Part shown: positions 1 through 64,000 of the stretch, piece by piece
Layout: each line of letters starts with the position of its first letter
Numbering within the stretch: the first letter of the stretch is position 1
Virus record (IMG/VR): IMGVR_UViG_3300005528_000059
Location: 5,409-69,408 of that record
Strand: one strand, 5' to 3'
DNA length: 64,000 bases
DNA from: a virus
Notes under the pieces: generated by a model
The model's input: only the letters and a program-made list of their open reading frames with translations
Databases searched by the model: none
What the model was told of the DNA's origin: nothing
Program-made: the position numbers and the translations under genes

Positions 1-1143
1 AGTTCGACTTTAGCAGGTCTTGTTCCCCTTTCCGGAGGAGGCACATCCCTGTTCTTAAGAGCAGATGCCAGTTGGTCTAGTGCAGTGACTTCCGTTGGAG
101 GTACAGGTTCAGTTTCTGGAATAACATTAACTGGCTCAGTTACAGAAAGCGGTAACTTGACACTGGAGGGAACTCTGTCAGTTGTCGGAGCTAATTTTGG
201 CTCTCAGACGGCTAACCGAGTTTTCGCGGCACCAAACGGCTCAGATGGAAATCCGTCATTTAGAGCCTTGGTCGCGGCTGATATTCCAACGCTAAATCAA
301 TCTACTACGGGCTCGGCAGCTACCCTCACTACACCGCGAGATATCGCGATGACTGGTGACGTAAGTTGGAGTGTCAGCTTTAACGGCTCAACCAATGTGA
401 CAGCGGCTGGAACGATCGCTAATGACGCCGTAACTTATGCCAAGATGCAGAACGTGACAGCGAATAGCGTGCTAGCTCGCGCAGCAGCAACAGACGGCGA
501 TGTCAGTGCGATAGCCTTGGCTGCGTCGCAACTGTTCGGTCGTGGCGCTACAGGTGATCTCACTGCTATTACGCTGGGTTCCGGACTTTCCATGTCTGGT
601 AGCACGTTGAATGCCGTGAGCTCAGCGGGTAAGCAGACATTGTATATTCCTGCTGAGTATATGAAGTCACGAGTAACGAACGGTCCATCAGCAGGATTTA
701 TTGAAACTGTGAATAATAGGATCAATCTCATAACGCTTGACTTTGACTCTATTACACAAGAGTTCGCACAGTTCCAAGTTGCCATGCCTAAGTCATGGGA
801 TGAAGGCACTGTGACTTTTGAGCCCATTTGGTATCATCCAAGCGCGACAACTAACTTCGGGGTGGTGTGGTCTCTAGCAGGCGTTGCCCTGTCTGACACC
901 AATGCGCTGGACACGGCGTTTGGCACGGCGGTGCAGGTCACAGACACAGGCGGTACGACGAACGCGCTATACGATGGCCCTGAGAGTGCTGCGGTTACGA
1001 TTGGAAATGTGCCTGCTGAAAATGACTATCTGATGTTTCAAATTGCTCGAGTGCCTGCTGACGCGGCTGACACATTGGCCACCGATGCTCGACTACTTGG
1101 TATCCGTCTATTCTACACGACCAACGCAGGGAACGACGCCTGA
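1..1143 (+). CDS. Tail fibre protein, 5'-truncated by the window
   Basis: Frame is open from base 1 (..SGGGTSLFLRADASW..). G/T/S/A-rich fibre repeats (AAPNGSDGNPSFRALVAADIP, IANDAVTYAKMQN) and a globular C-terminal domain. Confidence 0.75.
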   Translation, partial: SSTLAGLVPLSGGGTSLFLRADASWSSAVTSVGGTGSVSGITLTGSVTESGNLTLEGTLSVVGANFGSQTANRVFAAPNGSDGNPSFRALVAADIPTLNQSTTGSAATLTTPRDIAMTGDVSWSVSFNGSTNVTAAGTIANDAVTYAKMQNVTANSVLARAAATDGDVSAIALAASQLFGRGATGDLTAITLGSGLSMSGSTLNAVSSAGKQTLYIPAEYMKSRVTNGPSAGFIETVNNRINLITLDFDSITQEFAQFQVAMPKSWDEGTVTFEPIWYHPSATTNFGVVWSLAGVALSDTNALDTAFGTAVQVTDTGGTTNALYDGPESAAVTIGNVPAENDYLMFQIARVPADAADTLATDARLLGIRLFYTTNAGNDA

Positions 1144-3803
1144 TGCTGCGGTTAAATACTCTTTTAGGAGTAGGTGGGCGTCCGATAATCAATGACAATG
1201 CTTGCCTAGCTTCTCCAATATTCATTGATCCGTCTATTATCGGTACTATGTGGCAAGAGATCACTGGTACGTCTGGCACAGCCGTAGTTGTTGACGGTCC
1301 TGTTGGCTCTATTAGAAACCGAGGCACGCTTGGCGGTATAGCAAGAGCCACGAGCACAGGGCGGCGACCTATACTTAGAAACTCCGGTGGACAGTTTTGG
1401 CTAGAAATATCTACCGCTACACAATCAGAATTGTCACTTTCCTTCACCTCCCAAGTAACTCCCGTTATTTGGTGGGCAAATGGAATTCGCTATGAATCCA
1501 CGTCTTGGGCTTGGACAGGTTTTGGTTCTTGGAAAACAGAAGCTAGCGCAGATGCAGACTGGGTTGTGGGCGAGCATGTAATAGGGGGTCGCGTAAACAA
1601 CACACCATCAATACTTATTACCAGAGGATCTTCAAACAGTAACTCGCAACCTCTCCCGTACTCCCAAGACCACGTCGTTACATTCCTAAGTTCAAGTTCT
1701 GCTAGGGTACTTAGACGAGATTTGCTCCCCTCAAACTCAACAGCAAGCAGCTACGGTAATCACATAGTAGACATAGTGCGGTTTTTTACTCGACCCACTG
1801 GGGAGCACACTGACGGTCGTTTCTACGGCTTTGTGGCTCGATTCACGCAGCCATCAGTGGCTGAAGAAGAACAAATGATACGATCTATAGCGCGCCGACA
1901 AGGACGTAATCTGAAGTCGTTCGACCTTACATCGATCTCACCAACAATTGGAGCTATTGAAGGTGGAACACCTATAACACTGACAGGTTTAGGTTTTCCT
2001 GCTGACCCTATTGTTACCATCGATAATGTCCCCGCAACAAATGCCGTGAGAGTGAGTTCTACTTCAATAACGGCTGTCACTCCGGCGGGAACTTTTGGAA
2101 ACAAAAATGTCACACTCTTATCAAATGGTGAAGTTAGTACACTAGCCTCTGCGTTTGATTATGGTGTTTTTATACTAGACACTCTGACAGCTACCGCTGC
2201 TTACAGTACCAGACAAGTTCGCAATGCTTACACGGGTTTCTGCATCCGAGTACGCAGATCAAACGATAATGTAGAATTAAATATCGGATTTACTGTTAGC
2301 GGACAATTGGACACTGCTGCCTTGCTCGATCATTGCGGTGCAAACAGCGGATTTGTTACGAGATGGTACGACCAGTCCGGCAATGGATTGCACTTGGTCC
2401 AGGACACTACAACATCACAACCACGTATTGTGAACGCTGGCGTCTTAGAAACACTTGGTGGTGTTCCCGCGATTGTATTCGACGCAACAGATGACAGACT
2501 AGAAATAGGGACTTGGGGAGACTTATCACAACCCTATACTCAAAACGGTGTTATCAGGACAGCCACCTCATATCCCGGTTTTCCTGCTATGGTCGGTCCT
2601 TCAAATGACTCAACATACACAAATGCTGTAACCTACATAGAGACTAATTTTCGCACTATCGGCCCTTTCACTGATACCAACGGTCCTAGACTACCTGTCA
2701 CAACGACTGAACGACTTGTCTTTACCTCATCATTTGACGGTAATAACACCAATTTTGCTAAAAACGGTGTAGTCACGGCGAATGGCTGGGTAGGTGGAGG
2801 TACTCTTTCCGGTGTGCGCTTGGCGGGTCCGGGAGTGACATATCAGGAAATAACCATATTCGGGAATGTTTTGTCTGTCGCTAATCGTCAAATGCTCGAA
2901 GCTAATCAAATTGCGTACTTCGGTGTCCCTAGTTTGCCTTGGTCTGGCGTTAATTTACTTGCCGGAGTGAACAATTATGTTTCGGTCGCAGCAAACGGTA
3001 CAACTTGGGTGGCGGTCGCGGACTCAACAAACCAAGCAGCGAGATCGACCGACAATGGTGTTACGTGGTCGGTCGTCACGATGACAGCCAACAGAATTTG
3101 GGAAGATACAGCAGCAAACGGCACAACTTGGGTAGCTGTAGCCTTCGAAGCTGATGCTAACCGTTCTACTGATAACGGCGCATCTTGGTCTAATGTTTCG
3201 TTGCCATTGTTTGCGGCTTGGCGCGCAGTTGCAGCAAACGGCACAACTTGGGTAGCTGTAGGAACTAACATTAGCCAATGTATTCGATCCACTGACGATG
3301 GCGCAAACTGGGTAACAGTGAACCTGCCTGCCAATCGTTTTTGGTTCAATGTCACAGCAAACGGTACAACTTGGGTAGCTCTTGCAGGTAACGGAACAGA
3401 CCAATCTGCACGATCAACTGATAACGGAGCATCTTGGACGGCAATCACATTGCCCGCTTCCAGAGATTGGCGCGGTCTGGCGGTCAACGGCACAACTTGG
3501 GTAGCAGTTGCCACAGGAAATACAAACCAAGCCGCCCGCTCTACTGATAATGGCGCTACATGGTCGGCAATCACTTTGCCTTCTGCTCGAAACTGGAGGT
3601 CTGTCGCCGCAATAGGTACAACTTGGATAGCGGTAGCGGAGAGCAATGGCAATGAAGCAGCCCTGTCTGTTGACAATGGTGTAACTTGGTCGTCTGTTGC
3701 CTTACCAAGTGCACGAAATCGACGCGCCGTTGCAGCCAACGCGACAACATTTGTGACGGTCCCTTATGGCAATACTGACGCTGCACGAGCAGTAGTGAGC
3801 TAA
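1143..3803 (+). CDS. Modular virion/receptor-binding protein: IPT/TIG Ig domain, LamG-like domain, C-terminal 7-bladed Asp-box (BNR) beta-propeller
   Basis: SISPTIGAIEGGTPITLTG..SSTSITAVTPAG (IPT/TIG); AAYSTR..IRVRRSNDN..WYDQSGNG; six SxDxGxxW Asp-boxes with seven ANGTTWVAV-like units. Confidence 0.75.
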   Translation: MLRLNTLLGVGGRPIINDNACLASPIFIDPSIIGTMWQEITGTSGTAVVVDGPVGSIRNRGTLGGIARATSTGRRPILRNSGGQFWLEISTATQSELSLSFTSQVTPVIWWANGIRYESTSWAWTGFGSWKTEASADADWVVGEHVIGGRVNNTPSILITRGSSNSNSQPLPYSQDHVVTFLSSSSARVLRRDLLPSNSTASSYGNHIVDIVRFFTRPTGEHTDGRFYGFVARFTQPSVAEEEQMIRSIARRQGRNLKSFDLTSISPTIGAIEGGTPITLTGLGFPADPIVTIDNVPATNAVRVSSTSITAVTPAGTFGNKNVTLLSNGEVSTLASAFDYGVFILDTLTATAAYSTRQVRNAYTGFCIRVRRSNDNVELNIGFTVSGQLDTAALLDHCGANSGFVTRWYDQSGNGLHLVQDTTTSQPRIVNAGVLETLGGVPAIVFDATDDRLEIGTWGDLSQPYTQNGVIRTATSYPGFPAMVGPSNDSTYTNAVTYIETNFRTIGPFTDTNGPRLPVTTTERLVFTSSFDGNNTNFAKNGVVTANGWVGGGTLSGVRLAGPGVTYQEITIFGNVLSVANRQMLEANQIAYFGVPSLPWSGVNLLAGVNNYVSVAANGTTWVAVADSTNQAARSTDNGVTWSVVTMTANRIWEDTAANGTTWVAVAFEADANRSTDNGASWSNVSLPLFAAWRAVAANGTTWVAVGTNISQCIRSTDDGANWVTVNLPANRFWFNVTANGTTWVALAGNGTDQSARSTDNGASWTAITLPASRDWRGLAVNGTTWVAVATGNTNQAARSTDNGATWSAITLPSARNWRSVAAIGTTWIAVAESNGNEAALSVDNGVTWSSVALPSARNRRAVAANATTFVTVPYGNTDAARAVVS
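2988..3770 (+). repeat. Coding tandem repeat of ~120 bp (beta-propeller blades)
   Basis: Identical 30-mer gcagcaaacggcacaacttgggtagctgta at 3111-3140 and 3231-3260; further degenerate copies at ~120-bp spacing. Confidence 0.85.
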
Positions 3804-3819
3804 GAATTCGAGGAATATC

Positions 3820-4314
3820 ATGGACCAGCTTCAAGAGTACGCACTTATCGAAAACGACCAGATCGCACGCACTGAATGGTTCAAGCGCCCTAGCCTCGTG
3901 CCGGAAGGCGACTGGCGCGTGATCGGTGAAGTCACGCCTGAATTTAATTCTGCAACGCATCGTCTTGGTGAGAAGATGCTAGGAATACTTGAAAGTGGCG
4001 CGGTGGCTTACGTGTGGTCAATCGTTGCATTGCCTCCCCCACCCGTTCGCCAGAGAGTGACAAACGCTGCTCTAGAGATCGCTTTAGAGCAACTAGGATT
4101 ACTTGAAACTGTTGAGTCATTCGTAGAGCAATTACGTCAGCAAGCTCCAAGGGCTCCTGCCGTGATACTCTGGAGGAAAGCTACCGAGTTCAGAAGATCA
4201 GATGCACTTTGGGATTTCTTCGCTTCCCAACTTAATATGACTTCTGAAGATGTTGATAATATCTTCAATCTCGCAGGGCAAATAGATGACTCGTTCAACA
4301 ACACGTGGGAATAA
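3820..4314 (+). CDS. Putative tail fibre assembly/chaperone-like protein
   Basis: Follows the fibre gene with an RBS (gagga). C-terminus W..ATEFRRSD...LNMTSEDVDNIF..A is typical of small fibre-associated proteins. Confidence 0.5.
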   Translation: MDQLQEYALIENDQIARTEWFKRPSLVPEGDWRVIGEVTPEFNSATHRLGEKMLGILESGAVAYVWSIVALPPPPVRQRVTNAALEIALEQLGLLETVESFVEQLRQQAPRAPAVILWRKATEFRRSDALWDFFASQLNMTSEDVDNIFNLAGQIDDSFNNTWE

Positions 4315-4670
4315 TGTCAGCTAGATTTCTTAACAAAGCATTTCAAGTTTGGCCGTCGGAGGAACCTGTCAACGGCAAAGCTTTAGACTGTTTAGCTGAA
4401 GATTTGTATTTCGAAACTTCGGATGGGGAATTAATCACTGTTCCCGCTGGTTTCAAAAGTGACGGTGGTTCAATCCCGTGGTGGGGCCGTGTAGTCATTA
4501 ATCCAACACACAATCAAAGAGCGTGGTGGGTTCACGATTGGGCATGGGAGAACAACCGAAAAGACCATGATAAACTTTTACGAGAAGCTTTAAAAGTAGA
4601 TAATTGCCCTAGATTAAAAAGACATTTAATTCTGTTAGCTGTTCAATTTGCTTGGTGGCTTTATAAATGA
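4314..4670 (+). CDS. DUF1353-like protein
   Basis: ITVPAGFKSDGGSIPW ... HDWAW ... D.LLREAL pattern; start coupled to the upstream stop (TAATG). Confidence 0.75.
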   Translation: MSARFLNKAFQVWPSEEPVNGKALDCLAEDLYFETSDGELITVPAGFKSDGGSIPWWGRVVINPTHNQRAWWVHDWAWENNRKDHDKLLREALKVDNCPRLKRHLILLAVQFAWWLYK

Positions 4671-5251
4671 AATACCCAACTGATCCTCGCAGACTTCTTG
4701 AGATCATAGACAAGTTAGAAAATCGTATTCTGGACTTAGAATCCCAATTGCCAGTTTATCACCCTATAGAGGATAATAGGATTAACTATAGGCTTTCGGG
4801 AAAACTACTTAAACTTTTCAATTTACTAAAATACGATAAAGCTGTAGAGCTGGATACGCTCTGTGGATATGTCGGTACCGACAATCGAGAAACAGTTAGA
4901 ATGAATCTGTGCCATCTTCGTAAGAAACTTATTAAGCACGGTATTGGAATCACTAATTATAGAGGTCTTGGTTACTGTTTGATTAAGATAAGTCCTGAAA
5001 AAGTTTCATTCTCCATGAGTAGCCAATTACAGGAGCTTTTTAACCTTCTCAGTTATAGTAAGTACTCTACTATTGAAAAACTTATTGTGTCGTACAGAGC
5101 TAAAAACAAGAGGGCTATTTATAACAAGATTCATAGTTTACGCATGTTTCTTCAAAACCAAGGTATAACCATTGACCATATTCAGGATAAAGGATATATC
5201 TTGCGTAAAATGACTAAACTGGAAACTGAAGATTTTTCAGACCCTCTCTAA
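4667..5251 (+). CDS. Tandem winged-HTH DNA-binding protein (two OmpR/PhoB C-terminal-like domains)
   Basis: Two repeats of LS..L..LFNLL.Y.K ... +..LR..L...GI.I....G.GY.L. Confidence 0.7.
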   Translation: MKYPTDPRRLLEIIDKLENRILDLESQLPVYHPIEDNRINYRLSGKLLKLFNLLKYDKAVELDTLCGYVGTDNRETVRMNLCHLRKKLIKHGIGITNYRGLGYCLIKISPEKVSFSMSSQLQELFNLLSYSKYSTIEKLIVSYRAKNKRAIYNKIHSLRMFLQNQGITIDHIQDKGYILRKMTKLETEDFSDPL

Positions 5252-5356
5252 AACAAGCTGGCCTTCCGCGCCGAGAGGTTGCCAATTTCTAAGTAATCTG
5301 ATAAGTTACTCACTCTTGCTTATTCACTGTGCTATTGAGCACAAGGAGAGTCTAAA

Positions 5357-5833
5357 GTGGCTGATGGTGTACCTGTAACTCCCGGAGCTGGTGTTGAAAT
5401 TGCTTCGCGAGAGGTTCCGTACTCTGGCGAAAATATGCAGATGCAGGTCGTTGGCTTAGCTACGCTTGAAGGTGCTGACGATGCCAAGGTCGCTACGGAT
5501 ATCTCGCCCGATAATCCGATACCAATCGCTGCGTATGGTGAGCTGATCGAAGTTCTTGAAGCGATGCGGATGGGAATCAATTCGCTTGCTAAGTCTATTG
5601 GCTTTGCACTTCCAAACGCCCAAGGCTTTCCGATGATGGAAGCGCGTCAAACAACAGCGGCCAACCTGCAAGTGACTGCTTCGCTCGCAGCCACACAAAC
5701 TCTGGCCACTTTGACGACACTGACCACGCTGGTTAACCAGCAGCAAATCGGCGGCAATGCGGCTAACGATTTGATTCCCGCTTACATGCACCTTCAGGCC
5801 GATGGCCTTCGCTATAACATCACGGTGACCTAA
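5357..5833 (+). CDS. Hypothetical virion-associated protein
   Basis: GTG start with aaggag RBS; T/A-rich C-terminus; adjacent to the next gene. Confidence 0.6.
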   Translation: MADGVPVTPGAGVEIASREVPYSGENMQMQVVGLATLEGADDAKVATDISPDNPIPIAAYGELIEVLEAMRMGINSLAKSIGFALPNAQGFPMMEARQTTAANLQVTASLAATQTLATLTTLTTLVNQQQIGGNAANDLIPAYMHLQADGLRYNITVT

Positions 5834-5834
5834 T

Positions 5835-7262
5835 ATGCCTACGACAAACGGTAATCGCCCAATCCTAGACCTGAAGCGTTGGGAATACTGCGCTCCTGCT
5901 CCTGCCGCGACTGTGGCGGGGTCTATGATCTCATCTAGTCGCCACTATCGACAGCAACAGCTTTTCATTCCCAGTGTCACTACGGCTTTCATCTATCAGC
6001 CGAACGAGGATGGCTGGATTGCTATTCCCTCGCCCGCTTTACCTGCTGCTTCCCTGATCGCAGGCGCAGCGGCAACTTCTGGTGCTGCAAGCATCGGCAA
6101 CACGGTCGGCGCGGCCAGTTTGACCGCAACTGCGGGTACGTTGAATAGCTTCACTACCAACCAGCCTCTGGCGCGAGACCTACGCGGCTACAAAGTTCAT
6201 ATCATGGCCGGACCTAATGCTGGTGCGGTTCTTGACATTGTGAGCAACACTGTCGGCGCTAACGCGGTCATCACTGTACCGACGCAAGGGAATGCGTTTT
6301 CGAACGCGACTGTCTACCGTCTGCTTACTCCTGTTTGGTATGTCAGCGCGGGCGGCACAATTGCTGCTGGTTCGTTCCGCAAATACTGCTTTGCTACGAA
6401 CACTTGGACTTCGCTGGCCGTCCTGCCTGCGACGATTGCAACCGACGCAAAGCTGGTCGCCACGCCTTCAATCGTCGATGGCGACTTTAAGGCTTTTGCG
6501 ACTGGCACGATCACAAGCGCGACAAGCACCACGGCGGTCAACAGCGTCAAAGCTTGGGCGACCAATCAATGGGTCAACAGCCAAATTCGCATCACTGGCG
6601 GCACAGGTGCGGGCCAAGTCCGCACGATCACAGCAAATACTGGCACCACTCTCACTGTCGCAGCTTGGACAGTCACGCCCGACACCACTTCGACGTATGC
6701 AATCGAGGGGAATGATAACTTCCTCTATTTGCTCGGCAACAACGCGGTCACCATGTACCGCTACGACATTGCGGCTAACACTTGGTCCACCCTGTCGCCT
6801 GTTGCGGCTCGTGCAGCAGCTCCCGGCGCTGGGATGTCAGCCCACTGGGTCCACACTTCTCTTGAGGCTGACTTCAACAATGAAAGCGCCATCATGGCAG
6901 GTCGCTACATCTACAGCTTCCAAGGTGCTGCATCAGCCAACCTGCATCGGTATGATATTGCAGGCAACACATGGGCAACGATTGCCTATGCTCCTGCTGT
7001 CGAAACCTTCACGACAGGCACCAAGTATGCCCTGCATCATGATAACCTCTACATTCAAAAAGAGGCGACAGGACGCTGGTTTGTGTTCGATACTGCCCGA
7101 AGCAATATGAGCGCGTTTGGCACCATGCTCTATCCGCAGGGTGCGGCTTTGGTAGGGGATACGGCTTTTGACGTGGCCTACCAAGATGGGGAAACCGAGA
7201 TCTTTTACGTCTACATGCTACTCAACACTTCTCCAATACTGTTAAGGCAGATGGTGATCTAA
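5835..7262 (+). CDS. Kelch-like beta-propeller virion protein
   Basis: Repeated RYDIAxNTW / KYCFATNTW blade motifs with inserted Thr-rich domains (IRITGGTGAGQVRTITAN). Confidence 0.65.
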   Translation: MPTTNGNRPILDLKRWEYCAPAPAATVAGSMISSSRHYRQQQLFIPSVTTAFIYQPNEDGWIAIPSPALPAASLIAGAAATSGAASIGNTVGAASLTATAGTLNSFTTNQPLARDLRGYKVHIMAGPNAGAVLDIVSNTVGANAVITVPTQGNAFSNATVYRLLTPVWYVSAGGTIAAGSFRKYCFATNTWTSLAVLPATIATDAKLVATPSIVDGDFKAFATGTITSATSTTAVNSVKAWATNQWVNSQIRITGGTGAGQVRTITANTGTTLTVAAWTVTPDTTSTYAIEGNDNFLYLLGNNAVTMYRYDIAANTWSTLSPVAARAAAPGAGMSAHWVHTSLEADFNNESAIMAGRYIYSFQGAASANLHRYDIAGNTWATIAYAPAVETFTTGTKYALHHDNLYIQKEATGRWFVFDTARSNMSAFGTMLYPQGAALVGDTAFDVAYQDGETEIFYVYMLLNTSPILLRQMVI

Positions 7263-7432
7263 TGAATACCAACGAGCTTCTTACCTTACTTAAAAATTCT
7301 GTGACTGCGTTGCAGGCAGAGCGAGCTACTGCTAGCTCAAGCGGTCAAGTTGCTCGAGTTTTGGAAATCGAGATCAAAATCCTCGAAACGCAAACTACAA
7401 TCGAACAGCTTGAAGGCGTTCAACCGGAGTAA
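7262..7432 (+). CDS. Small coiled-coil protein (56 aa, not in the ORF track)
   Basis: TAATG coupling; translates MNTNELLTLLKNSVTALQAER...LEGVQPE. Confidence 0.6.
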   Translation: MNTNELLTLLKNSVTALQAERATASSSGQVARVLEIEIKILETQTTIEQLEGVQPE

Positions 7433-7439
7433 CTGAGTC

Positions 7440-9161
7440 ATGTTACTCTTATTATTCTCTAGTCAACAAGCAATACTTGCCGCTCGATCAGGAGCGGTAG
7501 GTCGAGCCGCGATTGGACGTGTTGCAGTCGGTGCAGGAACTAGCGGTGCTGCTACCTCTTCTTCAGCCAGTGTTACTGTAAACGGTGGAACTTTTTCAGT
7601 AGGGTTCTCCTTAACTACTGGAACTGCAACCACTATCAGTAATCCAACTGTTACTGGCGGAACGTTCGTAGTATCTTATTCTCTTGTTGGAGGGATTGTC
7701 ACTACAATCCGCAGTCCGACAGTTGCCGGTGGCGACTTCACTTTCACATACAGCTATGTCGCAGGCACCGCATCTACAGGAACCGGAGCTAACGTAAACG
7801 GTGGATCGTTCAGCGTTGGGTACTCCTTCGCAGGGGGAACTGCTACAGCGATACAGAATTCAACGGTGTCCGGTGGGACTTTCAACGTTGGATTTTCCTT
7901 AACTTCCGGAATCATTAGTGTTGACGATTTCTCCACTGGAGGAACGTTCACCATTGGATACGCCTTAGCAGGTGGAGCAGTAACGACTGTTCGTAGTCCA
8001 ACAGTAGCGGGCGGAGTATTCTCCATTGGATACTCCCTCACTCCGGGAACAGTATCCACTGGAACAACTACGAATGTCAGTGGCGGATCATTCACTGTAG
8101 TATTCACCCTTACAGACGGTGTAGTCACCACTGTTCGTAACCCGACGGTTGCAGGCGGAGCACTCTCAATTGGCTACTCGCTAACAGGTGGAACAATTAC
8201 TACTGTTCGTAGCCCAACTGTCACAGGAGGCGCAGTAGGATTCACTTACGTTTTCGCAGCGGGGATGGCCTCCACTGGGACAACTCAACTAGGTCAGCCG
8301 TTCATTGTAACCTACCTGCTAGTGGGCGGAACAGTCACGACTGTTCGAAATCCTACGGTTGCAGGTGGGTCTTTTGTAACAACTTATAATTTCTCAGCAG
8401 GAGCCGTTAGCTTAGGGGCAACTCCTTCGGGAGCTGCGTTCTCGTACACGCTTTCGTTGGTTAGTGGAACGGTTACTGCGAACCGCAGTATTTCAGTCGC
8501 AGGTGGAACTCTATCCTTTGGATATAATTTCGCAGCCGGAACAGCTTCCGCTGGTGGTTCGGCTAATCCCTCAGGTGGTGTGTTCTCTATTGGGTTCTCC
8601 CTAGTTAGCGGATCAGTTAGCACTCAGTCTAATTCAAACGTCTCAGGGTTCAACTATTCTATTGGGTATGCGATTTCCGCAGGAACAGCTAGCGGTGTAA
8701 GATTCGTAACTGTTGACGGTGTCAGCTATGTAGCAGGTTGGTCTTTGACCCCAGCTATCGCGTCGGCTGTTAGAAACATCTCGGTTGCGGGCACGAACTT
8801 CGCCTTCCCAATCTTCTTGGCTACTGGCTCAGTTACGATTGACGCTCTTACACCACCAAGAGCGCTGACAGTAAACTATTCTCTTTCCACTGGAACCGTC
8901 ACGGCTATTCGCAGCCCAGTCATATCCGGTGGAAACTTAGGATACCTTTACGATTTCGCAGCGGGTGGCGTAGCTATATCTATCAGCCGCGTAGGCTTCG
9001 ACTTTGGATTTAATTACTCCTACGATCCAGGTGAGGCCAGTGTAACTGAAGGTATTTTTGTAGTCAACGGAATTTTCACTATTGGTATCCCTTCGATCAA
9101 GGAATACACAATCCCATTTACTGCTGCTCAAGAGATTACGATTTACTTGAAAACAGCGTGA
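7440..9161 (+). CDS. Gly/Thr/Ser/Val-rich repetitive structural protein (~26-aa repeats)
   Basis: About 20 copies of V.GG.F.+GYSL.GG.+TT+R.PT; very few charged residues. Confidence 0.7.
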   Translation: MLLLLFSSQQAILAARSGAVGRAAIGRVAVGAGTSGAATSSSASVTVNGGTFSVGFSLTTGTATTISNPTVTGGTFVVSYSLVGGIVTTIRSPTVAGGDFTFTYSYVAGTASTGTGANVNGGSFSVGYSFAGGTATAIQNSTVSGGTFNVGFSLTSGIISVDDFSTGGTFTIGYALAGGAVTTVRSPTVAGGVFSIGYSLTPGTVSTGTTTNVSGGSFTVVFTLTDGVVTTVRNPTVAGGALSIGYSLTGGTITTVRSPTVTGGAVGFTYVFAAGMASTGTTQLGQPFIVTYLLVGGTVTTVRNPTVAGGSFVTTYNFSAGAVSLGATPSGAAFSYTLSLVSGTVTANRSISVAGGTLSFGYNFAAGTASAGGSANPSGGVFSIGFSLVSGSVSTQSNSNVSGFNYSIGYAISAGTASGVRFVTVDGVSYVAGWSLTPAIASAVRNISVAGTNFAFPIFLATGSVTIDALTPPRALTVNYSLSTGTVTAIRSPVISGGNLGYLYDFAAGGVAISISRVGFDFGFNYSYDPGEASVTEGIFVVNGIFTIGIPSIKEYTIPFTAAQEITIYLKTA

Positions 9162-9196
9162 GCCGAGCGAGGCGGTTTCCTCGACAGGAGGTAAGA

Positions 9197-9517
9197 ATGG
9201 AAGTCGATATCACCGAAATCGTGAACATGGTGTTTCAAGGTGCTGCTCTTTTGATCAGCATTATTGTTGGTCATTTTGTGAAACAGGAACAGGCAAAGAA
9301 AGCTATTCTAGGCGCAATCCAATTCGCTTTGGATTTCGCTAAGCAGAAAGTTCAGACTGGTGGCATGTCAAAAATTGAAATTGATAATCAGCTTGTCGCG
9401 CTGGCTGTAGAATATCTTAACAAGCGGTTTCCTTCAGCGATTAAACAACTCGGTATCAAGCAGGAGGACTTGGAAGAGATTGTACTTTCTCGACTTCCTA
9501 GTACCAATCGTGGTTAG
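9197..9517 (+). CDS. Putative holin (single N-terminal TM helix, LL-H-like layout)
   Basis: aggagg RBS before ATG 9197; one TM segment then AVEYL..RFP.AIKQLGI; last gene before a terminator. Confidence 0.55.
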   Translation: MEVDITEIVNMVFQGAALLISIIVGHFVKQEQAKKAILGAIQFALDFAKQKVQTGGMSKIEIDNQLVALAVEYLNKRFPSAIKQLGIKQEDLEEIVLSRLPSTNRG

Positions 9518-9537
9518 TTAATTTTGAATCCTTAATG

Positions 9538-9570
9538 AACGAGCCTCCTGCAACGGGGGCTCGTTTGTTG
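9538..9570 (+). terminator. Intrinsic terminator closing the structural operon
   Basis: aacgagcctcc-tgcaac-gggggctcgtt hairpin followed by a T-rich tail. Confidence 0.7.
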
Positions 9571-9596
9571 TAATGACAATTGTCTTTGTTTATAGT
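9568..9596 (+). promoter_or_regulatory. Sigma70-like promoter of the replication module
   Basis: TTGTAA-N17-TATAGT, then ggag RBS and ATG 9617. Confidence 0.65.
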
Positions 9597-9616
9597 ACAA
9601 CGAACGGAGATTTACA

Positions 9617-10045
9617 ATGCAGACTAAAGAAACTGAGTTTTCAAAATTCGTGAGGACCACAGATAAAAGTTTTGACCTACGTCGTATCGAAACTGCCGAA
9701 GAGGATGGAACTGCGGATTTGCTTGGCTATCATGTGCCGACAGGGAAAGGTTTAACTATTGAGCTCAAGTCCCGACCAGTTAACAAACTAGGCAAAATTG
9801 ATATGCAACTCAAACCCGACCAGCGTATCTTCCTAAGATGGGCTACACACTTTTTAACTTCACTAGTTGTTGTTGATTTGCAGGACGAGCGTGTGCTAAT
9901 TCTTCCAGCGGTGAATACGTTAGGGTGGCATACAGGCACTCATCTAACCCAGGAGCTGCAGAGTTTGATCGACTTAGGTGGATTTGTCGTTCCAAAGGAG
10001 AAATTGCACGCTGCCCTTGCTGCCTACCTTACAAGGGCGGTTTAG
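9617..10045 (+). CDS. PD-(D/E)XK nuclease (VRR-NUC/resolvase-like)
   Basis: RIE..GTADLLG..TIELKS..LKPDQRIFLR; adjacent to an SNF2 helicase. Confidence 0.7.
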   Translation: MQTKETEFSKFVRTTDKSFDLRRIETAEEDGTADLLGYHVPTGKGLTIELKSRPVNKLGKIDMQLKPDQRIFLRWATHFLTSLVVVDLQDERVLILPAVNTLGWHTGTHLTQELQSLIDLGGFVVPKEKLHAALAAYLTRAV

Positions 10046-10120
10046 CCTGCCTAAGCCTTGCCCTACCCTATAGCACAAACAAGCCACAGCGCAGCGCCCC
10101 AGCCTCCTAAAAGGTCTATT
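10029..10120 (+). repeat. Dispersed ~90-bp degenerate element, copy A
   Basis: aagggcggttta..ccctaccc..gcgcccc agcctcctaaaaggtcta; no TC or GA dinucleotide from 10001 to 10105. Confidence 0.7.
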
Positions 10121-10121
10121 T

Positions 10122-11804
10122 ATGCAGCAAACCACCCAACCCAAGCTAAAGCTAGAGCGAGGTGCTATAGTTATAGAAGGTCAGATGTCTGACAAGCTAG
10201 AATATACGCTTGCGACACTTCCTGGAAAGAGTAAGCGGCTAAACGGCACAGTCTATATTCATGAGACACAGCAGAATATGGACTACATTATCAACAGACA
10301 TCCGAATATTCAAATGGATGGATATCTAAGATCAAAATATGTTATCTCATTTGACGATGAAGAATCTCAAGCCATTCCGGATTTTGCGAAAGACTATGTT
10401 TTTCACACCCAACCGTACAATCACCAGAAGAAAGATTTTTATAGATTCTGTGACGCTAATTTCTACGCCTTATTCTACGAGATGGGCGCTGGAAAAACTA
10501 AACTGGTCATCGATCTGACTGCAGTCAAATATCTAGCGGGTGATGTCAACACACTTATCGTTATTGCTCCCGGAGGTGTTCATCGACAATGGGCGGAAGA
10601 GCAGATACCAAAACATCTTCAGCCAGACATTCAAAGAATGTGTCATGTGTCGAGTGCTCGCGAATACAGAAAAGGTATTGACAACTTCGAGGAAGTCTTA
10701 GCGTTTGAGGGTTTAGCTGTTTTCTGTTTTCATTATCAAAGTGTCTCACTCGAAGACGGACCTGTACGAGATTTGATTAATCGAGTCATTCGTACTCGTA
10801 AGAAAGTTAAAGTAGTATTCGACGAGTCTACTGCGATTAAGAATGAAAAGTCTAACATCACAGAGTATATGCAAAGCCTTACCTCAAGAACAGTTTGTCG
10901 TGCGATTTTGGACGGCACACCTGTTACGAAAAATCTGTTCGATGTGTTTAGCCCCTTCAAGTTTTTAAGCCCAACAGTCTTCGGTGATAACTATTATGCT
11001 TATCGTGCTCAGTATGCTGTAATGGGTGGGTACAAGAATAAGAAAATCAAAGCGTACAAAAATCTTGATGAGGTTCAAAATAAGATTGACCGTTACGGAA
11101 GTCGTGTTCTGAAGAAGGATTGTATGGACCTTCCTGAGAAAATCATTGACTATACATTTACAGAATTGACACAGCAGCAGTTAGATACTTACTCGCTTTT
11201 GAAAGAGCAGTTTGTTATCGATATGAGCGAGGGTAAAATCCAAGACGTCGTTCGTGCTGCTAACAGAATTCAGATTCTTCAAGCTATCTTGTCAGGCTTC
11301 ATACCTAACCCCGAAGATAAGCCTAAGCGGATTGAAAGTAATCGTGCTACGACAATGGTCGAGTGGTTGCGCATGAACGAGAAGAAAACAATTATCTGGG
11401 CAAAATATCACGAAGAAATTGCTATAATCAGTGAGACGCTTGCTAGGAGCTTCAACGAAGGATTCGTTGTTTACTCCGGACTCCAGAACGATGATCAGAA
11501 ACAAGCAAATCTTAAAAGGTTTAAAACTGACCCAGGAACGCGCTTCATCATTGGCAGTAAGTCCATGGATCGAGGTCTAGACATAGTAGAAGGGAAACGG
11601 GCTTTCTGGTATTCACCGACTTACATGCTCGACCAGTATCTACAGGCTAACGATCGTATCCATCGTGGTGGTCAAACTGAGTCTGTGCACATTACCCGAT
11701 GCACAGCGGGCGGAAAATACGTAGACCAACAGGCTTGGGATACATTAGAGATGCGTAAGAACTTTGCGACTGAGCTGCTAGATGTTAGAAACAGTTTCTT
11801 ATAA
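10122..11804 (+). CDS. SNF2-family (SF2) helicase
   Basis: YEMGAGKT (motif I), FDES (II), LDGTP (III), RGLD, QANDRIHRGGQ (VI). Confidence 0.9.
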   Translation: MQQTTQPKLKLERGAIVIEGQMSDKLEYTLATLPGKSKRLNGTVYIHETQQNMDYIINRHPNIQMDGYLRSKYVISFDDEESQAIPDFAKDYVFHTQPYNHQKKDFYRFCDANFYALFYEMGAGKTKLVIDLTAVKYLAGDVNTLIVIAPGGVHRQWAEEQIPKHLQPDIQRMCHVSSAREYRKGIDNFEEVLAFEGLAVFCFHYQSVSLEDGPVRDLINRVIRTRKKVKVVFDESTAIKNEKSNITEYMQSLTSRTVCRAILDGTPVTKNLFDVFSPFKFLSPTVFGDNYYAYRAQYAVMGGYKNKKIKAYKNLDEVQNKIDRYGSRVLKKDCMDLPEKIIDYTFTELTQQQLDTYSLLKEQFVIDMSEGKIQDVVRAANRIQILQAILSGFIPNPEDKPKRIESNRATTMVEWLRMNEKKTIIWAKYHEEIAIISETLARSFNEGFVVYSGLQNDDQKQANLKRFKTDPGTRFIIGSKSMDRGLDIVEGKRAFWYSPTYMLDQYLQANDRIHRGGQTESVHITRCTAGGKYVDQQAWDTLEMRKNFATELLDVRNSFL

Positions 11805-11813
11805 GGAGTGCAC

Positions 11814-12446
11814 ATGAGCGACATCGACTTTGATGAGCTAGAGCAGGATTCCCAGCTTAGTTCAGTATCCGATAAACATTATGAAAATCTTTCTGAAGCT
11901 GTTGAAAAGCTAGCTATCCTTCGCGCACGTAAGGCTAAAGGCGAAACGTACATGAAGGAGATTGATGCTGAGATGGCTGATCTTCAACGTCGTGTCCTGC
12001 CAGCTATGATGGAAGCGGCAAGAACAAAAGACTTCACCTCCTTGGACACTGCTACCAAGGTGGAGATGAAGACCATCATCAAGGCTACCATGCCTAAAGA
12101 AAAAGATGATGACGATCATGATGAGCCGTACGAGGTACGGAAAAAGAAAGCTATTGGGTGGCTTGAAAGAAACAATCTTGATGATATTGTGGCACGCGAG
12201 ATTTCCGTGACACTTGGCAAAGACTCGACAGAGCTTGCCCAAAGACTTCTCGACGCCATACGACTAGCTTCGAATGGTGCCGTGGAGCCAGAACTGAAAG
12301 ATAGCGTCAATTATATGACGCTTAACGCAGTTCTAAAACGCCGTCTGGAGTCTGACCAAGAGGTTCCAACTTCAGAAGACGGCTTTGACGTTTTTACTGG
12401 CCGCATCGTAGATGTTGTGTCAGCTACAAAACGTAAGAGAACGTAA
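11814..12446 (+). CDS. Conserved phage replication-module protein
   Basis: aaggag RBS; WLE.N.L.DIV.REISVT.GK..V...TL.A.+K pattern; lies between the helicase and SSB-like genes. Confidence 0.6.
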   Translation: MSDIDFDELEQDSQLSSVSDKHYENLSEAVEKLAILRARKAKGETYMKEIDAEMADLQRRVLPAMMEAARTKDFTSLDTATKVEMKTIIKATMPKEKDDDDHDEPYEVRKKKAIGWLERNNLDDIVAREISVTLGKDSTELAQRLLDAIRLASNGAVEPELKDSVNYMTLNAVLKRRLESDQEVPTSEDGFDVFTGRIVDVVSATKRKRT

Positions 12447-12486
12447 GAGCAAGAAATAACTAACGAAAAACAAAGGACTAATAACT

Positions 12487-13371
12487 ATGACCGATGAAAA
12501 GAAAAAGGCTTCAACCGAAGTCGCAGAAGTAGAAGTCAAGGAAACAGCACTCACAACAGCAGCCCCGATGTCCATGGAGGATATGCTGGAATCTGACTCC
12601 GGCTCAGGTATGGAAAACCTGACCAGTGATGTTCTTCAGATTCCGTTCCTTACTATTTTGCAAGCGCTCTCGCCTCAAGTTACTCGCGGTAATGCCGAGT
12701 ATATCAAGGACGCGCAGCAAGGTATGATTTTTAACACCTTGACAAAGCAAGTCTATCCAGCTATCGCGGCTGATGACGAGCCAGGAATCTTGGTGAGCGC
12801 AGTGTACTTCGCAACGAAGCATATTGAGTGGAAAGATCGCAAGAAAGGTGGCGGTTTGCGTCGTGTCTGGGGCGAAGACTTGAGCTTCCAGAACTCGCCT
12901 GACTACGTTTACAACGCTGAGTCACAAACTTACGTCAACGCAGATGGCGAGAGCTCTGTGATTCAGCACTTGGAAACTTATCTCCAAATGTTGGGCACCC
13001 CTGAGCAACTGGAGTTGAGCCAAGCTATCGTCAGTATGAAAGGTACTCAACTGAAGAAAGCGAAGATGTGGAATAGCTTGCGGACAAACTTGCGTGTCAA
13101 GACACCATCTGGAAAGCTCATCAATCCACCTTCGTGGTTCGGTGTTTACAGATTACGTACAGCCCTGGAAAGCAACGACTCCGGTAGCTGGTTCGGTTGG
13201 AAAATTGAGCACTACAAGAATCTGAACGAGTTCGAAGAAGGTCCGTACATCTACGGAGAGGCAAAACGCCTTTACGAAGGTATTCACGATGGTTCTATTC
13301 GTGCTGATGAGAACATGCGCAGCGTAGAAAGCCTTTCCAACGCTGACGTAGCTAGCGATATTCCGTTCTAA
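12487..13371 (+). CDS. Phage ssDNA-binding protein-like
   Basis: GSGMEN..IPFLTILQALSPQV..GMIFNTLT..GSWFGWKI; acidic C-terminal tail SDIPF. Confidence 0.65.
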   Translation: MTDEKKKASTEVAEVEVKETALTTAAPMSMEDMLESDSGSGMENLTSDVLQIPFLTILQALSPQVTRGNAEYIKDAQQGMIFNTLTKQVYPAIAADDEPGILVSAVYFATKHIEWKDRKKGGGLRRVWGEDLSFQNSPDYVYNAESQTYVNADGESSVIQHLETYLQMLGTPEQLELSQAIVSMKGTQLKKAKMWNSLRTNLRVKTPSGKLINPPSWFGVYRLRTALESNDSGSWFGWKIEHYKNLNEFEEGPYIYGEAKRLYEGIHDGSIRADENMRSVESLSNADVASDIPF

Positions 13372-13417
13372 CTGCTAAAAGCAGCTTTGCGAGAGTAAAC
13401 CCACTTGGCTTCTGCGC

Positions 13418-13449
13418 AGGATTGTATATACCTATTCCTGGGCAGAAGC
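13418..13449 (+). other. Stem-loop in the leader of the Ala/Lys-rich gene (3' arm; full hairpin 13408-13449)
   Basis: gcttctgc-g-cagga / tcctg-g-gcagaagc with a 14-nt AT-rich loop; no U-tract. Confidence 0.5.
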
Positions 13450-13480
13450 ACCCAACTTATCCGTTTTGAGGAGTATGAAA

Positions 13481-14203
13481 ATGAGTGAAGTCGAAGAAGT
13501 AGCAGCCGCAGAAGTTGAAGACAAAGCTGCGAAGGCCGCTGCAAAAGAAGCCGCGAAAGCTGCCAAGGCTGCTGAAGCTGCTGAAAAGAAAGCTGCAAAA
13601 GCTGCTGAGCGTGAAGCTGCGAAAGCCGCCAAGGCTGCTGAAAAGAAGGCTGAAGTTCCAGTGTTCGTCGGCCCTAACGCCGCGAGCGAAGGCACTGTTT
13701 ATGATCGCCTGCGCAAAGTAGTTTCGGGTGCTGAAGGTTTACCAATGGATGAGTTGATCACTCACACGATCACCAGCGGCTTTGTTGCTGATAATTCCAA
13801 GGCGTTCACCGACAAGCCAGCATCCTTCTTGCGCGGCTACTTCACCACGGGTATCCGCAAGGGCTTCTTTGCGACCACTGCTGGAGCAGTTTACACGAGC
13901 GAAAAGCGTCAGCAAGCTACTCGCAAGGTAGCCAAGGAAGTTCCAGAAAGCGCATCAGTTGTCCTGTTGGTGTTGCAGCAATTGGCAACTGTCGCAGCTG
14001 ATGGTGAAAGCAACGTCGGCGTGGGCGTCGAGCCTCAAGAAATTGTGAAGGCGTCCGAAAAGACGAAGTCCACAGTTAACAAGGCGCTGAAGAAGCTGGA
14101 AGAAGGCGGTTACATCGAGCTTGACCAAGTCGGTGAGCCTGACCCGAAGGACGTCGCTTTCCTTACCCAAAAAGGCTCGGATTACACAGTCGAAGCTGCG
14201 TAA
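13481..14203 (+). CDS. Ala/Lys-rich (histone H1-like) N-terminus plus C-terminal winged-HTH DNA-binding protein
   Basis: AAKAAAKEAAKAAKAAEAAEKKAA repeats; EIVKASEKTKSTVNKALKKLEEGGYI..AFLTQKG (MarR-like wHTH); gaggag RBS. Confidence 0.7.
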   Translation: MSEVEEVAAAEVEDKAAKAAAKEAAKAAKAAEAAEKKAAKAAEREAAKAAKAAEKKAEVPVFVGPNAASEGTVYDRLRKVVSGAEGLPMDELITHTITSGFVADNSKAFTDKPASFLRGYFTTGIRKGFFATTAGAVYTSEKRQQATRKVAKEVPESASVVLLVLQQLATVAADGESNVGVGVEPQEIVKASEKTKSTVNKALKKLEEGGYIELDQVGEPDPKDVAFLTQKGSDYTVEAA

Positions 14204-14219
14204 TTTCTGATTATCTTTT

Positions 14220-14255
14220 AAGCCCGATCCTAGTGCAGGATCGGGCTTTTTGTTT
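14220..14255 (+). terminator. Intrinsic terminator
   Basis: aagcccgatcc-tagtgca-ggatcgggctt followed by a T-tract. Confidence 0.85.
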
Positions 14256-14269
14256 GAGGAGGACCTCCC

Positions 14270-15163
14270 ATGCTTGTGAAGCCAATGTCTACTAGACCTA
14301 AGACTTACGAAGAAGCCCTGTCTCTTCTGGAATACTATCTTCATGAGAGGGAGAAAATTCGCTTAGCTAAACTCGGGGATAGTCACCCCACTTCAAGCGA
14401 CCCTATATTGAAAAAGTATAGGTTTACCAATGTCCTGCGCGCCCACGATCGTACTACTCAATGGGGTGTAGAGAACATCTACAAGCCTTTGATGGCTGAG
14501 GATGCAGGCGCAGAGATTATTCTTTTGAACGCTGGTATCTTTAGATACTTTGGCACGACTGACTTTTTCAAAGAGTTAGGCATTCAACGCGACTTCCAGC
14601 CTGAAGTTATCATTGGGAAAGCACGGGAAATGCGCGCTCGTGGCCAGAAAGTTTTTACGTCGGCTTACGTAATCACTAACGGTGGTATCAGTCTGCCAAA
14701 AGAAGAGGTCGTAGTCAACCATTACATCAGGGCATTGTACACTAATATTCCCGAGATTCTAGGGAACTACGAGAACAAATTTGAAATCTACGCAAAGCGT
14801 ATGTATCAGCTCAAGGGATTTGGTGGCACAGGTTTCATGACAAAGGAAGTTCTTTCCGATGTCCTCCTGTCAGGTGTAGTAGACTTCACTGACAAGTACG
14901 AGTGGAGTCCGGTTGGTCCTGGAGCCCTTCGTGGCTTAGGTTGGATGTTTCCGAACAGTCGCCACAATATTCCAAAAGGTGACAAAGCTGTCCCTCTTCT
15001 CCGTATGATTGCCAAGGACTTGAAGTTAGAGCCTTGGATGCCTCAGTTTGGAAAAGAGCTTGACCTTCACGGTATTCAATTTGCTATGTGCGAGCTTGAC
15101 AAATATGCGCGAACGCTATATGATGGCGGCGCACCTAAAGCAATCTACAAGCCCTACTTCTAA
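14270..15163 (+). CDS. aGPT-Pplase1 / 5-hmdU DNA kinase helical-domain family protein (HhH-glycosylase-like DNA-modification enzyme)
   Basis: ERE.IR..DPILKKYRFTNVLRAHDR, G.G.GFM.KEV.SD, GPGALRGL, CELDKYAR motifs. Confidence 0.85.
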   Translation: MLVKPMSTRPKTYEEALSLLEYYLHEREKIRLAKLGDSHPTSSDPILKKYRFTNVLRAHDRTTQWGVENIYKPLMAEDAGAEIILLNAGIFRYFGTTDFFKELGIQRDFQPEVIIGKAREMRARGQKVFTSAYVITNGGISLPKEEVVVNHYIRALYTNIPEILGNYENKFEIYAKRMYQLKGFGGTGFMTKEVLSDVLLSGVVDFTDKYEWSPVGPGALRGLGWMFPNSRHNIPKGDKAVPLLRMIAKDLKLEPWMPQFGKELDLHGIQFAMCELDKYARTLYDGGAPKAIYKPYF

Positions 15164-15177
15164 CTCGGAGCGAAGTA

Positions 15178-15999
15178 ATGACAAAAGAAATGAGAATTTA
15201 TATTCCCAGTCGGGGAAGAGCCGACCCACGGCTTCAATACACCTCAAGAATCCTTAACGATGCAGGTATCGTTCATTACCTAGTAGTTCGCCCAGACGAG
15301 ATGGAAGCATACCAAATAATGCTCAATCATCATGCCGATGAATTTCGTCACACAAAACTTCTCGATCGTCCAGAGTCCTGCACGAACTTGTCACAGACAC
15401 TTAGCCACTTGATTCGAGTATCCGCAGGGATTGGTGTGAACTGTTTGCTGCTAGATGACGATCTTCGTTTCAGCAGACGTATTAGCCAGAAAGGTCCAGA
15501 ACTCCGTAAGGCTGACCCTCAGGACATGCCTGAGCTTATCGCACGCTTAGCAGCACTTCTTGATGGTGACGTGAAGATGGCTGGTATTTCTGCCCGTACT
15601 ATGAACCAAAATCGCTATCCTGATACGGTTCAATACTGTGGTCGCCAGATGCAAGCTCACGCTATTGACACAGAGTTTTTCGTTGATGAGGGTATCGATC
15701 CTGCACGAGTTATCTGTAAGTCTGATTTTCACATGACGCTTTGCGTGTTGGAAGCGGGTTATCGTAACGCAATCATTTGTGATTACACCGTGGACCAAGC
15801 TTCTGGCTCGAACGCCAAAGGCGGAGTTTCTACCTACCGCACTGCTGAAGTTATCAATGAGGGTGCAGAGCTGCTAAAACAACTGCATCCCGACTACGTT
15901 AAGATCGTAGAAAAGGCTACCGTGTGGAAAGGCATGTCTGGCATCCGTAAGGAAGTCAACATCGGTTGGAAAAAAGCTTACAAGGAGGCTAAGTTATGA
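15178..15999 (+). CDS. GT-A fold DNA glycosyltransferase (TAGT/GREB1-like family)
   Basis: IYIPSRGR, LVV...E..AY, LLDDDL (DxD), DFH.TL..L..GY.N, SNAKGG.S.YRT, L...HP.YVK. Confidence 0.8.
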   Translation: MTKEMRIYIPSRGRADPRLQYTSRILNDAGIVHYLVVRPDEMEAYQIMLNHHADEFRHTKLLDRPESCTNLSQTLSHLIRVSAGIGVNCLLLDDDLRFSRRISQKGPELRKADPQDMPELIARLAALLDGDVKMAGISARTMNQNRYPDTVQYCGRQMQAHAIDTEFFVDEGIDPARVICKSDFHMTLCVLEAGYRNAIICDYTVDQASGSNAKGGVSTYRTAEVINEGAELLKQLHPDYVKIVEKATVWKGMSGIRKEVNIGWKKAYKEAKL

Positions 16000-17057
16000 A
16001 GACTATGTTAGAATCTACTCATCCCGATTACGGTCTTTTGTTTATCGCACGAGATGCAATGAACAATTCAGGTTGGATCAAGCGCGATAGTCGTGCTGGT
16101 TTCACAGTTGAGTTTGAAAGCCCTGTGATCGTCAAAAACAGCCGTTACTATATTTCGTCTTCGCCTGTTCGAGATGCTAATCCGTTCTTCCATTTGGCTG
16201 AGTCCCTTTGGATGCTTGCTGGTCGCCAGGACTTGGACTTTCTTCTTATCTTCAACTCCACCTTCGGCCAGTTTTCTGACGATGGCAAGTTTGTTCGCGG
16301 TTCGGCCTATGGTTATCGCTGGCGTGAATTCTTTGGCAAAAATCAGATTGCTAGTATTATCAATGAGTTACAGAATACTGCGTCGCGTCGTGCTGTTCTA
16401 ACACAGTGGTCTGTCGAAGACCTTAACATTGACTCCAAGGACGTTCCCTGCAACACTCAAACGTACTTCCTTGTTCGCAATGGCAAGTTAGACATGACTG
16501 TAGTCAACCGCTCAAACGATTTGATCTATGGAATGTACGGAAGCAACATTGTTCACTTCTCGATTTTGCATGAGTATATCGCTTCTGCGCTGAACATCGA
16601 GAAAGGCGATTACTACCAAATGTCAAATTGTTTGCACATCTACACGGATAACTCTGTGTTCCAAAAGATGCAAAGCAACTATCGTGCTGACTTCTCTGCT
16701 CCCGAAGTCGACAACGATTTGGCAGGCTATTGTGATAATCCTTACGGCTCATTGGTCCAAGCACCAATTGGTGACGCTGTGCAGTTCATGTCTGACCTCA
16801 CTGAATTTTTTAATAAATTCGATGAGTTGCGTAGTACTGCCCCCGATCGTGATGCTCTGGAAGATTTGGGCCTAGCTCTTGGGCAAATCCGAGATACGAC
16901 TTCCCCTTTGCTTCAAGATTTCTATCACATGGGCTTAGCCTGGATTTCTTTCAAGCGCAAACAGAAGCCTATTTGGTTGCCGAACGACGGTGGCACTATC
17001 TGGCGTTTCGTCAGTCAGAATTACCTGACACGTCGCAACAGGGAGATTCTTTCTTGA
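15996..17057 (+). CDS. Thymidylate-synthase-fold enzyme, probable dUMP hydroxymethylase
   Basis: RDANPFFHLAESLWMLAGR, AYGYRWR, SRRAVL, DVPCNT (catalytic Cys), NRSNDLIYGMYGSNIVHFS (Asn indicates dUMP specificity). Confidence 0.85.
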   Translation: MKTMLESTHPDYGLLFIARDAMNNSGWIKRDSRAGFTVEFESPVIVKNSRYYISSSPVRDANPFFHLAESLWMLAGRQDLDFLLIFNSTFGQFSDDGKFVRGSAYGYRWREFFGKNQIASIINELQNTASRRAVLTQWSVEDLNIDSKDVPCNTQTYFLVRNGKLDMTVVNRSNDLIYGMYGSNIVHFSILHEYIASALNIEKGDYYQMSNCLHIYTDNSVFQKMQSNYRADFSAPEVDNDLAGYCDNPYGSLVQAPIGDAVQFMSDLTEFFNKFDELRSTAPDRDALEDLGLALGQIRDTTSPLLQDFYHMGLAWISFKRKQKPIWLPNDGGTIWRFVSQNYLTRRNREILS

Positions 17058-17614
17058 TACAGAATCTAGCACACTTAGAGGATCGTTTGGATACGGGTGG
17101 TGTAACTCGCTACCACGCTGCCCCCGACGTAGAACCTCAGAATATTGCCGAACACTCTTGGAGGGTCTGTCAGACCCTCCTTTTCATTTATCCAGAGGCT
17201 TCTGCTGACTGCATGCGGTATGCCCTTGCCCACGACATGGATGAACGTTTCGTAGGGGATATTCCTTACTTTACAAAAGCAAAATTAGACATGTCGGTTG
17301 TCGAAGCCGAAGCAGACAAACTGTTAGACAACTTCATGGACTCCACGGATGTCCGTGGAACAAAACTTCAGAAGCACGAAAAACTACTTGTTGATTTCTG
17401 TGATCGATACGAGCTAACCGTTTACTGCCTTAGCCAAAGGACACGCGGGGGACGCCGTATAGCGCTCTCGGGTATTAGTATATGCTTGCGTACCCTAGAC
17501 GAGTTTAGAGCTATAGCTATTAGCGCCCCTGTTCTACGAACGCAAATCTATGCGTTAGCACGCACTATGGAGTTGCTAGTGTACGAGGCAAATCTATCTC
17601 TAAACAAAAATTGA
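17054..17614 (+). CDS. HD-domain 5'-deoxynucleotidase (YfbR-like)
   Basis: VTRYH..QNIAEHSWRV..ALAHDMDERFVGDIP..D..E; TTG start overlapping the upstream stop. Confidence 0.85.
   Translation: MIQNLAHLEDRLDTGGVTRYHAAPDVEPQNIAEHSWRVCQTLLFIYPEASADCMRYALAHDMDERFVGDIPYFTKAKLDMSVVEAEADKLLDNFMDSTDVRGTKLQKHEKLLVDFCDRYELTVYCLSQRTRGGRRIALSGISICLRTLDEFRAIAISAPVLRTQIYALARTMELLVYEANLSLNKN
17431..17540 (-). repeat. Dispersed element copy B, embedded in the HD gene
   Basis: Minus strand atacggcgtcccccgcgtgtcct matches copy D atacggccacgcccgcgtgtcct; TAG/CTA-rich. Confidence 0.5.
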
Positions 17615-17668
17615 AGTGGCGTCTGACGTTTAGGTAAGTTACACTAAAACACAAACAAGGAGAGCACC

Positions 17669-18112
17669 ATGATTGACCAAGTAGGTGGTAGTCATTATTC
17701 TAGAGCAGGCAATTTCCAGCATTGGGATTTGTGGCTTCTTATTCGACCTTTTGACGGTAACATCCTTATCTACGCAGCTACCAAGTATCTTGCTCGCCTT
17801 GATATGAAAGAGCCTTTGGTGGGTGTTCGTAAGTCTATCTCTTATCTTGAGAAGTATCTTATCCACGTCAAGCAAAAAGCTGCTAATCCACAAGTGCCGT
17901 TTGCTGTCTGTATCTCCCAAGAGCCTACGCCACTTGATCGTATTCTTCAAACGCTTCCAACGGTTGAAACTGACCCACGCATCGTTGGTGTGTATATCGC
18001 TCTTAGCGGACATCCTACCTTGAGTACTGTCGAAAATTGCGTGAAAGTTCTTAAGTCCTACGTCGAGGACGAACAAAGAAAGCCTGTGGCGGCTGATGCT
18101 TTTAACATCTGA
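17669..18112 (+). CDS. DUF3310 (SaV-like) domain protein
   Basis: QVGGSHY..QHWD..ATKYLAR...K.....+RK...YLEK. Confidence 0.75.
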   Translation: MIDQVGGSHYSRAGNFQHWDLWLLIRPFDGNILIYAATKYLARLDMKEPLVGVRKSISYLEKYLIHVKQKAANPQVPFAVCISQEPTPLDRILQTLPTVETDPRIVGVYIALSGHPTLSTVENCVKVLKSYVEDEQRKPVAADAFNI

Positions 18113-20006
18113 TTTTCCAACCAGCCTGCCGAAAATACGTGTTGTCGATACAGAAACATGTGATCCACATCTAAAACGTCGAGGTCCAGGCTGGCCTTAT
18201 TATGACGTTGCAGAAGCCGGTATTATTGGGATAGGTGTTTTCTGTCCTGAAAATAACCAGAAATTCTACATACCTATCAATCATGCTAATAGTGAATGTG
18301 TAGATATTGACACTGCAATGCGATGGGCCGAGCAGGTTCTGTTTGATCCTGATTGCACAATGGTCTTTGCCAACGCCGAGTACGACTTAGGGTGGTTTCA
18401 TCATCACGGGGTAAAATACAACGGCTTCAAAATTGAGGATGTTCAAGTACAAGCTCCATTGATAAATGAGCATGAGTTTAGCTTCTCGCTCGAGAATCTT
18501 TCTCGACGTAACAAAGTCGCGCAGAAAAACGAAGAGGTACTTCTTCAATATGCTCAACAAGTTGGTATCGCTTCAAAAGATGTGAAAGCATCGTTGAGGT
18601 TCATGCCTGCTGATATCGTTGGGCAATACTGTGTAGACGACTGCATTGCAACATGGGAGAATTTTCAAGCGCAGCTTCCAGAAATGGAACGCCAAAACCT
18701 TTGGAGCATCTACGAGCTAGAGACTTCGCTTATACCGCACATGATCCCAATGCGTATGCGTGGCGTTCGTATTGACCAGGATCGTTGTGAGGTAGTCTCC
18801 AAGCAATTCTTCGATTTGGAGCAAGCGGCTCGCTCGGTTATCAAAGACCAGACCGGCATTCATGTTGAAAGCCCTTGGGCTTCAGCAGAGCTAGCCAAGG
18901 TATTGGATCATGTGGGTATTCCGTACCCTACTACTCCCAAAACTGGTAAACCTTCTATTAAGAAAGACTACATGGAAGGTCTACCTGAGCATCCTGTTAT
19001 TGATGCTATTATCGACTTCCGGAGGTTCAACAAAGCACGCACGACTTTTACTGAAGGCTTCTTTGACGAGTTCTGCATTAAGGGTCGTGTTCATACGAAC
19101 TTCAACTTGTTGAAAAGCGACGAAGGAGGCACCATCAGTGGAAGGTTATCTTCCGACAGCCCCAACATGCAGCAGATTCCTGCACGAGACCCTGAGATTG
19201 GTCCACTCGTTAGGTCGATCATCTTAGCTGAAGAGGATTGCTTATTCGCCTCGTTAGATTATTCCCAACAGGAGCCGCGACATACTGTTCACATGGCTTA
19301 TCTGTTGCGTAATGCTTCAGCAGCAGTCTTGCGTGAGCAATTCATTCTTAATCCTAAAACTGACTTCCATCAGATGAATTCTGACCTTACAGGTATTCCT
19401 CGTAAGGCAGTTAAGGAAATTGGTCTTGGCCTTGCTTACGGAATGGGCGGGGGTAAGCTAGCTCGAAAACTTCGACTTCCGTTTACTTTGTCTAACTTCC
19501 GTGGCAAAGAAATTGAGAAAGCTGGCCCAGAGGCGCAGGCACTCCTGGATAAATTTCATGCCCGTGCTCCGTACATCAAAGACTTAGGCAAAGAGTGTAA
19601 GAAGGCTGCTCAGTCGCGTGGCTATATTCGCACACCGATGGGCCGAGTTATCCACTTCCCAACAATCAACGGCGAAGTATGGAAGTCTCACAAAGCACTG
19701 AACGGCCTTATCCAAGGTATGAGTGCTGACGAAACTAAGCGAGCAATGGTCATGTGTGCGCAGGCAGGATTCCCATGTGCTTTACAAGTTCACGACGAGC
19801 TAAACTTTACGCAGTTCAGTAATCCTGAAGACACTTATGTTGTTGCGCAGATTATGCTGGATGCTATGATAACTTCTGTGCCTTCCAAGGTCGACGTTGA
19901 AATTGGTAAGAGCTGGGGTGAGTGTGAGTTGTATGAGTTTAAGACTCATACACTGAAACGTTCTTACGTGGAACGAGATAGCCAGGAGCTACTTTATGCA
20001 GCATAG
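18096..20006 (+). CDS. polA: DNA polymerase family A with 3'-5' exonuclease
   Basis: VDTET, ANAEYD (exo); SGRLSS.SPNMQQIP; DYSQQEPR (A); RKAVKEIGLGLAYG (B, Leu at the E. coli 762 position); QVHDEL (C). Confidence 0.97.
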   Translation: MLLTSDFPTSLPKIRVVDTETCDPHLKRRGPGWPYYDVAEAGIIGIGVFCPENNQKFYIPINHANSECVDIDTAMRWAEQVLFDPDCTMVFANAEYDLGWFHHHGVKYNGFKIEDVQVQAPLINEHEFSFSLENLSRRNKVAQKNEEVLLQYAQQVGIASKDVKASLRFMPADIVGQYCVDDCIATWENFQAQLPEMERQNLWSIYELETSLIPHMIPMRMRGVRIDQDRCEVVSKQFFDLEQAARSVIKDQTGIHVESPWASAELAKVLDHVGIPYPTTPKTGKPSIKKDYMEGLPEHPVIDAIIDFRRFNKARTTFTEGFFDEFCIKGRVHTNFNLLKSDEGGTISGRLSSDSPNMQQIPARDPEIGPLVRSIILAEEDCLFASLDYSQQEPRHTVHMAYLLRNASAAVLREQFILNPKTDFHQMNSDLTGIPRKAVKEIGLGLAYGMGGGKLARKLRLPFTLSNFRGKEIEKAGPEAQALLDKFHARAPYIKDLGKECKKAAQSRGYIRTPMGRVIHFPTINGEVWKSHKALNGLIQGMSADETKRAMVMCAQAGFPCALQVHDELNFTQFSNPEDTYVVAQIMLDAMITSVPSKVDVEIGKSWGECELYEFKTHTLKRSYVERDSQELLYAA

Positions 20007-20880
20007 TGAACCGAGTAAACTAGTCGTAGTTGATGGAAATAACATTTCCCATGCAGCTTTTCACACCAGTCAAAACATGCGGGATAGTCGTGGTCGTCCA
20101 ACAGGAATGACTGTTACTTTTCTTAGTATGCTGTTGTCTGCTAGGAAAGCTTTTAATTTTCCATGTGAGTTTGTCGTCGCTTGGGATGGGAAAAATTGCT
20201 GGCGAAAAGGTCTGTACTCTGAGTACAAGGCTAACAGAAAATCCGAGCCTGACACTGATTATCAGTGGTCTCGAGAAATTCTAGAGGAACTCCTGCCGTC
20301 TTTGGGTATTCATCAAGTTCGTGCTAACTGCCAGTTCAAAGGCGATACATACGGGCTAGAAGCTGATGATATCGCAGCCTTGTACATCTACACAAATCAG
20401 ACTCGCACCTTGGTATCGTCAGATAAAGACTGGCTCCAGCTTTGGGATGAAGATGGTGACCCTGTTCGCATTTATCGCAGTGTCCAGAAGCAACTTATCG
20501 AAACCCAAGAAGACTTCCAAGAGGCTACGGGCTACTCTTCCGTTGAGGAAATGCGTTTCTGCAAAGCTCTGACTGGTGAGTCAGGTGACAATATTCCAGG
20601 TATCAAAGGTGTTGGAACAGTCACTGCTCGTAAGTTTTATCACAATGAAATTGCTGCTGAGAAGCCGGTGTATCGAACCATCACTTCTTGGTTAGAAGAC
20701 CCGCTCGGTTATCCACGTAGCTACGCACTCTGGAGCCTCGACCTAGAGTGTATTCCTAAGGAGCCCAACTACATGGGCGTCAACGGAACTAAGAATGCTG
20801 AGATGGCACACAACGCTCTAGATAATATTGAAGCTTCTAAACTCATCTCGCAGCGTATTTGGGATAAACTTTGGAGTTAA
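19996..20880 (+). CDS. 5'-3' exonuclease / flap endonuclease
   Basis: VVDGNN, AWDG..WRK.LY.EYKANR, EADD, SSDKDWLQL, DNIPGIKGVG. Confidence 0.93.
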   Translation: MQHSEPSKLVVVDGNNISHAAFHTSQNMRDSRGRPTGMTVTFLSMLLSARKAFNFPCEFVVAWDGKNCWRKGLYSEYKANRKSEPDTDYQWSREILEELLPSLGIHQVRANCQFKGDTYGLEADDIAALYIYTNQTRTLVSSDKDWLQLWDEDGDPVRIYRSVQKQLIETQEDFQEATGYSSVEEMRFCKALTGESGDNIPGIKGVGTVTARKFYHNEIAAEKPVYRTITSWLEDPLGYPRSYALWSLDLECIPKEPNYMGVNGTKNAEMAHNALDNIEASKLISQRIWDKLWS

Positions 20881-20886
20881 AGTAGC

Positions 20887-20914
20887 TTGCAGCGAAACGC
20901 AGAAAGGTTAGTAT
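20887..20914 (+). promoter_or_regulatory. Promoter, probably giving a leaderless mRNA
   Basis: TTGCAG-N16-TAGTAT, 6 nt before ATG 20921; no SD sequence. Confidence 0.5.
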
Positions 20915-20920
20915 AAACAA

Positions 20921-21319
20921 ATGCAAACCTTTCTTCCTTATCCCTGTCTCTACTCTTCTCTACGTTGCCTAGACTATCGACGCCTAGGCAAACAACGTCT
21001 CGAAGCCAAGCAAATGATAAACGCGCTGACCGGTGCTAGTTCCGGTTGGCGCAATCATCCAGCTACTGTCATGTGGGATGGTTACGTTCCCGCGCTTATG
21101 CACTATCACAATCTGAGTATCGCACTTTGGGTCGAGCGTGGCTATCGTAACACCATGCCCATCTTCGTAATTGACAATAGCCAAGTTCAGTTACCTTTCT
21201 GGTTTGGCGACAAAGATTTCCACTCAGCTCATCGTGCAGCTTTGCTTTTCAAAGATTACGACTTCTACTCCAAGTACGGTTGGGCAGAAGAACCTAAGTT
21301 GGATTACCTATGGCCCTAG
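20921..21319 (+). CDS. Pyrimidine-dimer DNA glycosylase (DenV/MSMEG_6728-like)
   Basis: MQTFLPY..LD.RRLGKQRLEA.Q..W.NHPA..MW.GY..HR..LL.KD..FY. Confidence 0.88.
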   Translation: MQTFLPYPCLYSSLRCLDYRRLGKQRLEAKQMINALTGASSGWRNHPATVMWDGYVPALMHYHNLSIALWVERGYRNTMPIFVIDNSQVQLPFWFGDKDFHSAHRAALLFKDYDFYSKYGWAEEPKLDYLWP

Positions 21320-22506
21320 ACTTCATACCTAACGACCAGCAAGACAAAGCCCTTACCAAGATTCGCAAATGGTGGCAGGACGGCGCACGCAAGCCATTTC
21401 TGTTTGCGGGTGCCGCTGGAACAGGTAAGACTACCTCTGCTCGTATGGGTGCTGAGCAATGTGACATCCCTCTAGAAAAGATTAGTTTCATGGCTCCTAC
21501 GGGTAAAGCTGCCCGAGTCCTTGCTCACAAGACTAAGCAACCTACCAGTACGATTCACTCTGCTATTTACAGCGCCAATCGTACTCAGGTTGATGATCTT
21601 CGTGTAGCACTCACTGAAGAAATGAAAGACCCTAATGCTAACGAAGAAGCCATCTCAGCTTTGGAAAGCGAAATTTCAGAACTAGTCAACAGCAGCGACG
21701 GTCCAACTTTCCGCTTCAAAGAAGCTCTGCTAGGTCAAGGTGTGATGCTTATCGACGAGGCATCAATGATTGGTGCTGACGTGTGGAAAGACTTAGTTAA
21801 GATTCAAGTACCTAAGATATTCATCTTTGATCCATTCCAGTTGCCACCGGTCAAACAGAAATGGGGCATGGAAGGTATGGAGCCTGATGTCTTTCTAACG
21901 CAGATCATGCGACAAGCCGAAGGCTCTGGTGTAGCTAAGGCAGCGGCTGACATTCGGGAGGGACGTACTATTCGCGCATACGGCGATGAGTTCCAAGTTG
22001 CTCCAAAGGGCCTGCTCACTGTGAAAGACTACGCCGAGAATTTTGATATCGTCTTAACAGGCACTAATGATCTGCGCAAGCGAATGAACAAACTGTTACG
22101 CAGATACGCTGGATATCCCGAGGAGCCCGTAGTCGGCGACAAAATCGTTGCTCTCGCTAACGATAAAGCCACGGGCATATCTAACGGCGAAGTATTCACA
22201 ATCACTAGCATCAACCGTTCGGGCAAGCGGGTAGCTAACTTTGATCTTGTTGACGCCTTTGGAAATAGATTCCGCAGGATTGACGCCTATCTCCCAGTGT
22301 TCAAAGACGAAGCTCTTTCCAGTGGCGCTCCTCACCATACCGTGTCGTTCACTTATGGATACTGCCTGACCGTTCATAAGTCTCAAGGCAGCGAATATCC
22401 ACGTGTTGCAGTAATCGACTCATGGAAAGGTGCAGATCACGAGAAGTGGCTATACACCGCAGTCACTCGTGCTTCAGAGACATGCACGTTAGTAACTTCC
22501 TCTTGA
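21310..22506 (+). CDS. SF1B RecD/Dda-like helicase
   Basis: GAAGTGKT, APTGKAA, IDEASM, DPFQLPPV, YCLTVHKSQGSEY, LYTAVTRA. Confidence 0.93.
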   Translation: MALDFIPNDQQDKALTKIRKWWQDGARKPFLFAGAAGTGKTTSARMGAEQCDIPLEKISFMAPTGKAARVLAHKTKQPTSTIHSAIYSANRTQVDDLRVALTEEMKDPNANEEAISALESEISELVNSSDGPTFRFKEALLGQGVMLIDEASMIGADVWKDLVKIQVPKIFIFDPFQLPPVKQKWGMEGMEPDVFLTQIMRQAEGSGVAKAAADIREGRTIRAYGDEFQVAPKGLLTVKDYAENFDIVLTGTNDLRKRMNKLLRRYAGYPEEPVVGDKIVALANDKATGISNGEVFTITSINRSGKRVANFDLVDAFGNRFRRIDAYLPVFKDEALSSGAPHHTVSFTYGYCLTVHKSQGSEYPRVAVIDSWKGADHEKWLYTAVTRASETCTLVTSS

Positions 22507-22565
22507 GTGCTGATCGATAGCTATTGAGAACAGCATGTGTAATAAACTCCAATCAGGAGTGATAC

Positions 22566-23153
22566 ATGCGCGCTTTAATTTTCGATACCGAGACAACAGG
22601 ACTTTGGAATAACCGAGCTGCTCGAGGAAATCCAAATCAGCCAGATGCAGTTCAGCTAGCAGCGATGCTTGTAGACCTCACAACGTTCAAGCCAATCTCG
22701 TGGCTAAACGTTCTGGTTTCAGACGCCAAACCTTCAGAAGAAAAAGCTTTAGAAACTCATGGAAAAACACCTGAGCTGCTAGAGCAGTTCGGTGTTCCAA
22801 GGCGCGTAGCAGTAGCTATCTTCAATAATCTTTTAAAGAAGACTGATGTTCTTATTGCACATAACATTGAGTTCGATTTGAACATCATGGCGCAGGCTTA
22901 CATTCTAGAAGGTATTGCTCCTCCTGATTTTCCTCCGCGATATTGCACGATGTTGTCCAGTGTAGATATCTGTGCTATACCAAGCCCTCATCGCAGCGGG
23001 TCTTTCAAATGGCCCAAACTCATTGAGGCTTACAAATTGCTAGTTGATCCTGAAGGGTTCTCTAACGCACACGACGCTCTCGCAGACGTTAGGGCGTGTT
23101 TTGAAATTCTAAAAGTCCTGCACCAGAAAGGATTATTCGATGTCAAGGTTTGA
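22566..23153 (+). CDS. DEDDh 3'-5' exonuclease (DnaQ-like)
   Basis: FDTETTG, AHNIEFD, AHDALADV. Confidence 0.92.
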   Translation: MRALIFDTETTGLWNNRAARGNPNQPDAVQLAAMLVDLTTFKPISWLNVLVSDAKPSEEKALETHGKTPELLEQFGVPRRVAVAIFNNLLKKTDVLIAHNIEFDLNIMAQAYILEGIAPPDFPPRYCTMLSSVDICAIPSPHRSGSFKWPKLIEAYKLLVDPEGFSNAHDALADVRACFEILKVLHQKGLFDVKV

Positions 23154-23760
23154 TGACGATCTAGATTTCTCAGACGAGGATGAAGGCATTGAAAATGAGC
23201 ATGAGCCTTTTAATCCGTACATGGACAAGCCGCCCTCACTTCGGGAGTTAGTTGAGTACGGAATGGAAGTTGATCATGACGGCCTGCCGGTCATGCACGC
23301 ATCACTTCGGCAGAAGCACAATTTCGTTCTTCAATTCTTCGAGTCGGGTGACTGGGGAACAGCTTACAAGATCGTCTTCGACGCAACAGCTGGATCGAAG
23401 GAAGCGCGTGACAAAGCTAACCAGCTTATCCGTGGCGATCAGTTCATCCGTGATCTGCTTTCGGTTGCTCGTTCCCGTGTAGAAGAAAACACTGCTGGCC
23501 TTCTAGCTGAGCACACGGCTATTCTCGCGGTACTACGCGATGGAGCCGCTGCGGATAAGAAGTGGGCCTCTGCCGTGGCTGCTGAAGTTCAACGCGGGAA
23601 AGCTCTTGGCCTTTACACTGTCAAAGCTGAAGGCGGTCTACTAGATGCTCAGCGCGAAGGCGAGACGATGTCCGAAGACTTCATTACGGAAATGCTTTCC
23701 AAGCTTCGCGATCTACCCGAGAACGAGCGCAAGAATATCGCTTCGTTAATCGCAGGTTAA
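23140..23760 (+). CDS. terS: Probable terminase small subunit
   Basis: Directly upstream of TerL; F...+..G....AY..+F N-terminal HTH and SAVAAE..RGKALGLY. Confidence 0.65.
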   Translation: MSRFDDDLDFSDEDEGIENEHEPFNPYMDKPPSLRELVEYGMEVDHDGLPVMHASLRQKHNFVLQFFESGDWGTAYKIVFDATAGSKEARDKANQLIRGDQFIRDLLSVARSRVEENTAGLLAEHTAILAVLRDGAAADKKWASAVAAEVQRGKALGLYTVKAEGGLLDAQREGETMSEDFITEMLSKLRDLPENERKNIASLIAG

Positions 23761-23761
23761 T

Positions 23762-25246
23762 ATGAACGCTGTTCGTCAAGTAAGTATGATAGCGGCACTT
23801 CGTGAAGCGGCTTTGCGAAAGGCCGCTAGCGAAAATCCAGCTGACTATTGTCGCTACGTGCTAGAAGTCGAACCTGCTGAGCATCACATATTGATGCTTA
23901 ATGAGCTGAACAGTGTTATCGAGGAGATGTTAAAAGGTCGCAGCGCCATGCGCTTGATGATCTTAGCTCCTCCTGGAAGTGCTAAATCAACTTATACGTC
24001 ACATGGATTTGCTTCCTATGCAATGGGAAGACTTCCTGCGGGTTATAACATCGCAGTGGGTACGCACACTGATGGCTTCTCGAAATCATGGAGTCGTAAA
24101 GTTCGTAACACCTGTCGATCACGCAGACACTTGAATGTGTTCCCTAACTCGGGGGTTAGCAAAGATCACGCTGCTGTTCAGGAATGGTCAACACTCGATA
24201 ATAAAGAGTTCTTCGGTAAAGGTGTAGGCGGGACGATCACTGGTAAGCGTGTAGACCTTTTGATTCTGGACGACTTAATCAAAGGCGAGAAGGCAGCTAA
24301 CTCCAAGGCTGATCGTCGCACAGTTATTGATTGGTACCTCACTGACGTATATACACGATTAAAGCCTGGAGCATCTATTGTCATCGTTAACACACGCTGG
24401 CATGAAGAAGACCTTCCAGGATATCTAATCGAGCAGATGGAAAACGGCGTCGGCGAGCCTTGGAAGATTCTTAAACTTCAAGCACTTTGCACCGATCCTG
24501 AAAACGACCCAATGAAACGCCAAGTCGGGGAGGTTCTCTGGCCTGGATGGCAACCTTTGGAAGAAATCCTGCGCATCCGCGATAAGTCTGGTATGAGCAC
24601 TCGGGTATTCGATTGCTTGTATCAACAGGAGCCTAAGTCCAAGGAAGGTTCGATAGTTCTACGTAAATGGTTCCTCACCTACACAGACGAGGAGCTACGT
24701 GTAGCACTTTCACATCCTAGGTCGCGTCTGTATATCAGTATAGATACCGCCGACACTAAAGATGCTAGAAATGACCCGACAGTTGCCTTAGTTATCCTGG
24801 AGCACGAAGGACGATCTTATCTGCTGAAAGAGTATCGAGAACGAAAAGAGTTCAACGAACTCAGCAAAGATATAAAGAGCCTCATTCGAGAAATGACTCT
24901 GAAGTATAAGAAGCCTACTGCTATCCTCGTAGAAGGTAAAGGTGGCGGCTTAGCTATCATCTCTGACTTGAAGAACGGTGTTAACGTTCCGGTCATTAAA
25001 ATCAACCCTAACGAAATCGGTGATAAAGAGTTCCGCTTTGACAAAGCTACACCTTACATCGAATCTGGGGCGTTCCTGCTACCTGATAAAGACTTGCCTT
25101 GGGTTGATGCTTACTTAGACGAATTAACGACTTTCCCAGCTTCCCGTAACGATGATCGAGTCGACTCAACCTCGCAATATATCAACTATATTCAGAATAA
25201 GCCAAAGAAACGGCGTTCAACGGGCAGGCGCACTGCCCACGGGTAA
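23762..25246 (+). CDS. terL: Terminase large subunit
   Basis: APPGSAKST (Walker A), GGTITGKR, LLILDD (Walker B), TRWHEEDL.G, YQQEP, SIDTA, NDDRVDS nuclease motif. Confidence 0.95.
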   Translation: MNAVRQVSMIAALREAALRKAASENPADYCRYVLEVEPAEHHILMLNELNSVIEEMLKGRSAMRLMILAPPGSAKSTYTSHGFASYAMGRLPAGYNIAVGTHTDGFSKSWSRKVRNTCRSRRHLNVFPNSGVSKDHAAVQEWSTLDNKEFFGKGVGGTITGKRVDLLILDDLIKGEKAANSKADRRTVIDWYLTDVYTRLKPGASIVIVNTRWHEEDLPGYLIEQMENGVGEPWKILKLQALCTDPENDPMKRQVGEVLWPGWQPLEEILRIRDKSGMSTRVFDCLYQQEPKSKEGSIVLRKWFLTYTDEELRVALSHPRSRLYISIDTADTKDARNDPTVALVILEHEGRSYLLKEYRERKEFNELSKDIKSLIREMTLKYKKPTAILVEGKGGGLAIISDLKNGVNVPVIKINPNEIGDKEFRFDKATPYIESGAFLLPDKDLPWVDAYLDELTTFPASRNDDRVDSTSQYINYIQNKPKKRRSTGRRTAHG

Positions 25247-25330
25247 ACTAGGAAGCGCGGGCGCTGCCTGTGGAGGCAATCCTATAGCGGGCATGGGCAA
25301 CGCACTAGCAAGGTAAACCGCCTTTACACT
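25245..25330 (-). repeat. Dispersed element copy C
   Basis: Minus strand aaggcggtttaccttgctagtgcgttgcccatgcccgctataggattgcctccacaggcagcgcccgcgcttcctag aligns with copies A, F and H. Confidence 0.7.
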
Positions 25331-25414
25331 ACATTTAGTTGAAAATTGTGCCAGTTTGCTCGCACACTACTAGATATGGTAGTTTGGGGGTTCCCTAAAG
25401 CTTTGGAGCGCGTT

Positions 25415-27349
25415 ATGTCTAACTCACAAGAATCCCACATGCTACCTTATCAACGATACATTCACATGTCGCGCTATGCCAGATTTAGAGACGATTTAGG
25501 TCGCCGAGAAAACTGGGAAGAAACTGTTGATCGTTATGTTTCTTTCTTTGAGAAACGGGAAGGATCGAAACTTCCGCGGAGCCTATGGGCAGAACTTCGC
25601 TCGGCTATCGGTGGTATGAAGGTGATGCCATCCATGCGCGCAATGATGTCAGCCGGTCCTGCTTTGGAAAAAGAAAACCTTTGTGGTTTCAATTGCTCTT
25701 ATCTTTCAATCTCGCGTGTGCGTTCACTTGCTGAGATGCTTTACATTCTAATGTGCGGCACAGGTGTTGGGTTTTCTGTTGAGCGCCAGCTTATCAAGAA
25801 ACTACCAGAAGTCGCCGAGGGTCTTCCAGCAATTGACAAGACTCCTTACGTTGTAGAAGATTCCAAGGAGGGATGGGCAGAAGCCTACGAACATCTACTG
25901 ACAAACCTCTGGGAAGAAAATATCATTCCCACATTTGACTATAGTTTAGTTCGCCCCGCAGGGGAGCGTCTTATGACGATGGGAGGGAGAGCTTCTGGCC
26001 CCGGACCACTGAAGGATCTTTTCCAGTTCACCATTCAGACTTTCATGAATGCTCGCGGTCGCAGACTGCACTCCACGGAACTTCACGACTTGGCCTGCAA
26101 AGTCGGTGAAATCGTAGTGGTAGGCGGTGTTCGCCGTTCTGCGCTTATCTCGTTGTCTAACTTGTCTGATGACCGTATGCGCGATGCTAAATCGGGCAAC
26201 TGGTACATCACCCATCCGTGGCGTTCCATGGCAAACAACTCAGCGGCTTACACAGAAAAGCCTGATTGCTTCGTGTTCACAAAAGAGTGGCTGGCCCTCA
26301 TGAACTCTGGCTCGGGGGAGCGCGGTATTTTCAATCGTGAAGTAGCTCAGCGTCGTGTGAAGAATCTACCAACCGGCCGAGATCACAACCACGAGTTCGG
26401 TACTAATCCATGTGGTGAGATTATTCTTCGTGACATGGGCCTTTGTAACTTGACTGAAGTGATTCTTCGCCCAACAGACACCTACGAACAGATGGTGGAG
26501 AAAGTCCGTTACGCCACCATCCTCGGCACACTACAATCAACTCTTACCAAGTTCAAATTCGTTGACTCAACTTGGGAAAAGAATGCTATCGAAGAAAGAC
26601 TGTTAGGCGTGTCCTTGACAGGTATCTTGGACTTGGAAGTATTCCGTCTGCAGAATGGCTTCTCTGAAAAAGACGCACGCCAAATCCTTCGCGACCTGCG
26701 CAAAGTGGCTCACGAGGTTAACAAAGAGTTTGCCGATCTTCTTGGTATTGAGCCAAGCAAGGCGATAACTTGCGTCAAGCCTTCTGGCACGGTTTCGCTG
26801 CTGACCAACTGTTCTCCAGGAATTCATCCAGGATATGGCAACCAAATCATTCGCCGTATCCGTAATGACATGAAGGACCCAATGACACAGTTCCTCATCG
26901 AGCAGGGTGTGCCTTGGGAGCCATGCGTCAACAAGCCAGAAGAAGTCGCAGTGTTCTCGTTCTACATCGAGTCCAGCGACTACACTCTGGATGATCTGAC
27001 GGCTGTTCATCATTGCAACATTATCAAGATGTTCGCTGAGGAATGGTGTGACCATAATCCATCCTCTACAGTTATTGTTCGCGATAACGAATGGCTGGAA
27101 GTGGGTGCATGGGTCTACAAGAACTTCGACTCAATCCTAGGAACCTCGTTCTTGCCCTACTTCGGCTCCTCAACTTATCAGCAGCTTCCTATTGAACCTG
27201 TGTCTCGCGCAGTTTGGGAAGAAGGCGTTGCCAACAGTCCAAGTGACTTGGATTGGTATCGCTTGGCTGAAATCGAGAATGGTGTGGACAACGTCGAGCG
27301 GACGCGTGAGCTGGCTTGTGTATCAGGCACTTGCGAAATTCCAAACTAA
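25415..27349 (+). CDS. nrdJ: Class II (B12-dependent) ribonucleotide reductase
   Basis: PSMRAM, FNCSY, GTGVGFS, VGGVRRSA, TNPCGEI, CVKPSGT, C-terminal ACVSGTCEI. Start moved to ATG 25415 (ggag RBS). Confidence 0.95.
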   Translation: MSNSQESHMLPYQRYIHMSRYARFRDDLGRRENWEETVDRYVSFFEKREGSKLPRSLWAELRSAIGGMKVMPSMRAMMSAGPALEKENLCGFNCSYLSISRVRSLAEMLYILMCGTGVGFSVERQLIKKLPEVAEGLPAIDKTPYVVEDSKEGWAEAYEHLLTNLWEENIIPTFDYSLVRPAGERLMTMGGRASGPGPLKDLFQFTIQTFMNARGRRLHSTELHDLACKVGEIVVVGGVRRSALISLSNLSDDRMRDAKSGNWYITHPWRSMANNSAAYTEKPDCFVFTKEWLALMNSGSGERGIFNREVAQRRVKNLPTGRDHNHEFGTNPCGEIILRDMGLCNLTEVILRPTDTYEQMVEKVRYATILGTLQSTLTKFKFVDSTWEKNAIEERLLGVSLTGILDLEVFRLQNGFSEKDARQILRDLRKVAHEVNKEFADLLGIEPSKAITCVKPSGTVSLLTNCSPGIHPGYGNQIIRRIRNDMKDPMTQFLIEQGVPWEPCVNKPEEVAVFSFYIESSDYTLDDLTAVHHCNIIKMFAEEWCDHNPSSTVIVRDNEWLEVGAWVYKNFDSILGTSFLPYFGSSTYQQLPIEPVSRAVWEEGVANSPSDLDWYRLAEIENGVDNVERTRELACVSGTCEIPN

Positions 27350-27372
27350 GCTAACTGCCACTAAGCAAAAGA

Positions 27373-27401
27373 AAAAGGCCCTAGCATTGCTAGGGCCTTT
27401 T
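27373..27401. terminator. Bidirectional intrinsic terminator between convergent genes
   Basis: aaaaggccctagc-att-gctagggcctttt. Confidence 0.85.
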
Positions 27402-27505
27402 ATGTGCCTAGGACACGCGGGCGTGGCCGTATGAGTGGGTTCAGGGTTGCTTGCTTAGGGTAGCCTAGCCCAACCTAAAAACAGGCTAGTGAGCGCTTTA
27501 TTAGG
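27402..27505 (-). repeat. Dispersed element copy D
   Basis: Minus strand ataaagcgctcac..tttaggttgggctagg....ccta versus copy G ataaacggctcac..tttaggtttggctagg....ccta. Confidence 0.75.
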
Positions 27506-27770
27506 CCGCAATTTTATACTCTGATCCACCTGCGCGAATCCACTTAACACCTTCCATTGGGATGGCACGATAACCTCTAGCTCGAACGTCGTACACGGAC
27601 ACAAGGTCTTTGTCTTTGAACGTGTAAGCTTTCTCGCCACCTTTTAAATGTTTCTTAACGCGCAATCGTCCATTGAGCACGCGCAAGCTTTGATCGCTAC
27701 GTTTCTCAAAACAAACGGTGAAGAATTTGTGCCCTACGATTTCAATAAACTCGTCAACGGTCATTTGCAT
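27501..27770 (-). CDS. Small SH3/WYL-like beta-barrel phage protein
   Basis: FFTVCFEKR.D.S.R.LNGR..V..YDV...GYR.I; own promoter and RBS. Confidence 0.65.
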   Translation of the reverse strand: MQMTVDEFIEIVGHKFFTVCFEKRSDQSLRVLNGRLRVKKHLKGGEKAYTFKDKDLVSVYDVRARGYRAIPMEGVKWIRAGGSEYKIAA

Positions 27771-27797
27771 TTGGTGTCTCCCTTACTAGGTAGCACC

Positions 27798-27825
27798 ACT
27801 ATGCGGCTTCCTGCACTGATTACAA
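27798..27825 (-). promoter_or_regulatory. Phage promoter
   Basis: TTGTAA-N16-CATAGT on the minus strand, then agggag RBS. Confidence 0.6.
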
Positions 27826-27826
27826 G

Positions 27827-28102
27827 TTATTTATTGTCCGCTACCAACTCGGGAGGGAAGAACTCTTGTGCGCCAATTTGGAGAACTTCAAGAACTTTAA
27901 ATCTATCCATCTTGGAAACTAGAATATGCACACGCTCATCTTCATATTGAAGAAGGACGACTGCTGCCTTAACTTCAGTTTCGCCGAGCATGTCTTGTGC
28001 GTGACGAAGAAGTTCATCAGGTGTCCAGTCGTTGGCATCTCCTGATTTTTGAGTTCTTCGAAAACCTAAATTCTCAATCATTTGCAAATCCCTGAGTTGC
28101 AT
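27827..28102 (-). CDS. Hypothetical protein (start may be 28081)
   Basis: Co-oriented with the ligase; plausible globular sequence. Confidence 0.5.
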   Translation of the reverse strand: MQLRDLQMIENLGFRRTQKSGDANDWTPDELLRHAQDMLGETEVKAAVVLLQYEDERVHILVSKMDRFKVLEVLQIGAQEFFPPELVADNK

Positions 28103-28135
28103 CCCTGTTACGCTAACAGGGATGCAGTCAAGAAG

Positions 28136-29047
28136 CTAGGCGTCCTTGCGACGCAGGAAGACAGGGAACCTTGGACGATCTTTAGCACCAGAAGGCTGGT
28201 GTTTGATCTCGATCGTAGCACCTAACCAGTCAGCTTGGTTTTCCCAAACGAGCTTGCGCAGTGCATCATCAAAACCTGTACCAACATCAAACTCAAGCTC
28301 GTAATCATCAGCTCTACAAATCAGAGCGCCTAGTGTATTCATAGGCACTTTGTTTTCTTTGTGGGAAGAACGTTTCGTGTAGCCGCGCTCATCGATAGTA
28401 GCTTCGTTTTGGTTGCTGTAGCGTTCTTTGAAACCAATGATCGTACAGTCTAAGTCATCAAACTCTTTAAGCTTGATTAGATAGCCTTCCCGCATTGTGG
28501 AACGACCAGTCTTGTAGAGGCCCATACTGCTACGAAGCATGAGTCCTTCGAAGCCCGCAGCCATGTAATCTACAAAGACTTCTGTGGCGTGTTGGCGGGA
28601 AAAGATGTCAATATGTGGCAAGAACTCTACGTATTCTTTTAAGTTACTTTTGTCAATGGCTTCTCGTGCTTCTAGCTCGCGTTTTTGCCAAGGCAGGCCA
28701 CGACCTTCATCATACTTGTCAAACACAAGATACTTGAACTTAGGCGTGCCACCTGCTGACATAATTCCCGAGGAAGTGCTATTGTAGACATCTGGATACG
28801 CATAGCTTCCGTAAGCGTTGAGGACTACAATTTCCCCGTCCAGATGCTCCAGCGCAGGAGATGAAGAAAGCACCTCTTGGACATGTTGATTAGGCAAAGT
28901 TTTCAGTTTGCGGCTGAGTACTTGCCCTTGTTTAATGTAAGCACGGATACCATCCAACTTTGGAGAACCTACCGCTTGATTCCAGTTGATAAGGTCCCAG
29001 TCGGTTTCTTTCTTCAAAGTAGCAGCTAGTAAAGGTTGGAAACTCAT
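28136..29047 (-). CDS. ATP-dependent DNA ligase (minimal NTase + OB type)
   Basis: PKLDGIR (motif I), LDGEI, VFD, FEGLMLR, LIKLK, VGTGF, PRFPVF. Confidence 0.95.
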   Translation of the reverse strand: MSFQPLLAATLKKETDWDLINWNQAVGSPKLDGIRAYIKQGQVLSRKLKTLPNQHVQEVLSSSPALEHLDGEIVVLNAYGSYAYPDVYNSTSSGIMSAGGTPKFKYLVFDKYDEGRGLPWQKRELEAREAIDKSNLKEYVEFLPHIDIFSRQHATEVFVDYMAAGFEGLMLRSSMGLYKTGRSTMREGYLIKLKEFDDLDCTIIGFKERYSNQNEATIDERGYTKRSSHKENKVPMNTLGALICRADDYELEFDVGTGFDDALRKLVWENQADWLGATIEIKHQPSGAKDRPRFPVFLRRKDA

Positions 29048-29201
29048 GTACGCTCCTTTATGTAAGTATTGTATTATTGGCCTTCACGGGCTTTCAAGCA
29101 AGGTTAAAAACCTCGTTAGAAAAGAAATAGTTAACCCGTTTGCAGAGCTTGCTCCTGAAGTGCATAAACTGGCATAGTGTACGGCTAATTGGAGAAAACA
29201 G

Positions 29202-31352
29202 GTGCTCTACCGGACCGAAGTGCTACCCACCTCTTTTTCGAGAAAAGAGGTACGGGATCAAGAAGATGTCTGGCGCAAGGATGGCTACGAGCCATTACTT
29301 CGCAGAATGTTTCCAGAGGGAATAGTTGAGTCAGGCTGTTTCAGAGTATCGTCTAGTGGCGACTCCGGCCGAAGAATGTCATTTATCCTGGAGAACGGCA
29401 AGTGGACTGACTTCTCTGAGGAGATCGTTCGTAACGGTTTGTTGTCTTTCATCTACGAGATCGAAGGCTGGTCAGGTATCCAGAATTTTACCCGCAGAGT
29501 TAACATACCTTTTGACTTTGTTATCATGGATGGCAAACCTCCTCCGCTGGATTTCTGCTCGCGACTAGCAATTAAGATTGACAGGCTTCTCGCCGGTAGA
29601 TGGGATTATGTTGACGACGATGGCTTTTACCTAGGAAGTCGTTTACGTTTTGAGGACAAAAAAGGCGCGAAAGAGTTTCGCCTTCTTTCCAACCGCACGA
29701 GGATGGTGAAGAACGCTAACGGTAAAATCGTAGAGCGTCAAGAAGGATGGCGAATAGATGGCACATGGGTTGGGGGCGATCCACTGTACATTGAGCCAGG
29801 ATTCACTTCCCGAGACAAACCAGTATTGATCTGTGAAGGCGAGAAAGCTACAGACGCAGCTAGGAAGCTTCTTGGCGAAGAGTACGATTGTATTACATGG
29901 GGTTCAGGTTCTGCAGGCTCCGCTAGAAAAGCGATGTGGAAGTTCGTAGGCTCACGGAAAGTTTTCTGCTGGCCTGACAAAGACGAGCCTGGAAGGAAAG
30001 CCTCTTCAACATTATCCAAGTTTATCAAGGATTTGCGCGTTGCTCAGGTATGGACAGAGGAAACGCTCAAGACAGGCGACGATTTAGCTGACGTTGACGC
30101 AGACAAGATTGACTGGGTTCGACAGCTACTTCTTGACGCGCCCATAGGCGGATCAGCCGGGAGTGGCCAGCTTCGTGACGACTGGGTATATGCCGTGGTC
30201 CCCGAGCGGTTTATCAATATCAAACAAAACTTCGAGCTGACTGTTTCGGCATTCCGCAGAGCGCACATGCGACTTGGGATGATTGCAGACGAGGAGATGC
30301 TCAACGACGGCCAGACACAGCAAGTTCAGGATGTCACTTATTTTCCGGGACAGCCAGTTATTGTGACCGAGATAGACCCAGAAAACGGGACGTCTGGGGA
30401 ATACTACAATATGTGGCGAGACACAGGCGTTGAGGCAATCAATGGCGAGCCAGAAGTATTCCTCAAACATTTGGAATCTCTTATTCCAGAGGCGTATATA
30501 CGGGACGAGCTGCTGGATTATCTAGCCTTTATCACACAGAACCCTGCTAAAAAGACAACCTTCTGCCCGTTGATCATTGGGCCGCAGGGTATCGGCAAGT
30601 CCTATCTTCTTCGAGTTATGAGTGCCGTGCTAGGGCAGACAAACGTCAAGGAAATTACCACGCAAGATTTATCCTCAGACTTCAACAAATGGATGACCAA
30701 TTCTCAGTTGATCGTTGTGGAAGAAATCTTCGGAGCCGGTAAACGCGAAATTACAAACAAGATGAAGACACTGATCTCATCACCTACAGTCCAAGTCAAT
30801 GCTAAAAATAAGAACCTCCGAGAAATTGAGAACAGAGCAAACTTCCTACTTTTCAGCAACGAGCGTGTACCGCTGATTATCGACCCCGATGATCGGCGGT
30901 TTTTCATATATCGTTCCCAGATGGAAGCACAGCCTGCATCTTACTACTCTGATCTATTCTCGGACTTGGAAGACAAAGGTGGTTCATATATCCGCAGATA
31001 CCTGGAGAATAGAGACATCTCGCACTTCAGTCCAAACAAGGTAGCTTTGATGACACCTTCCAAACTCGAGATGATCAAAGCCAACGAGTCACCGATTGAA
31101 GCTGTTATGAAACTAGCGATTGAAGCCAAGCGTAGTATCTTCAGTATGAATCAAGTAACACTGTTTGATATTGTAGAGTGGTGTACTTCCCAGAAGGGCG
31201 TGCGTATGGCTGACGTCACTGTTGACGCAGTTCGCAACCTCTTGGATAAATTAGGGTGCGCCCAAAGTCCGCCGCTTGAAGGCGCGGAAGCTTATTTTGT
31301 AAGAGAAGTTCCTAATCCTGAGGCTCAGGCAACACAAGCTCAAATCTTTTAA
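29202..31352 (+). CDS. Toprim primase fused to an SF3 (D5/DUF5906-like) helicase
   Basis: ICEGEKA and WPDKDEPG (Toprim); GPQGIGKS, IVVEE, FSN, DDRRF (SF3). Confidence 0.9.
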   Translation: MLYRTEVLPTSFSRKEVRDQEDVWRKDGYEPLLRRMFPEGIVESGCFRVSSSGDSGRRMSFILENGKWTDFSEEIVRNGLLSFIYEIEGWSGIQNFTRRVNIPFDFVIMDGKPPPLDFCSRLAIKIDRLLAGRWDYVDDDGFYLGSRLRFEDKKGAKEFRLLSNRTRMVKNANGKIVERQEGWRIDGTWVGGDPLYIEPGFTSRDKPVLICEGEKATDAARKLLGEEYDCITWGSGSAGSARKAMWKFVGSRKVFCWPDKDEPGRKASSTLSKFIKDLRVAQVWTEETLKTGDDLADVDADKIDWVRQLLLDAPIGGSAGSGQLRDDWVYAVVPERFINIKQNFELTVSAFRRAHMRLGMIADEEMLNDGQTQQVQDVTYFPGQPVIVTEIDPENGTSGEYYNMWRDTGVEAINGEPEVFLKHLESLIPEAYIRDELLDYLAFITQNPAKKTTFCPLIIGPQGIGKSYLLRVMSAVLGQTNVKEITTQDLSSDFNKWMTNSQLIVVEEIFGAGKREITNKMKTLISSPTVQVNAKNKNLREIENRANFLLFSNERVPLIIDPDDRRFFIYRSQMEAQPASYYSDLFSDLEDKGGSYIRRYLENRDISHFSPNKVALMTPSKLEMIKANESPIEAVMKLAIEAKRSIFSMNQVTLFDIVEWCTSQKGVRMADVTVDAVRNLLDKLGCAQSPPLEGAEAYFVREVPNPEAQATQAQIF

Positions 31353-31794
31353 CTCGAGAATCAAAAGCCTCAATAATATCGTTAAGCATCGCTAGACGAC
31401 CCTCGAAGAATTCTGGGGTCTGTATTTTTAATGGGTGGTTTCTTTGAACTTTAGTGAATAAACAAGGCTTCGCCGAGAACATCAGATAGTAGACTTTGTT
31501 CGGCATAGAGGAGTAGAACTGCGATCGATAACCACAGAAGAAAGGATCGTTTTCTCCCTGAGGATATTTGCGTTCCATATTCTGAACGGCGACAAGCAGC
31601 CGAGCAACTCGCATGTCAATATCCGAGAATATACGGTTACGATATTTTCCTTTATAGGCTGTATCCATGGATTTAGAACGCATTTTAGGAAGAGTGTTCA
31701 CATACTCTGCTACTTTCTGTAGGAGCTCAAACGGAGGAGCTTTGACAGCATCCATTTGATTTGTGACTTTATCTTTCTGGCGTTCTTCTGTCAT
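31312..31794 (-). CDS. Hypothetical protein
   Basis: 160-aa ORF coupled to the upstream minus-strand gene. Confidence 0.55.
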   Translation of the reverse strand: MTEERQKDKVTNQMDAVKAPPFELLQKVAEYVNTLPKMRSKSMDTAYKGKYRNRIFSDIDMRVARLLVAVQNMERKYPQGENDPFFCGYRSQFYSSMPNKVYYLMFSAKPCLFTKVQRNHPLKIQTPEFFEGRLAMLNDIIEAFDSRVKRFELVLPEPQD

Positions 31795-32114
31795 AAATTA
31801 GGAGCCTTTATTTTCCTAGTCAGGCGTGCAGTTTCAAGAACAGCTTCACCGTGAAAAGTGATTTTGTATTTGCTTCTTTTACCATCTGGAATTCTCAAAA
31901 CCAATTTCTTCTCGACAAGGTGTCTCGCGACGTAGCCATCGATCCGCTGGGAAGTTCCAGCTTTCTCTAAGACGCCGAGCCAGAAAAGCGCAGTATCCGA
32001 AAGAGCAAACGCAATGCTGTCTATTGAATCTTTGCGTGGATCAAATCGTGAACGAACTGGACCTTTAGGGCGAGTTGATCTAAACGGTGGGGCCATATTG
32101 TTTTCCTTGAGCAT
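31791..32114 (-). CDS. Hypothetical basic protein, wHTH-like C-terminus
   Basis: ARHLVEKKLV..YKITFHGEAVL; true start probably MAPP (~32096). Confidence 0.5.
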   Translation of the reverse strand: MLKENNMAPPFRSTRPKGPVRSRFDPRKDSIDSIAFALSDTALFWLGVLEKAGTSQRIDGYVARHLVEKKLVLRIPDGKRSKYKITFHGEAVLETARLTRKIKAPNL

Positions 32115-32121
32115 TTAGTGC

Positions 32122-32149
32122 TTGCTATGCAGTTAGGACGCTTTATAGT
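32122..32149 (+). promoter_or_regulatory. Phage promoter
   Basis: TTGCTA-N16-TATAGT. Confidence 0.65.
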
Positions 32150-32185
32150 GCAACCCATGCTAGTTAAATAGCTAACTACGCAGCA

Positions 32186-32401
32186 ATGGAGGCTACATTG
32201 TACACATACAAGCAATTCAAGCAAGCTGTTAATGCCTACCTAATAGGCAAGATTGGCTTGTCAGCAGACGACCTTGCAGACTGCCAATGGCGAGACTTGT
32301 TCGAAGACACATTTGAAGAAACAGGTGTGCTCGACATTGAAGCTCTCATTGACTGTGTAGTTGAGTATAACCCAGAAGTAGAGGAGTTTTTACGTGATTG
32401 A
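32186..32401 (+). CDS. Small acidic protein
   Basis: First gene after the promoter; D/E-rich C-terminal half; start may be TTG 32198. Confidence 0.6.
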   Translation: MEATLYTYKQFKQAVNAYLIGKIGLSADDLADCQWRDLFEDTFEETGVLDIEALIDCVVEYNPEVEEFLRD

Positions 32402-32795
32402 AGGTTTTGTCGAACTGCCAGCGAGCAGGCATTCCGGTGGTAATGAAGAGTATTCATTGTCGTTTACCCAAGAACGTGGGAAGACCATTTTGAACCTTCG
32501 TGTACCAAGTGATGACACAGTCATCAGTCCAGCTAAGCAAGCAAAAATCTTAATCTCAGAAACAGAGAATAAGATTGCTGTGGTTAGCGCAGATTCAGGC
32601 CGCAGCATTCGAATCAAAGGCCACTCTATTATCATTCGTGTAGGCACTGTTGAAGCTGAAGAACGCGAAAACCTTGAAAAGCTGCGCGAGTTATATCCGA
32701 TCACTGGTAAGATTGTGTTTGGTGATACCAATCACCACCTTATCAAAATTTCACAGCCGTTGTTTGATGTAATCCGTAAGCAATTCATGGCTTAA
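32394..32795 (+). CDS. Hypothetical protein
   Basis: gaggag RBS; overlaps the previous stop. Confidence 0.6.
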   Translation: MIEGFVELPASRHSGGNEEYSLSFTQERGKTILNLRVPSDDTVISPAKQAKILISETENKIAVVSADSGRSIRIKGHSIIIRVGTVEAEERENLEKLRELYPITGKIVFGDTNHHLIKISQPLFDVIRKQFMA

Positions 32796-32818
32796 CTTAA
32801 CTCTACTGGGAGGAAACT

Positions 32819-33490
32819 ATGAACGACCTTAGCTCTGTCTACCGTCGTGTGCGAGCCTTGCTTGCCAAGACTGAAGAAAACAATTGTACCGAAGCAGAAG
32901 TTCTTTCTGCTATGGCGAAAGCGCAATCTCTTATTGACCAGTACAACCTAGATATGTACAGTATAGATGAGCCTGACAAACTCAGCTATAAAGTGTTTAA
33001 GATGCAGTCGGCTATGAAATACCCGCGTGGCTGGCGAGGAAACATTGGCACCGTCCTTGGAATAAATACAGGTGTCTACGTGTATTACCACACTCTTCAA
33101 AAAGAGAAAGACGACTACCTTGTTATCTGTGGTCGCGAAGAAACAGTCCAGACCGTGGAACACATCCTGCTTTATCTTATCAAATACATTGAAAAAGAAG
33201 GTGCAAATTTCGTAAAGAGACACGGATACGGATTACAGCAGAAACGAGAATTCTGTAAGGGCATGTCTTTGAAAGTATGCTCAAGAATATCTTCTGCTAG
33301 TAATCTTTCTGATCACCCTAATCTGCCTAGTATCCTAGAAAATCAAATTCTTTTGATTAAAGAAGATCTTGGACTAGAGGTCAAGACTGTTAAGAGGAAG
33401 ATAGTTAAGACTTCATCCATACTTGCGGCTGGCTACCAAGAAGGTGATAAAGTTCCATTGCGTCCTGAAACTAAAAAGGTTGCTGGCTGA
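32819..33490 (+). CDS. DUF2786-domain protein
   Basis: RVRALLAK.....TEAE...AM.KAQ.LI..YNL N-terminus; AGY.EG C-terminus. Confidence 0.75.
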   Translation: MNDLSSVYRRVRALLAKTEENNCTEAEVLSAMAKAQSLIDQYNLDMYSIDEPDKLSYKVFKMQSAMKYPRGWRGNIGTVLGINTGVYVYYHTLQKEKDDYLVICGREETVQTVEHILLYLIKYIEKEGANFVKRHGYGLQQKREFCKGMSLKVCSRISSASNLSDHPNLPSILENQILLIKEDLGLEVKTVKRKIVKTSSILAAGYQEGDKVPLRPETKKVAG

Positions 33491-33528
33491 ACGCATGTAA
33501 AGTAATCTGCCATTTCAAGGAGACTGAA

Positions 33529-33987
33529 ATGGCAGATATGAATTTGGTCATGCTCATGGGCAGGGCTGGTAAAGATGCAGAACGTATTTCAATTAGCGAT
33601 AACTTCTCGTACGTGAAGTTCAGCTTGGCTACTTCTGAGCGATGGCTAGACAAAGCTTCTGGGGAGTGGAAAGAGAAAACTCAATGGGCGAACATCGTTG
33701 TTCGTAATGACCATTTGATGGAAACTGCGATGAAGAAAGTGACCAAAGGAACTTATCTGATGGTTCATGGAACGTTAGAAACTCGCAGCTACGAGAAAGA
33801 TGGAAAAACGAACTATGTTACTGAAGTAGTGATTCCAAAGTTTGGTGGGGTCCTTAATGTCATCACAGCTAAAGAACAATCTTCGTCGAGCAGCGGGGAC
33901 CGAGATCATTTTCCTTCGGCTCCTCCTGCTACTCCTTCAAAGAAAGGCTATCCGTACAATACGCTGGACGACGATATCCCATTTTAG
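33529..33987 (+). CDS. ssb: Single-stranded DNA-binding protein (bacterial type)
   Basis: NLVMLMGR.GKD.E, FSLATSERW.DK.SGEWKEKTQW, G.LETRSYEKDG, LDDDIPF. Confidence 0.95.
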   Translation: MADMNLVMLMGRAGKDAERISISDNFSYVKFSLATSERWLDKASGEWKEKTQWANIVVRNDHLMETAMKKVTKGTYLMVHGTLETRSYEKDGKTNYVTEVVIPKFGGVLNVITAKEQSSSSSGDRDHFPSAPPATPSKKGYPYNTLDDDIPF

Positions 33988-34062
33988 GCTCAATAGCTCA
34001 GTGGATAGAGCATCCGCCTTCTAAGCGGACGGTCGCAGGTTCGAATCCTGCTTGAGTCGCCA
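33987..34062 (+). tRNA. tRNA-Arg(TCT)
   Basis: 76-nt cloverleaf: ggctcaa/ttgagtc acceptor stem, D-arm tagctcagtggatagagc, anticodon arm tccgc-ctTCTaa-gcgga, T-arm gcagg-ttcgaat-cctgc, encoded CCA. Confidence 0.96.
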
Positions 34063-34152
34063 AACTAATAGCAGCTAGAGCTTTTATCTAGTTTGCAGGT
34101 GTGCTAGTGTTGCAGTGGAATGTACTCCGACATTTCGCTCCCGAGTCAACTT

Positions 34153-34185
34153 AGTCCCCCGTAGTTTGCGGGGGACTTTTTCTTT
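34153..34185 (+). terminator. Intrinsic terminator
   Basis: agtcccccg-tagtttg-cgggggact followed by a T-tract. Confidence 0.85.
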
Positions 34186-34200
34186 GGGAAAAGTAAAGGC

Positions 34201-34228
34201 TTTACAAGAACTTACGAACGTTTAAGGT
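34201..34228 (+). promoter_or_regulatory. Promoter, probably giving a leaderless mRNA
   Basis: TTTACA-N16-TAAGGT, 6 nt before ATG 34235. Confidence 0.5.
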
Positions 34229-34234
34229 GGGTTT

Positions 34235-34483
34235 ATGGTTACTTTTGAACAGGCGCTACAGATTATATCCAATAGCCAAGGCGTTTCTAAAAACTCCTTG
34301 AAGAAAGGATTAGAAACTGTTGCTCCAGAAGACTTAGGACTTCTTATTGAGTTTTTGCGTAAAAGAGTTCCTGTAGGGTTTTATGCAAGACTTCAAAAGC
34401 GACTTACTAACGAATTAGTGAAAGGAAATCTTTTCCTTTCACAGCACACACGAACAACGATGAAGGAGTTTCTAAATGTCTGA
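34235..34483 (+). CDS. Hypothetical protein
   Basis: First ORF of a coupled operon. Confidence 0.55.
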   Translation: MVTFEQALQIISNSQGVSKNSLKKGLETVAPEDLGLLIEFLRKRVPVGFYARLQKRLTNELVKGNLFLSQHTRTTMKEFLNV

Positions 34484-34718
34484 TGCAACAATTATCAAAA
34501 CCATTGCTCTTATTGGTGAGCTTTCCACCATCTCGCGTAAGATTGCTTTACGAGAAGAAGTAATTTCTGATTTAGCAGGAAAATATACTCCTGAGGAACT
34601 AGAAAAGACATTCATGGAACTCGAAGGTTTGTACATGGAGCGACTTGATTTTCTCCGCAGGAACAGAGCTACTATGGCTGAGTCCCAGAGCATCATTTCT
34701 AAGAAATATAGTAAATAA
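34476..34718 (+). CDS. Hypothetical helical protein
   Basis: aaggag RBS; coupled. Confidence 0.6.
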   Translation: MSDATIIKTIALIGELSTISRKIALREEVISDLAGKYTPEELEKTFMELEGLYMERLDFLRRNRATMAESQSIISKKYSK

Positions 34719-35080
34719 TGCCTAGGAGCAACTTCCGTAAGCGTGACTCAGCTTACCTTGTGAAAAGTAGCCCTGACTCCCTGTTGCTCCTCTACTCAGT
34801 TTATCGCAAACTGAGTAGAGGAAAGACAAAGAATTCTACGTTATCTGCCTTGCTTAACGAATGTGGGGAGCTATCTACAGAGAAAGATCGACAGATCGCG
34901 CTGCTGCTTTTGTCGCGTCATGAAGCTTCTCGAAAACAACAAGTCGCTATAGAGCCAATGCTTGGAAGACTAGGTCAGGAAGGTCTTAAAAAACTCATGC
35001 GTGATTGCCTAGAACATTGGGCAAACTCAGCAGATGCTCCTATTCCAGCGGTGCTAAATAAACTCTTGCAGAAACTTTAA
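34718..35080 (+). CDS. Hypothetical protein
   Basis: TAATG coupling. Confidence 0.55.
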   Translation: MPRSNFRKRDSAYLVKSSPDSLLLLYSVYRKLSRGKTKNSTLSALLNECGELSTEKDRQIALLLLSRHEASRKQQVAIEPMLGRLGQEGLKKLMRDCLEHWANSADAPIPAVLNKLLQKL

Positions 35081-35083
35081 CAG

Positions 35084-35111
35084 TTGTATTCTTGCTAGGA
35101 CAGCTTAGGGT
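35084..35111 (+). promoter_or_regulatory. Phage promoter
   Basis: TTGTAT-N16-TAGGGT, then aaggag RBS. Confidence 0.65.
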
Positions 35112-35137
35112 GTAATTGTAAACGTAAGGAGATACAC

Positions 35138-35659
35138 ATGCACCAGCAGTTCGAGCAATTTCACAATCGGTTATACCGAGCAGTGACCGCTAGTCCCCTC
35201 GGTGGGACACAATTCGTTCAATACCAGCATGGCGGTTGCGCAAACATTTTAGAGTTTCTAGATACTGTGATGTACCAGCATTATCCAGTTACCTACATCT
35301 TGAAAGATTTTAGTCTTGGCAAGATAATTGATATGCAAGCTTATCTGACTCATGGATTCAAACGCCCAACTCCAGAGGCTCTTCAACCAATTTCTAGGGC
35401 GTTGGGATATTTTTTCAGCTTCTGCACTAGCTTAGGTATTAACGAGGTGACTACAGACGTACCTGCTCAATTTCACAAATCCTTGGAGAACCCTAGAACT
35501 TGTATGATTCTTAAGAATCTAACTGCTGAGTTGTACATTCCTCATCGAGAAGTGTTGCTTGTAGCTGACAATTTAGTGTCTGACTTTGGAGCATGCTTTG
35601 CACCAGAACCAGATGAAGGCGAAGAGCCAGTGAACACGGAGTTCCTTAACGACCGCTGA
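35138..35659 (+). CDS. Hypothetical protein
   Basis: Promoter and RBS. Confidence 0.65.
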   Translation: MHQQFEQFHNRLYRAVTASPLGGTQFVQYQHGGCANILEFLDTVMYQHYPVTYILKDFSLGKIIDMQAYLTHGFKRPTPEALQPISRALGYFFSFCTSLGINEVTTDVPAQFHKSLENPRTCMILKNLTAELYIPHREVLLVADNLVSDFGACFAPEPDEGEEPVNTEFLNDR

Positions 35660-35718
35660 GGGACGACACGTTTACAGGAGAAAAGTTCTAAGGCACTATT
35701 CCTACAAAGGAGATTCCC

Positions 35719-35973
35719 ATGCGCATCATGACTGTAGTAGTGTTATACGATCTTTCCTCAGTGTGGCCTAAATCTGACGAAGAACCGAACGCAGATAATG
35801 ATGCGTTCGTGGATCGTTTAGCGACAGTTCCAGGCTGTATCCAGGTGCAGCATTCTTTTGATCAATACATCGAAGTTGATCTCCAAGTTAGTTGTTTCAA
35901 AGAAGCCGAAGTTCGCTCTGCAGAAATTTGGAATACCATTCTAAACATCCTAGGGGTAGAGCAGCCATGCTAG
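35719..35973 (+). CDS. Hypothetical protein
   Basis: aaggag RBS. Confidence 0.6.
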   Translation: MRIMTVVVLYDLSSVWPKSDEEPNADNDAFVDRLATVPGCIQVQHSFDQYIEVDLQVSCFKEAEVRSAEIWNTILNILGVEQPC

Positions 35974-36107
35974 AGAACCTCAACCTCTGGAAAAATATCG
36001 CAATCGGAATAGGAGTTTATCTAGTTCTACTAGTAGTATTCTTATTCTTCTTCTCTATCGCCGTTTCTAAACATAAAATCTCGGAAGGTTTCTTTGATGA
36101 TAAATGA
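35967..36107 (+). CDS. Small membrane protein
   Basis: One strong TM helix; start moved to ATG 35967. Confidence 0.5.
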   Translation: MLENLNLWKNIAIGIGVYLVLLVVFLFFFSIAVSKHKISEGFFDDK

Positions 36108-36453
36108 CTGGGCCTCTTTTTGCTTGCTGTTAGCTACGTTAATCATAGTGTTTCTTGAGACAGAGAATCGCTACCAACAATCTTTAATAGCAAGTAGAGA
36201 CAAGCATATCAAAAAGATATCTGATCACAGTTACAGGGTGATCGATGTCGCTGGAAAAATAGCAGATAGTTTGCAGCAAACTGAGAAATCTCTGCACATT
36301 TCCAAACAGGTGATCGAAGAGCTTCTTTCTAGAGCTGTGCCATTTATCGATGACTCTTCAGATTTAGAAAGTTTAACTGAATTCCGTGAGACTATGCGTG
36401 TCTATTACACGGAGTGGAGAAAAATTCACCCCTATGGAGTACCCGATGCCTGA
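36094..36453 (+). CDS. Membrane-anchored coiled-coil protein
   Basis: N-terminal TM; coupled. Confidence 0.55.
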   Translation: MMINDWASFCLLLATLIIVFLETENRYQQSLIASRDKHIKKISDHSYRVIDVAGKIADSLQQTEKSLHISKQVIEELLSRAVPFIDDSSDLESLTEFRETMRVYYTEWRKIHPYGVPDA

Positions 36454-36742
36454 GGACCTACAGCACTATCTGAGTTTAATGGAAGAGAAACACGCCAATC
36501 TTGAGCAAGAGCACGTTCAACTGCAAAAAGATTTTGACGTAATCTCGAGTAGTCTTAAAGAACTAATCGAGATACTCATCGAATTATTTCCAGCGGGAGC
36601 TACGAACACCCGTGCCATTCAAGTCAAACGTTATCTACTTCAACAGTACCCGCTGTTTTTAGATAAAATTTCTCCGATGTACTTGGTAGCTATACGGGAA
36701 GAAATTCAACATTCAGACAAGAAAAGAACCCGGAGGAAGTAA
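36446..36742 (+). CDS. Hypothetical coiled-coil protein
   Basis: ggag RBS, ATG 36446. Confidence 0.55.
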   Translation: MPEDLQHYLSLMEEKHANLEQEHVQLQKDFDVISSSLKELIEILIELFPAGATNTRAIQVKRYLLQQYPLFLDKISPMYLVAIREEIQHSDKKRTRRK

Positions 36743-37101
36743 TGGAAAACATAGAACGACGTCATCTTGGTGAAGACCTTTACGCTAGTTGTGATGGCTA
36801 TCACATCTGGTTAGAAAAAATACTGCATAGCCCAGACACTTTTCAAAAGATTGTGGCGTTAGAACCAAGCGTCTTTTTTGCTCTTTCTTCGTATGCTAAA
36901 CGATCAGGATTTGGTACAAACTCTAATGAGCTTAGTGACCCTACGTATCTTGGGGACGGTGTTTATGCTCATCATATCCCTAGTGTAATTACTTTAAGTG
37001 TTGGTAGTCATCTGGCTCCTGTTGATGTTGTGTTAACTCGAGAGCTTTTTCAAAAGCTAGAAGAATACGCCGAATATATTGGACAACTTGCGAAAGAATA
37101 A
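36742..37101 (+). CDS. Hypothetical protein with an internal duplication
   Basis: HLGEDLYA..VALEPSVFFALSSYA / YLGDGVYA..VVLTRELFQKLEEYA. Confidence 0.65.
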   Translation: MENIERRHLGEDLYASCDGYHIWLEKILHSPDTFQKIVALEPSVFFALSSYAKRSGFGTNSNELSDPTYLGDGVYAHHIPSVITLSVGSHLAPVDVVLTRELFQKLEEYAEYIGQLAKE

Positions 37102-37108
37102 AAATAAC

Positions 37109-37136
37109 TTGTATTGAAAATACGAAATATTACTGT
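37109..37136 (+). promoter_or_regulatory. Phage promoter
   Basis: TTGTAT-N16-TACTGT. Confidence 0.55.
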
Positions 37137-37162
37137 TACATTAGCAACTAAGGGAGAACAGT

Positions 37163-37342
37163 ATGAACGAGACAGTCCAACGTGGTTGCCACATGCGCCA
37201 CGAAGTTCAAGAAGATTTACTTCTTCGCGAACTTAAAAAGAGAATTGATACTCTGTTGCGTAGTGGTCAAAGTGGGCCTGAGCTGAGTTCAGCTTGGGAA
37301 AAATTCCGTGAGTACTCAGATTCGCGTAAAGAGCTAGCTTAG
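37163..37342 (+). CDS. Hypothetical protein (59 aa, not in the ORF track)
   Basis: agggag RBS; MNETVQRGCHMRHEVQEDLLLRELKK... Confidence 0.55.
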   Translation: MNETVQRGCHMRHEVQEDLLLRELKKRIDTLLRSGQSGPELSSAWEKFREYSDSRKELA

Positions 37343-37355
37343 GAAGTAAAACTTG

Positions 37356-37383
37356 TTGCTTAGAACTGTGGACCTTTTAAAGT
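37356..37383 (+). promoter_or_regulatory. Phage promoter
   Basis: TTGCTT-N16-TAAAGT. Confidence 0.55.
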
Positions 37384-37412
37384 GGTTTTACTAACTAAGT
37401 AGGGAGAGTACT

Positions 37413-37724
37413 ATGCACATTGAGCCTTTATCCAAGCACGCGTCTATCGAAGACTGGGGACTCTTACTTGGATTCTTAGATGAAGAAGACCCTGCATCGG
37501 TAGTTGAGCAATTTGCTGCTGGTTATGGATTCGGTAAACTCTACGAAATGGGTGGAAAAATCAATTCCAACTCCGGTAGATACGAGTCAGCTTATGCCGA
37601 AGATCCACCATTGGACCCGCTGAGTGTTCTGTATTTCCGCGACGAAAAAGTTATGCTTTTTCCGTATGCGATCGTGGCTATTATAAAGCCTGATACGCCT
37701 ACTTTCATCACCCGCATGGACTAG
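37413..37724 (+). CDS. Hypothetical phage protein
   Basis: agggag RBS. Confidence 0.65.
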   Translation: MHIEPLSKHASIEDWGLLLGFLDEEDPASVVEQFAAGYGFGKLYEMGGKINSNSGRYESAYAEDPPLDPLSVLYFRDEKVMLFPYAIVAIIKPDTPTFITRMD

Positions 37725-37820
37725 CCTGTGAAGGCGCTTTAAGCTAGGTAGGCGTTGCCTTGCCTAGCTTAAAGATTGCTGTGCACGGCGTCGCCCCGTT
37801 GTCTTGGCGAGCATTTAAAG
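37724..37820 (+). repeat. Dispersed element copy F, with a long hairpin
   Basis: aaggcgcttta..gcgttgcc..gattgctgtgcacggcgtcgccccgttgtcttgg; 12-bp inverted repeat 37737-37748 / 37763-37774. Confidence 0.75.
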
Positions 37821-37876
37821 CTGGCATTTGCCTGTAGAGGCTTTATGCTAGGTAATAGTTAAGTAGGGAGATAACT

Positions 37877-38098
37877 ATGACCACTATAACCGGTGAGCAA
37901 GCTCAGTCTGACCATTTTGTGATGGCTAGTGTGCGATTTTATTTGCGCATCGTAGCTGTTGGTATGAAAGTGCGCGGCATGACTATGGGCAAGCTCTTAG
38001 CGCGTGCTAGCGACTTCACAGGCAAAAAGTACACTGCGACTAAAGAAAGCTGTCGTGTAGCTATCGACGACCTCACAGCTCTCCTGGAGAGTGTGTGA
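37877..38098 (+). CDS. Hypothetical protein
   Basis: agggag RBS. Confidence 0.6.
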   Translation: MTTITGEQAQSDHFVMASVRFYLRIVAVGMKVRGMTMGKLLARASDFTGKKYTATKESCRVAIDDLTALLESV

Positions 38099-38454
38099 TG
38101 ATTATCGGTACGAACATGGTGTTGCGCCGCCTTCCGCTAACTGGTAGTTGCTGCTTGATTGACAACTCGGCTGGTTTGTATAGCCGACGCCGTATTCTTC
38201 GTGAGATGTTACACATCTACGATACTGGTCAATTGTTGGCTACTCCAGATTGTATCGCTGAAGCACAAACTGTGATTACCGATACTCCAGGCTGGATGGA
38301 GGAATATGGCCTCACTGAAGACATGCTGGAAACTTGTATGCACGAGCTTTCCGAAGAAGTTCTTCATATTCTTAACAAAATGGCTCCTGAAGGTTGCACA
38401 CTCTTTTGGGAAGATAATTGCCTCATGTGCGCGGTGGAGAACGAGCATGTCTAA
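38095..38454 (+). CDS. Hypothetical protein
   Basis: GTGA coupling. Confidence 0.55.
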   Translation: MMIIGTNMVLRRLPLTGSCCLIDNSAGLYSRRRILREMLHIYDTGQLLATPDCIAEAQTVITDTPGWMEEYGLTEDMLETCMHELSEEVLHILNKMAPEGCTLFWEDNCLMCAVENEHV

Positions 38455-38839
38455 TCTTAAATGGTACGTTGGTCAACATGGTGAAAACTATCCTTATTGT
38501 TTTGATACTCGTGAAGAAGCCTTAGCCCATGGAAAGTTTGACTTCTTCGACACAGGATTTCACTTGACACATGCTGCTCAAGACCCTATTCGTTTAAGCG
38601 AACATTTCGTCCTTGACGATTGGATTTTTGATGTAGATTCAAATGCGTTATCTGAATTAGGTGATCCTGAAGGTGATGGGTTATTGATCGATGTAGATTT
38701 TGAAGGTTTAGAGGAAGCTGTTCGCAAAGCTATCGACGATTGGCAAACTGCCAAGAACGTAGTAATCCTTCCCTATATGTTCACTACTATAAAATCTTCT
38801 GAGTTTATTCCGCCGGAGCCTGCTAACGATGAAGAATGA
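38447..38839 (+). CDS. Hypothetical acidic protein
   Basis: ggag RBS at ATG 38447; FDTREEAL motif. Confidence 0.6.
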   Translation: MSNLKWYVGQHGENYPYCFDTREEALAHGKFDFFDTGFHLTHAAQDPIRLSEHFVLDDWIFDVDSNALSELGDPEGDGLLIDVDFEGLEEAVRKAIDDWQTAKNVVILPYMFTTIKSSEFIPPEPANDEE

Positions 38840-39167
38840 CATGGGAATAGACGTAGACTTGTTCAATGAACTGGAGAAGTATTTCCTCGGGAGATTCATC
38901 GTTGATCCTTTGGAGCAAGAGCTTTTCAATTTAATCGTAGCTTTTGAGCGTAATGGCGATTGGTTCTTGACGACTACCGCGTTTGTTGAGCAACTCCTAG
39001 AGTTTTTCACTGCTCGCATAGGTGTAGACTTCGATGGAGTCCGTGGTTTTCCAGAAGCTAACATCGAATCGTGGATGGTCTATTATCTTCGCAATGCTTT
39101 GAAGTTTGACAAAACATGGGGTATCAAAACTGAAGACATTACGAGGGATGAAGATGAGTCCGATTAA
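38829..39167 (+). CDS. Hypothetical protein
   Basis: ggag RBS; coupled. Confidence 0.55.
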   Translation: MKNDMGIDVDLFNELEKYFLGRFIVDPLEQELFNLIVAFERNGDWFLTTTAFVEQLLEFFTARIGVDFDGVRGFPEANIESWMVYYLRNALKFDKTWGIKTEDITRDEDESD

Positions 39168-39483
39168 GATGATCGACATCATGGAAATAGTTGCCAGCGA
39201 ATCTGGCTGTGTGGTGGCCTCTTTTATTCATCCAATACGTACTCGCAAAGCTACTCTCGGTAGGCATGTAGCGATCTATATGTGTCGAAAACATACACCT
39301 AATTCTTTGAAAGCTATCGGCGCGCGATTTAATCGCGACCACACTAGCGTGATCCTAGCTATCAACAACATCGAGAGCAAACTAGCTGTTGAGGGGTTTA
39401 CTGAAGTTCACAAGTTAGTCCAAGCCGTTGAAGCTAAGATTCTTCAACGAGCTTGCAAGGAAATAAAAAATGTTGTTTTCTGA
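39154..39483 (+). CDS. Stand-alone DnaA domain IV (Bac_DnaA_C) HTH protein
   Basis: R......RHVAIYMCRKHT.NSL..IG..F-NRDHTSVI.A...IE. Confidence 0.85.
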   Translation: MSPIKMIDIMEIVASESGCVVASFIHPIRTRKATLGRHVAIYMCRKHTPNSLKAIGARFNRDHTSVILAINNIESKLAVEGFTEVHKLVQAVEAKILQRACKEIKNVVF

Positions 39484-39652
39484 ATTCCAACTTTTAGTTG
39501 CTTGCGGAATGCTAGGAGTTTTCTATGGGTTTTCTGCTTATGCAACAAAGAAAGTAGATAAAATCTACTACTGGCTAGCGATAGCTTTGTTTGCTACGAT
39601 CATCATTAGCATTAGCTTGCGGTTAATCCGAGGAGATTTTCATGCCAACTGA
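39470..39652 (+). CDS. Small two-TM membrane protein
   Basis: Two hydrophobic helices. Confidence 0.55.
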   Translation: MLFSEFQLLVACGMLGVFYGFSAYATKKVDKIYYWLAIALFATIIISISLRLIRGDFHAN

Positions 39653-40190
39653 ATTTTTAGTGTTGGAGTCATCTGAAGTCGAAGTCACTCTCAAAAGTGC
39701 TGTAGAAGACGCTCTATTAGACTATCAGCGGCTGACAAAGAAAAGCCTTGAATATCGTGATGTAGACTTGACTTTGGTGCGTTTGATAGTAGAGCATCTA
39801 GTCAAAGGACTAGACGATCCGATGCCTACACAGAACGAATTCTCCAGAGGTGCGGACTGGGGTATGGTATTCATGACGACTAGTCTTTACGAAAGATTAG
39901 GAGGCAAACTTCTATCCGCCTCCAATAATATCATTTCTAACGACGAAGTTAAGAAAAAGCACTTTGGAAATTTTGGACCTGATACTGCTCGATTCGTAAT
40001 CGATGAAGGTGTCATTGACCACGCCTTTGGATACGGCGGTGGCTCCACACGAACAGCTATCCTCATCTCACACGGACTTATTCGTAAGCCTCGCACGATG
40101 TGTTATAAATCCCCGTTGACCGAAAAAGGTTTTGATTATCTACGTTCACTAGTCAGCCCTTCGCAAGTTAAAAGATTGATACAGCGATGA
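39642..40190 (+). CDS. Hypothetical protein
   Basis: gaggag RBS; wHTH-like end LTEKGFDYL. Confidence 0.6.
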   Translation: MPTEFLVLESSEVEVTLKSAVEDALLDYQRLTKKSLEYRDVDLTLVRLIVEHLVKGLDDPMPTQNEFSRGADWGMVFMTTSLYERLGGKLLSASNNIISNDEVKKKHFGNFGPDTARFVIDEGVIDHAFGYGGGSTRTAILISHGLIRKPRTMCYKSPLTEKGFDYLRSLVSPSQVKRLIQR

Positions 40191-40519
40191 GACAAACATC
40201 CGTCGAGGTAAGTCAGAAAATCAAGTTTGGAGACGAGCGCACTCGCTACACTGTGCAAGCTTTCAGTCAGCGATATATTATTGCTACGAAAGTGTTCAAG
40301 CTCAAACGCAATAATTATCTTTATACGATTATCGATGTGTTCCGTGGAATACGCGGACCTAGCGATCTTCTTTTTGGATCGCCTTATACTTTTAACGATT
40401 ATGAAGGAGCTACGATGAATATCGCTATGCTTCACTCTGGACGCCAAAGTATATCTCTTAGAAAAGCTGTTCCTTTAACAGTTGAAGAACTTGAACAGAT
40501 CAGTAAGCTGATTAAATAG
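40187..40519 (+). CDS. Hypothetical phage protein
   Basis: ATGA coupling. Confidence 0.6.
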   Translation: MRQTSVEVSQKIKFGDERTRYTVQAFSQRYIIATKVFKLKRNNYLYTIIDVFRGIRGPSDLLFGSPYTFNDYEGATMNIAMLHSGRQSISLRKAVPLTVEELEQISKLIK

Positions 40520-40522
40520 TGC

Positions 40523-40550
40523 TTGTTTTCCTTTAAGGACAGCTTACTAT
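40523..40550 (+). promoter_or_regulatory. Phage promoter
   Basis: TTGTTT-N16-TACTAT. Confidence 0.55.
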
Positions 40551-40578
40551 GGTGCTTGTAGGCAGTAAGGAAAAACAC

Positions 40579-40899
40579 ATGCAAAATCGCATACCAGTAG
40601 ACGAAGAGCTACTCAATATGATTGGGTTTTATTTGTCTAAACTAGACGACGCAGGAATCGTATTCTCTGACCAAGAGATTGAGTTCCAGCTGTTGCTTGA
40701 CACCTTGTGGGAAAGCACAGCTCCTGACGAAGATGCTATGCTTCAGCGTTCGACGCTAGAAAGTTTGCACGACTACTTCGCTCAACGTTCAGATACCGTA
40801 GATGGTGACTACGGTGCTCCTGAGCCTAACCTGCCAGCGCGCATCGCTCACGATTTGGGCGCGTTGCTTCTCATTAAGGATATGTCCAATGATAGTTGA
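40579..40899 (+). CDS. Hypothetical acidic protein
   Basis: taagga RBS at ATG 40579. Confidence 0.6.
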   Translation: MQNRIPVDEELLNMIGFYLSKLDDAGIVFSDQEIEFQLLLDTLWESTAPDEDAMLQRSTLESLHDYFAQRSDTVDGDYGAPEPNLPARIAHDLGALLLIKDMSNDS

Positions 40900-41818
40900 T
40901 GCTGCTAAATATGTTCTTAACAGCAATCCAAATGATGAGGGCTTTTGGGCGATCTTAGGACTTCCCTCGGAAGTCGGCGAAACTCCGCCTCACGTCGTGC
41001 TGCCTGATTATCATGTAGTTGCTAGGCGACAAGTATCTCTTGAGTGGCGTCCAATAAGTGCTCCTTCCCAAGTTTACTTTGACTTACCAGATTGTCCAGG
41101 CGTTCCACCCTTGACCCCGTTTGAAGTTCAACAGCAGCTAAAAGATTTCCCAACTGATAGCCTTAACCAAGACGGCTGGGAATTTAGTATGGATGGTCCG
41201 CAAATGAGTCCACCGGAAGTGTGGTTCCCAGTGTGTACGAAAAACGAATATCTTTTTACTGCTGAAGGTGACATTGAAGATGAACTTACACCTAGGACTA
41301 ATTGGGTCTGTTTGACTAAAGACTCTCGAGTAGTTCCAGTTCCGTTGGTTGATGCTTTAATAGTCACTGCCAAAGACATTGAGGATATGAAAAATTACCC
41401 CACGCTTGGTCCCATGTGGGGTGCAGCTCGTCGTATTACAGATGAAGTAGTTAACTCGTTTGGAGATAACGATTTCAAAGGTGTTGTGGCTAAGGCCGTG
41501 GAGGAGTTTACCGAACAACTGAACAAACGTGTCGAAGATAGTTTGTGGCTTGATTTAGAGCACAATCTTCATGGGCGTTTTTGGGATGGTGTTCGACAAG
41601 TGATTAATGGTCTGCTAACTGGGGATGAGTGGACGCTTAAAACTTACGTTGGAGCAGAGTCACTTCTCGCTCGACGACCTGAGCTGCTCAAAGCTATAGC
41701 TCAGCATATTCCTGAGGAAATTGTAGGCATGCAAGTAAAGGCACTTGAAGAGCGCATCGCCTATCTGGAAAAATCTGTCGAGTGGCATAAATCACAGTCC
41801 ATTCGCCATAATTATTAA
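40889..41818 (+). CDS. Hypothetical multi-segment protein
   Basis: taagga RBS at ATG 40889; Pro-rich N-terminal half, helical C-terminal half. Confidence 0.6.
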   Translation: MIVDAAKYVLNSNPNDEGFWAILGLPSEVGETPPHVVLPDYHVVARRQVSLEWRPISAPSQVYFDLPDCPGVPPLTPFEVQQQLKDFPTDSLNQDGWEFSMDGPQMSPPEVWFPVCTKNEYLFTAEGDIEDELTPRTNWVCLTKDSRVVPVPLVDALIVTAKDIEDMKNYPTLGPMWGAARRITDEVVNSFGDNDFKGVVAKAVEEFTEQLNKRVEDSLWLDLEHNLHGRFWDGVRQVINGLLTGDEWTLKTYVGAESLLARRPELLKAIAQHIPEEIVGMQVKALEERIAYLEKSVEWHKSQSIRHNY

Positions 41819-41827
41819 AGGTGCAAC

Positions 41828-42097
41828 ATGGTCATCGAAGATAACAACTCCCCTGCTCTTATTATGATTAGAACAGCTGAAGACGTGGAAAGTCCAGCTA
41901 TAGTTATGAAGGGTATCTCAATCAATTGCATTGTTTTTGAAGGAACTCATTTTATCGGTATTGTTCTTAGTGACATGGGGCAGACTCTAGCCTCGGTGTG
42001 CTTACTCAATCCCGAAGATGTAGACGCTATGGTGAGAATTTTGCTAGAAGCAAAAACACATTTTCTGGGTTCTCCTTCTTCAGATACTATCAATTAG
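41828..42097 (+). CDS. Hypothetical protein
   Basis: aaggtg RBS. Confidence 0.55.
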   Translation: MVIEDNNSPALIMIRTAEDVESPAIVMKGISINCIVFEGTHFIGIVLSDMGQTLASVCLLNPEDVDAMVRILLEAKTHFLGSPSSDTIN

Positions 42098-42105
42098 GAG
42101 TTATC

Positions 42106-42786
42106 ATGCCTCGTGGGTACAATAACTCGCACTATTCCGATTCGCTCAAATTAATCAACGGCGAAATAAAAGTTGTTGCGGTGAAACACCGAACGCTTAG
42201 CATAGGTAAAGCAACAGTAAATAAAGATAAGGAGAATAAAGTGACGCAAAATCTCAGCACTATCGCAGCGATTATGCTCGATGACAATCTGGTTAGTGTA
42301 ACTGGCTCGTTTGCCAATTATCAAAACAAAACTCGTAAGACTTACACTTACAAGTGTCTCCGGTCAATGGCAGAAACATTGAAAAAGAACGACTTAATTG
42401 TTGTCGAGAAAAAGACTTCTGAAGGCGAAGGCGCGCTGTTTACAGTTGTGTTCGTAGTAGATGTACACGACACGCTCAACATCGATCCAGATGATGGTAT
42501 CAATTACGCCTATGTTGTCAGCAAAATTGACACTGGTTTGCTGGACGTTCTTCAGAAAGCTGAAGACGACATGGTTGCACACATCAAACGTAAGCGTCGC
42601 GAAGCTTGGAAACAACAACTTGTCACTTCGCTTGTTACGCCTGAGCTAGAACAAGAAAAACTGCGTGCTAAGGCGACTTTGGAAGCCTTCATCGTGCAAC
42701 CTCCAACGGAAGTTGGTCCATCACCTGCGTATCGTGGCGTAAGCGTTTTTGTTGAACACGTTGACGACGACCACATACCTTTTTGA
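42106..42786 (+). CDS. Hypothetical protein ending in an SSB-like acidic tail (DDDHIPF)
   Basis: aggag RBS at ATG 42106. Confidence 0.65.
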   Translation: MPRGYNNSHYSDSLKLINGEIKVVAVKHRTLSIGKATVNKDKENKVTQNLSTIAAIMLDDNLVSVTGSFANYQNKTRKTYTYKCLRSMAETLKKNDLIVVEKKTSEGEGALFTVVFVVDVHDTLNIDPDDGINYAYVVSKIDTGLLDVLQKAEDDMVAHIKRKRREAWKQQLVTSLVTPELEQEKLRAKATLEAFIVQPPTEVGPSPAYRGVSVFVEHVDDDHIPF

Positions 42787-42895
42787 GCCCTATAAACGGC
42801 TCACCGCTGGCGTGTTTAGGTTTGGCTAGGGTTGCCTAGCCAAACCTATTGATTGCCGTGTAGGGCTTTGCCCGTGGCTCTAGAAAGCATCTAAT
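42787..42895 (+). repeat. Dispersed element copy G, with a perfect 14-bp hairpin
   Basis: taggtttggctagg-gttg-cctagccaaaccta (42817-42848); TA steps at 42817, 42827, 42837, 42847; tail gattgccgtgtagggctttgcccgtggctctag. Confidence 0.8.
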
Positions 42896-42938
42896 TGTAA
42901 AGCTAGGGCTTAGCTAGCAAACCGCTGGAGGTAATTTT

Positions 42939-43145
42939 ATGATTCCGGTTCGAATATACGGTGCTGATGTCAAACTGACTTCTGATGCAGAAGACGTTCA
43001 TGCGCTTTGGGCGCTACGGGTTGACAGTTTCTTAGTCAGTGCTTGGGAGCCAACTCCTAAGGAATTGGAATCGCTCAACAACGGCGGAAAAGTTTTGCTG
43101 TTCGTTAAAGGTCCTCACCCAGCAGTAATGATCACAGCGGAGTAG
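42939..43145 (+). CDS. Hypothetical phage protein
   Basis: ggagg RBS; SAWEPTP.EL..LN.GG motif. Confidence 0.6.
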   Translation: MIPVRIYGADVKLTSDAEDVHALWALRVDSFLVSAWEPTPKELESLNNGGKVLLFVKGPHPAVMITAE

Positions 43146-43148
43146 TTC

Positions 43149-43493
43149 ATGTTTCAAATAACCGGACAACACGGATTTCACATAACATTAGCTAATGGGT
43201 ACACGATCAGTGTTCAAATTGGTAGAGGCTACTATTGTGATAATCACTACTCGTTGTCCTCGTTAATTTCTGCTGAGCTCGCGGATTTCGCTGGACCAGC
43301 TCCGCCTACTTTAACAGCGGAGATTGCAGTAATTCAGCCTAATGGTGAATTGATGAGGCAAGAAGATGGTGACAACATTTTGAAGTACCAAACTGTCTCT
43401 GACTTTTTGTCGTTGATGAATCGTATCAACGCTATTTCGCCAATCAGAATTGTTTCTACTCCTTTGCTCTTGGAAGGGCCGCTAAATGAATAA
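43149..43493 (+). CDS. Hypothetical phage protein
   Basis: GF.IT..NGYTISVQ.G.G.YCDN motif. Confidence 0.6.
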   Translation: MFQITGQHGFHITLANGYTISVQIGRGYYCDNHYSLSSLISAELADFAGPAPPTLTAEIAVIQPNGELMRQEDGDNILKYQTVSDFLSLMNRINAISPIRIVSTPLLLEGPLNE

Positions 43494-44025
43494 AGAACTG
43501 CTCGAAGAGCTGTTAGGTGCTATTCCGTCTGGAGAGTACCATGTAGTGTTTGTTTCTTCCCCCAGCCCAACAGCAGTAGAAATCTGGGAACTGAGCAACG
43601 ATACTCGCCCAAGTAGGATGCACTCAGGCTTAGATAAGCGAAAGCTAGCAACTATCGCTATTGATCATAAATTGACGCAGCGACAAGCTGCGGCGTTGGG
43701 AGCCTTGTTCGCTCGATCTAAATTGCTAGCCAAAGAGAACCTCTTTTTGTACAACGAGAACTTTGCGCTCGCAGCTTGGCAGTGTGTTTATCTTGATGGT
43801 GTTACTGGTTTGACTAGTGACGACCACGGTAACTCCTATTGTAGTATGGCGCAGAAAAACAAAGAGTTAGAAGAGCGCAATAAGGAGCTCGTCGCTGCTT
43901 TGAAAGCTGCTCAAAACGTGTTTATCGAATATGCCGAGATGCACGCTGCCAAACCTGATTTGGAAAAAGCCAAGCGAAATGTTGAGCATGCGCTCAACAT
44001 CGCTAATGTTATAAAGGGTGACTAA
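43486..44025 (+). CDS. Hypothetical protein with a coiled coil
   Basis: Coupled ORF. Confidence 0.55.
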   Translation: MNKELLEELLGAIPSGEYHVVFVSSPSPTAVEIWELSNDTRPSRMHSGLDKRKLATIAIDHKLTQRQAAALGALFARSKLLAKENLFLYNENFALAAWQCVYLDGVTGLTSDDHGNSYCSMAQKNKELEERNKELVAALKAAQNVFIEYAEMHAAKPDLEKAKRNVEHALNIANVIKGD

Positions 44026-44372
44026 TGAATTGGGCAATCCAATATCTCCTTTTCTGTCTTTGTCTGATATCTTTAGTGTTATTCGTTATCTGGGCAAGTC
44101 GAGAAATCCTATTTCAGATGAAAGTCTGCCCGATTTGGAGCAGAACATTGAACGCACTCATGGATGCAGACGTAGAAGTCTCCTTTAGTCCCAGTTGGAC
44201 TACTTTAGGGAATGTTCAAATCTATACAGGAGGCAATGACTCTGAGTATGGTAGAGCACTCCTAAGGAACGACAACCCAGATAGAGCAACTCAAAAGCGG
44301 CTGAAAGAGTATTTCGCTTACAAATACGGAAGTATGGTTCTTAAACAAGCTATCGAAGGAACAGGGTCATGA
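44025..44372 (+). CDS. Membrane-anchored protein, paralogue 1
   Basis: TM followed by VCPIWS.TLN.LMD.DV..PDR.TQKRLKEY. Confidence 0.7.
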   Translation: MNWAIQYLLFCLCLISLVLFVIWASREILFQMKVCPIWSRTLNALMDADVEVSFSPSWTTLGNVQIYTGGNDSEYGRALLRNDNPDRATQKRLKEYFAYKYGSMVLKQAIEGTGS

Positions 44373-44767
44373 GTGCGGTATCTGAAGTTCTTATCCCACT
44401 TGCAGTATGTGCTGGACTTGTCGTAGTCGTAACAGCTCTTACCCTAGGCGCTATGCTTTTTATTGGCTACGTCCGTGGGGAGATCTATCATGCAACTAGA
44501 GTTTGTCCAATCTGGAGTGAGACACTCAACGAACTAATGGATAGTGATGTCCCTGTTGAACGACGACCTGCACAGGATTGGGTTGCTCTAGGTCCTGTCA
44601 TAATTTTTGTTGGTGACTACCCTGACAACTATGGACACGAGTCTGGGCACAGGGATTATCCTGATCGTAAGACACAGAAACGTCTTAAAGAGTACATCGC
44701 TCGCAAACACGCTATTGAAATCTTTGACAAAGTAGCTGACAACTTAAATGTTGCAAAGAACCCCTGA
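44369..44767 (+). CDS. Membrane-anchored protein, paralogue 2
   Basis: Same motifs as the previous gene. Confidence 0.7.
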   Translation: MSAVSEVLIPLAVCAGLVVVVTALTLGAMLFIGYVRGEIYHATRVCPIWSETLNELMDSDVPVERRPAQDWVALGPVIIFVGDYPDNYGHESGHRDYPDRKTQKRLKEYIARKHAIEIFDKVADNLNVAKNP

Positions 44768-44778
44768 CACCGTAGGGT
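44751..44778 (+). promoter_or_regulatory. Phage promoter
   Basis: TTGCAA-N16-TAGGGT. Confidence 0.7.
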
Positions 44779-44812
44779 GTAATTTAAAGCACAGCTAGTA
44801 GGAGCGTAGTAC

Positions 44813-45118
44813 GTGAAGCAAGTACCTTTCAAAGAGCGAGAGTTGATCAACATGGGTGCTGGTTATACGCTCGCAACTCTAGGTCAGGGTTCGACTGTTC
44901 GCATACATTGTCCCGATGGCAAGTATCTGATTGTTACTCCGCGTATGTATTACGAGCCTTACGAAGAAATGGCACGAGCTCTTGCTGCTGAGCGAAACAG
45001 ACTCAAGCAAGCCTTAGAAGAAATCAAGAAAGAGTGCTCCTGGTTTGCTCATGACGGTTATGGAATAGTTTCTACTATTCAAGAAATCTGTGAAGAAGGA
45101 CTTAAAGATGTCGAATAA
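44813..45118 (+). CDS. Hypothetical protein
   Basis: aggag RBS, GTG start. Confidence 0.6.
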   Translation: MKQVPFKERELINMGAGYTLATLGQGSTVRIHCPDGKYLIVTPRMYYEPYEEMARALAAERNRLKQALEEIKKECSWFAHDGYGIVSTIQEICEEGLKDVE

Positions 45119-45368
45119 TCCAAAGTTACTTCAGAATTCCTTTGAGGAGTTTTGTAGACTTGTCTACCCAGAAGCTGCTCTTCAACAGCAACAGGAGATG
45201 CGTCTTTGTTTCATGGCTGGTGCCGAGAGTCTTCGCCGGTTGATGTCCAAAGCCGGAGAGCATGGGATTGAGGGAGTAGCTATTATAGATGAGTACATCT
45301 ATGAGGAGTTATCTACTTTTCATGAAAACACTATATCGTTGTTTGAATTTGAAGGAACACCACAATGA
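45108..45368 (+). CDS. Hypothetical protein
   Basis: aagga RBS at ATG 45108. Confidence 0.55.
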   Translation: MSNNPKLLQNSFEEFCRLVYPEAALQQQQEMRLCFMAGAESLRRLMSKAGEHGIEGVAIIDEYIYEELSTFHENTISLFEFEGTPQ

Positions 45369-45766
45369 GCGACGAACAATCCAAGTATTGGATTTACAAA
45401 ATCAGTGGCGAAGAAGAACTTTTTGCTCTAAGACATGCAAATCCTATAAATCACTACGACGCAGCTAGGCTAGCCTCCGAGGATTATTTTCTCTATCGTG
45501 GTCAACGAGCCTTCGTAGAAGAAGGCGAAGACATAGAGATAATGGTTCGTTGTCCAGAAGGCAAAACCTCTTTCCATACCGTTCGTTGGGAAGAAGAGAT
45601 TCTCTGTCGCAGCAATGCAGTTATTCCAGGTACTGATTTCTACCAGAGAGTAGCCCAACGTTTTGGAGTTTCTCGCGAAGTAGCTAAGAAAGTTACCCTT
45701 GCTCGCTCTTACGGAGGAGGCAGGGAAATTGTAGAGCAGATGCTGGGAGAACTAAATGAACGATGA
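45365..45766 (+). CDS. Hypothetical protein with a C-terminal PolA fingers (motif B)-like segment
   Basis: PGTDFYQRVAQRFGVSREVAKKVTLARSYGGG aligns ungapped with the phage PolA PKTDFHQMNSDLTGIPRKAVKEIGLGLAYGMG. Confidence 0.65.
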   Translation: MSDEQSKYWIYKISGEEELFALRHANPINHYDAARLASEDYFLYRGQRAFVEEGEDIEIMVRCPEGKTSFHTVRWEEEILCRSNAVIPGTDFYQRVAQRFGVSREVAKKVTLARSYGGGREIVEQMLGELNER

Positions 45767-45953
45767 ACAGAAAATTGCCTATGTGAATGGACAAATCGCT
45801 TGTGCTCAAATTGAAGCTATGGGTATGGTAGCTGATAATGCTTACTGGCAAAGCCTAGGTCAAGCTCCAGCGTACACTCTTACGCACTTCCAAGACTTGA
45901 TTTACAAGTATGGCATTCACAACAATGCTATCATAGAATTCTTCAGAGACTAG
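45756..45953 (+). CDS. Hypothetical phage protein
   Basis: ggag RBS; IEAMGM.A.N motif. Confidence 0.6.
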   Translation: MNDEQKIAYVNGQIACAQIEAMGMVADNAYWQSLGQAPAYTLTHFQDLIYKYGIHNNAIIEFFRD

Positions 45954-45954
45954 C

Positions 45955-46230
45955 ATGTCTTTAGCCCTTACGATTCACGAATCGCGTGTTTTTCTCTTAG
46001 ATGCGATTAGCGATGCTCGACATGGATTAGTAAAGGCTTACCACGATCAAGCTTGCACTATGGAACAACTGTCCGCTAGGACTAACATTCCAATCGGTAA
46101 GCTAAAGAAGATCATGATGATTAGTGGAGAAGTTCCTAATTTAACTGATCTTGTTACGATAGCATGGGCTTTGAAACAACGAGTTGCTATCTCAATCGTC
46201 CCCATGGAGGAAGAAAATGATTCATCTTGA
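45955..46230 (+). CDS. XRE/Cro-type HTH protein
   Basis: TMEQLSARTNIPIGKLKKIM..PNLTDLVTIAWAL. Confidence 0.65.
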   Translation: MSLALTIHESRVFLLDAISDARHGLVKAYHDQACTMEQLSARTNIPIGKLKKIMMISGEVPNLTDLVTIAWALKQRVAISIVPMEEENDSS

Positions 46231-46510
46231 CATACAGACCTTAACATATATGTTAATCCCTGTAGTGATTATCGCTACGATCATAGTTCTTCTGCTGGTA
46301 GCTGTGGGGATCATGTTAGTAGCTGAAGGTCTTTCACGGCTCACAAATTGGATATGGTATAAGATATCTAAGAAAGAAACTCCTTTAGTGAATTTACGGG
46401 CTTTCGTAGCAAAAGCTGCAATCACTTTCCTACTTCTTTTTCTTGCCTACAGCATTCTCACAGCTTCTTACGAAGTTGCGTACAAGATAGCTGTTTCGCT
46501 TAGGAGCTAA
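46217..46510 (+). CDS. Two-TM membrane protein
   Basis: ggagga RBS at ATG 46217; two hydrophobic helices. Confidence 0.6.
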   Translation: MIHLDIQTLTYMLIPVVIIATIIVLLLVAVGIMLVAEGLSRLTNWIWYKISKKETPLVNLRAFVAKAAITFLLLFLAYSILTASYEVAYKIAVSLRS

Positions 46511-46524
46511 CGAGTAATAAGCCC

Positions 46525-46552
46525 TTGCAAGGAAGCTAGGATTGCCTAGGGT
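46525..46552 (+). promoter_or_regulatory. Phage promoter
   Basis: TTGCAA-N16-TAGGGT. Confidence 0.7.
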
Positions 46553-46596
46553 GTAGCTATGGCGCTGGTAGCGCTGACTATGCGTAGGAGCAAGTT

Positions 46597-46986
46597 ATGA
46601 ACGTTGAGAACTTCAAGTTAGTTCGTGAGCACGTCGCACTTAACGAAGAATTTCACATGGAAAACATGCGCACAGAGTGTGGAACTCCTGCTTGTGTTAT
46701 GGGAAGTGCTGAAGCGATTATTCGCAGCCTGTATGAGTCTGGAGCGCTCTCAGAAGGAAAATCGCCTTTATATCCTTGTGGGAGATACGTCGATCAAATC
46801 TTCATGCGTGAGTGGCTAGGTGTGGACTCTGTTGAGTTTGATCAAATTTTTCTTGGTAATTTCTCCAGGAACTATCTTAGCAATATTCGCAAGGCAGAAG
46901 TTCTTGCTTACCTTGATTTATGTATCGAGCGTGGCGAAATCGTTTTTGACGAGTTCGAATGGCCTCGTGTTTTGTGGGGAGATTAG
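46597..46986 (+). CDS. CGxxAC-motif protein, paralogue 1
   Basis: MNVENFKLVREHVA..F.M..CGTPACVMGSAEAII..WL..AE..A.LD.CIE. Confidence 0.7.
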   Translation: MNVENFKLVREHVALNEEFHMENMRTECGTPACVMGSAEAIIRSLYESGALSEGKSPLYPCGRYVDQIFMREWLGVDSVEFDQIFLGNFSRNYLSNIRKAEVLAYLDLCIERGEIVFDEFEWPRVLWGD

Positions 46987-46987
46987 T

Positions 46988-47380
46988 ATGAATATCGAGA
47001 ACTTCAAATTGCTTCGCGATCATGTTGCGGCAAATAGCAAATTCAGTATGAATTCGATAACGCATCGGTGTGGTTCTGCAGCCTGTATCATGGGTAGTGC
47101 TGAAGCGATTATTCTGTCACAGACAGAGAATCCTCGTATTAGCGAGTTTACTTTCCATGATGTAAATGGTCGCTTGCGCGTTTGTTCATACTATATTCGT
47201 TCTAAGTGGCTAGATATCAGTTTTGCTGAGTACGATCATATTTATATGGGAAATTTCTCTATTTACCCAAGTATGGATCAAATTACTCAAGCTGAGGCTG
47301 TAGCATTCTTGGATATGTGCATCGAATCTGAGCATGTGTTCTTAGGCCAAGTAGTTTTCGTTCCGGAGGAAATGCTATGA
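46988..47380 (+). CDS. CGxxAC-motif protein, paralogue 2
   Basis: MNIENFKLLRDHVA..CGSAACIMGSAEAII; start moved to ATG 46988. Confidence 0.7.
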   Translation: MNIENFKLLRDHVAANSKFSMNSITHRCGSAACIMGSAEAIILSQTENPRISEFTFHDVNGRLRVCSYYIRSKWLDISFAEYDHIYMGNFSIYPSMDQITQAEAVAFLDMCIESEHVFLGQVVFVPEEML

Positions 47381-47730
47381 AGAAAGAAAATTGGCAGCAA
47401 CTTTATGACGACGTAGCAGACAATCAAGATTTTAACATGATAGATTTTCTCCACCCGTGCGGAACCGCTGCCTGTCTTCTTGGACATGTTGCTACACTTA
47501 TGATACCTAGCACAGAATCTCAAGATGAGGAAGAGCTGCTTAAAAAACGTGAAAAGTTAATCCGCACTGGTGATCAGGAAATGGCCGATTGGTTAGGTAT
47601 CACTTTAAATCAGCTTCCTGAATTTTACGTTGGCTCCTGGGCAGGAAAAGGCATAAGCTGCATCACGAAAGAGGATGCGTTGTATTGGCTCAACGAGTGT
47701 CTTGAAAAAGGCGAAGTAACTCGTATTTAA
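47377..47730 (+). CDS. CGxxAC-motif protein, paralogue 3
   Basis: MKKENWQQLYDDVA..FNM..CGTAACLLGH..WLGI..L.ECLE.GE. Confidence 0.7.
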   Translation: MKKENWQQLYDDVADNQDFNMIDFLHPCGTAACLLGHVATLMIPSTESQDEEELLKKREKLIRTGDQEMADWLGITLNQLPEFYVGSWAGKGISCITKEDALYWLNECLEKGEVTRI

Positions 47731-47759
47731 TGTTCTGAGCGGGTGCTTAGGCGTTTTGG

Positions 47760-47870
47760 CACCCAAGCGCACAATTTGGACGTTTTAGGAGCCACGGGGC
47801 AAGCCAAGGGAGGCACTCTTGCGGGTAGGGTGCTAGGGTTATGCCCTAGGTTAAACCGCCCGCTGGCGAG
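47760..47870 (-). repeat. Dispersed element copy H
   Basis: Minus strand gggcggtttaacctagggcataaccctagcaccctaccc..ttgccccgtggctcctaaaacgtcca aligns with copies A and G. Confidence 0.75.
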
Positions 47871-47917
47871 CAATTTGTGGCGCTCGTGTATTTTGCATCC
47901 CGTGGAAACAATTAACC

Positions 47918-47945
47918 TTGTGTTGAAGCCTAGACGCTTTAGGGT
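47918..47945 (+). promoter_or_regulatory. Phage promoter
   Basis: TTGTGT-N16-TAGGGT. Confidence 0.6.
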
Positions 47946-47983
47946 TATGGCTTAGGCAGTTATTTGACCGTAGGGGTAAACAC

Positions 47984-48733
47984 ATGGAAAGAAAACTTAG
48001 CAGTGAGAGCTTGAAATTACTATGTCAAGCTTCTTTTTCCTGTAGGGAAGAAATGCAGCATTTGAACGATAAGAATATGGCACTGCGTCAGCATAGTGCT
48101 GAGATAGCAAGTAACTTAGAAAAATACCAAACATCGCTAGCTGCGGGTGTGAACAGTGACGGTTTTCACTATGTTTATTTTCAAAATTCAACTATCTTTG
48201 ACAAGCCTTCTATGCTTTCGCCTTCTATGTTGTTGTCAACTATCAGCGAGAGTCGCAAGGCGTTGGTTACTAACAGGCTAGAGATCGAAGATAACGAGCG
48301 TCAGATCGATGAGCTCGACCGTCTCATGGAATTGTATGACGAAGATGCAATTGCTTTTGGCATTGTACCGGAGCCCACTTCAGAGGCTTCTGCTGCTGTA
48401 AATGAGTTACTTGCTACAATCGAAAATCCTCTTGGGGATTTGCTCAATATCAAAACGCGCATCCTCGTTAAAGGTATCGCTTGTGATGTGCAGGAAGTTT
48501 TCCTGAAGGTGCAAGAGATCGTAGTTAGTCTTGTCAGTATGGAAAAACAGCAAGTTGAAGCTGATACGTTTCTTCATGACGACGTGGGTATGGACGACTT
48601 AGACTTCGTTGACCTCATACTCCGCCTGCAAGAAGAGTTTGATTGCTGCATTCGCACGGCTGATGTCCATGGCTGGCGAACAGTAGGCGATGTCGTGCGC
48701 ACTGTCATGAACAACTCAAAGGTGGCTCACTAA
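47984..48733 (+). CDS. Coiled-coil protein fused to an acyl-carrier-protein-like domain lacking the phosphopantetheine Ser
   Basis: KVQEIV..V..DTFLHDDVGMDDLDFVDLILRLQEEFD..I......TVGDVV; the DSLD motif reads DDLD. Confidence 0.75.
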   Translation: MERKLSSESLKLLCQASFSCREEMQHLNDKNMALRQHSAEIASNLEKYQTSLAAGVNSDGFHYVYFQNSTIFDKPSMLSPSMLLSTISESRKALVTNRLEIEDNERQIDELDRLMELYDEDAIAFGIVPEPTSEASAAVNELLATIENPLGDLLNIKTRILVKGIACDVQEVFLKVQEIVVSLVSMEKQQVEADTFLHDDVGMDDLDFVDLILRLQEEFDCCIRTADVHGWRTVGDVVRTVMNNSKVAH

Positions 48734-48999
48734 TGTTTAACAAAAAATCTTACTGCTACTTTACGATTCCTGGCACAGATTATCAAGTAGGGGATTCCTT
48801 TGTAACTTCTGAAGCTTTCTCAGGTAAGCGTTTCAAAGTGCGAATCATCGAAGTGTACTACGCAGGAAGTTACTCAGCTATTGAGTGGCCTCTTGAAGGT
48901 CTCAGCTTAGTTTGGTACAAAATCACTAATTTCACGGATAAACTTGCGTATCGAGTTCGTCGTGGATGGTATAAAATTCTAGACAGATGGAGTCTGTAG
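48733..48999 (+). CDS. Hypothetical protein
   Basis: TAATG coupling. Confidence 0.5.
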   Translation: MFNKKSYCYFTIPGTDYQVGDSFVTSEAFSGKRFKVRIIEVYYAGSYSAIEWPLEGLSLVWYKITNFTDKLAYRVRRGWYKILDRWSL

Positions 49000-49290
49000 A
49001 TGAGAGTGTTAGAGCAAAAAGTCTGGTCTGTCCAAGTCACTTGCACGGGTCATGGTAACAACACGAGCGGCTGTGGATCGCTTTTAGAAGTTGAAAAAGA
49101 AGATATTCGCTACTACGCAGGCAAGTCAGGTAACCCCTCTGTGGACGGAACTTTTTTCTATCAGCCTGAAGCAGCAGTCATTCGTTGTCCCTCATGCAGT
49201 GCGTTAACTGATTTATCAGAAGAGCAGCGTCCAGCTGATTGGCGGAGCTGCACGGAGTTCACTGGAGCCTGGAAAAGAAGTGGGCTTTGA
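49000..49290 (+). CDS. Zn-ribbon-like protein
   Basis: C..GCGSLLEV..CPSC. Confidence 0.6.
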   Translation: MRVLEQKVWSVQVTCTGHGNNTSGCGSLLEVEKEDIRYYAGKSGNPSVDGTFFYQPEAAVIRCPSCSALTDLSEEQRPADWRSCTEFTGAWKRSGL

Positions 49291-49291
49291 C

Positions 49292-49690
49292 ATGACAATA
49301 GAAGAGTGGGAAGAATGCCTATCAAATTGGGAAGCTCGTCCTGATGAAGATCGTTATCATTTCCTTTGTGCTCCTGAATACAAGCCTTTCTATGGATATC
49401 TGCTCCCTAACGGCTGCGCTATCACATGTCCACAGTATGGACATATCGGTATCGAGCTTCGTGTAGGAAAAACACAGCGCGAGTTAGAGCTAGAAGGTTG
49501 GGTTAAACTAGCTCAGGGTCCAGCTATTCCGGGAACTGGCACTTTCTTTCTGAAATCCTACTCTATGGCCTACGCCTGCAAAAAATTAACACGTGAACAG
49601 AAAATATGGTTAGATAGCGTAGGCTTCTTTTACGTGGACACTGACGTAGTTGCTTTAGGTGTCGAACGATTCGCTTTTAAACCGGAGTAA
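49292..49690 (+). CDS. Hypothetical protein
   Basis: GYLLPNG....C...GH motif. Confidence 0.55.
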   Translation: MTIEEWEECLSNWEARPDEDRYHFLCAPEYKPFYGYLLPNGCAITCPQYGHIGIELRVGKTQRELELEGWVKLAQGPAIPGTGTFFLKSYSMAYACKKLTREQKIWLDSVGFFYVDTDVVALGVERFAFKPE

Positions 49691-49694
49691 GCAA

Positions 49695-49874
49695 GTGTCA
49701 AAGATTCCTGATTATAGTAAACTGAGCCCTAACCTTTTGGCAAATGTAGACACTCTTTGGCGAGGAGCTGTATGTGCCGCGCTGAACTCACCCGTGTTTG
49801 GCGTAGCCTCTAATCCTGCTAGCTCTGCAGACCAAGTTGTCGAAGAGTACCTCAAACGTTTTTCGGGGCGCTAA
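49695..49874 (+). CDS. Hypothetical protein
   Basis: ggag RBS, GTG 49695. Confidence 0.5.
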   Translation: MSKIPDYSKLSPNLLANVDTLWRGAVCAALNSPVFGVASNPASSADQVVEEYLKRFSGR

Positions 49875-49892
49875 CTACCGATAACAAAGTGC

Positions 49893-49920
49893 TTGTATCT
49901 TGCTGCCGATGGCTTAGGGT
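49893..49920 (+). promoter_or_regulatory. Phage promoter
   Basis: TTGTAT-N16-TAGGGT. Confidence 0.7.
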
Positions 49921-49952
49921 AGTTTTGTAAAGCAACAACACAGAGGCGCAAC

Positions 49953-50267
49953 ATGACCGCACTAATTGACAAATACCCAGCTCTACGCGATGCGTACCTT
50001 GTTCTACAGAGCTGTAACGGTGGGTTATGGGGTGCTCGCACGCCAGAAAATGCGTGTTTGGAAGTTGATGAAGTCATAGTTCGAGCTGATCCCGAGCTTC
50101 TCAATCACATCGATCAATGGCTCCAAACCCTCACGGAGGATGAGCTTATCGATTTTGTCGATGGTGACGAAGACGAAAAAATAGCTTGGCTAAAAACTCA
50201 AAGCTATCCAGCTGACCAAGCCGACAAGTTGTTCGACGATCTTTTTGAAATACCTGACTACGACTAA
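49953..50267 (+). CDS. Highly acidic small protein
   Basis: Promoter and RBS; D/E-rich C-terminal half. Confidence 0.65.
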   Translation: MTALIDKYPALRDAYLVLQSCNGGLWGARTPENACLEVDEVIVRADPELLNHIDQWLQTLTEDELIDFVDGDEDEKIAWLKTQSYPADQADKLFDDLFEIPDYD

Positions 50268-50277
50268 GGAGTTAACT

Positions 50278-50487
50278 ATGCGACAAAGTTCAGTAAATAT
50301 GGCAGCGGGAATGGCTCTAGCAATGATTGGTGTAAATGGTTTGACTCCATCGGGCCGTAAACCGCAGGGTCCGGAGTTTCAGAACCTTCCCAAAACTTCA
50401 AAGCATGTCGATCAGTTTTATCTCAACGCGGCACAAGAAAAGCGCGAGCGTAAGATGGCGAAGCGTGCTTCGCAGTTGCTTAAATGA
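50278..50487 (+). CDS. Small basic protein
   Basis: taaggag RBS; AAQEKRERK.AKR. Confidence 0.6.
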   Translation: MRQSSVNMAAGMALAMIGVNGLTPSGRKPQGPEFQNLPKTSKHVDQFYLNAAQEKRERKMAKRASQLLK

Positions 50488-50690
50488 CTAGGGCAGAGTT
50501 GAGGGCGTGCGGTCCGTTTTGGATGGACTTTTCTCACGAGAAAAATATGTACGGAGTAGAGTGTAGCAATCCTCCAAATGGAGGGCACTACATTCTTTTT
50601 GTACCCAATGATGAGGATGGTAGTATTTCTACTGAGATCGCCAACATCCTCAACTCAGCTTTGAATTTTCCACGAGGCACAGGCCGATGA
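50484..50690 (+). CDS. Hypothetical protein
   Basis: ATGA coupling. Confidence 0.5.
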   Translation: MTRAELRACGPFWMDFSHEKNMYGVECSNPPNGGHYILFVPNDEDGSISTEIANILNSALNFPRGTGR

Positions 50691-51010
50691 GCATACGACA
50701 TCACAGCGCGTTCATTGATTATTTTGAAAAGAATACTGACACTCACAATGTCGTAGCTTTCTTAGCAGATAATCCTTTTCCTCGGAACATTTTGCTGGGC
50801 TTGGAAGATAAGTTCAAAGTGCAGTTTTGCCAGAGTGATGACAAAGACCTTGAGCTATATGGCTACAATGCAATCGGCTATCTTTTCGCCAAGGCTAATG
50901 AGTTTGGGCCTCATCCAGCTTCACACGATGTCACCAAGGCTATGCTGCTTCAGTTCTACTACGGTAGCGAAGGTGGTGAGTTCTCAATCTACGTTTTAGT
51001 ATATCGTTAG
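50687..51010 (+). CDS. Hypothetical protein
   Basis: ATGA coupling. Confidence 0.55.
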   Translation: MSIRHHSAFIDYFEKNTDTHNVVAFLADNPFPRNILLGLEDKFKVQFCQSDDKDLELYGYNAIGYLFAKANEFGPHPASHDVTKAMLLQFYYGSEGGEFSIYVLVYR

Positions 51011-51019
51011 GAGCAAGCG

Positions 51020-51475
51020 ATGAACCTTAATTTAGAAGCTGGCGATTATCTTATTTGCTCTAGTCAGGAATACAATGAGCAACTTGAGCTCGTTCAGTTA
51101 GGTAGGCATCCTACCTACACAGATATTCAAATCTGTGACTTCCATGGTGAAAACGAGCTTAAAGTGTTTGTTACTTATAAGACACCTTTTATGCTTCCAG
51201 ACTCGCCGCCTGTTCCTCTTCAAAACTACAGGTGGTGTGGGACTACTTCCGAAGAGTTACTAAAAACAGCTTGTGAAGCGTACGACCAAGCTTCAGGCGG
51301 TGGTCACGAAAACGTGGACGACATTCGCATGAAAGCCGCTCTTGAAGCTGTGCTAGAAAAGTTAGCCCCTGAGTTTCACCAAGCCGATAACTTCGAAGCG
51401 GACGATAAACTTGTCGATGAGTTCGTAGCTAACTGGATTCTAAGAAACGAGGCTAAGCATGGCAGAGGACTATAA
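51020..51475 (+). CDS. Hypothetical protein
   Basis: aggag RBS. Confidence 0.6.
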   Translation: MNLNLEAGDYLICSSQEYNEQLELVQLGRHPTYTDIQICDFHGENELKVFVTYKTPFMLPDSPPVPLQNYRWCGTTSEELLKTACEAYDQASGGGHENVDDIRMKAALEAVLEKLAPEFHQADNFEADDKLVDEFVANWILRNEAKHGRGL

Positions 51476-51863
51476 GTATAGCGGCAAAGTCATAGGCGGC
51501 TCCATGGATGGTCGCACTGTGTCTAAGAATGACCCTCCGACCTTTAAGAAATTTATCTTTGCTCGCCATCGAGGCAGCAGTAAAAGATTTTTTGAAGTCT
51601 ACCATTGGGTTTCTTCTAAAGGTACTCCAGCGTGGCGCTATTCCCATGATGAGCCTGATACTCGAATCCCTGAGCCAGATCACGATTGGGCGGCTATCGA
51701 GCAGATGCAGATAGACATTCAGTATCTCAAACAACGACTAGCGCGTGCTGAAGATGTGATTCGCAATATGTATCACAACACTGAGTTAGTTCCGCTGGCC
51801 GATCTTATCGAATACAAGCAAGACTATAATTTTGACTTGGGGAAGCCTGATGACAAAACGTAG
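51459..51863 (+). CDS. Hypothetical protein
   Basis: gagg RBS; IGG.MDG motif. Confidence 0.55.
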   Translation: MAEDYKYSGKVIGGSMDGRTVSKNDPPTFKKFIFARHRGSSKRFFEVYHWVSSKGTPAWRYSHDEPDTRIPEPDHDWAAIEQMQIDIQYLKQRLARAEDVIRNMYHNTELVPLADLIEYKQDYNFDLGKPDDKT

Positions 51864-52062
51864 GCTATACACTCACTATATGCTGACGCAAGATGTTGTT
51901 ATTCCGAAAGGAACAATTCTGCGAGTAGCGCCTAGTGAACTCGGCGGCCCTAGTCATGTGTGCGCTCCTGTCACATTAGGCAAAGACTTCTCTGGTGACT
52001 TCGTTGTGCAAGTTCACAAAGACGCCATGGATAGTGGCTTCTTTCAAGCTTCTTTGGTGTAG
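51850..52062 (+). CDS. Hypothetical protein
   Basis: L..DVVIP.GT.L..AP motif. Confidence 0.55.
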   Translation: MTKRRLYTHYMLTQDVVIPKGTILRVAPSELGGPSHVCAPVTLGKDFSGDFVVQVHKDAMDSGFFQASLV

Positions 52063-52066
52063 GGAA

Positions 52067-52279
52067 ATGCTCGATTATCAGAAAGAGTATTTATGGGAGA
52101 ACTGGTCGATGGATAAGCTAGCGGCAGAGAAAACTCTTATGGATAAAGGCCCAGAGTTCACTAACGTTTGCTCTATAGAAATTAGTCAGTATCTTCCTAA
52201 TGGTGAAGTTCAAGTCTTCGTGACTAGGCGCTATTGGACTCGCACACGCGAACCGTTGAATCAAGAGGTGTATCGATGA
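52067..52279 (+). CDS. Hypothetical protein
   Basis: In operon; ATG 52067. Confidence 0.5.
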   Translation: MLDYQKEYLWENWSMDKLAAEKTLMDKGPEFTNVCSIEISQYLPNGEVQVFVTRRYWTRTREPLNQEVYR

Positions 52280-52557
52280 AAACTATCGGCATTGTTATTG
52301 ACGACTGGAAGCTTTCCATATTCAAACACCACCTTACCGAAGCTGGATATAAATTCACCTTTCATAAAGGTATCAGTTTCGGTACGTTGATACTTAGAGT
52401 GCAAGCTAGATTCGCCTCAGATATAGCGTCCGCTGTTCAAGCAGCTGATGCTGAATGCGCTAGTATCAAGAATAAACAAACTTTGATACGTGCCTGTATT
52501 CGTCAATCCAAAGCCTTAGGAGCGTTTGCGTTCAGAGCGCAGATGAAAAAGCCATGA
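52276..52557 (+). CDS. Hypothetical phage protein
   Basis: gaggtg RBS; IVIDDWKL.IF..HL..AGY. Confidence 0.6.
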   Translation: MKTIGIVIDDWKLSIFKHHLTEAGYKFTFHKGISFGTLILRVQARFASDIASAVQAADAECASIKNKQTLIRACIRQSKALGAFAFRAQMKKP

Positions 52558-52706
52558 TGGAAACTTTTGCAGTTTTTGCCTCTATCGTTAGTGTTTTAGT
52601 TGCTATCGTTTCGATCCGGATTTCTTGGCGCACAAGCCAAGAGCTCATCCAAATGTTGGAAGATCAAGTTAACGATATGTTAAAGGATCATACTAAAGAT
52701 GACTGA
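52554..52706 (+). CDS. Small membrane protein (not in the ORF track)
   Basis: ATGA coupling; MMETFAVFASIVSVLVAIVSIR. Confidence 0.45.
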   Translation: MMETFAVFASIVSVLVAIVSIRISWRTSQELIQMLEDQVNDMLKDHTKDD

Positions 52707-52842
52707 GCAACCTGTTAAAGAACCACAGGAATTCTGCCCTACGCCACGTGAGCCTCAGTGTTGTCAGCAGCCTGTTGTTCTGGGCAACGCAGGTTTCATT
52801 GTTTGGCGGTGTGAGCACTGTGGCTCGGAGTCTTGGACATGA
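52699..52842 (+). CDS. Small Zn-ribbon peptide (not in the ORF track)
   Basis: aagga RBS; PQCC..WRCEHCG. Confidence 0.45.
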   Translation: MTEQPVKEPQEFCPTPREPQCCQQPVVLGNAGFIVWRCEHCGSESWT

Positions 52843-53120
52843 ACGACGAAGAGATTTTCATTCGAGAGCGTGATAGACTTAATCGCCTAACCGGCCATGA
52901 GCCAGATGCTTTTCTTAGGGAGCGTCAGCATGAGGAGCTGATCAAGCTCAAGCGTCAGAACGAAAAGTTGAAAGAAGCACTTCTTGGTCTGCTTTCGCGT
53001 CTTAGTCTAACTATTCGCGGTAAACAAGCGAAACGTTACTATGTTCACGACTGGCATATAGACGACTTCGCAAGAGAAGTTCGTAACGCTAAAAAACTCC
53101 TAGAAGGAATTAAGAAATGA
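52839..53120 (+). CDS. Hypothetical coiled-coil protein
   Basis: ggag RBS. Confidence 0.55.
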   Translation: MNDEEIFIRERDRLNRLTGHEPDAFLRERQHEELIKLKRQNEKLKEALLGLLSRLSLTIRGKQAKRYYVHDWHIDDFAREVRNAKKLLEGIKK

Positions 53121-53380
53121 GTGATCAAGAAATCATTTCTGGCTTAGCTTTCGTTGGTGCGATGACAGTAGGTGTCGGATCACTTTTCGCACTGGTAGGT
53201 ATATTTACCTGGATTCGCGAGCAGTGGGGTCTTCATGTCTCTAAATCACTAGCCGTTGAGAGGTTGAGCAAGCAAGTAAATGACCTCGGTCTAGAAAACA
53301 TTCGCTTGAAATACGAGCTTGCAGAACACAAACGTCTTTTTGGTGTCTCGAGTGCAGTTAAGGATAAAACAGATGAGTGA
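53117..53380 (+). CDS. TM plus coiled-coil protein
   Basis: N-terminal TM; ATGA coupling. Confidence 0.55.
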   Translation: MSDQEIISGLAFVGAMTVGVGSLFALVGIFTWIREQWGLHVSKSLAVERLSKQVNDLGLENIRLKYELAEHKRLFGVSSAVKDKTDE

Positions 53381-53543
53381 CGATAAAAAGCTAATTGACG
53401 ATCTATTAGTTGCTGCTGACAAAGTTGTAGCTTATGCTGACATGAATTGTCGTGACGAAGAGAACCACGAGATTCCAGCTGAGTTTCTAGAACTCTGGAA
53501 AGCTGTCAACTCTGTTAAGGGCGCTAGGTATGACCGAAGATGA
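53373..53543 (+). CDS. Hypothetical protein
   Basis: taagga RBS. Confidence 0.5.
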   Translation: MSDDKKLIDDLLVAADKVVAYADMNCRDEENHEIPAEFLELWKAVNSVKGARYDRR

Positions 53544-53808
53544 TTTAGAAATAGTTCGTTTACGAGAGCAGATTTACTCGCTTCAGAGTAGGATAACAGC
53601 TATGTCTGCTGAGATGCGTTTGCTCAAATCCGACAATAGAAATCTTGCACATACTAATGTTGAGTTCGCTAGTAGTCTTGGCAGTGCTCTTGAGATTATC
53701 GAGATTTTACGCAACGACAAACTAAGTTTAGAAGAAGACATCGCTATGCTTGAAGACGAGCTTGGCGGACTGCAGAATAATTCTTATTCTAACCTTGCGG
53801 GGAATTGA
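53530..53808 (+). CDS. Coiled-coil protein
   Basis: Heptad pattern. Confidence 0.55.
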   Translation: MTEDDLEIVRLREQIYSLQSRITAMSAEMRLLKSDNRNLAHTNVEFASSLGSALEIIEILRNDKLSLEEDIAMLEDELGGLQNNSYSNLAGN

Positions 53809-53809
53809 G

Positions 53810-54289
53810 ATGTTACAGCGAGTTGAATTCACAAAGGAAAACCTTCAGCGGTGGGCAGACTGCACTCAGCCTGGAGACGAGCAGTCCATGTCTCCAGAAG
53901 GTTGGGCCATTCGAGTGTTTGATTTCGCTGAAGCTAAGGTTAATGCTCCACGCCTCGCACGGACTCTTTTAGAGGCTCAGCAGACTATTGACAATTTGAC
54001 CAAAGAGAACCAGAGGCTTGAAGCTAAGGTTGAGTATCAGTATGATGAGCTTGCCCGTATTCAAGGTTTCTATAAATGTTTGCGTGAGTTACCAGAGATT
54101 TGTGATTATCAGACTGCTATCTTTCTGTATCTTCACGTTGCCATAAATCATCCTCGTGCTATGGAATTCTGGGAGATTGGTGCTGAACTGCGACGAGCGC
54201 ATGGCTATGAAAAAATAGCTACTAAAGCAGAAGAAACAGGCCAAGGTGTCTGGCACACAATACGGAAGGCTCTGAAAGATGAGAAGTGA
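53810..54289 (+). CDS. Hypothetical protein
   Basis: In operon; ATG 53810. Confidence 0.55.
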   Translation: MLQRVEFTKENLQRWADCTQPGDEQSMSPEGWAIRVFDFAEAKVNAPRLARTLLEAQQTIDNLTKENQRLEAKVEYQYDELARIQGFYKCLRELPEICDYQTAIFLYLHVAINHPRAMEFWEIGAELRRAHGYEKIATKAEETGQGVWHTIRKALKDEK

Positions 54290-54602
54290 TTTCGAGATCA
54301 CAGATAGAATTCTTGATCGAGCTATCGTAGCTTATGAGTTGATTAATGATTCACCGCATGGTGTCAAACGAGCTCCTATGTCTGCCGCTCTAGATTCAGC
54401 TATATATGATAGTGGTTTAGTTCAGGAAGTTCTTAACCTGCGTGAAGCCTTAGAGTTTTATGCTGATCCAAACGCTTGGAATCAACCACCTGTTAAGACG
54501 AAGCAAGGTTGGTTTACTGTGGAATATGAGAACCAAGCATCGAAGATGCAGGTTGACCGTGGCAAACGTGCTCGTGAAGCTCTTAAGGAGAGTGTGCTAT
54601 GA
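54279..54602 (+). CDS. Hypothetical phage protein
   Basis: LREALEFYAD..D.G.RAREAL motif. Confidence 0.6.
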   Translation: MRSDFEITDRILDRAIVAYELINDSPHGVKRAPMSAALDSAIYDSGLVQEVLNLREALEFYADPNAWNQPPVKTKQGWFTVEYENQASKMQVDRGKRAREALKESVL

Positions 54603-54895
54603 ATAGCGAAAAAGATTATTGGGCGATGTTCGCTGCTGCGGGGATTACTGCGGGGTGGACTGAACGTGCTTCAGCCGAGACGGCTGATAGTATGGTATGT
54701 TCTATGGCTGAGCGCTATGGGCCTCTGGACGACAAGTCTGAGGACGTAGCTGCACTTCAGGAAGAAGTTGCTCGCCTTCGGTTAGCTTTGTTCAAATATG
54801 GCATGGCTGACGCCATGGAAGAGGCTCCACCTGAGTTACAGAATACAATCCAAAGAGCAATTGACATAAGTAGAAAGAAGCTGGGCTATGAGTAG
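54599..54895 (+). CDS. Hypothetical protein
   Basis: aaggag RBS; ATGA coupling. Confidence 0.55.
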   Translation: MNSEKDYWAMFAAAGITAGWTERASAETADSMVCSMAERYGPLDDKSEDVAALQEEVARLRLALFKYGMADAMEEAPPELQNTIQRAIDISRKKLGYE

Positions 54896-55562
54896 CTTCT
54901 CGCTCCGACAATTGGCTTTAGTTACGTCTGCTGAGGTAGTTGGCACAGATGAAATGTGTGCTGTTATTCCGCTTGGGAATGATTTACGCAAATACTCTGA
55001 GATGATGTTTGAAGCTATAGAGCGACGTAAGTTTATCCGTGGGAATGGTGTGGCTAATCCGAAAGGTGTCCTGGCTGAAGAAGCTCTTCCAAACGCTATG
55101 CGTGTTCACGACGAGCGCCCCTATACTCTGGGATACATAACGACAGGTGTTGCTGGTCACTTCTCCATGAATGACAACGCTGATATATTTATCACCCTCA
55201 TCCACACTCTGGACGCACGCTATCGTCGATATGCATCATTCGTGGTGAGCACTGATGTAATGGATTTTCTCAAGCGTATCAAAGATAGCAGTGGTCAGAT
55301 GATATGGCGACCAGCAATGACTGTAGGCGATCCTGAGATGCTTTACGGGTTTCCTGTTTACGAGAGCGAAGATATGCCTTTGATGAAGGAAGCCCGCTTC
55401 TCGGCCATGTTTGGTGATTTCGTTGCGGGTTATCTGATTAAAGATAGTCCTACACGCTACGAAGAAGACAAAGCAAATCGAGAGTTTATAGCTACCAAGC
55501 GAGTTGATGGCTACGTGAAAAACTTCAACGCAATCAAGCTTTTAAAATTCGCAGAGGAGTGA
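54888..55562 (+). CDS. Truncated HK97-fold major capsid protein (C-terminal half, GTA/prophage type)
   Basis: FI.GNGV..PKG.L..LGYITTG.AG.F..L...L...YR..ASFV....KD..G..IW......G.P..L.G.PV..SEDMP..FGDF..GY.I..ATKRV.G.V.NF.AIKLLKFA; only 224 aa. Confidence 0.85.
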   Translation: MSSFSLRQLALVTSAEVVGTDEMCAVIPLGNDLRKYSEMMFEAIERRKFIRGNGVANPKGVLAEEALPNAMRVHDERPYTLGYITTGVAGHFSMNDNADIFITLIHTLDARYRRYASFVVSTDVMDFLKRIKDSSGQMIWRPAMTVGDPEMLYGFPVYESEDMPLMKEARFSAMFGDFVAGYLIKDSPTRYEEDKANREFIATKRVDGYVKNFNAIKLLKFAEE

Positions 55563-55894
55563 GTATGTCTGAAGAACGAGTAATAACCGACGAAGAAATC
55601 TTAGCAGCTTGTGTGCTGAAGTTTGAGTGCTATGATTTCGACGAGCCTATCACACTTCGATATTGGTTCAAACAAGTTTTGTTCAGCCTCATTAAAGAAG
55701 GTGAGACTTTCAATGGCAAGCGTCCATTCGGCAATAGCGGTTGGGAAGCTTATCTGGGTATTCCGTTCGTGATGGCCGGTCTTCTGGAGAACGAGGACGA
55801 CAGCGAGTTTCCAGATGAGGCTTATCCAAAGTATCCTTCTGAAGCGCGCTTGCTCCTGCTTCGTGCAATCAACTTGATGGTGGGGCCGTTATGA
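55559..55894 (+). CDS. Hypothetical phage protein
   Basis: EGE.F.GKRPFGNSGWE motif. Confidence 0.65.
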   Translation: MSMSEERVITDEEILAACVLKFECYDFDEPITLRYWFKQVLFSLIKEGETFNGKRPFGNSGWEAYLGIPFVMAGLLENEDDSEFPDEAYPKYPSEARLLLLRAINLMVGPL

Positions 55895-56256
55895 GGGATG
55901 ATCGAGGAAAAGAGTTCCAGGAGAGCCATGAGTTACCTCGTAAGGACGACACCGTTACTATCAAAGCAAAAGTGCGTTCTTTCACAGGCACTAAAGAGGG
56001 TCTGTGTGCGCTTGAAATCGTAGCTCTCGACTATTCGAGTCACACAGCTTCGTATATCAAGCAGGCTACTACTATTCGTCTTCCCTTGGAGGATATCGTT
56101 GCTTTAGTTGATCGTCCTGTTACGGATAAAGAAATCATTGATGAACTTAAGAAAACGATCAACGAGCAAGTCGATGAAATAGCCGAGCTTAAATCTAGGA
56201 ACGAAAAACTAGAGGCGAACTACGCTAACTTGTATAACAGCACGAGGACCAGATGA
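55891..56256 (+). CDS. Hypothetical beta-domain plus coiled-coil protein
   Basis: ATGA coupling. Confidence 0.55.
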   Translation: MRDDRGKEFQESHELPRKDDTVTIKAKVRSFTGTKEGLCALEIVALDYSSHTASYIKQATTIRLPLEDIVALVDRPVTDKEIIDELKKTINEQVDEIAELKSRNEKLEANYANLYNSTRTR

Positions 56257-56507
56257 GCGAGCAAGTTGACTTAGCGACACTTCCTATCGATGAGCTGCTT
56301 GAAGTAGCTAGTGAGGAAGCTGGTAGGATTCTTAACAGACAAATGCTACTCAATCCTAATCTGTCAGACAAGCGTGCTCGTGAGATATTCTCCATGGAGC
56401 TGCTGAAAGTCGTTGCAGCATGGATGAGGGAGCAGCCGATGGGTGGACTGTGCTCACCAGGATATTCGTTAGCTATCGATAATTTAGAAGATATCATTAA
56501 CTATTGA
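56253..56507 (+). CDS. Hypothetical protein
   Basis: gagga RBS; ATGA coupling. Confidence 0.55.
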   Translation: MSEQVDLATLPIDELLEVASEEAGRILNRQMLLNPNLSDKRAREIFSMELLKVVAAWMREQPMGGLCSPGYSLAIDNLEDIINY

Positions 56508-56529
56508 TACTTTCGCTAAAGGATAGGTC

Positions 56530-56742
56530 ATGGTCAAGAAGTTCGTAATGAAGCATCTAGTCTTTAAAAGAGCTGAGCCGGAGGAATTCGACGAAACAAC
56601 TGCTCCAGATTGGCTGACATCAAACAACACTATCAAAGGATCAACTATGGATAATCGTTGGTTCTGGGACGATTACGTACTGAAACTGAAAGTAGGCAAA
56701 TCAATAGATACGGATTTCCATAGAATCACACGCATAGCATAA
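56530..56742 (+). CDS. Hypothetical protein
   Basis: aagga RBS. Confidence 0.55.
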   Translation: MVKKFVMKHLVFKRAEPEEFDETTAPDWLTSNNTIKGSTMDNRWFWDDYVLKLKVGKSIDTDFHRITRIA

Positions 56743-56764
56743 CTTCCTAGGGAAAACTTAATTG

Positions 56765-56792
56765 TTGTAATGACGCCATGATGGCGTAAGGT
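56765..56792 (+). promoter_or_regulatory. Phage promoter
   Basis: TTGTAA-N16-TAAGGT; the spacer holds the palindrome cgccat-g-atggcg. Confidence 0.65.
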
Positions 56793-56827
56793 GGGCTTGT
56801 GTTTAAGGCAAGTAGGAGCCCGCAATC

Positions 56828-57346
56828 ATGTTCAAAGTTATTGAACAGTACACTATTCTCACCAGCACCTATGGTGTAGAGAAAATTGACAACCGGACCT
56901 ATGCCGCTTGGGTTGACGGCTGTCTTCTTGACAAAGCTGCATCAATTCACGCAGTTCGTCAATTTCTGCTCAACCATGCTAAGAACAAACTAGCAGACTT
57001 AGCTTCTGAGCTTGTACAGAAAGCAAGGCATGTTGATGAAGCCTTGGCCTCGCTAGATCGAGAAGAGCATGCGCTGGCTAGAAGCGTAGCGCAAGCAACC
57101 GCTCGTCCTGAAACTGAAGCGGCTCGTATCGTTTACGACGCTCTGTTAGATAGTGGTGTGGCTTTCACTGTCAATGGCGCAAGTAGCGGCCTTCATATCT
57201 TCCACATGTGGAACCCTGACGTTTACATCAGGTGTTTAGAAGATGATAATATGCCAGGAGTTCCGCGCCCTGAGGCTTGGGATGGTATCTTTATCTGTGG
57301 CACTTCAGCAGCTCGGCAGTTCTATTTAATGCTCACGCTAGACTAA
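56828..57346 (+). CDS. Hypothetical protein
   Basis: Promoter and aggag RBS. Confidence 0.65.
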   Translation: MFKVIEQYTILTSTYGVEKIDNRTYAAWVDGCLLDKAASIHAVRQFLLNHAKNKLADLASELVQKARHVDEALASLDREEHALARSVAQATARPETEAARIVYDALLDSGVAFTVNGASSGLHIFHMWNPDVYIRCLEDDNMPGVPRPEAWDGIFICGTSAARQFYLMLTLD

Positions 57347-57500
57347 AGGGCGGTGCTAAATGAGGGCCTAGGGTGCGTTGTGGCGCTTGGGTAGCTTGGC
57401 GCGTGGGTAGCCTAGGGCTTTGTATCGCCCGTAGTCTAGGAAGCGTTTGTAGTTGGTAGAGGTAGGGTGGGCGTGGTAGTTTGGCGCGTGGCTTGCAGTT
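57343..57500 (+). repeat. Dispersed element copy I, with a G-rich flank
   Basis: aagggcggtgcta..tagggctttgtatcgcccgtagtctaggaagc versus copy G tagggctttgcccgtggctctagaaagc. Confidence 0.6.
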
Positions 57501-57512
57501 TAGGAGAATGTT

Positions 57513-57683
57513 GTGCAGAAATACTATGATGAGCTCAGGCAAGAAAATGAGCGTCTCCGTACTGAGAACGAGAAACTCGTAGCTGAGAATATCCAGCTCG
57601 TGGCTCAAAATTACTTACTTCAAACGACTCGAGAAATTCTCCTTGCAGAACTTCGTGAGTGCAATCGACCAAACATAGATTAA
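57513..57683 (+). CDS. Small coiled-coil protein (not in the ORF track)
   Basis: aggag RBS, GTG start; ELRQENERLRTENEKL. Confidence 0.5.
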   Translation: MQKYYDELRQENERLRTENEKLVAENIQLVAQNYLLQTTREILLAELRECNRPNID

Positions 57684-57693
57684 GGGGTGCTAC

Positions 57694-58083
57694 GTGGATA
57701 AGTTAGATATCGATAAGTTTGAGCTAGCAGAGTTAGTTCAAAGTGAGTATTGTATAGTTCCTATTTGGCAGGCTCGCACAGGGTTTGTCTTGGCGAGTAA
57801 TCCCCGTAGTTGGGACAAGTTTGATTGGGCCAAGAGTTTCGCTTCGCTAGAGAAGGCTGAGGCTGCATTGCTCGATCGTCCCAATACTCGAAAGGTTGGC
57901 AATCGTAAACCATGTGGTCAGTTCGAGTATGATGTTGAGCTTGGGAAAGCTGAGATCATCCGTAGTGCAGTTACTCTTCAGAATGCTTTAGATGGGAAAT
58001 TGAAGCTTCTAGGTTATACGATTGACTGTCCTGTATCTGGGCAGACATACACGTTTCGCAGTTATCCTAAGGTGGAGAAGTAG
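57694..58083 (+). CDS. Hypothetical protein
   Basis: aagggg RBS, GTG start. Confidence 0.55.
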   Translation: MDKLDIDKFELAELVQSEYCIVPIWQARTGFVLASNPRSWDKFDWAKSFASLEKAEAALLDRPNTRKVGNRKPCGQFEYDVELGKAEIIRSAVTLQNALDGKLKLLGYTIDCPVSGQTYTFRSYPKVEK

Positions 58084-58401
58084 ATGTCTGCGATCTTGAG
58101 ATTTACTGCTTCTTTTTGTGTCTTTTTCCTATGGAGCCATTTGTTCGTGTGGCCTATAGGTATGATTTTTAGTGCTTGGGACCTTCTCCCAAAGCTGCCT
58201 ATTGATCGCATCATAACAACAGACTTTCTGCTGTGTGTTCTTGCTTCAGCATTTATCATAGTTTGGTCTTTGTTTTGGAAAGAGAAAAATTCTTGGGAGT
58301 TGCTTCGTTCTGCCCAGCGGAAGATTAAGTATCTAGAAGCCCATTTGACTCGGCTAGGCGTGGACCGTGAAGACTTAATCCAGAAGGGTTGGGATTACTG
58401 A
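58084..58401 (+). CDS. Two-TM membrane protein
   Basis: ggag RBS; two hydrophobic helices. Confidence 0.55.
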   Translation: MSAILRFTASFCVFFLWSHLFVWPIGMIFSAWDLLPKLPIDRIITTDFLLCVLASAFIIVWSLFWKEKNSWELLRSAQRKIKYLEAHLTRLGVDREDLIQKGWDY

Positions 58402-58691
58402 TGCAGGGGTGTGAAGCGCTCTGTCTTAATGGGTGTTTGAAGTGCTGCTCAGAATCAGAGCTCGTTCGACGACTTGATGAAGCTATGCGTCAGCTCGCTA
58501 TTCTTCAAGTAGCACATCGCACTCTTCAATCTCGCTATCACCGCAGACCCGCTCTGCATCAGCATCAGGTTCGTGCTTTGAATGCTGTGGGTCAGCATAT
58601 CGTCTTAGAGCCCGAGTTGGGGAAAGCGGTTATGGCAAAATTTCAAGAAGCTGCTGCCAAGAGCGCGTTCGCGTGCTTCAATCGGGGTTAG
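58401..58691 (+). CDS. Hypothetical protein with a Cys-rich N-terminus
   Basis: TGATG coupling; C...C...C..CC. Confidence 0.5.
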   Translation: MQGCEALCLNGCLKCCSESELVRRLDEAMRQLAILQVAHRTLQSRYHRRPALHQHQVRALNAVGQHIVLEPELGKAVMAKFQEAAAKSAFACFNRG

Positions 58692-58695
58692 AAGC

Positions 58696-59475
58696 ATGAG
58701 CAAGTTTGAAGTCACTGATGCAATAGTCAGCGCCGCAGTGTGGGCACATCAAAACGCGCCAACTAGGATGGGGCATCCATTCATTCCTATGCGCGCCGCC
58801 ATCACCGCAGCGATTGAGAAAAGCGGGTTAGTAGAAGAAAACACGCGCTTGCGGAATCTTGAGTCGCTTTGCTTGTTTTGGCTTTCACCTAAAAGAACAG
58901 CGGACAGTGCTGGAGTTGTCGAAGTTTTACGCAGTCATTTACTAGACAAAGAGAACGATGTTGTCCCTCGAGAGGACAAAGGAATTGACATCGGACTCAA
59001 GCGTGTTAATGAATCTGAAATCTCGTATTACATCTTGCGTAAGCCCGATGGAACAGAGTTTCGTGTCGACTGTCCTCTTACAGAAGAGTCTATTCGTGAG
59101 GCTTCTGGTGGATGGGAAGGCGATCTATACGTTGTCTCGAGTGTTACTCCTGCGTTACCGAATCCTACTCCATTGAGGGTCCGACAACTTGTAGTCACTC
59201 TACAGCCGCAGTTGCGTTGTATTGACGGGAAATTCTATGTAACCGAGTCAAAGACTGAACGTTTAAATAGGCCAATGGAGAAGCCAGTGTCTAAAGATGA
59301 GATAGAAGATGTGCTGACTACTATATTTAGTCAGCTTCATAGTATTGAGCATAAGCTCATACGAGCTGGTTTAAAAGGCCAAATGAGCGGTGGGTCTAAA
59401 ACAGATATCCGCCAGAAGTTGGACTATATCGCCGAAATGGTAAATAAACTGCCACAGAATGGAGAACAGGCATGA
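58696..59475 (+). CDS. Hypothetical multi-segment protein
   Basis: N-terminus resembles that of 54279 (FE+TD.+...A..A..PM.AA...AI..SGLV.E). Confidence 0.6.
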   Translation: MSKFEVTDAIVSAAVWAHQNAPTRMGHPFIPMRAAITAAIEKSGLVEENTRLRNLESLCLFWLSPKRTADSAGVVEVLRSHLLDKENDVVPREDKGIDIGLKRVNESEISYYILRKPDGTEFRVDCPLTEESIREASGGWEGDLYVVSSVTPALPNPTPLRVRQLVVTLQPQLRCIDGKFYVTESKTERLNRPMEKPVSKDEIEDVLTTIFSQLHSIEHKLIRAGLKGQMSGGSKTDIRQKLDYIAEMVNKLPQNGEQA

Positions 59476-59705
59476 ATAAGAACAGGCGCAAAGAAATCGA
59501 GACGGCCATTGAGTTACTTGATAAAGCTAAAGATATCCTGGAATCCTGTGCTGCGGATGAGCGTGAGGGTTTTGAAAATCTGTCGGATGGTCTTCAACAA
59601 GCCGAACGAGGGCAGCTTATGGAGCAAGCTGCTGACGCTCTCGACGAGGCAGTCTCTTCGGTGCAGTCAGCAATGGATTCTGCTGGCGCGGCTACGGAGG
59701 TTTGA
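59472..59705 (+). CDS. Conserved small helical phage protein
   Basis: MNK.RRK.I..DE.E.FENL...LQ..ERG..ME.A...L. Confidence 0.65.
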   Translation: MNKNRRKEIETAIELLDKAKDILESCAADEREGFENLSDGLQQAERGQLMEQAADALDEAVSSVQSAMDSAGAATEV

Positions 59706-59707
59706 TC

Positions 59708-60502
59708 ATGGACCCAAGTGAAATTAGACAATACGATGTTGTTTCAGCGAAAGTTGTTGGGACAGTTCTTCAGAAAGAAGACAGTTATGCTGTCGTTCGG
59801 TTGCGTGATGCTGATAATAGCACGATCCTTAACCAGTGGGGCGAGCCTACGGATTTTAACGTTCCTTACGAGTGTATTGATTCTGTCGTTAGTCGTGAAG
59901 AAACGCTCGAGGATGAAGTTAACCGTCTCCGTTCGGAGAACCAAACGTTAGTCAATGCGAACATGGCTTGGGCCATCCAGAATGACATGCTGGCTAAGAA
60001 AGTTTTTGAACTTCAGCGTTACGTGGATGACCTTAGTCACCCTTCCTCAGAAACGGTTAAGCTGACAGAGCGAACAGAAAAGTTTCTAGCTGAGAATGCT
60101 GAATTACGCAACATGAACCAAGAGTTATCCGATAGGATTACTAGTCTGTATAGAACTGTTGACGCTCTTAATCATCCAAACCCGAACGTAACCGAGTTGG
60201 AGCATCGTCTTGAAAAAGCTCTCACGGAAAACCGTAGAATCCGGGAGGAGCATGAGTCGGACTTAGAAAGACTTGCTAGACTTGAGGAGCTCTCTGGTAT
60301 GCAAGCGCCTCAACCAATTACCATGGAGGATCGACTAGCTATGGGCAAAGCTCTTCGTAGGAAACATCTAAACTCGGAACCTTTGCCTTACAGAGAGGAG
60401 GAAGTTTTAATTCCTCCGGAGCCATCGGTGTTAGGCGGTGTAGATATTTCTAAGTTTGAGGGAGGCTTAGGTAATAATCCATTCGTACCGACTAACTATT
60501 AG
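59708..60502 (+). CDS. Beta-domain plus long coiled-coil protein
   Basis: ggagg RBS; duplicated LSHPSSETVKL / LNHPNPNVTEL coiled-coil units. Confidence 0.6.
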   Translation: MDPSEIRQYDVVSAKVVGTVLQKEDSYAVVRLRDADNSTILNQWGEPTDFNVPYECIDSVVSREETLEDEVNRLRSENQTLVNANMAWAIQNDMLAKKVFELQRYVDDLSHPSSETVKLTERTEKFLAENAELRNMNQELSDRITSLYRTVDALNHPNPNVTELEHRLEKALTENRRIREEHESDLERLARLEELSGMQAPQPITMEDRLAMGKALRRKHLNSEPLPYREEEVLIPPEPSVLGGVDISKFEGGLGNNPFVPTNY

Positions 60503-61608
60503 CGGCAGATATCAGCGCCATCGTCTGAGTATGTTTCGCGGATACGGATCATGTCGATCTTCTCAGAGGACATGATTCGCCCGCCCCATAGATCGGCGAT
60601 GACCAGACCGTACCACCAGTTGATGATTGAATGGGTAGCGTAGTCCTCAACCTCCCCATGCGGTAGGGCGCAGCCGACTTCCATAACGTCGACAGCTGAG
60701 ACAGCTCCAATTTTCCCTGTTGTGAAATGCTGGAAAGCATGAGTGTGTCCAGAGATGAAGGATGACGTCATCTCGTTGGCGGCGCGTTGAGGACCTGTCT
60801 TTCCTCCAAAAGCACGACCAGCCCCGTTCGTTGGGTGGTGGGATATACCTACGCCTTGAACGAACATCACTTCTCCGTAAGGACGAGTGCGCCAGCCGAA
60901 TTGAGCAAAGTTCGTTTCCAGCTCTCCAGTGAACACACCCATAGTTTCGGGATTGGCGTTCTCAAACCGGTTGAGGCGGTTCTCATGATTGCCTAAAGTA
61001 ATGTCTAGTTTAGGCTTCCAGTCAGGTGCTTTGTTGTCATGGAAGACGAGCAGGGATTCTTTCTGATTATCCAGGTCGGCTCGGATGGGTGGCTTTAGCC
61101 GTGCTCTCGCGGTGTCATTCTTATCGTGGAAGCTCGCGCCATCAAATGTTCCCCAGTCACCTACCTGTACGACTCGTGATAGCTTACGCTCGGACCCTAG
61201 GCGTGCAGCCCATTTGAGGACTTCCGTGCGGTGTGGATGTCTCGGGTCTTGATGGAGGTCGCCAATGAAAAGGACTCGCTCGCGTGTGCCTTCGGGGTAG
61301 TAAGCTCTAGGGTCGGGCGTTGAAGCTGGAGTGATGACTTGTCTAGGGACAGGTTGCAAGTAGCGAGAAGGAACGTACAGACTCCAGTCAGGTTCTATAC
61401 CGTAGTGGGTTTTCGCTGCTGTGAGTCGATTGTTCAGGGCTTGTGTGGAATTGATAAAGCCGTCTATCACTGCTTGTTCAGCGGCGACTTGTAAAGCTGA
61501 GCGTCCTATTCCATGGACACCGATGGGCCTGTTTCCACCTCGCAAGGCCATGTTCACATAATGTACTGAAAGTTCTGCATCTGCTCGTGTTAGTTTGGGT
61601 GCTGGCAT
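60499..61608 (-). CDS. Calcineurin-like metallophosphoesterase
   Basis: IGDLH, VGDW, LGNHE, SHH, SGHTH. Confidence 0.88.
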   Translation of the reverse strand: MPAPKLTRADAELSVHYVNMALRGGNRPIGVHGIGRSALQVAAEQAVIDGFINSTQALNNRLTAAKTHYGIEPDWSLYVPSRYLQPVPRQVITPASTPDPRAYYPEGTRERVLFIGDLHQDPRHPHRTEVLKWAARLGSERKLSRVVQVGDWGTFDGASFHDKNDTARARLKPPIRADLDNQKESLLVFHDNKAPDWKPKLDITLGNHENRLNRFENANPETMGVFTGELETNFAQFGWRTRPYGEVMFVQGVGISHHPTNGAGRAFGGKTGPQRAANEMTSSFISGHTHAFQHFTTGKIGAVSAVDVMEVGCALPHGEVEDYATHSIINWWYGLVIADLWGGRIMSSEKIDMIRIRETYSDDGADICR

Positions 61609-61698
61609 GGTGTGACCTCATGTTAAGACGACTGTCTGCGGGTTGCAAACAGTCGTCATTAGCTTTCCTCGGGTACATCAATGAGCAGATAAAGTGAC

Positions 61699-61899
61699 TT
61701 ATACCAACTTCGTACTGAAGTAGGCAGCACCATCTTGAAGGGTAGTTGCTTTGATACCTGCCGTTCTGGCAGCTTGATCTTTCCGGTGTTCAGCGCGAAT
61801 TTGATTCGCTTCACCGATGGCTTGATCCATAGACTTCTTTTTGAGATTCACCATGTTTGGGACATCAGTGGGCAAAGAGGTAGGAACTGGGGTCTTCAT
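61699..61899 (-). CDS. Hypothetical protein
   Basis: aaggag RBS before MKTPVP (start moved to 61899). Confidence 0.55.
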   Translation of the reverse strand: MKTPVPTSLPTDVPNMVNLKKKSMDQAIGEANQIRAEHRKDQAARTAGIKATTLQDGAAYFSTKLV

Positions 61900-62030
61900 G
61901 GCAATGACTCCTTGGGTTGTCTGTGGATTGCTTATCGTTTGTCTTAGGTTGCTCGCCTCATACACGCTTGGGTTGCTCGCGTAAAGGGGGTCGCTTCGTG
62001 TGGTTGTCTATTGAGTGCTATCCGTAGTCG

Positions 62031-63380
62031 TTAGTTGGCTTCCTCGGCTAGCTCAGTGATTGCCTCATCTTCGGTTAATCCAGAATTCTTCTTGCGTCCA
62101 TAGGCCTCCTTTTTGATACTGAGGAAGTATGTGTAATAATGGTGATGCTTCGCCCGAGCCTGTTCTAACGTCAGTTGTAGCGGACTTTCGATTACATTCA
62201 AGAACTCCTCCCAAGTGCTGAAGGGGAGCTCGTGTACTGTTGGGAAGAACTCTGTTGTCCATGCGATGAGGGTTTCCAAAGGTCTGAAGTCATCTTCGTT
62301 TGTTAGCTCGTTGCGTTTTTGGAAGGCGTAATCGTCCCATGACAATTTGGTAGTTGTTACGGTCACTTCCGTTCGACGACCTTTGTAAGACATGCTGGCA
62401 GCGTCGAAGAGGATTTGGTCTTCGTCTGTCATCTCGAACTCACGGAGCATTTTGGAGTGATTAGAGGTGCGGAGGGATAGATTGGGGACGACTGCGCCGA
62501 TATCCTTGAGGATTACGAATGGCAGTATGCGCTCACCTAACGGGTGATGACTGGGAGGTTTGTAGGGGATAGTGATGGTGGAAAACTCTGATCTGCGTTT
62601 GTCGATCTTGTGGCTGTGTCCGAGGGTTATGGTCTTTTTGGAGTGGCTTACGCGATAAGTGATTAATGGGAAAGTGTCCTGCGTAGGGTCCTCGTGGTCA
62701 CCCATGTTGTGTACTTGACGGAAGACAGCTTTTTGAGTTTCGCTCATGATTGTGTTCCAGTAGAACTCACGACACACTCGGATACTGTAAGCTCCTTCGG
62801 TTGTGCGGAAAGTGATCTTCTTCGCTATTCCAACGAGGGCGGGTCCTAGGTTGGTTTTTAATGGGTTAGAGAAGAGGGGCTTGAGTCGGTTCCATCGGAT
62901 TACGCGGCTGTATTCTTCTTTGATAAGGAAGAGTTCTATGATTCGGGTGACGACTTTTGCCTCGTCGTAAGAAAGCTCAGCGATAGGGAAACCGCCTTCC
63001 CCATACTCGTTCTCGTTGAACCGTTCGGCTAGTTTTTGAAGGGAAGTGTCGATTGGAGCTACTGTGTGGAATTGGGAAGTGAATTTCCCATATGGGATGG
63101 CGATGTATCTTCCGATGAGGTCGCCTGTCTTCGGATCGAACGTCTCGTTGAATTTGAGGCGGAAACAGGTTTGCTCGTTTGGAATAGCCTTCAGGGAGAA
63201 AAGCTCCTCCTCGGTGTATTGGCTCTCGAAAGATGCAGAACCACCGATTGGTCTCAGCGAGCTATCCAAAATGGTGAGGCTCTTCTCTGCTGCATGGGCA
63301 GATATCTTGTGATAGAAGATAACTACTTCCTCGCCGCCGAATATCATTTTTCGTACGTAGGCATTATTTTCGCGGAACAT
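62031..63380 (-). CDS. Hypothetical protein (449 aa)
   Basis: Long ORF with caggag RBS; no family recognised. Confidence 0.7.
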   Translation of the reverse strand: MFRENNAYVRKMIFGGEEVVIFYHKISAHAAEKSLTILDSSLRPIGGSASFESQYTEEELFSLKAIPNEQTCFRLKFNETFDPKTGDLIGRYIAIPYGKFTSQFHTVAPIDTSLQKLAERFNENEYGEGGFPIAELSYDEAKVVTRIIELFLIKEEYSRVIRWNRLKPLFSNPLKTNLGPALVGIAKKITFRTTEGAYSIRVCREFYWNTIMSETQKAVFRQVHNMGDHEDPTQDTFPLITYRVSHSKKTITLGHSHKIDKRRSEFSTITIPYKPPSHHPLGERILPFVILKDIGAVVPNLSLRTSNHSKMLREFEMTDEDQILFDAASMSYKGRRTEVTVTTTKLSWDDYAFQKRNELTNEDDFRPLETLIAWTTEFFPTVHELPFSTWEEFLNVIESPLQLTLEQARAKHHHYYTYFLSIKKEAYGRKKNSGLTEDEAITELAEEAN

Positions 63381-63689
63381 GCGTGGGTTCTCCTGTGGTT
63401 TGTGTCTGTTGGTCGTCTTAGGTGGGTAGATGTAGGCAGGTTAGGGGAGGATTTTGGGTTAGTAAAGCGGTAAAGTATCAAGGTCGTATTTCTGGAATAT
63501 ATGGCGTATTATGTCGTGTTATTCGGTTATAGGCGTGTTAGGGTGGTATTGGAATATAGTCGGAATTAGGGGTGGAAATTGGGGGTTGGAGGTCGTGGAA
63601 ATTAGGTGGGAATTCCTCCATGGACGACGTTTTTAGGGCTAATACGATTTATGCAGAGTAATATGGATTATAGATGATAATAAATGGAA

Positions 63690-63950
63690 AACACGTCGTT
63701 ATAGTCGTTAACACGTTTATATCGTTTTTGTTCACAAAAGTTTAGCACGACACCTTAGCCCTTAGGTAGTATTAGGTTACAGGGTGGTTTATATCGTTTT
63801 ATACATGGAAAATACAAATACAGTAATAAGGGTGTCCATGGAAATATTTTGAGCAACTTGGGATATACACAGTCTAAAAACAGGGCCTGGAATTCCATAT
63901 TACAGTATTTGTATTGGCAGCGTGTTTTCTTTTATAAACGACGTATAATC
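63690..63950. repeat. Non-coding region with direct and inverted repeats (candidate origin or genome terminus)
   Basis: gtttatatcgtttt at 63715 and 63787; aatacaaatacagtaat (63811-63827) inverted with attacagtatttgtatt (63899-63915), 1 mismatch. Confidence 0.55.
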
Positions 63951-64000
63951 GAATGTTACCAAGCAATAAGGTTGGGGCAGTTGGGTTTTGTGAATAAGTG

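Follow-up and report, generated by a model that had tools for sequence, protein, structure and literature searches.

TC/GA-poor stretches between many genes of an uncultured freshwater phage with thymine-modification genes

Many genes of an uncultured freshwater phage that carries thymine-modification genes are separated by stretches free of, or poor in, the dinucleotide TC and its complement GA. Is this a property of its non-coding DNA as a whole, or of particular elements within it, and may it be connected with a modification that the phage places on its own thymidine? We addressed the question in a window of 64 kb, the whole stretch of DNA analysed, and in three other phages.

The TC/GA deficit in intergenic spacers

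Over the whole window TC/GA occurs at 0.1344 per nt (8601 sites), with observed/expected ratios of 1.07 for TC and 1.10 for GA. The hand counts by which an initial annotation had drawn attention to five islands were reproduced exactly on recounting: 0 in 105 nt at 10001-10105, 3 in 120 at 25221-25340, 5 in 180 at 27341-27520, 4 in 150 at 32111-32260 and 5 in 158 at 57343-57500. By hand calculation, a 105-nt gap has a probability of about 3e-7 at any one start, which over 8601 starts amounts to about 0.003. Coding sequence is included in two of these islands (10001-10045 and 32186-32260). The islands and motif-bearing spacers are as follows.

10001..10105, unstranded: TC/GA-free run of 105 nt, made up of the final 15 codons of ORF 9617-10045 and the spacer that precedes the SNF2 helicase gene
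27350..27500, unstranded: convergent-gene island where a G-rich tract follows a terminator-like hairpin (27366-27397); 5 TC/GA in 151 nt
32115..32185, unstranded: divergent promoter spacer, motif at 32122-32149; 1 TC/GA in 71 nt
35081..35137, plus strand: promoter-like motif 35084-35111 and leader; 4 TC/GA in 57 nt, two of the four inside the Shine-Dalgarno box
37102..37412, plus strand: two promoter-like motifs (37109-37136 and 37356-37383), either side of a 59-aa ORF
37722..37876, unstranded: weak element copy and long hairpin 37741-37771; 8 TC/GA in 152 nt, fold z -3.15
42787..42938, unstranded: island containing a CTAG-cored hairpin of 14 bp (42817-42848); 6 TC/GA in 152 nt, fold z -4.46
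44751..44812, plus strand: promoter-like motif 44751-44778 and leader; 1 TC/GA in the 45 nt of spacer 44768-44812
46511..46596, plus strand: island with promoter-like motif 46525-46552; 5 TC/GA in 86 nt
47731..47983, plus strand: island absent from the initial annotation, with element copy E3 and promoter-like motif 47918-47945; 13 TC/GA in 253 nt
49875..49952, plus strand: promoter-like motif 49893-49920 and leader; 4 TC/GA in 78 nt
56743..56827, plus strand: promoter-like motif 56765-56792 and leader; 6 TC/GA in 85 nt
57347..57512, plus strand: G/T-rich island in which the word GGCGCGTGG recurs and the 5' part is folded (z -3.0); 7 TC/GA in 166 nt

As an unbiased test, 31 inter-ORF gaps (2977 nt) were compared with eight coding loci (12,100 nt) by pattern counts on individual loci, in which four mixed dinucleotide classes were scored: TC/GA, CT/AG, TG/CA and GT/AC. 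The gaps gave 249, 473, 330 and 347 of these, respectively, and the coding loci 1655, 1579, 1630 and 1452. Three gaps were then removed, L003 (a 56-aa ORF), L018 (a tRNA) and L021 (overlapped by a 71-aa ORF), which left 28 spacers (2433 nt) with 174 TC/GA, 383 CT/AG, 282 TG/CA and 288 GT/AC. TC/GA thus stands at 0.072 per nt in spacers vs 0.137 in coding sequence, and makes up 15.4% of the four mixed classes vs 26.2% (z about -8, by hand), while the other three classes are normal or raised. The depletion in spacers is real and affects both strands, as had been proposed, and of the four mixed classes TC/GA is the only one to show it. The only Rfam match at the gathering score was a tRNA at 33987-34059.

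The deficit is also uneven. Nine loci, a subset picked post hoc, hold 43 TC/GA in 1068 nt, with plus-strand TC (13) rarer than GA (30), and near-normal TC/GA was found in spacers L002, L004, L008, L011, L020, L031, L032 and L033. TC/GA occurs, too, in promoter spacers, in Shine-Dalgarno boxes and in the terminators at 9541 and 34153; the spacer at 5252-5356 contains 13 in 105 nt, and the repeat region at 63381-64000 contains 51 in 620 nt. Because several spacers are normal in this respect, non-coding composition alone does not explain the depletion.

Elements that carry the deficit

The depletion tracks particular elements: a dispersed element of about 100 nt in four copies (model R1), a promoter-like family and the leaders downstream of its sites, and hairpins with a CTAG core. 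The copies of the dispersed element are listed below.

10016..10116, minus strand, inverted: copy E1 (model R1, 77.3 bits, E 7e-23; alignment A2), with an exact TAAACCGCC
25239..25343, plus strand: copy E2 (model R1 and alignment A2), located between terminase and ribonucleotide reductase, in a spacer (25247-25414) with 8 TC/GA in 169 nt
47776-47879, within the plus-strand island 47731..47983: copy E3 (model R1)
37722-37797, minus strand: fourth, weak copy (model R1, E 0.0017)

The copies are poor in TC/GA on both strands (10 in 318 aligned nt, counted by eye), with a mean column identity of only 66% in their alignment. The element has no match in Rfam and none at the DNA level in the phage collection. 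A reading as structured RNA was rejected because the consensus fold is weak (-13.25 kcal/mol) and three copies fold no better than shuffles (z -0.4 to -1.3).

The promoter-like family corresponds to TTGY-N18-TANNGT, predicted from sequence as a lineage-specific motif. It occurs 13 times vs 4.56 expected, a number reached in none of 100 shuffles, and 11 of these sites lie on the plus strand. The TTGR version is found 4 times vs 3.85 expected, each time within coding sequence, and the promoter-like family always has TTGY, never TTGA. Scanning with a generic sigma-70 consensus gave 33 sites vs 29.3 expected, which is not above chance. The statement that most predicted promoters lack TC/GA from the -10 box to the Shine-Dalgarno box held for eight of the listed sites (0 in about 164 nt, by eye) and had no meaning at 40545, where the ATG overlaps the -10 box and leaves no stretch to count. 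Across the 11 sites of the motif family, 3 TC/GA were seen by eye in about 244 nt of the same interval.

The hypermodification gene cluster and three phages that carry the kinase

The enzymes encoded at 14.3-17.6 kb form a thymidine-hypermodification cluster, in agreement with the initial annotation, which had placed such enzymes in this region.

14270..15163, plus strand: 5-hmdU DNA kinase (PF18723, 1.5e-29, 103.7 bits vs a cut-off of 25)
15178..15999, plus strand: TET-associated-glycosyltransferase (TAGT)-like gene (PF20691, 2.6e-9, 37.7 bits vs a cut-off of 27.5)
15996..17057, plus strand: thymidylate-synthase homologue (PF00303, 3.5e-21), candidate dUMP hydroxymethylase by inferred role
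16973..17614, plus strand: HD-domain phosphohydrolase (PF13023, 4.4e-10), candidate nucleotide-pool remodeller; ORF start uncertain

In the genome search the kinase scored 4e-31, with no match in any of 14 control genomes, and no phage kinase in the collection exceeds 29% identity to it. The glycosyltransferase-like gene matches, by tblastn, phage genes whose annotation is glucosyl transferase. No match to the aGPT-Pplase family was found among the 29 ORFs scanned; the TAGT-like glycosyltransferase adjoins the kinase instead.

TC accounts for 24.9% of all T contexts in the window (8601/34,488), and partial replacement of T in known phages is of the order of that share. Dependence of thymidine hypermodification on sequence context, which the initial annotation had taken as established, is borne out by the published restriction panels: in phages M6, ViI, phiW-14 and 15599 they locate hypermodified T in the context TG or TC. 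Such positions are known only roughly, since sequencing platforms do not map hypermodified T reliably. Natural hypermodified uracils in a T7 promoter are reported to have only moderate or mixed effects on T7 RNA polymerase.

TC/GA and TG/CA were counted in three phages that all carry the kinase, G001, 15599 and LuckyBarnes. G001 has the same cluster and a PolA 46% identical to that of the present phage. Its 12 spacers (1048 nt) contain 97 TC/GA, that is 0.093 per nt vs a background of 0.17 (ratio 0.54), and 118 TG/CA, 0.113 vs 0.12 (ratio 0.94), so that the depletion recurs in one relative with the cluster. In loci L202 and L277 of G001, which cover about 40 kb of a 76-kb record, model R1 found no copy of the dispersed element; the deficit has therefore been conserved where homology to this element is undetectable. 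Phage 15599, with an experimentally determined TG context, shows no purge of TG/CA in its 20 annotated spacers (3019 nt; 0.106 vs 0.138 per nt overall, ratio 0.77), and TC/GA there (0.109 vs 0.130, ratio 0.84) is barely different. LuckyBarnes, with the same combination of kinase, glycosyltransferase and thymidylate synthase (TS), likewise shows no purge in 17 spacers (2514 nt), at 0.117 vs 0.141 for TC/GA (0.82) and 0.133 vs 0.141 for TG/CA (0.945).

Because the profiles were generic PolA motifs, scanning viral and metagenome contigs yielded no relative above 41% identity. A scan of genome contigs with P0004 gave only PolA of Prevotella (25-29% identity). PolA homologues at 63% and 61% identity exist on other contigs. 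The ten public runs identified consist of contigs, which cannot show base modification. Contigs of essentially the same phage are present in four public runs; the 32 differences listed are too few for a divergence test.

Possible causes of the deficit and likeness to known systems

A link between the deficit and DNA modification is plausible, and selection acting on the DNA itself, against the sequence context in which the phage would hypermodify its thymidine, is the most likely single cause of the nearly TC-free elements, although we put it forward only tentatively. T would be replaced by incorporated 5-hmdU, the 5-hmdU DNA kinase would mark those hmU that precede C, and the neighbouring transferase would put a bulky group on the marked base. 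Elements that have to be read as unmodified duplex on an injected, already modified genome might then keep T only before A, G or T. It is doubtful, but possible, that matters stand exactly so, with a kinase-glycosyltransferase pathway that modifies only T before C (about a quarter of T) and a lineage whose promoters, leaders and dispersed protein-binding elements, needed on the injected modified genome, have been cleared of TC on both strands. The depletion, its specificity, its recurrence in one relative and the enzyme genes are observed; modification of the DNA, a TC context for it and damage to the elements from it are inferred. If this reading holds, bare sequence is enough to reveal the specificity of an unknown modification, and regulatory islands free of modification can exist in phage genomes.

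For the TC reading we count the presence of the cluster, the fact that the depleted class is one of the two published contexts, TG or TC, the normal or raised level of the other three mixed classes, the strand symmetry, the independence of element orientation, the deficit in G001, the strict TTGY and the share of T that stands before C, which is of the order of partial replacement in known phages. Against it we count 15599 and LuckyBarnes without a purge, the TC/GA present in some spacers of the window, promoter spacers among them, and in its Shine-Dalgarno boxes, two terminators and the repeat region at 63381-64000, the normal level here of TG, the best-documented context elsewhere, the low identity of the kinase to those in the collection, and the only moderate or mixed promoter effects reported for T7. 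The interpretation given in the initial annotation is partly supported. As G001 shares the deficit and 15599 and LuckyBarnes do not, the causal reading is the best single mechanism but is unproven.

Another possible, though again doubtful, explanation is a lineage-specific regulatory vocabulary unlinked to modification, in which recurrent words (TAGGGT, CTAGG..CCTAG, GGCGCGTGG and TAAACCGCC) are bound by host or phage proteins and happen to be without TC/GA, so that the deficit follows the elements. TAGGGT is indeed in excess (35 vs 17.7 +/- 3.8 expected), with 11 plus-strand copies in spacers, and CTAG, at expectation overall (239 vs 244), is clustered in the islands; when two mismatches are allowed, GGCGCGTGG is not enriched (98 vs 109 expected). 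The four-copy element family, the enriched promoter-like motif, the normal TC/GA of spacers that have no such elements and the restriction of the deficit to this phage and G001, with its absence in 15599 and LuckyBarnes, all fit a vocabulary. However, it gives no reason why a dispersed element, hairpins, leaders and G-rich tracts should all miss one step on both strands. By a hand estimate, about one third of random changes in such sequence would make TC or GA, yet the diverged copies of the element have stayed nearly free of both, and the spacers of G001 are depleted although no homology to the element is detectable in the about 40 kb searched.

Design of leaders and intercistronic regions at the RNA level is unlikely. 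Away from the true Shine-Dalgarno box, GA would be avoided so as not to create decoy ribosome sites; UC would be avoided so as not to create CUCC-like pairing with that box, and a surplus of CT/AG would follow from TAG and TAA stops placed in every frame. Leaders such as ...CTAACTAAGTAGGGAG, with stops in three frames followed by a Shine-Dalgarno box, agree with this, as do the rarity of TC relative to GA on the plus strand of the nine most depleted loci and the position of many leftover GA in Shine-Dalgarno boxes at the 3' ends of loci. However, inverted copies are equally depleted (E1, 0 in 105 nt), every TC/GA context is affected beyond Shine-Dalgarno-like words, the deficit reaches the -35-like hexamers and the convergent-gene spacer, and three of the element copies have no significant fold. 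Avoidance of a nuclease with a short TC/GA-containing site, or context-dependent mutational decay (e.g. C deamination in TC) under weak selection, might yield a strand-symmetric loss of one step but is very improbable, given TC and GA frequencies above expectation over the window, 10 GATC vs 13.3 expected in a 3.4-kb sample, other weakly constrained spacers that are normal, and islands that are G+C-rich, with TT in the first (6 vs about 3.8 expected, by eye) unlike the TT/AA excess of decay.

If the deficit in regulatory DNA does report the modification context, sequence alone could serve to predict specificity in uncultured phages, and bulky base modifications would impose a cost on gene regulation around which genomes evolve. 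If the link fails, what is left is a set of conserved regulatory elements, specific to the lineage, whose compositional rule lacks an explanation, and a caution against inferring modification chemistry from composition.

Among characterised systems, M6, ViI, phiW-14 and SH-Ab 15599 resemble the present phage in that the PF18723 kinase adjoins a thymidylate-synthase homologue and a nucleotide hydrolase, and in that published specificity depends on which base lies 3' of T, which is also the level of the deficit described here. The present cluster differs from theirs in that a TAGT-like glycosyltransferase lies beside the kinase and no aGPT-Pplase match was found among the 29 ORFs scanned, and the phage differs from 15599, whose spacers are not purged of the known context. 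LuckyBarnes, a Brevibacterium phage, has kinase, glycosyltransferases and TS side by side, as here, but belongs to an unrelated lineage with another host, and its spacers lack the deficit; the literature searched gave no characterisation of its DNA modification. Avoidance of restriction sites and other short words in phages likewise removes a short word far beyond chance, but it acts genome-wide on sites of 4-6 bp, whereas the dinucleotide here shows no genome-wide under-representation and is missing only from particular non-coding elements. Dispersed repeats and promoter families of lytic phages are matched by the four-copy element and the enriched two-box motif upstream of genes, but no report that such elements share the lack of one dinucleotide came up in a literature search, part of which was too broad to inform; nor did any account of islands that are free of a modification context. 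The vertebrate CpG islands are likewise regulatory islands defined by the dinucleotide that a genome-wide base modification targets, but with the opposite sign, the target being enriched in the unmodified islands there and absent here, and by another mechanism, mutational decay in vertebrates and, presumably, selection in this phage.

Scarcity of TC and GA between genes

Dinucleotides were counted on both strands in 31 intergenic loci (2977 nt), each gap between likely genes being its own locus, and in eight coding loci (12,100 nt). The four classes that combine one A/T with one G/C base have equal expectation and hence serve as mutual controls. A reduced set of 28 intergenic loci was obtained by removing one locus that is itself a 56-aa ORF, one holding a tRNA and one overlapped by a 71-aa ORF.

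Dinucleotide counts in coding and intergenic loci of the window
Coding, 8 loci, 12,100 nt: TC/GA 1655; CT/AG 1579; TG/CA 1630; GT/AC 1452
Intergenic, 31 loci, 2977 nt: TC/GA 249; CT/AG 473; TG/CA 330; GT/AC 347
Intergenic, 28 loci, 2433 nt: TC/GA 174; CT/AG 383; TG/CA 282; GT/AC 288

In the 28 loci the density of TC/GA was half of that in coding DNA, with TG/CA and GT/AC near normal and CT/AG raised. All five hand counts of the initial annotation, which had reported islands nearly free of TC/GA, were reproduced exactly (0/105, 3/120, 5/180, 4/150 and 5/158), and a further island was found at 47731-47983 (13 TC/GA in 253 nt). The window mean is 0.134 TC+GA per nt, with observed/expected ratios slightly above 1 (TC 1.07, GA 1.10), and a TC/GA-free gap of 105 nt is expected about 0.003 times per window (hand calculation). 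The deficit is uneven: nine loci, a subset picked post hoc, hold 43 TC/GA in 1068 nt, and TC/GA is near normal in the spacers at 5252, 9518, 14204, 22507, 35660, 61609 and 61966 and in a repeat-rich end region (63381-64000; 51 in 620 nt). As several spacers are near normal, the deficit is not accounted for by non-coding composition alone. The end region is non-coding, carries iteron-like repeats (GGTCGT and GGAAT) as well as an inverted repeat of 28 nt (63811-63915), and could be an origin or terminal region.

The islands contain copies of a dispersed element of about 100 nt and several structured segments.

Elements and structured segments
25239-25343, plus strand: dispersed element
10016-10116, minus strand: dispersed element
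47776-47879, plus strand: dispersed element
37722-37797, minus strand: weak copy of the dispersed element
37741-37771: long CTAG-cored hairpin (z in the range -3.0 to -4.5)
42817-42848: long CTAG-cored hairpin (z in the same range)
57347-57430: folded G-rich tract (z in the same range)

Fold tests gave no significant RNA fold for the dispersed element. TAGGGT is enriched twofold (35 vs 17.7), and CTAG, although at expectation overall, is clustered in the islands. A promoter-like family, TTGY-N18-TANNGT, has 13 copies against 4.56 +/- 2.1 expected, 11 of them on the plus strand, in most cases immediately before a gene; when position 4 is a purine, the motif is at chance level (4 vs 3.85) and all four copies fall in coding sequence. 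Since a generic sigma-70 scan showed no excess over chance, promoter activity of this family is putative. Between the second box and the Shine-Dalgarno box, three TC/GA were counted by eye in about 244 nt at 11 sites; TC/GA is present in the spacers between the two boxes. A conserved leader, in which GGGAG and ATG come after stops in three frames, is repeated at 37389-37415 and 37853-37879 (repeat family D19), each copy upstream of a small gene.

The sole match in an Rfam search was a tRNA gene (33987-34059, 72.9 bits), situated amid early genes, followed by a strong terminator-like hairpin (34153-34177) and very deeply covered in public runs by sequence from other organisms.

Gene content and the putative modification cluster

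The window (G+C 46%) spans bases 5409-69408 of a 69,408-nt IMG/VR virus record with an estimated completeness of 69%. A protein identical to its PolA (18096-20006) is recorded on four contigs, the longest of 100,733 nt, so that the whole genome could reach about 100 kb instead of 69 kb. Pfam scans of 29 ORFs revealed a large terminase, a capsid-family protein and a replication module (SNF2 helicase, PolA, 5'-3' exonuclease, RecD-like helicase, primase/helicase, ligase and class II ribonucleotide reductase). By PolA (approx. 39% identity) the nearest cultured relatives are M6/YuA/PaMx11/Ab18-like Pseudomonas phages and Bordetella MW2-like phages; public runs with the window sequence, all of them in contig form, bear the labels freshwater metagenome and 'fungus' metagenome. 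Other features are a tandem trio of paralogous genes of about 120-130 codons each (46597-47730; repeat families D7 and D11), repeats with units of about 123-126 nt and 72 nt (2982-3766 and 7584-8368) within two large tail-fibre-like structural genes, and an early-region protein (47984-48733) with a phosphopantetheine-attachment (carrier-protein) domain (2.8e-7).

The cluster at 14.3-17.6 kb encodes a 5-hmdU DNA kinase (PF18723, 1.5e-29), a TET-associated-glycosyltransferase-like protein (PF20691, 2.6e-9), a thymidylate-synthase homologue and an HD hydrolase (both by Pfam). In this lineage thymidine is very probably hypermodified. Among phage kinases in the collection searched, none exceeds 29% identity to the kinase of the window, and the glycosyltransferase-like protein resembles PhiJL001 and LuckyBarnes genes whose annotation is glucosyl transferase. 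The gene next to the kinase on its upstream side (13466-14203) encodes a protein that has Lys/Ala/Glu-rich repeats (13502-13633) and ends in a winged-helix domain; speculatively, this protein is a candidate for binding DNA at the dispersed elements.

Possible causes of the deficit

Conversion of 5-hmdU 'in a sequence-specific fashion' was described by Lee et al. 2018, in whose account the motifs were unknown at that time. Flodman et al. 2019 report that restriction-resistant sites of M6, ViI and phiW-14 contain TG or TC, and assign this preference to the kinase; in SH-Ab 15599, according to a 2026 NAR paper, TG predominates, TC is less frequent and TT or TA are rare. A preference set by the 3' neighbour is already in print, and the literature permits the interpretation given in the initial annotation; a preference for TC only has, as far as these sources go, not appeared in print.

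The initial annotation proposed a bulky group on T in 5'-TC-3', with TC purged where RNA polymerase or gyrase bind. Avoidance of modification is the best single mechanism for the deficit but is not established, and we consider it tentative, more doubtful than probable. It would explain which dinucleotide is missing, why both strands are affected alike, why the orientation of an element makes no difference and why the deficit is conserved in a relative without detectable homology to the dispersed element, and it fits a first box that is TTGY and never TTGA. The interpretation is partly supported. Against it, two control phages are unpurged, and TC/GA persists in the spacers of the promoters, in the terminators at 9541 and 34153 and elsewhere in non-coding DNA. 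Also against it, TG, the context best documented elsewhere, is at a normal level in the window spacers, and one report describes only a moderate effect of natural hypermodified uracils on T7 promoter use.

The chief competing explanation is that the lineage has its own set of promoter and protein-binding words, which have nothing to do with modification. It agrees with the distribution of the deficit but gives no reason for a rule common to the elements. Avoidance, at the RNA level, of Shine-Dalgarno decoys and anti-Shine-Dalgarno words would suit the leaders; the inverted element copies do not fit it. Avoidance of a nuclease site and mutational decay are both poor fits, because TC and GA exceed expectation window-wide and GATC occurs 10 times against 13.3 expected in a 3.4-kb sample.

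Comparison with other phages

Spacer densities were divided by the background density of the same genome in the window, in a relative (G001) and in two kinase-bearing controls, SH-Ab 15599 and the Brevibacterium phage LuckyBarnes.

Spacer/background ratios
Window, 28 loci, 2433 nt: TC/GA 0.52; TG/CA 0.86; CT/AG 1.21; GT/AC 0.98
G001, 12 spacers picked from ORF gaps, 1048 nt: TC/GA 0.54; TG/CA 0.94
SH-Ab 15599 (known TG context), 20 annotated spacers, 3019 nt: TC/GA 0.84; TG/CA 0.77
LuckyBarnes, 17 spacers, 2514 nt: TC/GA 0.82; TG/CA 0.945

PolA of G001 is 46% identical to that of the window, and the cluster, kinase included, is syntenic. A model of the dispersed element found no copy in the two G001 loci (about 40 kb of a 76-kb record), where the density of TC/GA is 0.17 per nt and clearly exceeds that of TG/CA (0.12); early genes lie on the opposite strand compared with the window. 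In two LuckyBarnes spacers (45279-45412 and 45677-45804) the first ten matches fall at the same positions, for TC/GA as well as for TG/CA, although the totals differ; this suggests that an intergenic element at least about 100 nt long is repeated there.

The deficit is genuine and conserved, and amounts to a compositional rule, not described so far, that applies to regulatory DNA in one phage lineage. LuckyBarnes possesses a kinase, two glycosyltransferases and a thymidylate synthase, yet lacks a strong spacer deficit, and SH-Ab 15599, despite its known target context TG, has spacers that are not purged of TG. As the window and G001 are deficient and these two phages are not, the strong deficit is a trait of this lineage rather than a general habit of kinase-bearing phages.

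Follow-up and report, generated by a model that had tools for sequence, protein, structure and literature searches.

The M6/PaMx11/ViI pathway of thymidine hypermodification comprises a dUMP hydroxymethylase, a P-loop kinase (5-HMUDK), an amino-acid:DNA transferase (AADT) and tailoring enzymes, with 5-hydroxymethyluracil (5hmU) laid down before replication, modified afterwards and ending in an amino-acid adduct. According to the accessible part of the M6 study, the DNA of this phage derives from 5-hmdU (PMC8989533); that of the PaMx11 study describes the AADT gp46, in which Cys247 attacks C6 (PMC11472151). Base J of kinetoplastids, a sugar on 5-hydroxymethyluracil, is made by the JBP1/2 hydroxylases and the glucosyltransferase JGT, the TET/JBP dioxygenase acting on DNA. 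In phages, pathways combining 5mYOX/TET enzymes with GT-A glycosyltransferases have been characterized for sugars on 5hmC, and a metavirome survey found GT-A genes adjoining ThyS genes, with sugar epimerases nearby (preprint 10.1101/2023.12.21.572611, available in part). This adjacency of GT-A and thymidylate-synthase genes is already surveyed in print; in the available part of those studies and that survey, no mention was found of the HEL family discussed below or of kinase/AADT exclusion.

Here, we analyse a 64,000-nucleotide window of viral DNA (positions 5,409 to 69,408 of IMG/VR record IMGVR_UViG_3300005528_000059), in which a GT-A gene replaces the kinase, AADT, PLP and radical-SAM genes of M6 (gp51–54) as well as its Nmad5 gene (gp56). 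On balance, we favour a scheme in which thymine is replaced by 5hmU and then glycosylated after replication to a base-J-like base, with the HEL protein as a second catalyst on the same base. An earlier note on this DNA had read the cluster as one that makes a sugar-bearing thymidine, a reading that our analysis supports, each computational check that it proposed agreeing with it; that the sugar is carried by 5hmU itself, we infer.

Operon structure and related phages

Six co-oriented, overlapping genes occupy positions 14270–20006 of the + strand, behind a terminator-like hairpin that would close the upstream gene and mark the start of the operon:

14220..14248, + strand: intrinsic-terminator-like hairpin (12 pairs, 7 of them G-C, then a T run)
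14270..15163, + strand: HEL (HMUDK_hel / aGPT-Pplase clade 1), 297 amino acids (Pfam PF18723; ribosome-binding site GAGGAGG)
15178..15999, + strand: GT-A glycosyltransferase (TAGT / phrog_842), 273 amino acids (Pfam, PHROG and predicted fold)
15996..17057, + strand: thymidylate-synthase-family enzyme, putative dUMP hydroxymethylase (PF00303, phrog_5131)
17054..17614, + strand: HD-domain phosphohydrolase, YfbR-like (Pfam HD_3, E 4.4e-10)
17669..18112, + strand: DUF3310-like small protein (N-terminal homology to PhiJL001 gp26)
18096..20006, + strand: family A DNA polymerase (PolA) with 3'-5' exonuclease (DNA_pol_A, E 2.7e-51)

The five open reading frames described previously are all present on the + strand at the positions given for them, with polA directly downstream as proposed, and the start of the synthase gene overlaps the stop of the glycosyltransferase (GT) gene as ATGA. 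Two of the earlier assignments stand in part. The HD gene does belong to the HD family, but the start at 16973, which gives its longest open reading frame, is probably not the one used; we prefer TTG 17054, because a ribosome-binding site (AGGGAG) precedes it and it forms a TTGA overlap with the stop of the synthase gene. The protein at 17669–18112 has no DUF3310 match of its own in the Pfam scan; over the first 57 residues it shares 42% identity (E 5e-13) with PhiJL001 gp26, which itself matches DUF3310, and the homology to gp26 and to M6 gp61 is confined to this N-terminal part.

The gene order is that of gp19–gp28 of PhiJL001, an Alphaproteobacteria phage of the genus Keylargovirus, in which HEL (gp19; PF18723, 1.5e-45), GT (gp22), synthase (gp24), HD (gp25), DUF3310 (gp26) and PolA (gp28) are all homologous to those of the window, at 25–44% identity. 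PhiJL001 differs in carrying an Nmad5 gene (gp23) between GT and synthase, which is absent from the 69.4-kb record; a search of the accessible literature found no description of its DNA chemistry. M6 gp55 to gp62 is also syntenic (HEL, synthase, HD, DUF3310 and PolA), and the window's PolA is 35% identical to PhiJL001 gp28 and 39% identical to M6 gp62. As in the window, Brevibacterium phage LuckyBarnes (gp38–gp41) has HEL (PF18723, 4.6e-68), GT-A and a synthase homologue beside PolA, but it differs in its two GT-A genes, a longer synthase homologue (517 amino acids), a reversed order and an actinobacterial host, and its PolA is barely related. The cluster most likely serves DNA modification and replication, as an operon of a phage related to PhiJL001 and M6.

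The synthase homologue and the glycosyltransferase

The synthase homologue matches the thymidylate synthase family PF00303 (E 3.5e-21) and phrog_5131 (E 2.7e-74), and has its catalytic cysteine at Cys152 and an asparagine, Asn184, at the base-specificity position. Consistent with the dUMP-type asparagine proposed earlier, Asn184 aligns with Asn177 of E. coli TS and with the Asp of the CMP hydroxymethylase MilA; both the asparagine and the catalytic cysteine are present in all 69 aligned homologues, that of LuckyBarnes included. Two other identities were considered and are disfavoured: a canonical ThyA, as the NCBIfam equivalogs score far under their cut-offs (at best 80.8 against 174.55 for TIGR03283, and 69.1 against 327 for NF002497), and a T-even type dCMP hydroxymethylase, as the same 69 sequences have Asn and not Asp at the base-specificity position. 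The best match in the PDB is a CMP hydroxymethylase (1.2e-20), with ThyA behind (5e-14). The closest cultured relatives are the homologues of M6-type phages (36–37% identity over 91–95% of the protein), and the window's enzyme is the orthologue of M6 gp58. We read it as uracil-type, a putative dUMP hydroxymethylase and not a canonical ThyA.

The next protein upstream is a GT-A glycosyltransferase, as had been recognized from its letters alone. It gives a modest match to PF20691 (TAGT; E 2.6e-9, 37.7 bits against a Pfam cut-off of 27.5) and also matches phrog_842 (E 7.8e-32), and its predicted structure (pLDDT 92.1) has a GT-A fold with Foldseek matches to TarP, GnT-I, TarS and RmlT (E 1.5e-5 to 1e-4). 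Residues R14, D93-D94-D95 and S182-D183-F184 fit the R...DDD...EDY/F motif reported, in the available part of preprint 10.1101/2023.12.21.572611, for phage DNA GT-A enzymes and JGT. All 19 GT sequences compared keep R14, DDD93–95 and D183; at the Glu position of the third motif element, the window's protein has Ser, and most relatives have Glu or Gln. In two related loci, a gene for an NAD-dependent sugar epimerase/dehydratase directly adjoins that of the GT. The remark in the earlier note that TAGT-like enzymes are best known beside TET/JBP is dated, the same part of the preprint giving GT-A genes an approximately even split between 5mYOX and thymidylate-synthase neighbours.

The HEL protein and its partner genes

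The first protein of the operon matches PF18723 (HMUDK_hel) at E 1.5e-29 and 103.7 bits, against a Pfam cut-off of 25, its residues 16–282 aligning to model positions 3–274 of 281. This is the family annotated 'aGPT-Pplase clade 1' in phage records, in agreement with the original assignment, and M6 gp55 matches it too. The conserved residues of PF18723 that were tested, a Cys-Glu-x-x-Lys near the C terminus and a GGTGF hairpin, are both found in the window's protein, and Cys274, Glu275 and Lys278 of the former are present in 106 of 106 distinct HEL proteins (this one included), whatever their partner genes. A contig of 100,733 bases also carries the identical HEL protein.

The predicted structure of HEL (pLDDT 94.1) has a helix-hairpin-helix glycosylase-like fold, and the 22 solved chains with Z of at least 5 comprise AADT, a queuine salvage enzyme and helix-hairpin-helix DNA glycosylases. 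The best of them is the PaMx11 gp46 AADT (rmsd 4.5, 224 residues aligned) with a Z of 10.4, below the value of about 13 that is reachable by chance among helical proteins according to the tool's own warning. Profile–profile comparison with 27 AADTs returns a probability of 1.4% (E 0.036), and it is the modelled fold that suggests kinship between the two families; judged by where the aligned ranges end, HEL Cys274 would be the counterpart of AADT Cys247. Pocket residues differ by partner set: GT-type HEL has K192/F271/P214/G95 where kinase-type HEL has Y/H/N/N. SPO1, whose DNA carries plain 5hmU, has a synthase homologue and lacks HEL. HEL is found in all 11 near-complete AADT-bearing records and also in GT-type phages. 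The accessible text of the M6 study gives gp55 as dispensable for amino-acid adduct formation in vitro (PMC8989533), and in a literature search no clade 1 protein was found to have been assayed. Where other phages use the kinase and amino-acid transferase, this one most likely relies on HEL as a conserved helper enzyme.

The absence of kinase, AADT and TET genes, noted earlier for the window, holds over the whole 69,408-base record (about 69% complete, with most structural genes absent): the kinase PF18748, AADT PF18724, Tet_JBP PF12851 (run without a positive control) and PF18757 give no matches at E ≤ 1, and no kinase-like Pfam family occurs among its other 84 open reading frames. The same searches recover both kinase and AADT in the positive controls M6 and RHph_TM26, and neither over cut-off in PhiJL001 and LuckyBarnes, whose genomes are complete. 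In a sample of 50 out of 80 related viral records, picked for longer contigs and including 19 near-complete ones, neither AADT nor PF12851 (again without a positive control for the model) was found, nor any kinase over cut-off, one match of 24.5 bits lying under it; the synthase was present in 47 and GT-A in 21. GT-A is likewise absent from 47 of 47 AADT-bearing records, and GT-A and AADT occur together in none of 97. The relatives conserve a frame in which HEL is followed by a variable slot and then by synthase, HD, DUF3310 and PolA; the slot holds genes for a GT-A, a probable GT-B, a radical-SAM enzyme, a methyltransferase or an epimerase. Of the 54 loci in which the ORF caller found both flanking genes, 12 have no recognizable enzyme in this slot, and HEL may therefore be able to do without a GT; one or more of these 12 were miscalled, L007 among them, because phrog_842 finds a GT there.

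Proposed pathway and alternatives

In the scheme that we favour, the synthase homologue would convert dUMP to 5-hydroxymethyl-dUMP, the HD hydrolase would clear competing dTTP/dTMP or dUTP, and the phage PolA would incorporate 5hmU into DNA, where the GT-A enzyme, with an NDP-sugar as donor, would glycosylate the 5-hydroxymethyl group. The predicted product is a base-J-like 5-(glycosyloxymethyl)uracil. As in M6-type phages, 5hmU would be laid down before replication and modified afterwards, but with a sugar as the adduct in place of an amino acid, a route that would need neither the P-loop 5-hmdU kinase nor the amino-acid:DNA transferase. The product would fall in the same class as base J, and the glycosyltransferase shares its GT-A motif with JGT and its family with the phage 5mYOX/TET pathways; base J synthesis differs in that its dioxygenase acts on DNA, whereas the hydroxymethylase predicted here acts on the nucleotide before replication, and in that it has no counterpart of HEL. 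By analogy with AADT, HEL would flip the same 5-substituted uracil into its pocket, where the invariant cysteine would attack C6; acting in this way, it would therefore not be a kinase but would join the GT as another catalyst on this base.

What HEL does to that base admits several readings. One, which argues by analogy and which we consider doubtful, is that the final base is set by HEL rather than by the GT, with the sugar or plain 5hmU as no more than an intermediate: an exocyclic methylene would form via the cysteine, after which the C5 substituent would be exchanged or removed (for example, 5hmU partly returned to thymine, or another nucleophile added), so that the virion base would differ both from simple base J and from every base described so far. 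The invariant Cys-Glu-x-x-Lys, the AADT-like fold with the mechanism of that enzyme and the pocket positions that vary with partner set all point this way, as does the occurrence of HEL in every near-complete AADT-bearing record, despite the dispensability of M6 gp55 in vitro. ViI-like phages are, moreover, only partly modified, the replaced share of dT being 16.4% (preprint 10.64898/2026.05.19.726188, available in part), and SP10 DNA thymidylate arises from 5-hm-dUMP after replication, to go by the title of a 1981 paper. Against this, a glycoside or hydroxyl is a much worse leaving group than phosphate, there is no visible reductant-binding domain and, as above, the literature search returned no clade 1 assay. 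Alternatively, and improbably in our view, HEL could have no catalytic role and, as an adaptor that binds DNA or flips bases, offer 5hmU to whichever of the two modifying enzymes, kinase or glycosyltransferase, the phage encodes. Pfam names PF18723 the 'helical domain' of a kinase, and the parts of two studies available to us describe SP10 gp186 as a kinase fused to a HEL domain (PMC5889632) with a kinase domain active by itself (PMC8989533). Partner type also clusters on the HEL tree (over 95 labelled rows, 3 changes between GT and AADT/kinase where shuffling gives about 27 on average, each label tested singly), which is weak evidence because related sequences share partner labels anyway; the invariance of Cys-Glu-x-x-Lys would be unexpected for a pure adaptor.

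The remaining alternatives concern the sugar. It is distinctly unlikely that the GT acts elsewhere than on 5hmU in DNA, whether on 5hmC (T-even-like), a host surface polymer (TarP-like) or a phage protein, even though the solved structures that it matches best are glycosyltransferases for teichoic acid and for proteins, its PHROG family takes its name from a T-even 5hmC enzyme and the LuckyBarnes announcement, in the part available, names the synthase homologue a predicted dCMP hydroxymethylase (PMC6588365). The specificity position is Asn, not Asp, throughout, in LuckyBarnes as well; the GT gene lies between HEL and the synthase, whose start it overlaps; a GT-B-like gene fills the same slot in relatives; and the motif is common to this GT and JGT. 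A canonical kinase and amino-acid transferase might also sit in the missing 30% or so of the genome and yield a known amino-acid- or polyamine-type base, given the incomplete record and the longer contig holding the same HEL protein. We regard this as very improbable: these genes directly adjoin HEL and the synthase in M6, RHph_TM26 and AADT loci, the missing part appears to consist of structural genes, GT-A and AADT never co-occur in the records surveyed, and neither gene is found in the 19 near-complete related records or in the complete PhiJL001 and LuckyBarnes genomes.

We also raise tentatively a broader role for HEL, which we think rather unlikely: it may be a cysteine-dependent enzyme that targets activated 5hmU in DNA and that every post-replicative system of thymidine hypermodification shares, restoring thymine at some sites or swapping the C5 substituent. 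Its substrate would be phospho-5hmU in kinase-type phages, and glycosyl-5hmU or plain 5hmU in the phage studied here. The GT-linked variant is widespread, and cultured phages carry the cluster. If HEL does act in this way, the virion base of a large GT-linked phage group would be one not yet described, and both the role of the clade 1 protein and the origin of residual thymine would be explained.

A six-gene operon and its enzymes

In the window, which spans positions 5409–69408 of an IMG/VR virus record of 69,408 bases, six genes lie head to tail on the + strand, spanning 14270–20006:

14220–14248: strong terminator-like hairpin, 5′ of the first operon gene
ahead of the HEL gene: ribosome-binding site GAGGAGG
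14270–15163, +: HEL, the HMUDK_hel or aGPT-Pplase clade 1 protein (PF18723, 103.7 bits)
15178–15999, +: GT, a GT-A glycosyltransferase (PF20691 TAGT, 37.7 bits against a cut-off of 27.5; phrog_842, 7.8e-32)
15996–17057, +: synthase homologue (thymidylate synthase family match)
likely start TTG 17054, +: HD hydrolase (HD_3 match)
17669–18112, +: DUF3310-like protein, without a Pfam match of its own; N terminus 42% identical to gp26 of phage PhiJL001, a DUF3310 protein
ends 20006, +: PolA (PolA family match)

The GT stop overlaps the synthase start, and PolA overlaps the gene before it; TTG 17054, which lies behind AGGGAG and overlaps the synthase stop, is taken as the true HD start. PF18723 is the family labelled aGPT-Pplase clade 1 in phage records, and gp55 of phage M6 matches it at 8.1e-56. 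Compared by megablast with 50,697 phage records, the region gave no match.

Directly upstream of HEL, 13466–14203 encodes an Ala/Lys-rich repeat N terminus and a winged-helix C terminus, and the gene at this position in related viral loci (for example, L029:9288–9920) weakly matches linker histone H1/H5 (E 0.002); the product may be a DNA-coating protein. In the replication module, directly 3′ of PolA and a 5′–3′ exonuclease, 20921–21319 encodes a T4 endonuclease V-like pyrimidine-dimer DNA glycosylase (Pyr_excise, 2.8e-22; NCBIfam MSMEG_6728 family, 5.2e-39) with homologues in seven compared loci. The large terminase gene (23762–25246) lies within the same module and is followed by a 667-residue protein (25346–27349) that matches ribonucleotide reductases only weakly (E 7e-7 at best). 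Among about 70 small family-less open reading frames (ORFs), 47984–48733 encodes a 249-residue protein with a C-terminal phosphopantetheine-attachment (acyl-carrier-like) domain (PF00550, 33.3 bits, 48506–48703).

In the synthase homologue, Asn184 falls opposite Asn177 of the E. coli enzyme and opposite an Asp in MilA, a cytosine-specific hydroxymethylase that is also the homologue's best PDB match (1.2e-20; ThyA, 5e-14). No NCBIfam ThyA equivalog came near its cut-off, and M6-type and Bordetella CN1-type phages encode the closest cultured relatives, likewise synthase homologues. Both Asn and catalytic Cys are present in all 65 locus homologues and in M6, PhiJL001, LuckyBarnes and Rhizobium phage RHph_TM26. 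Together, these observations support dUMP as its substrate; the assignment of the predicted reaction as hydroxymethylation rests on orthology with M6.

In the GT, R14, D93-D94-D95 and D183 are kept in all 19 aligned sequences and fit the R...DDD...EDY/F motif, of which the third element reads S-D-F in the window; a preprint describes this motif in the trypanosome base-J glucosyltransferase and in DNA GT-A enzymes of phages (10.1101/2023.12.21.572611). A T4-like 5hmC role for the GT was rejected because the synthase homologue carries Asn.

Canonical partners and related loci

The current account of phage thymidine hypermodification comprises one route, from a P-loop 5-hmdU DNA kinase through an amino-acid:DNA transferase (AADT) to tailoring. 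An earlier note had read the cluster as making a sugar-bearing thymidine with no kinase, AADT or TET in the window, and had proposed profile searches as a check. Six-frame searches of the whole record returned no kinase (PF18748), AADT (PF18724), Tet_JBP (PF12851) or Nmad5 (PF18757) at E ≤ 1, so the absence of kinase, AADT and TET that the note had described extends to all 69,408 bases. In a family scan of the record's own ORFs, 39 larger or neighbouring proteins were scanned directly, and the other 84 ORFs matched no families beyond capsid, SSB, DnaA_C, DUF1353, PP-binding domain and coiled-coil ones. The same searches detected both kinase and AADT in M6 and RHph_TM26, used as positive controls, and detected neither gene in PhiJL001 (63.6 kb) or LuckyBarnes (50.8 kb), whose genomes are both complete; the sole PhiJL001 AADT row (14.1 bits, under the cut-off) lies inside that phage's own HEL gene.

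PhiJL001 has homologues of all six window genes (25–44% identity), and its gp19–gp28 follow the order of the window: HEL, GT, synthase, HD, DUF3310 and PolA, with Nmad5 between GT and synthase. The GenBank annotation of this phage already includes a glucosyl transferase and an SPO1-like hydroxymethylase. M6 gp55–gp62 are also syntenic with the window, but Nmad5 (gp56) occupies the position of the GT, and kinase, AADT, PLP and radical-SAM genes (gp51–54) lie just upstream of the syntenic block. In LuckyBarnes, HEL, two GT-A genes and a synthase homologue stand side by side. The last of these, gp41 (L002:4448–6001), is about 160 residues longer than its relatives; it was called a predicted dCMP hydroxymethylase in the genome announcement (PMC6588365), but its specificity position carries the uracil-type Asn, so it is probably a dUMP enzyme. 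Acinetobacter phage SH-Ab 15599, recently shown to make diaminopropanyl-thymine (2026 paper), encodes a HEL homologue (MH517022.1, 9048–9905; 26% identity, E 8e-12); that paper names the clade 2 protein Pplase2, has no occurrence of the term aGPT-Pplase and apparently does not discuss the clade 1 gene.

The HEL protein alone, used as a query, found no close relatives in viral or metagenome contigs; relatives were reached only by an alignment query, through which 40 HEL relatives led to 80 viral loci. Whole records were searched for 50 of these loci, chosen for their longer contigs, with 19 of the 50 at least 90% complete. The synthase homologue was found in 47/50 (18/19 near-complete) and GT-A (phrog_842) in 21/50 (6/19). 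AADT was found in 0/50, as was Tet_JBP, a model without a positive control; the kinase appeared once at E ≤ 0.001 (24.5 bits, under the cut-off) and in 0/50 over the cut-off. A query with AADT retrieved 47 records, of which 36 had HEL (11/11 near-complete) and none had GT-A. In G029, G030, G033 and G034 (the records behind L045, L046, L051 and L053), the GT-A matches lie in open frames of 369–407 residues with one in-frame TGA.

Across loci the frame is kept as HEL, a variable slot, synthase, HD, DUF3310 and PolA. A slot census covered the 54 of 80 loci in which a crude ORF caller recovered both HEL and synthase, the other 26 being dropped: the slot held GT-A in 17, a family of about 430 residues in 21, radical SAM/SPASM alone in 4 and unrecognised ORFs only in 12, of which at least one (L007) is a miscall because phrog_842 detects its GT. 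The roughly 430-residue family (L021:11860–13146 and 25 further distinct sequences, such as L012:10866–12197) matches nothing in Pfam or PHROG, nor any PDB entry directly. Its language-model look-alikes are viral clusters with Glycos_transf_1 and the T4 alpha-glucosyltransferase family AGT, and its profile matches the C-terminal sugar-nucleotide region of GT4 and GlgA chains (E 2e-4 to 7e-4); these two leads agree on a probable GT-B glycosyltransferase. Slots also hold radical SAM/SPASM (L060:6938–7939), FkbM methyltransferase (L058:10942–11658) and NAD-dependent sugar epimerase/dehydratase (L078:11064–12011) genes. In some loci one of the latter two stands beside the glycosyltransferase, with an FkbM-type enzyme adjoining the GT in L009 and L010 and an epimerase/dehydratase in L073 and L078. 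The variety of slot enzymes suggests that one phage group may carry several different adducts.

A fuller ORF search covered 131 loci, 114 of them with HEL. Partner labels, drawn from the available flanking sequence alone, were GT-A in 37, GT-B-like in 33, AADT in 33 (27 also with kinase) and none of these in 11; within those flanks, a glycosyltransferase occurred together with AADT or kinase in 0 of the 114.

The clade 1 protein and a proposed pathway

In an exhaustive structural comparison of the HEL model (pLDDT 94.1), the top rank went to PaMx11 gp46, a 5-phosphomethyl-dU glycinyltransferase (Z 10.4, rmsd 4.5, 224 residues aligned), although by the method's own caution Z values of this size are not decisive for helical proteins; a queuine salvage enzyme and helix-hairpin-helix DNA glycosylases came next. 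Foldseek against the PDB gave nothing at E ≤ 0.001, just weak OGG and EndoIII rows, and no PDB sequence matched HEL at E ≤ 10. Cys274-Glu275-x-x-Lys278, in the last HEL helix, is kept in 106 of 106 distinct sequences with any partner set. PaMx11 gp46 uses Cys247 to attack the flipped base at C6 (PMC11472151); the end offsets of the aligned ranges (294 vs 268) fit a putative placement of HEL Cys274 opposite Cys247, and hhalign of HEL against M6 gp51 alone and against 27 AADTs was too weak for aligning the catalytic cysteines.

Several other HEL positions vary with the partner: 95 (G/N), 192 (K/Y), 214 (P/N) and 271 (F/H). When the 106 sequences are placed on a FastTree phylogeny, separating GT from AADT/kinase partners takes 3 changes among 95 labelled rows, compared with a shuffled mean of about 27, each partner label being tested singly; because related sequences share labels, the tree shows clustering and nothing more. 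SPO1 DNA carries unmodified 5hmU. The idea that HEL is merely needed for making 5hmU DNA was set aside because SPO1, a single genome, has a synthase homologue and no HEL at E ≤ 1.

In the account that we regard as best supported, and as somewhat probable, the synthase homologue would convert dUMP to 5-hm-dUMP, the HD enzyme would clear competing thymidine or uridine nucleotides, PolA would put 5hmU into DNA and the GT would glycosylate 5hmU within the DNA, while HEL would act on that base too, as a further catalyst that depends on its cysteine. HEL might instead set the final base itself, which we think rather unlikely. In favour of that reading, its cysteine motif is invariant whatever the partner; M6 gp55 was dispensable for glycine adduct formation (PMC8989533). 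That HEL serves as an adaptor only, as might be suggested by SP10 gp186, a kinase–HEL fusion (PMC5889632) whose kinase domain works alone (PMC8989533), seems distinctly improbable alongside that motif. Complex prediction for HEL with the GT scored 0.00 in both runs (verdict 'no answer'), and no conclusion is drawn from it.

We give similarly little credence to a GT target other than 5hmU in DNA. The GT shares its motif with DNA-modifying enzymes. Its model (pLDDT 92.1) has a GT-A fold; TarP, which would favour another target, is among its best structural matches and is also the closest solved structure named in the preprint (10.1101/2023.12.21.572611). Comparison with PDB sequences gave only chance-level rows (E above 0.7). 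CheckV puts completeness of the source record at about 69%, and the identical HEL protein also occurs on a 100,733-base contig. Even so, canonical kinase and AADT genes hidden in the missing part of the genome would be a highly improbable explanation: that part looks structural, because tail-fibre and lysis genes open the record and a capsid gene closes it.

A probable second branch of thymidine hypermodification

The window appears to belong to a second, apparently common branch, in which the same predicted hydroxymethylase and clade 1 protein are paired with a GT-A or a probable GT-B enzyme and, in the records searched, never with kinase and AADT. Our searches turned up no printed account of sugar-bearing 5hmU in phages or of what clade 1 does, nor of a uracil-type synthase in GT clusters, HEL as their constant partner, mutual exclusion between glycosyltransferases and the kinase/AADT pair, or the AADT-like cysteine motif of HEL. 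Iyer 2013, the founding family paper, which defined the TAGT and aGPT-Pplase families, may anticipate some of the last four. The GT-A/thymidylate-synthase gene neighbourhood has already been surveyed in print (10.1101/2023.12.21.572611), and PhiJL001 or LuckyBarnes may be among the GT-A-bearing NCBI phages that Table S4 of the Pyle preprint lists.

The invariant Cys-Glu-x-x-Lys, the partner-switching positions and the absence from SPO1 make the role of clade 1 testable by comparison, and with PhiJL001 and LuckyBarnes, two carriers of the cluster are in culture for a direct check of the prediction. Should the pathway indeed place a sugar on 5hmU, DNA resembling base J would be widespread among environmental phages and its formation would involve no dioxygenase. 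Such modified DNA is also relevant to restriction evasion and to failures of sequencing and cloning.
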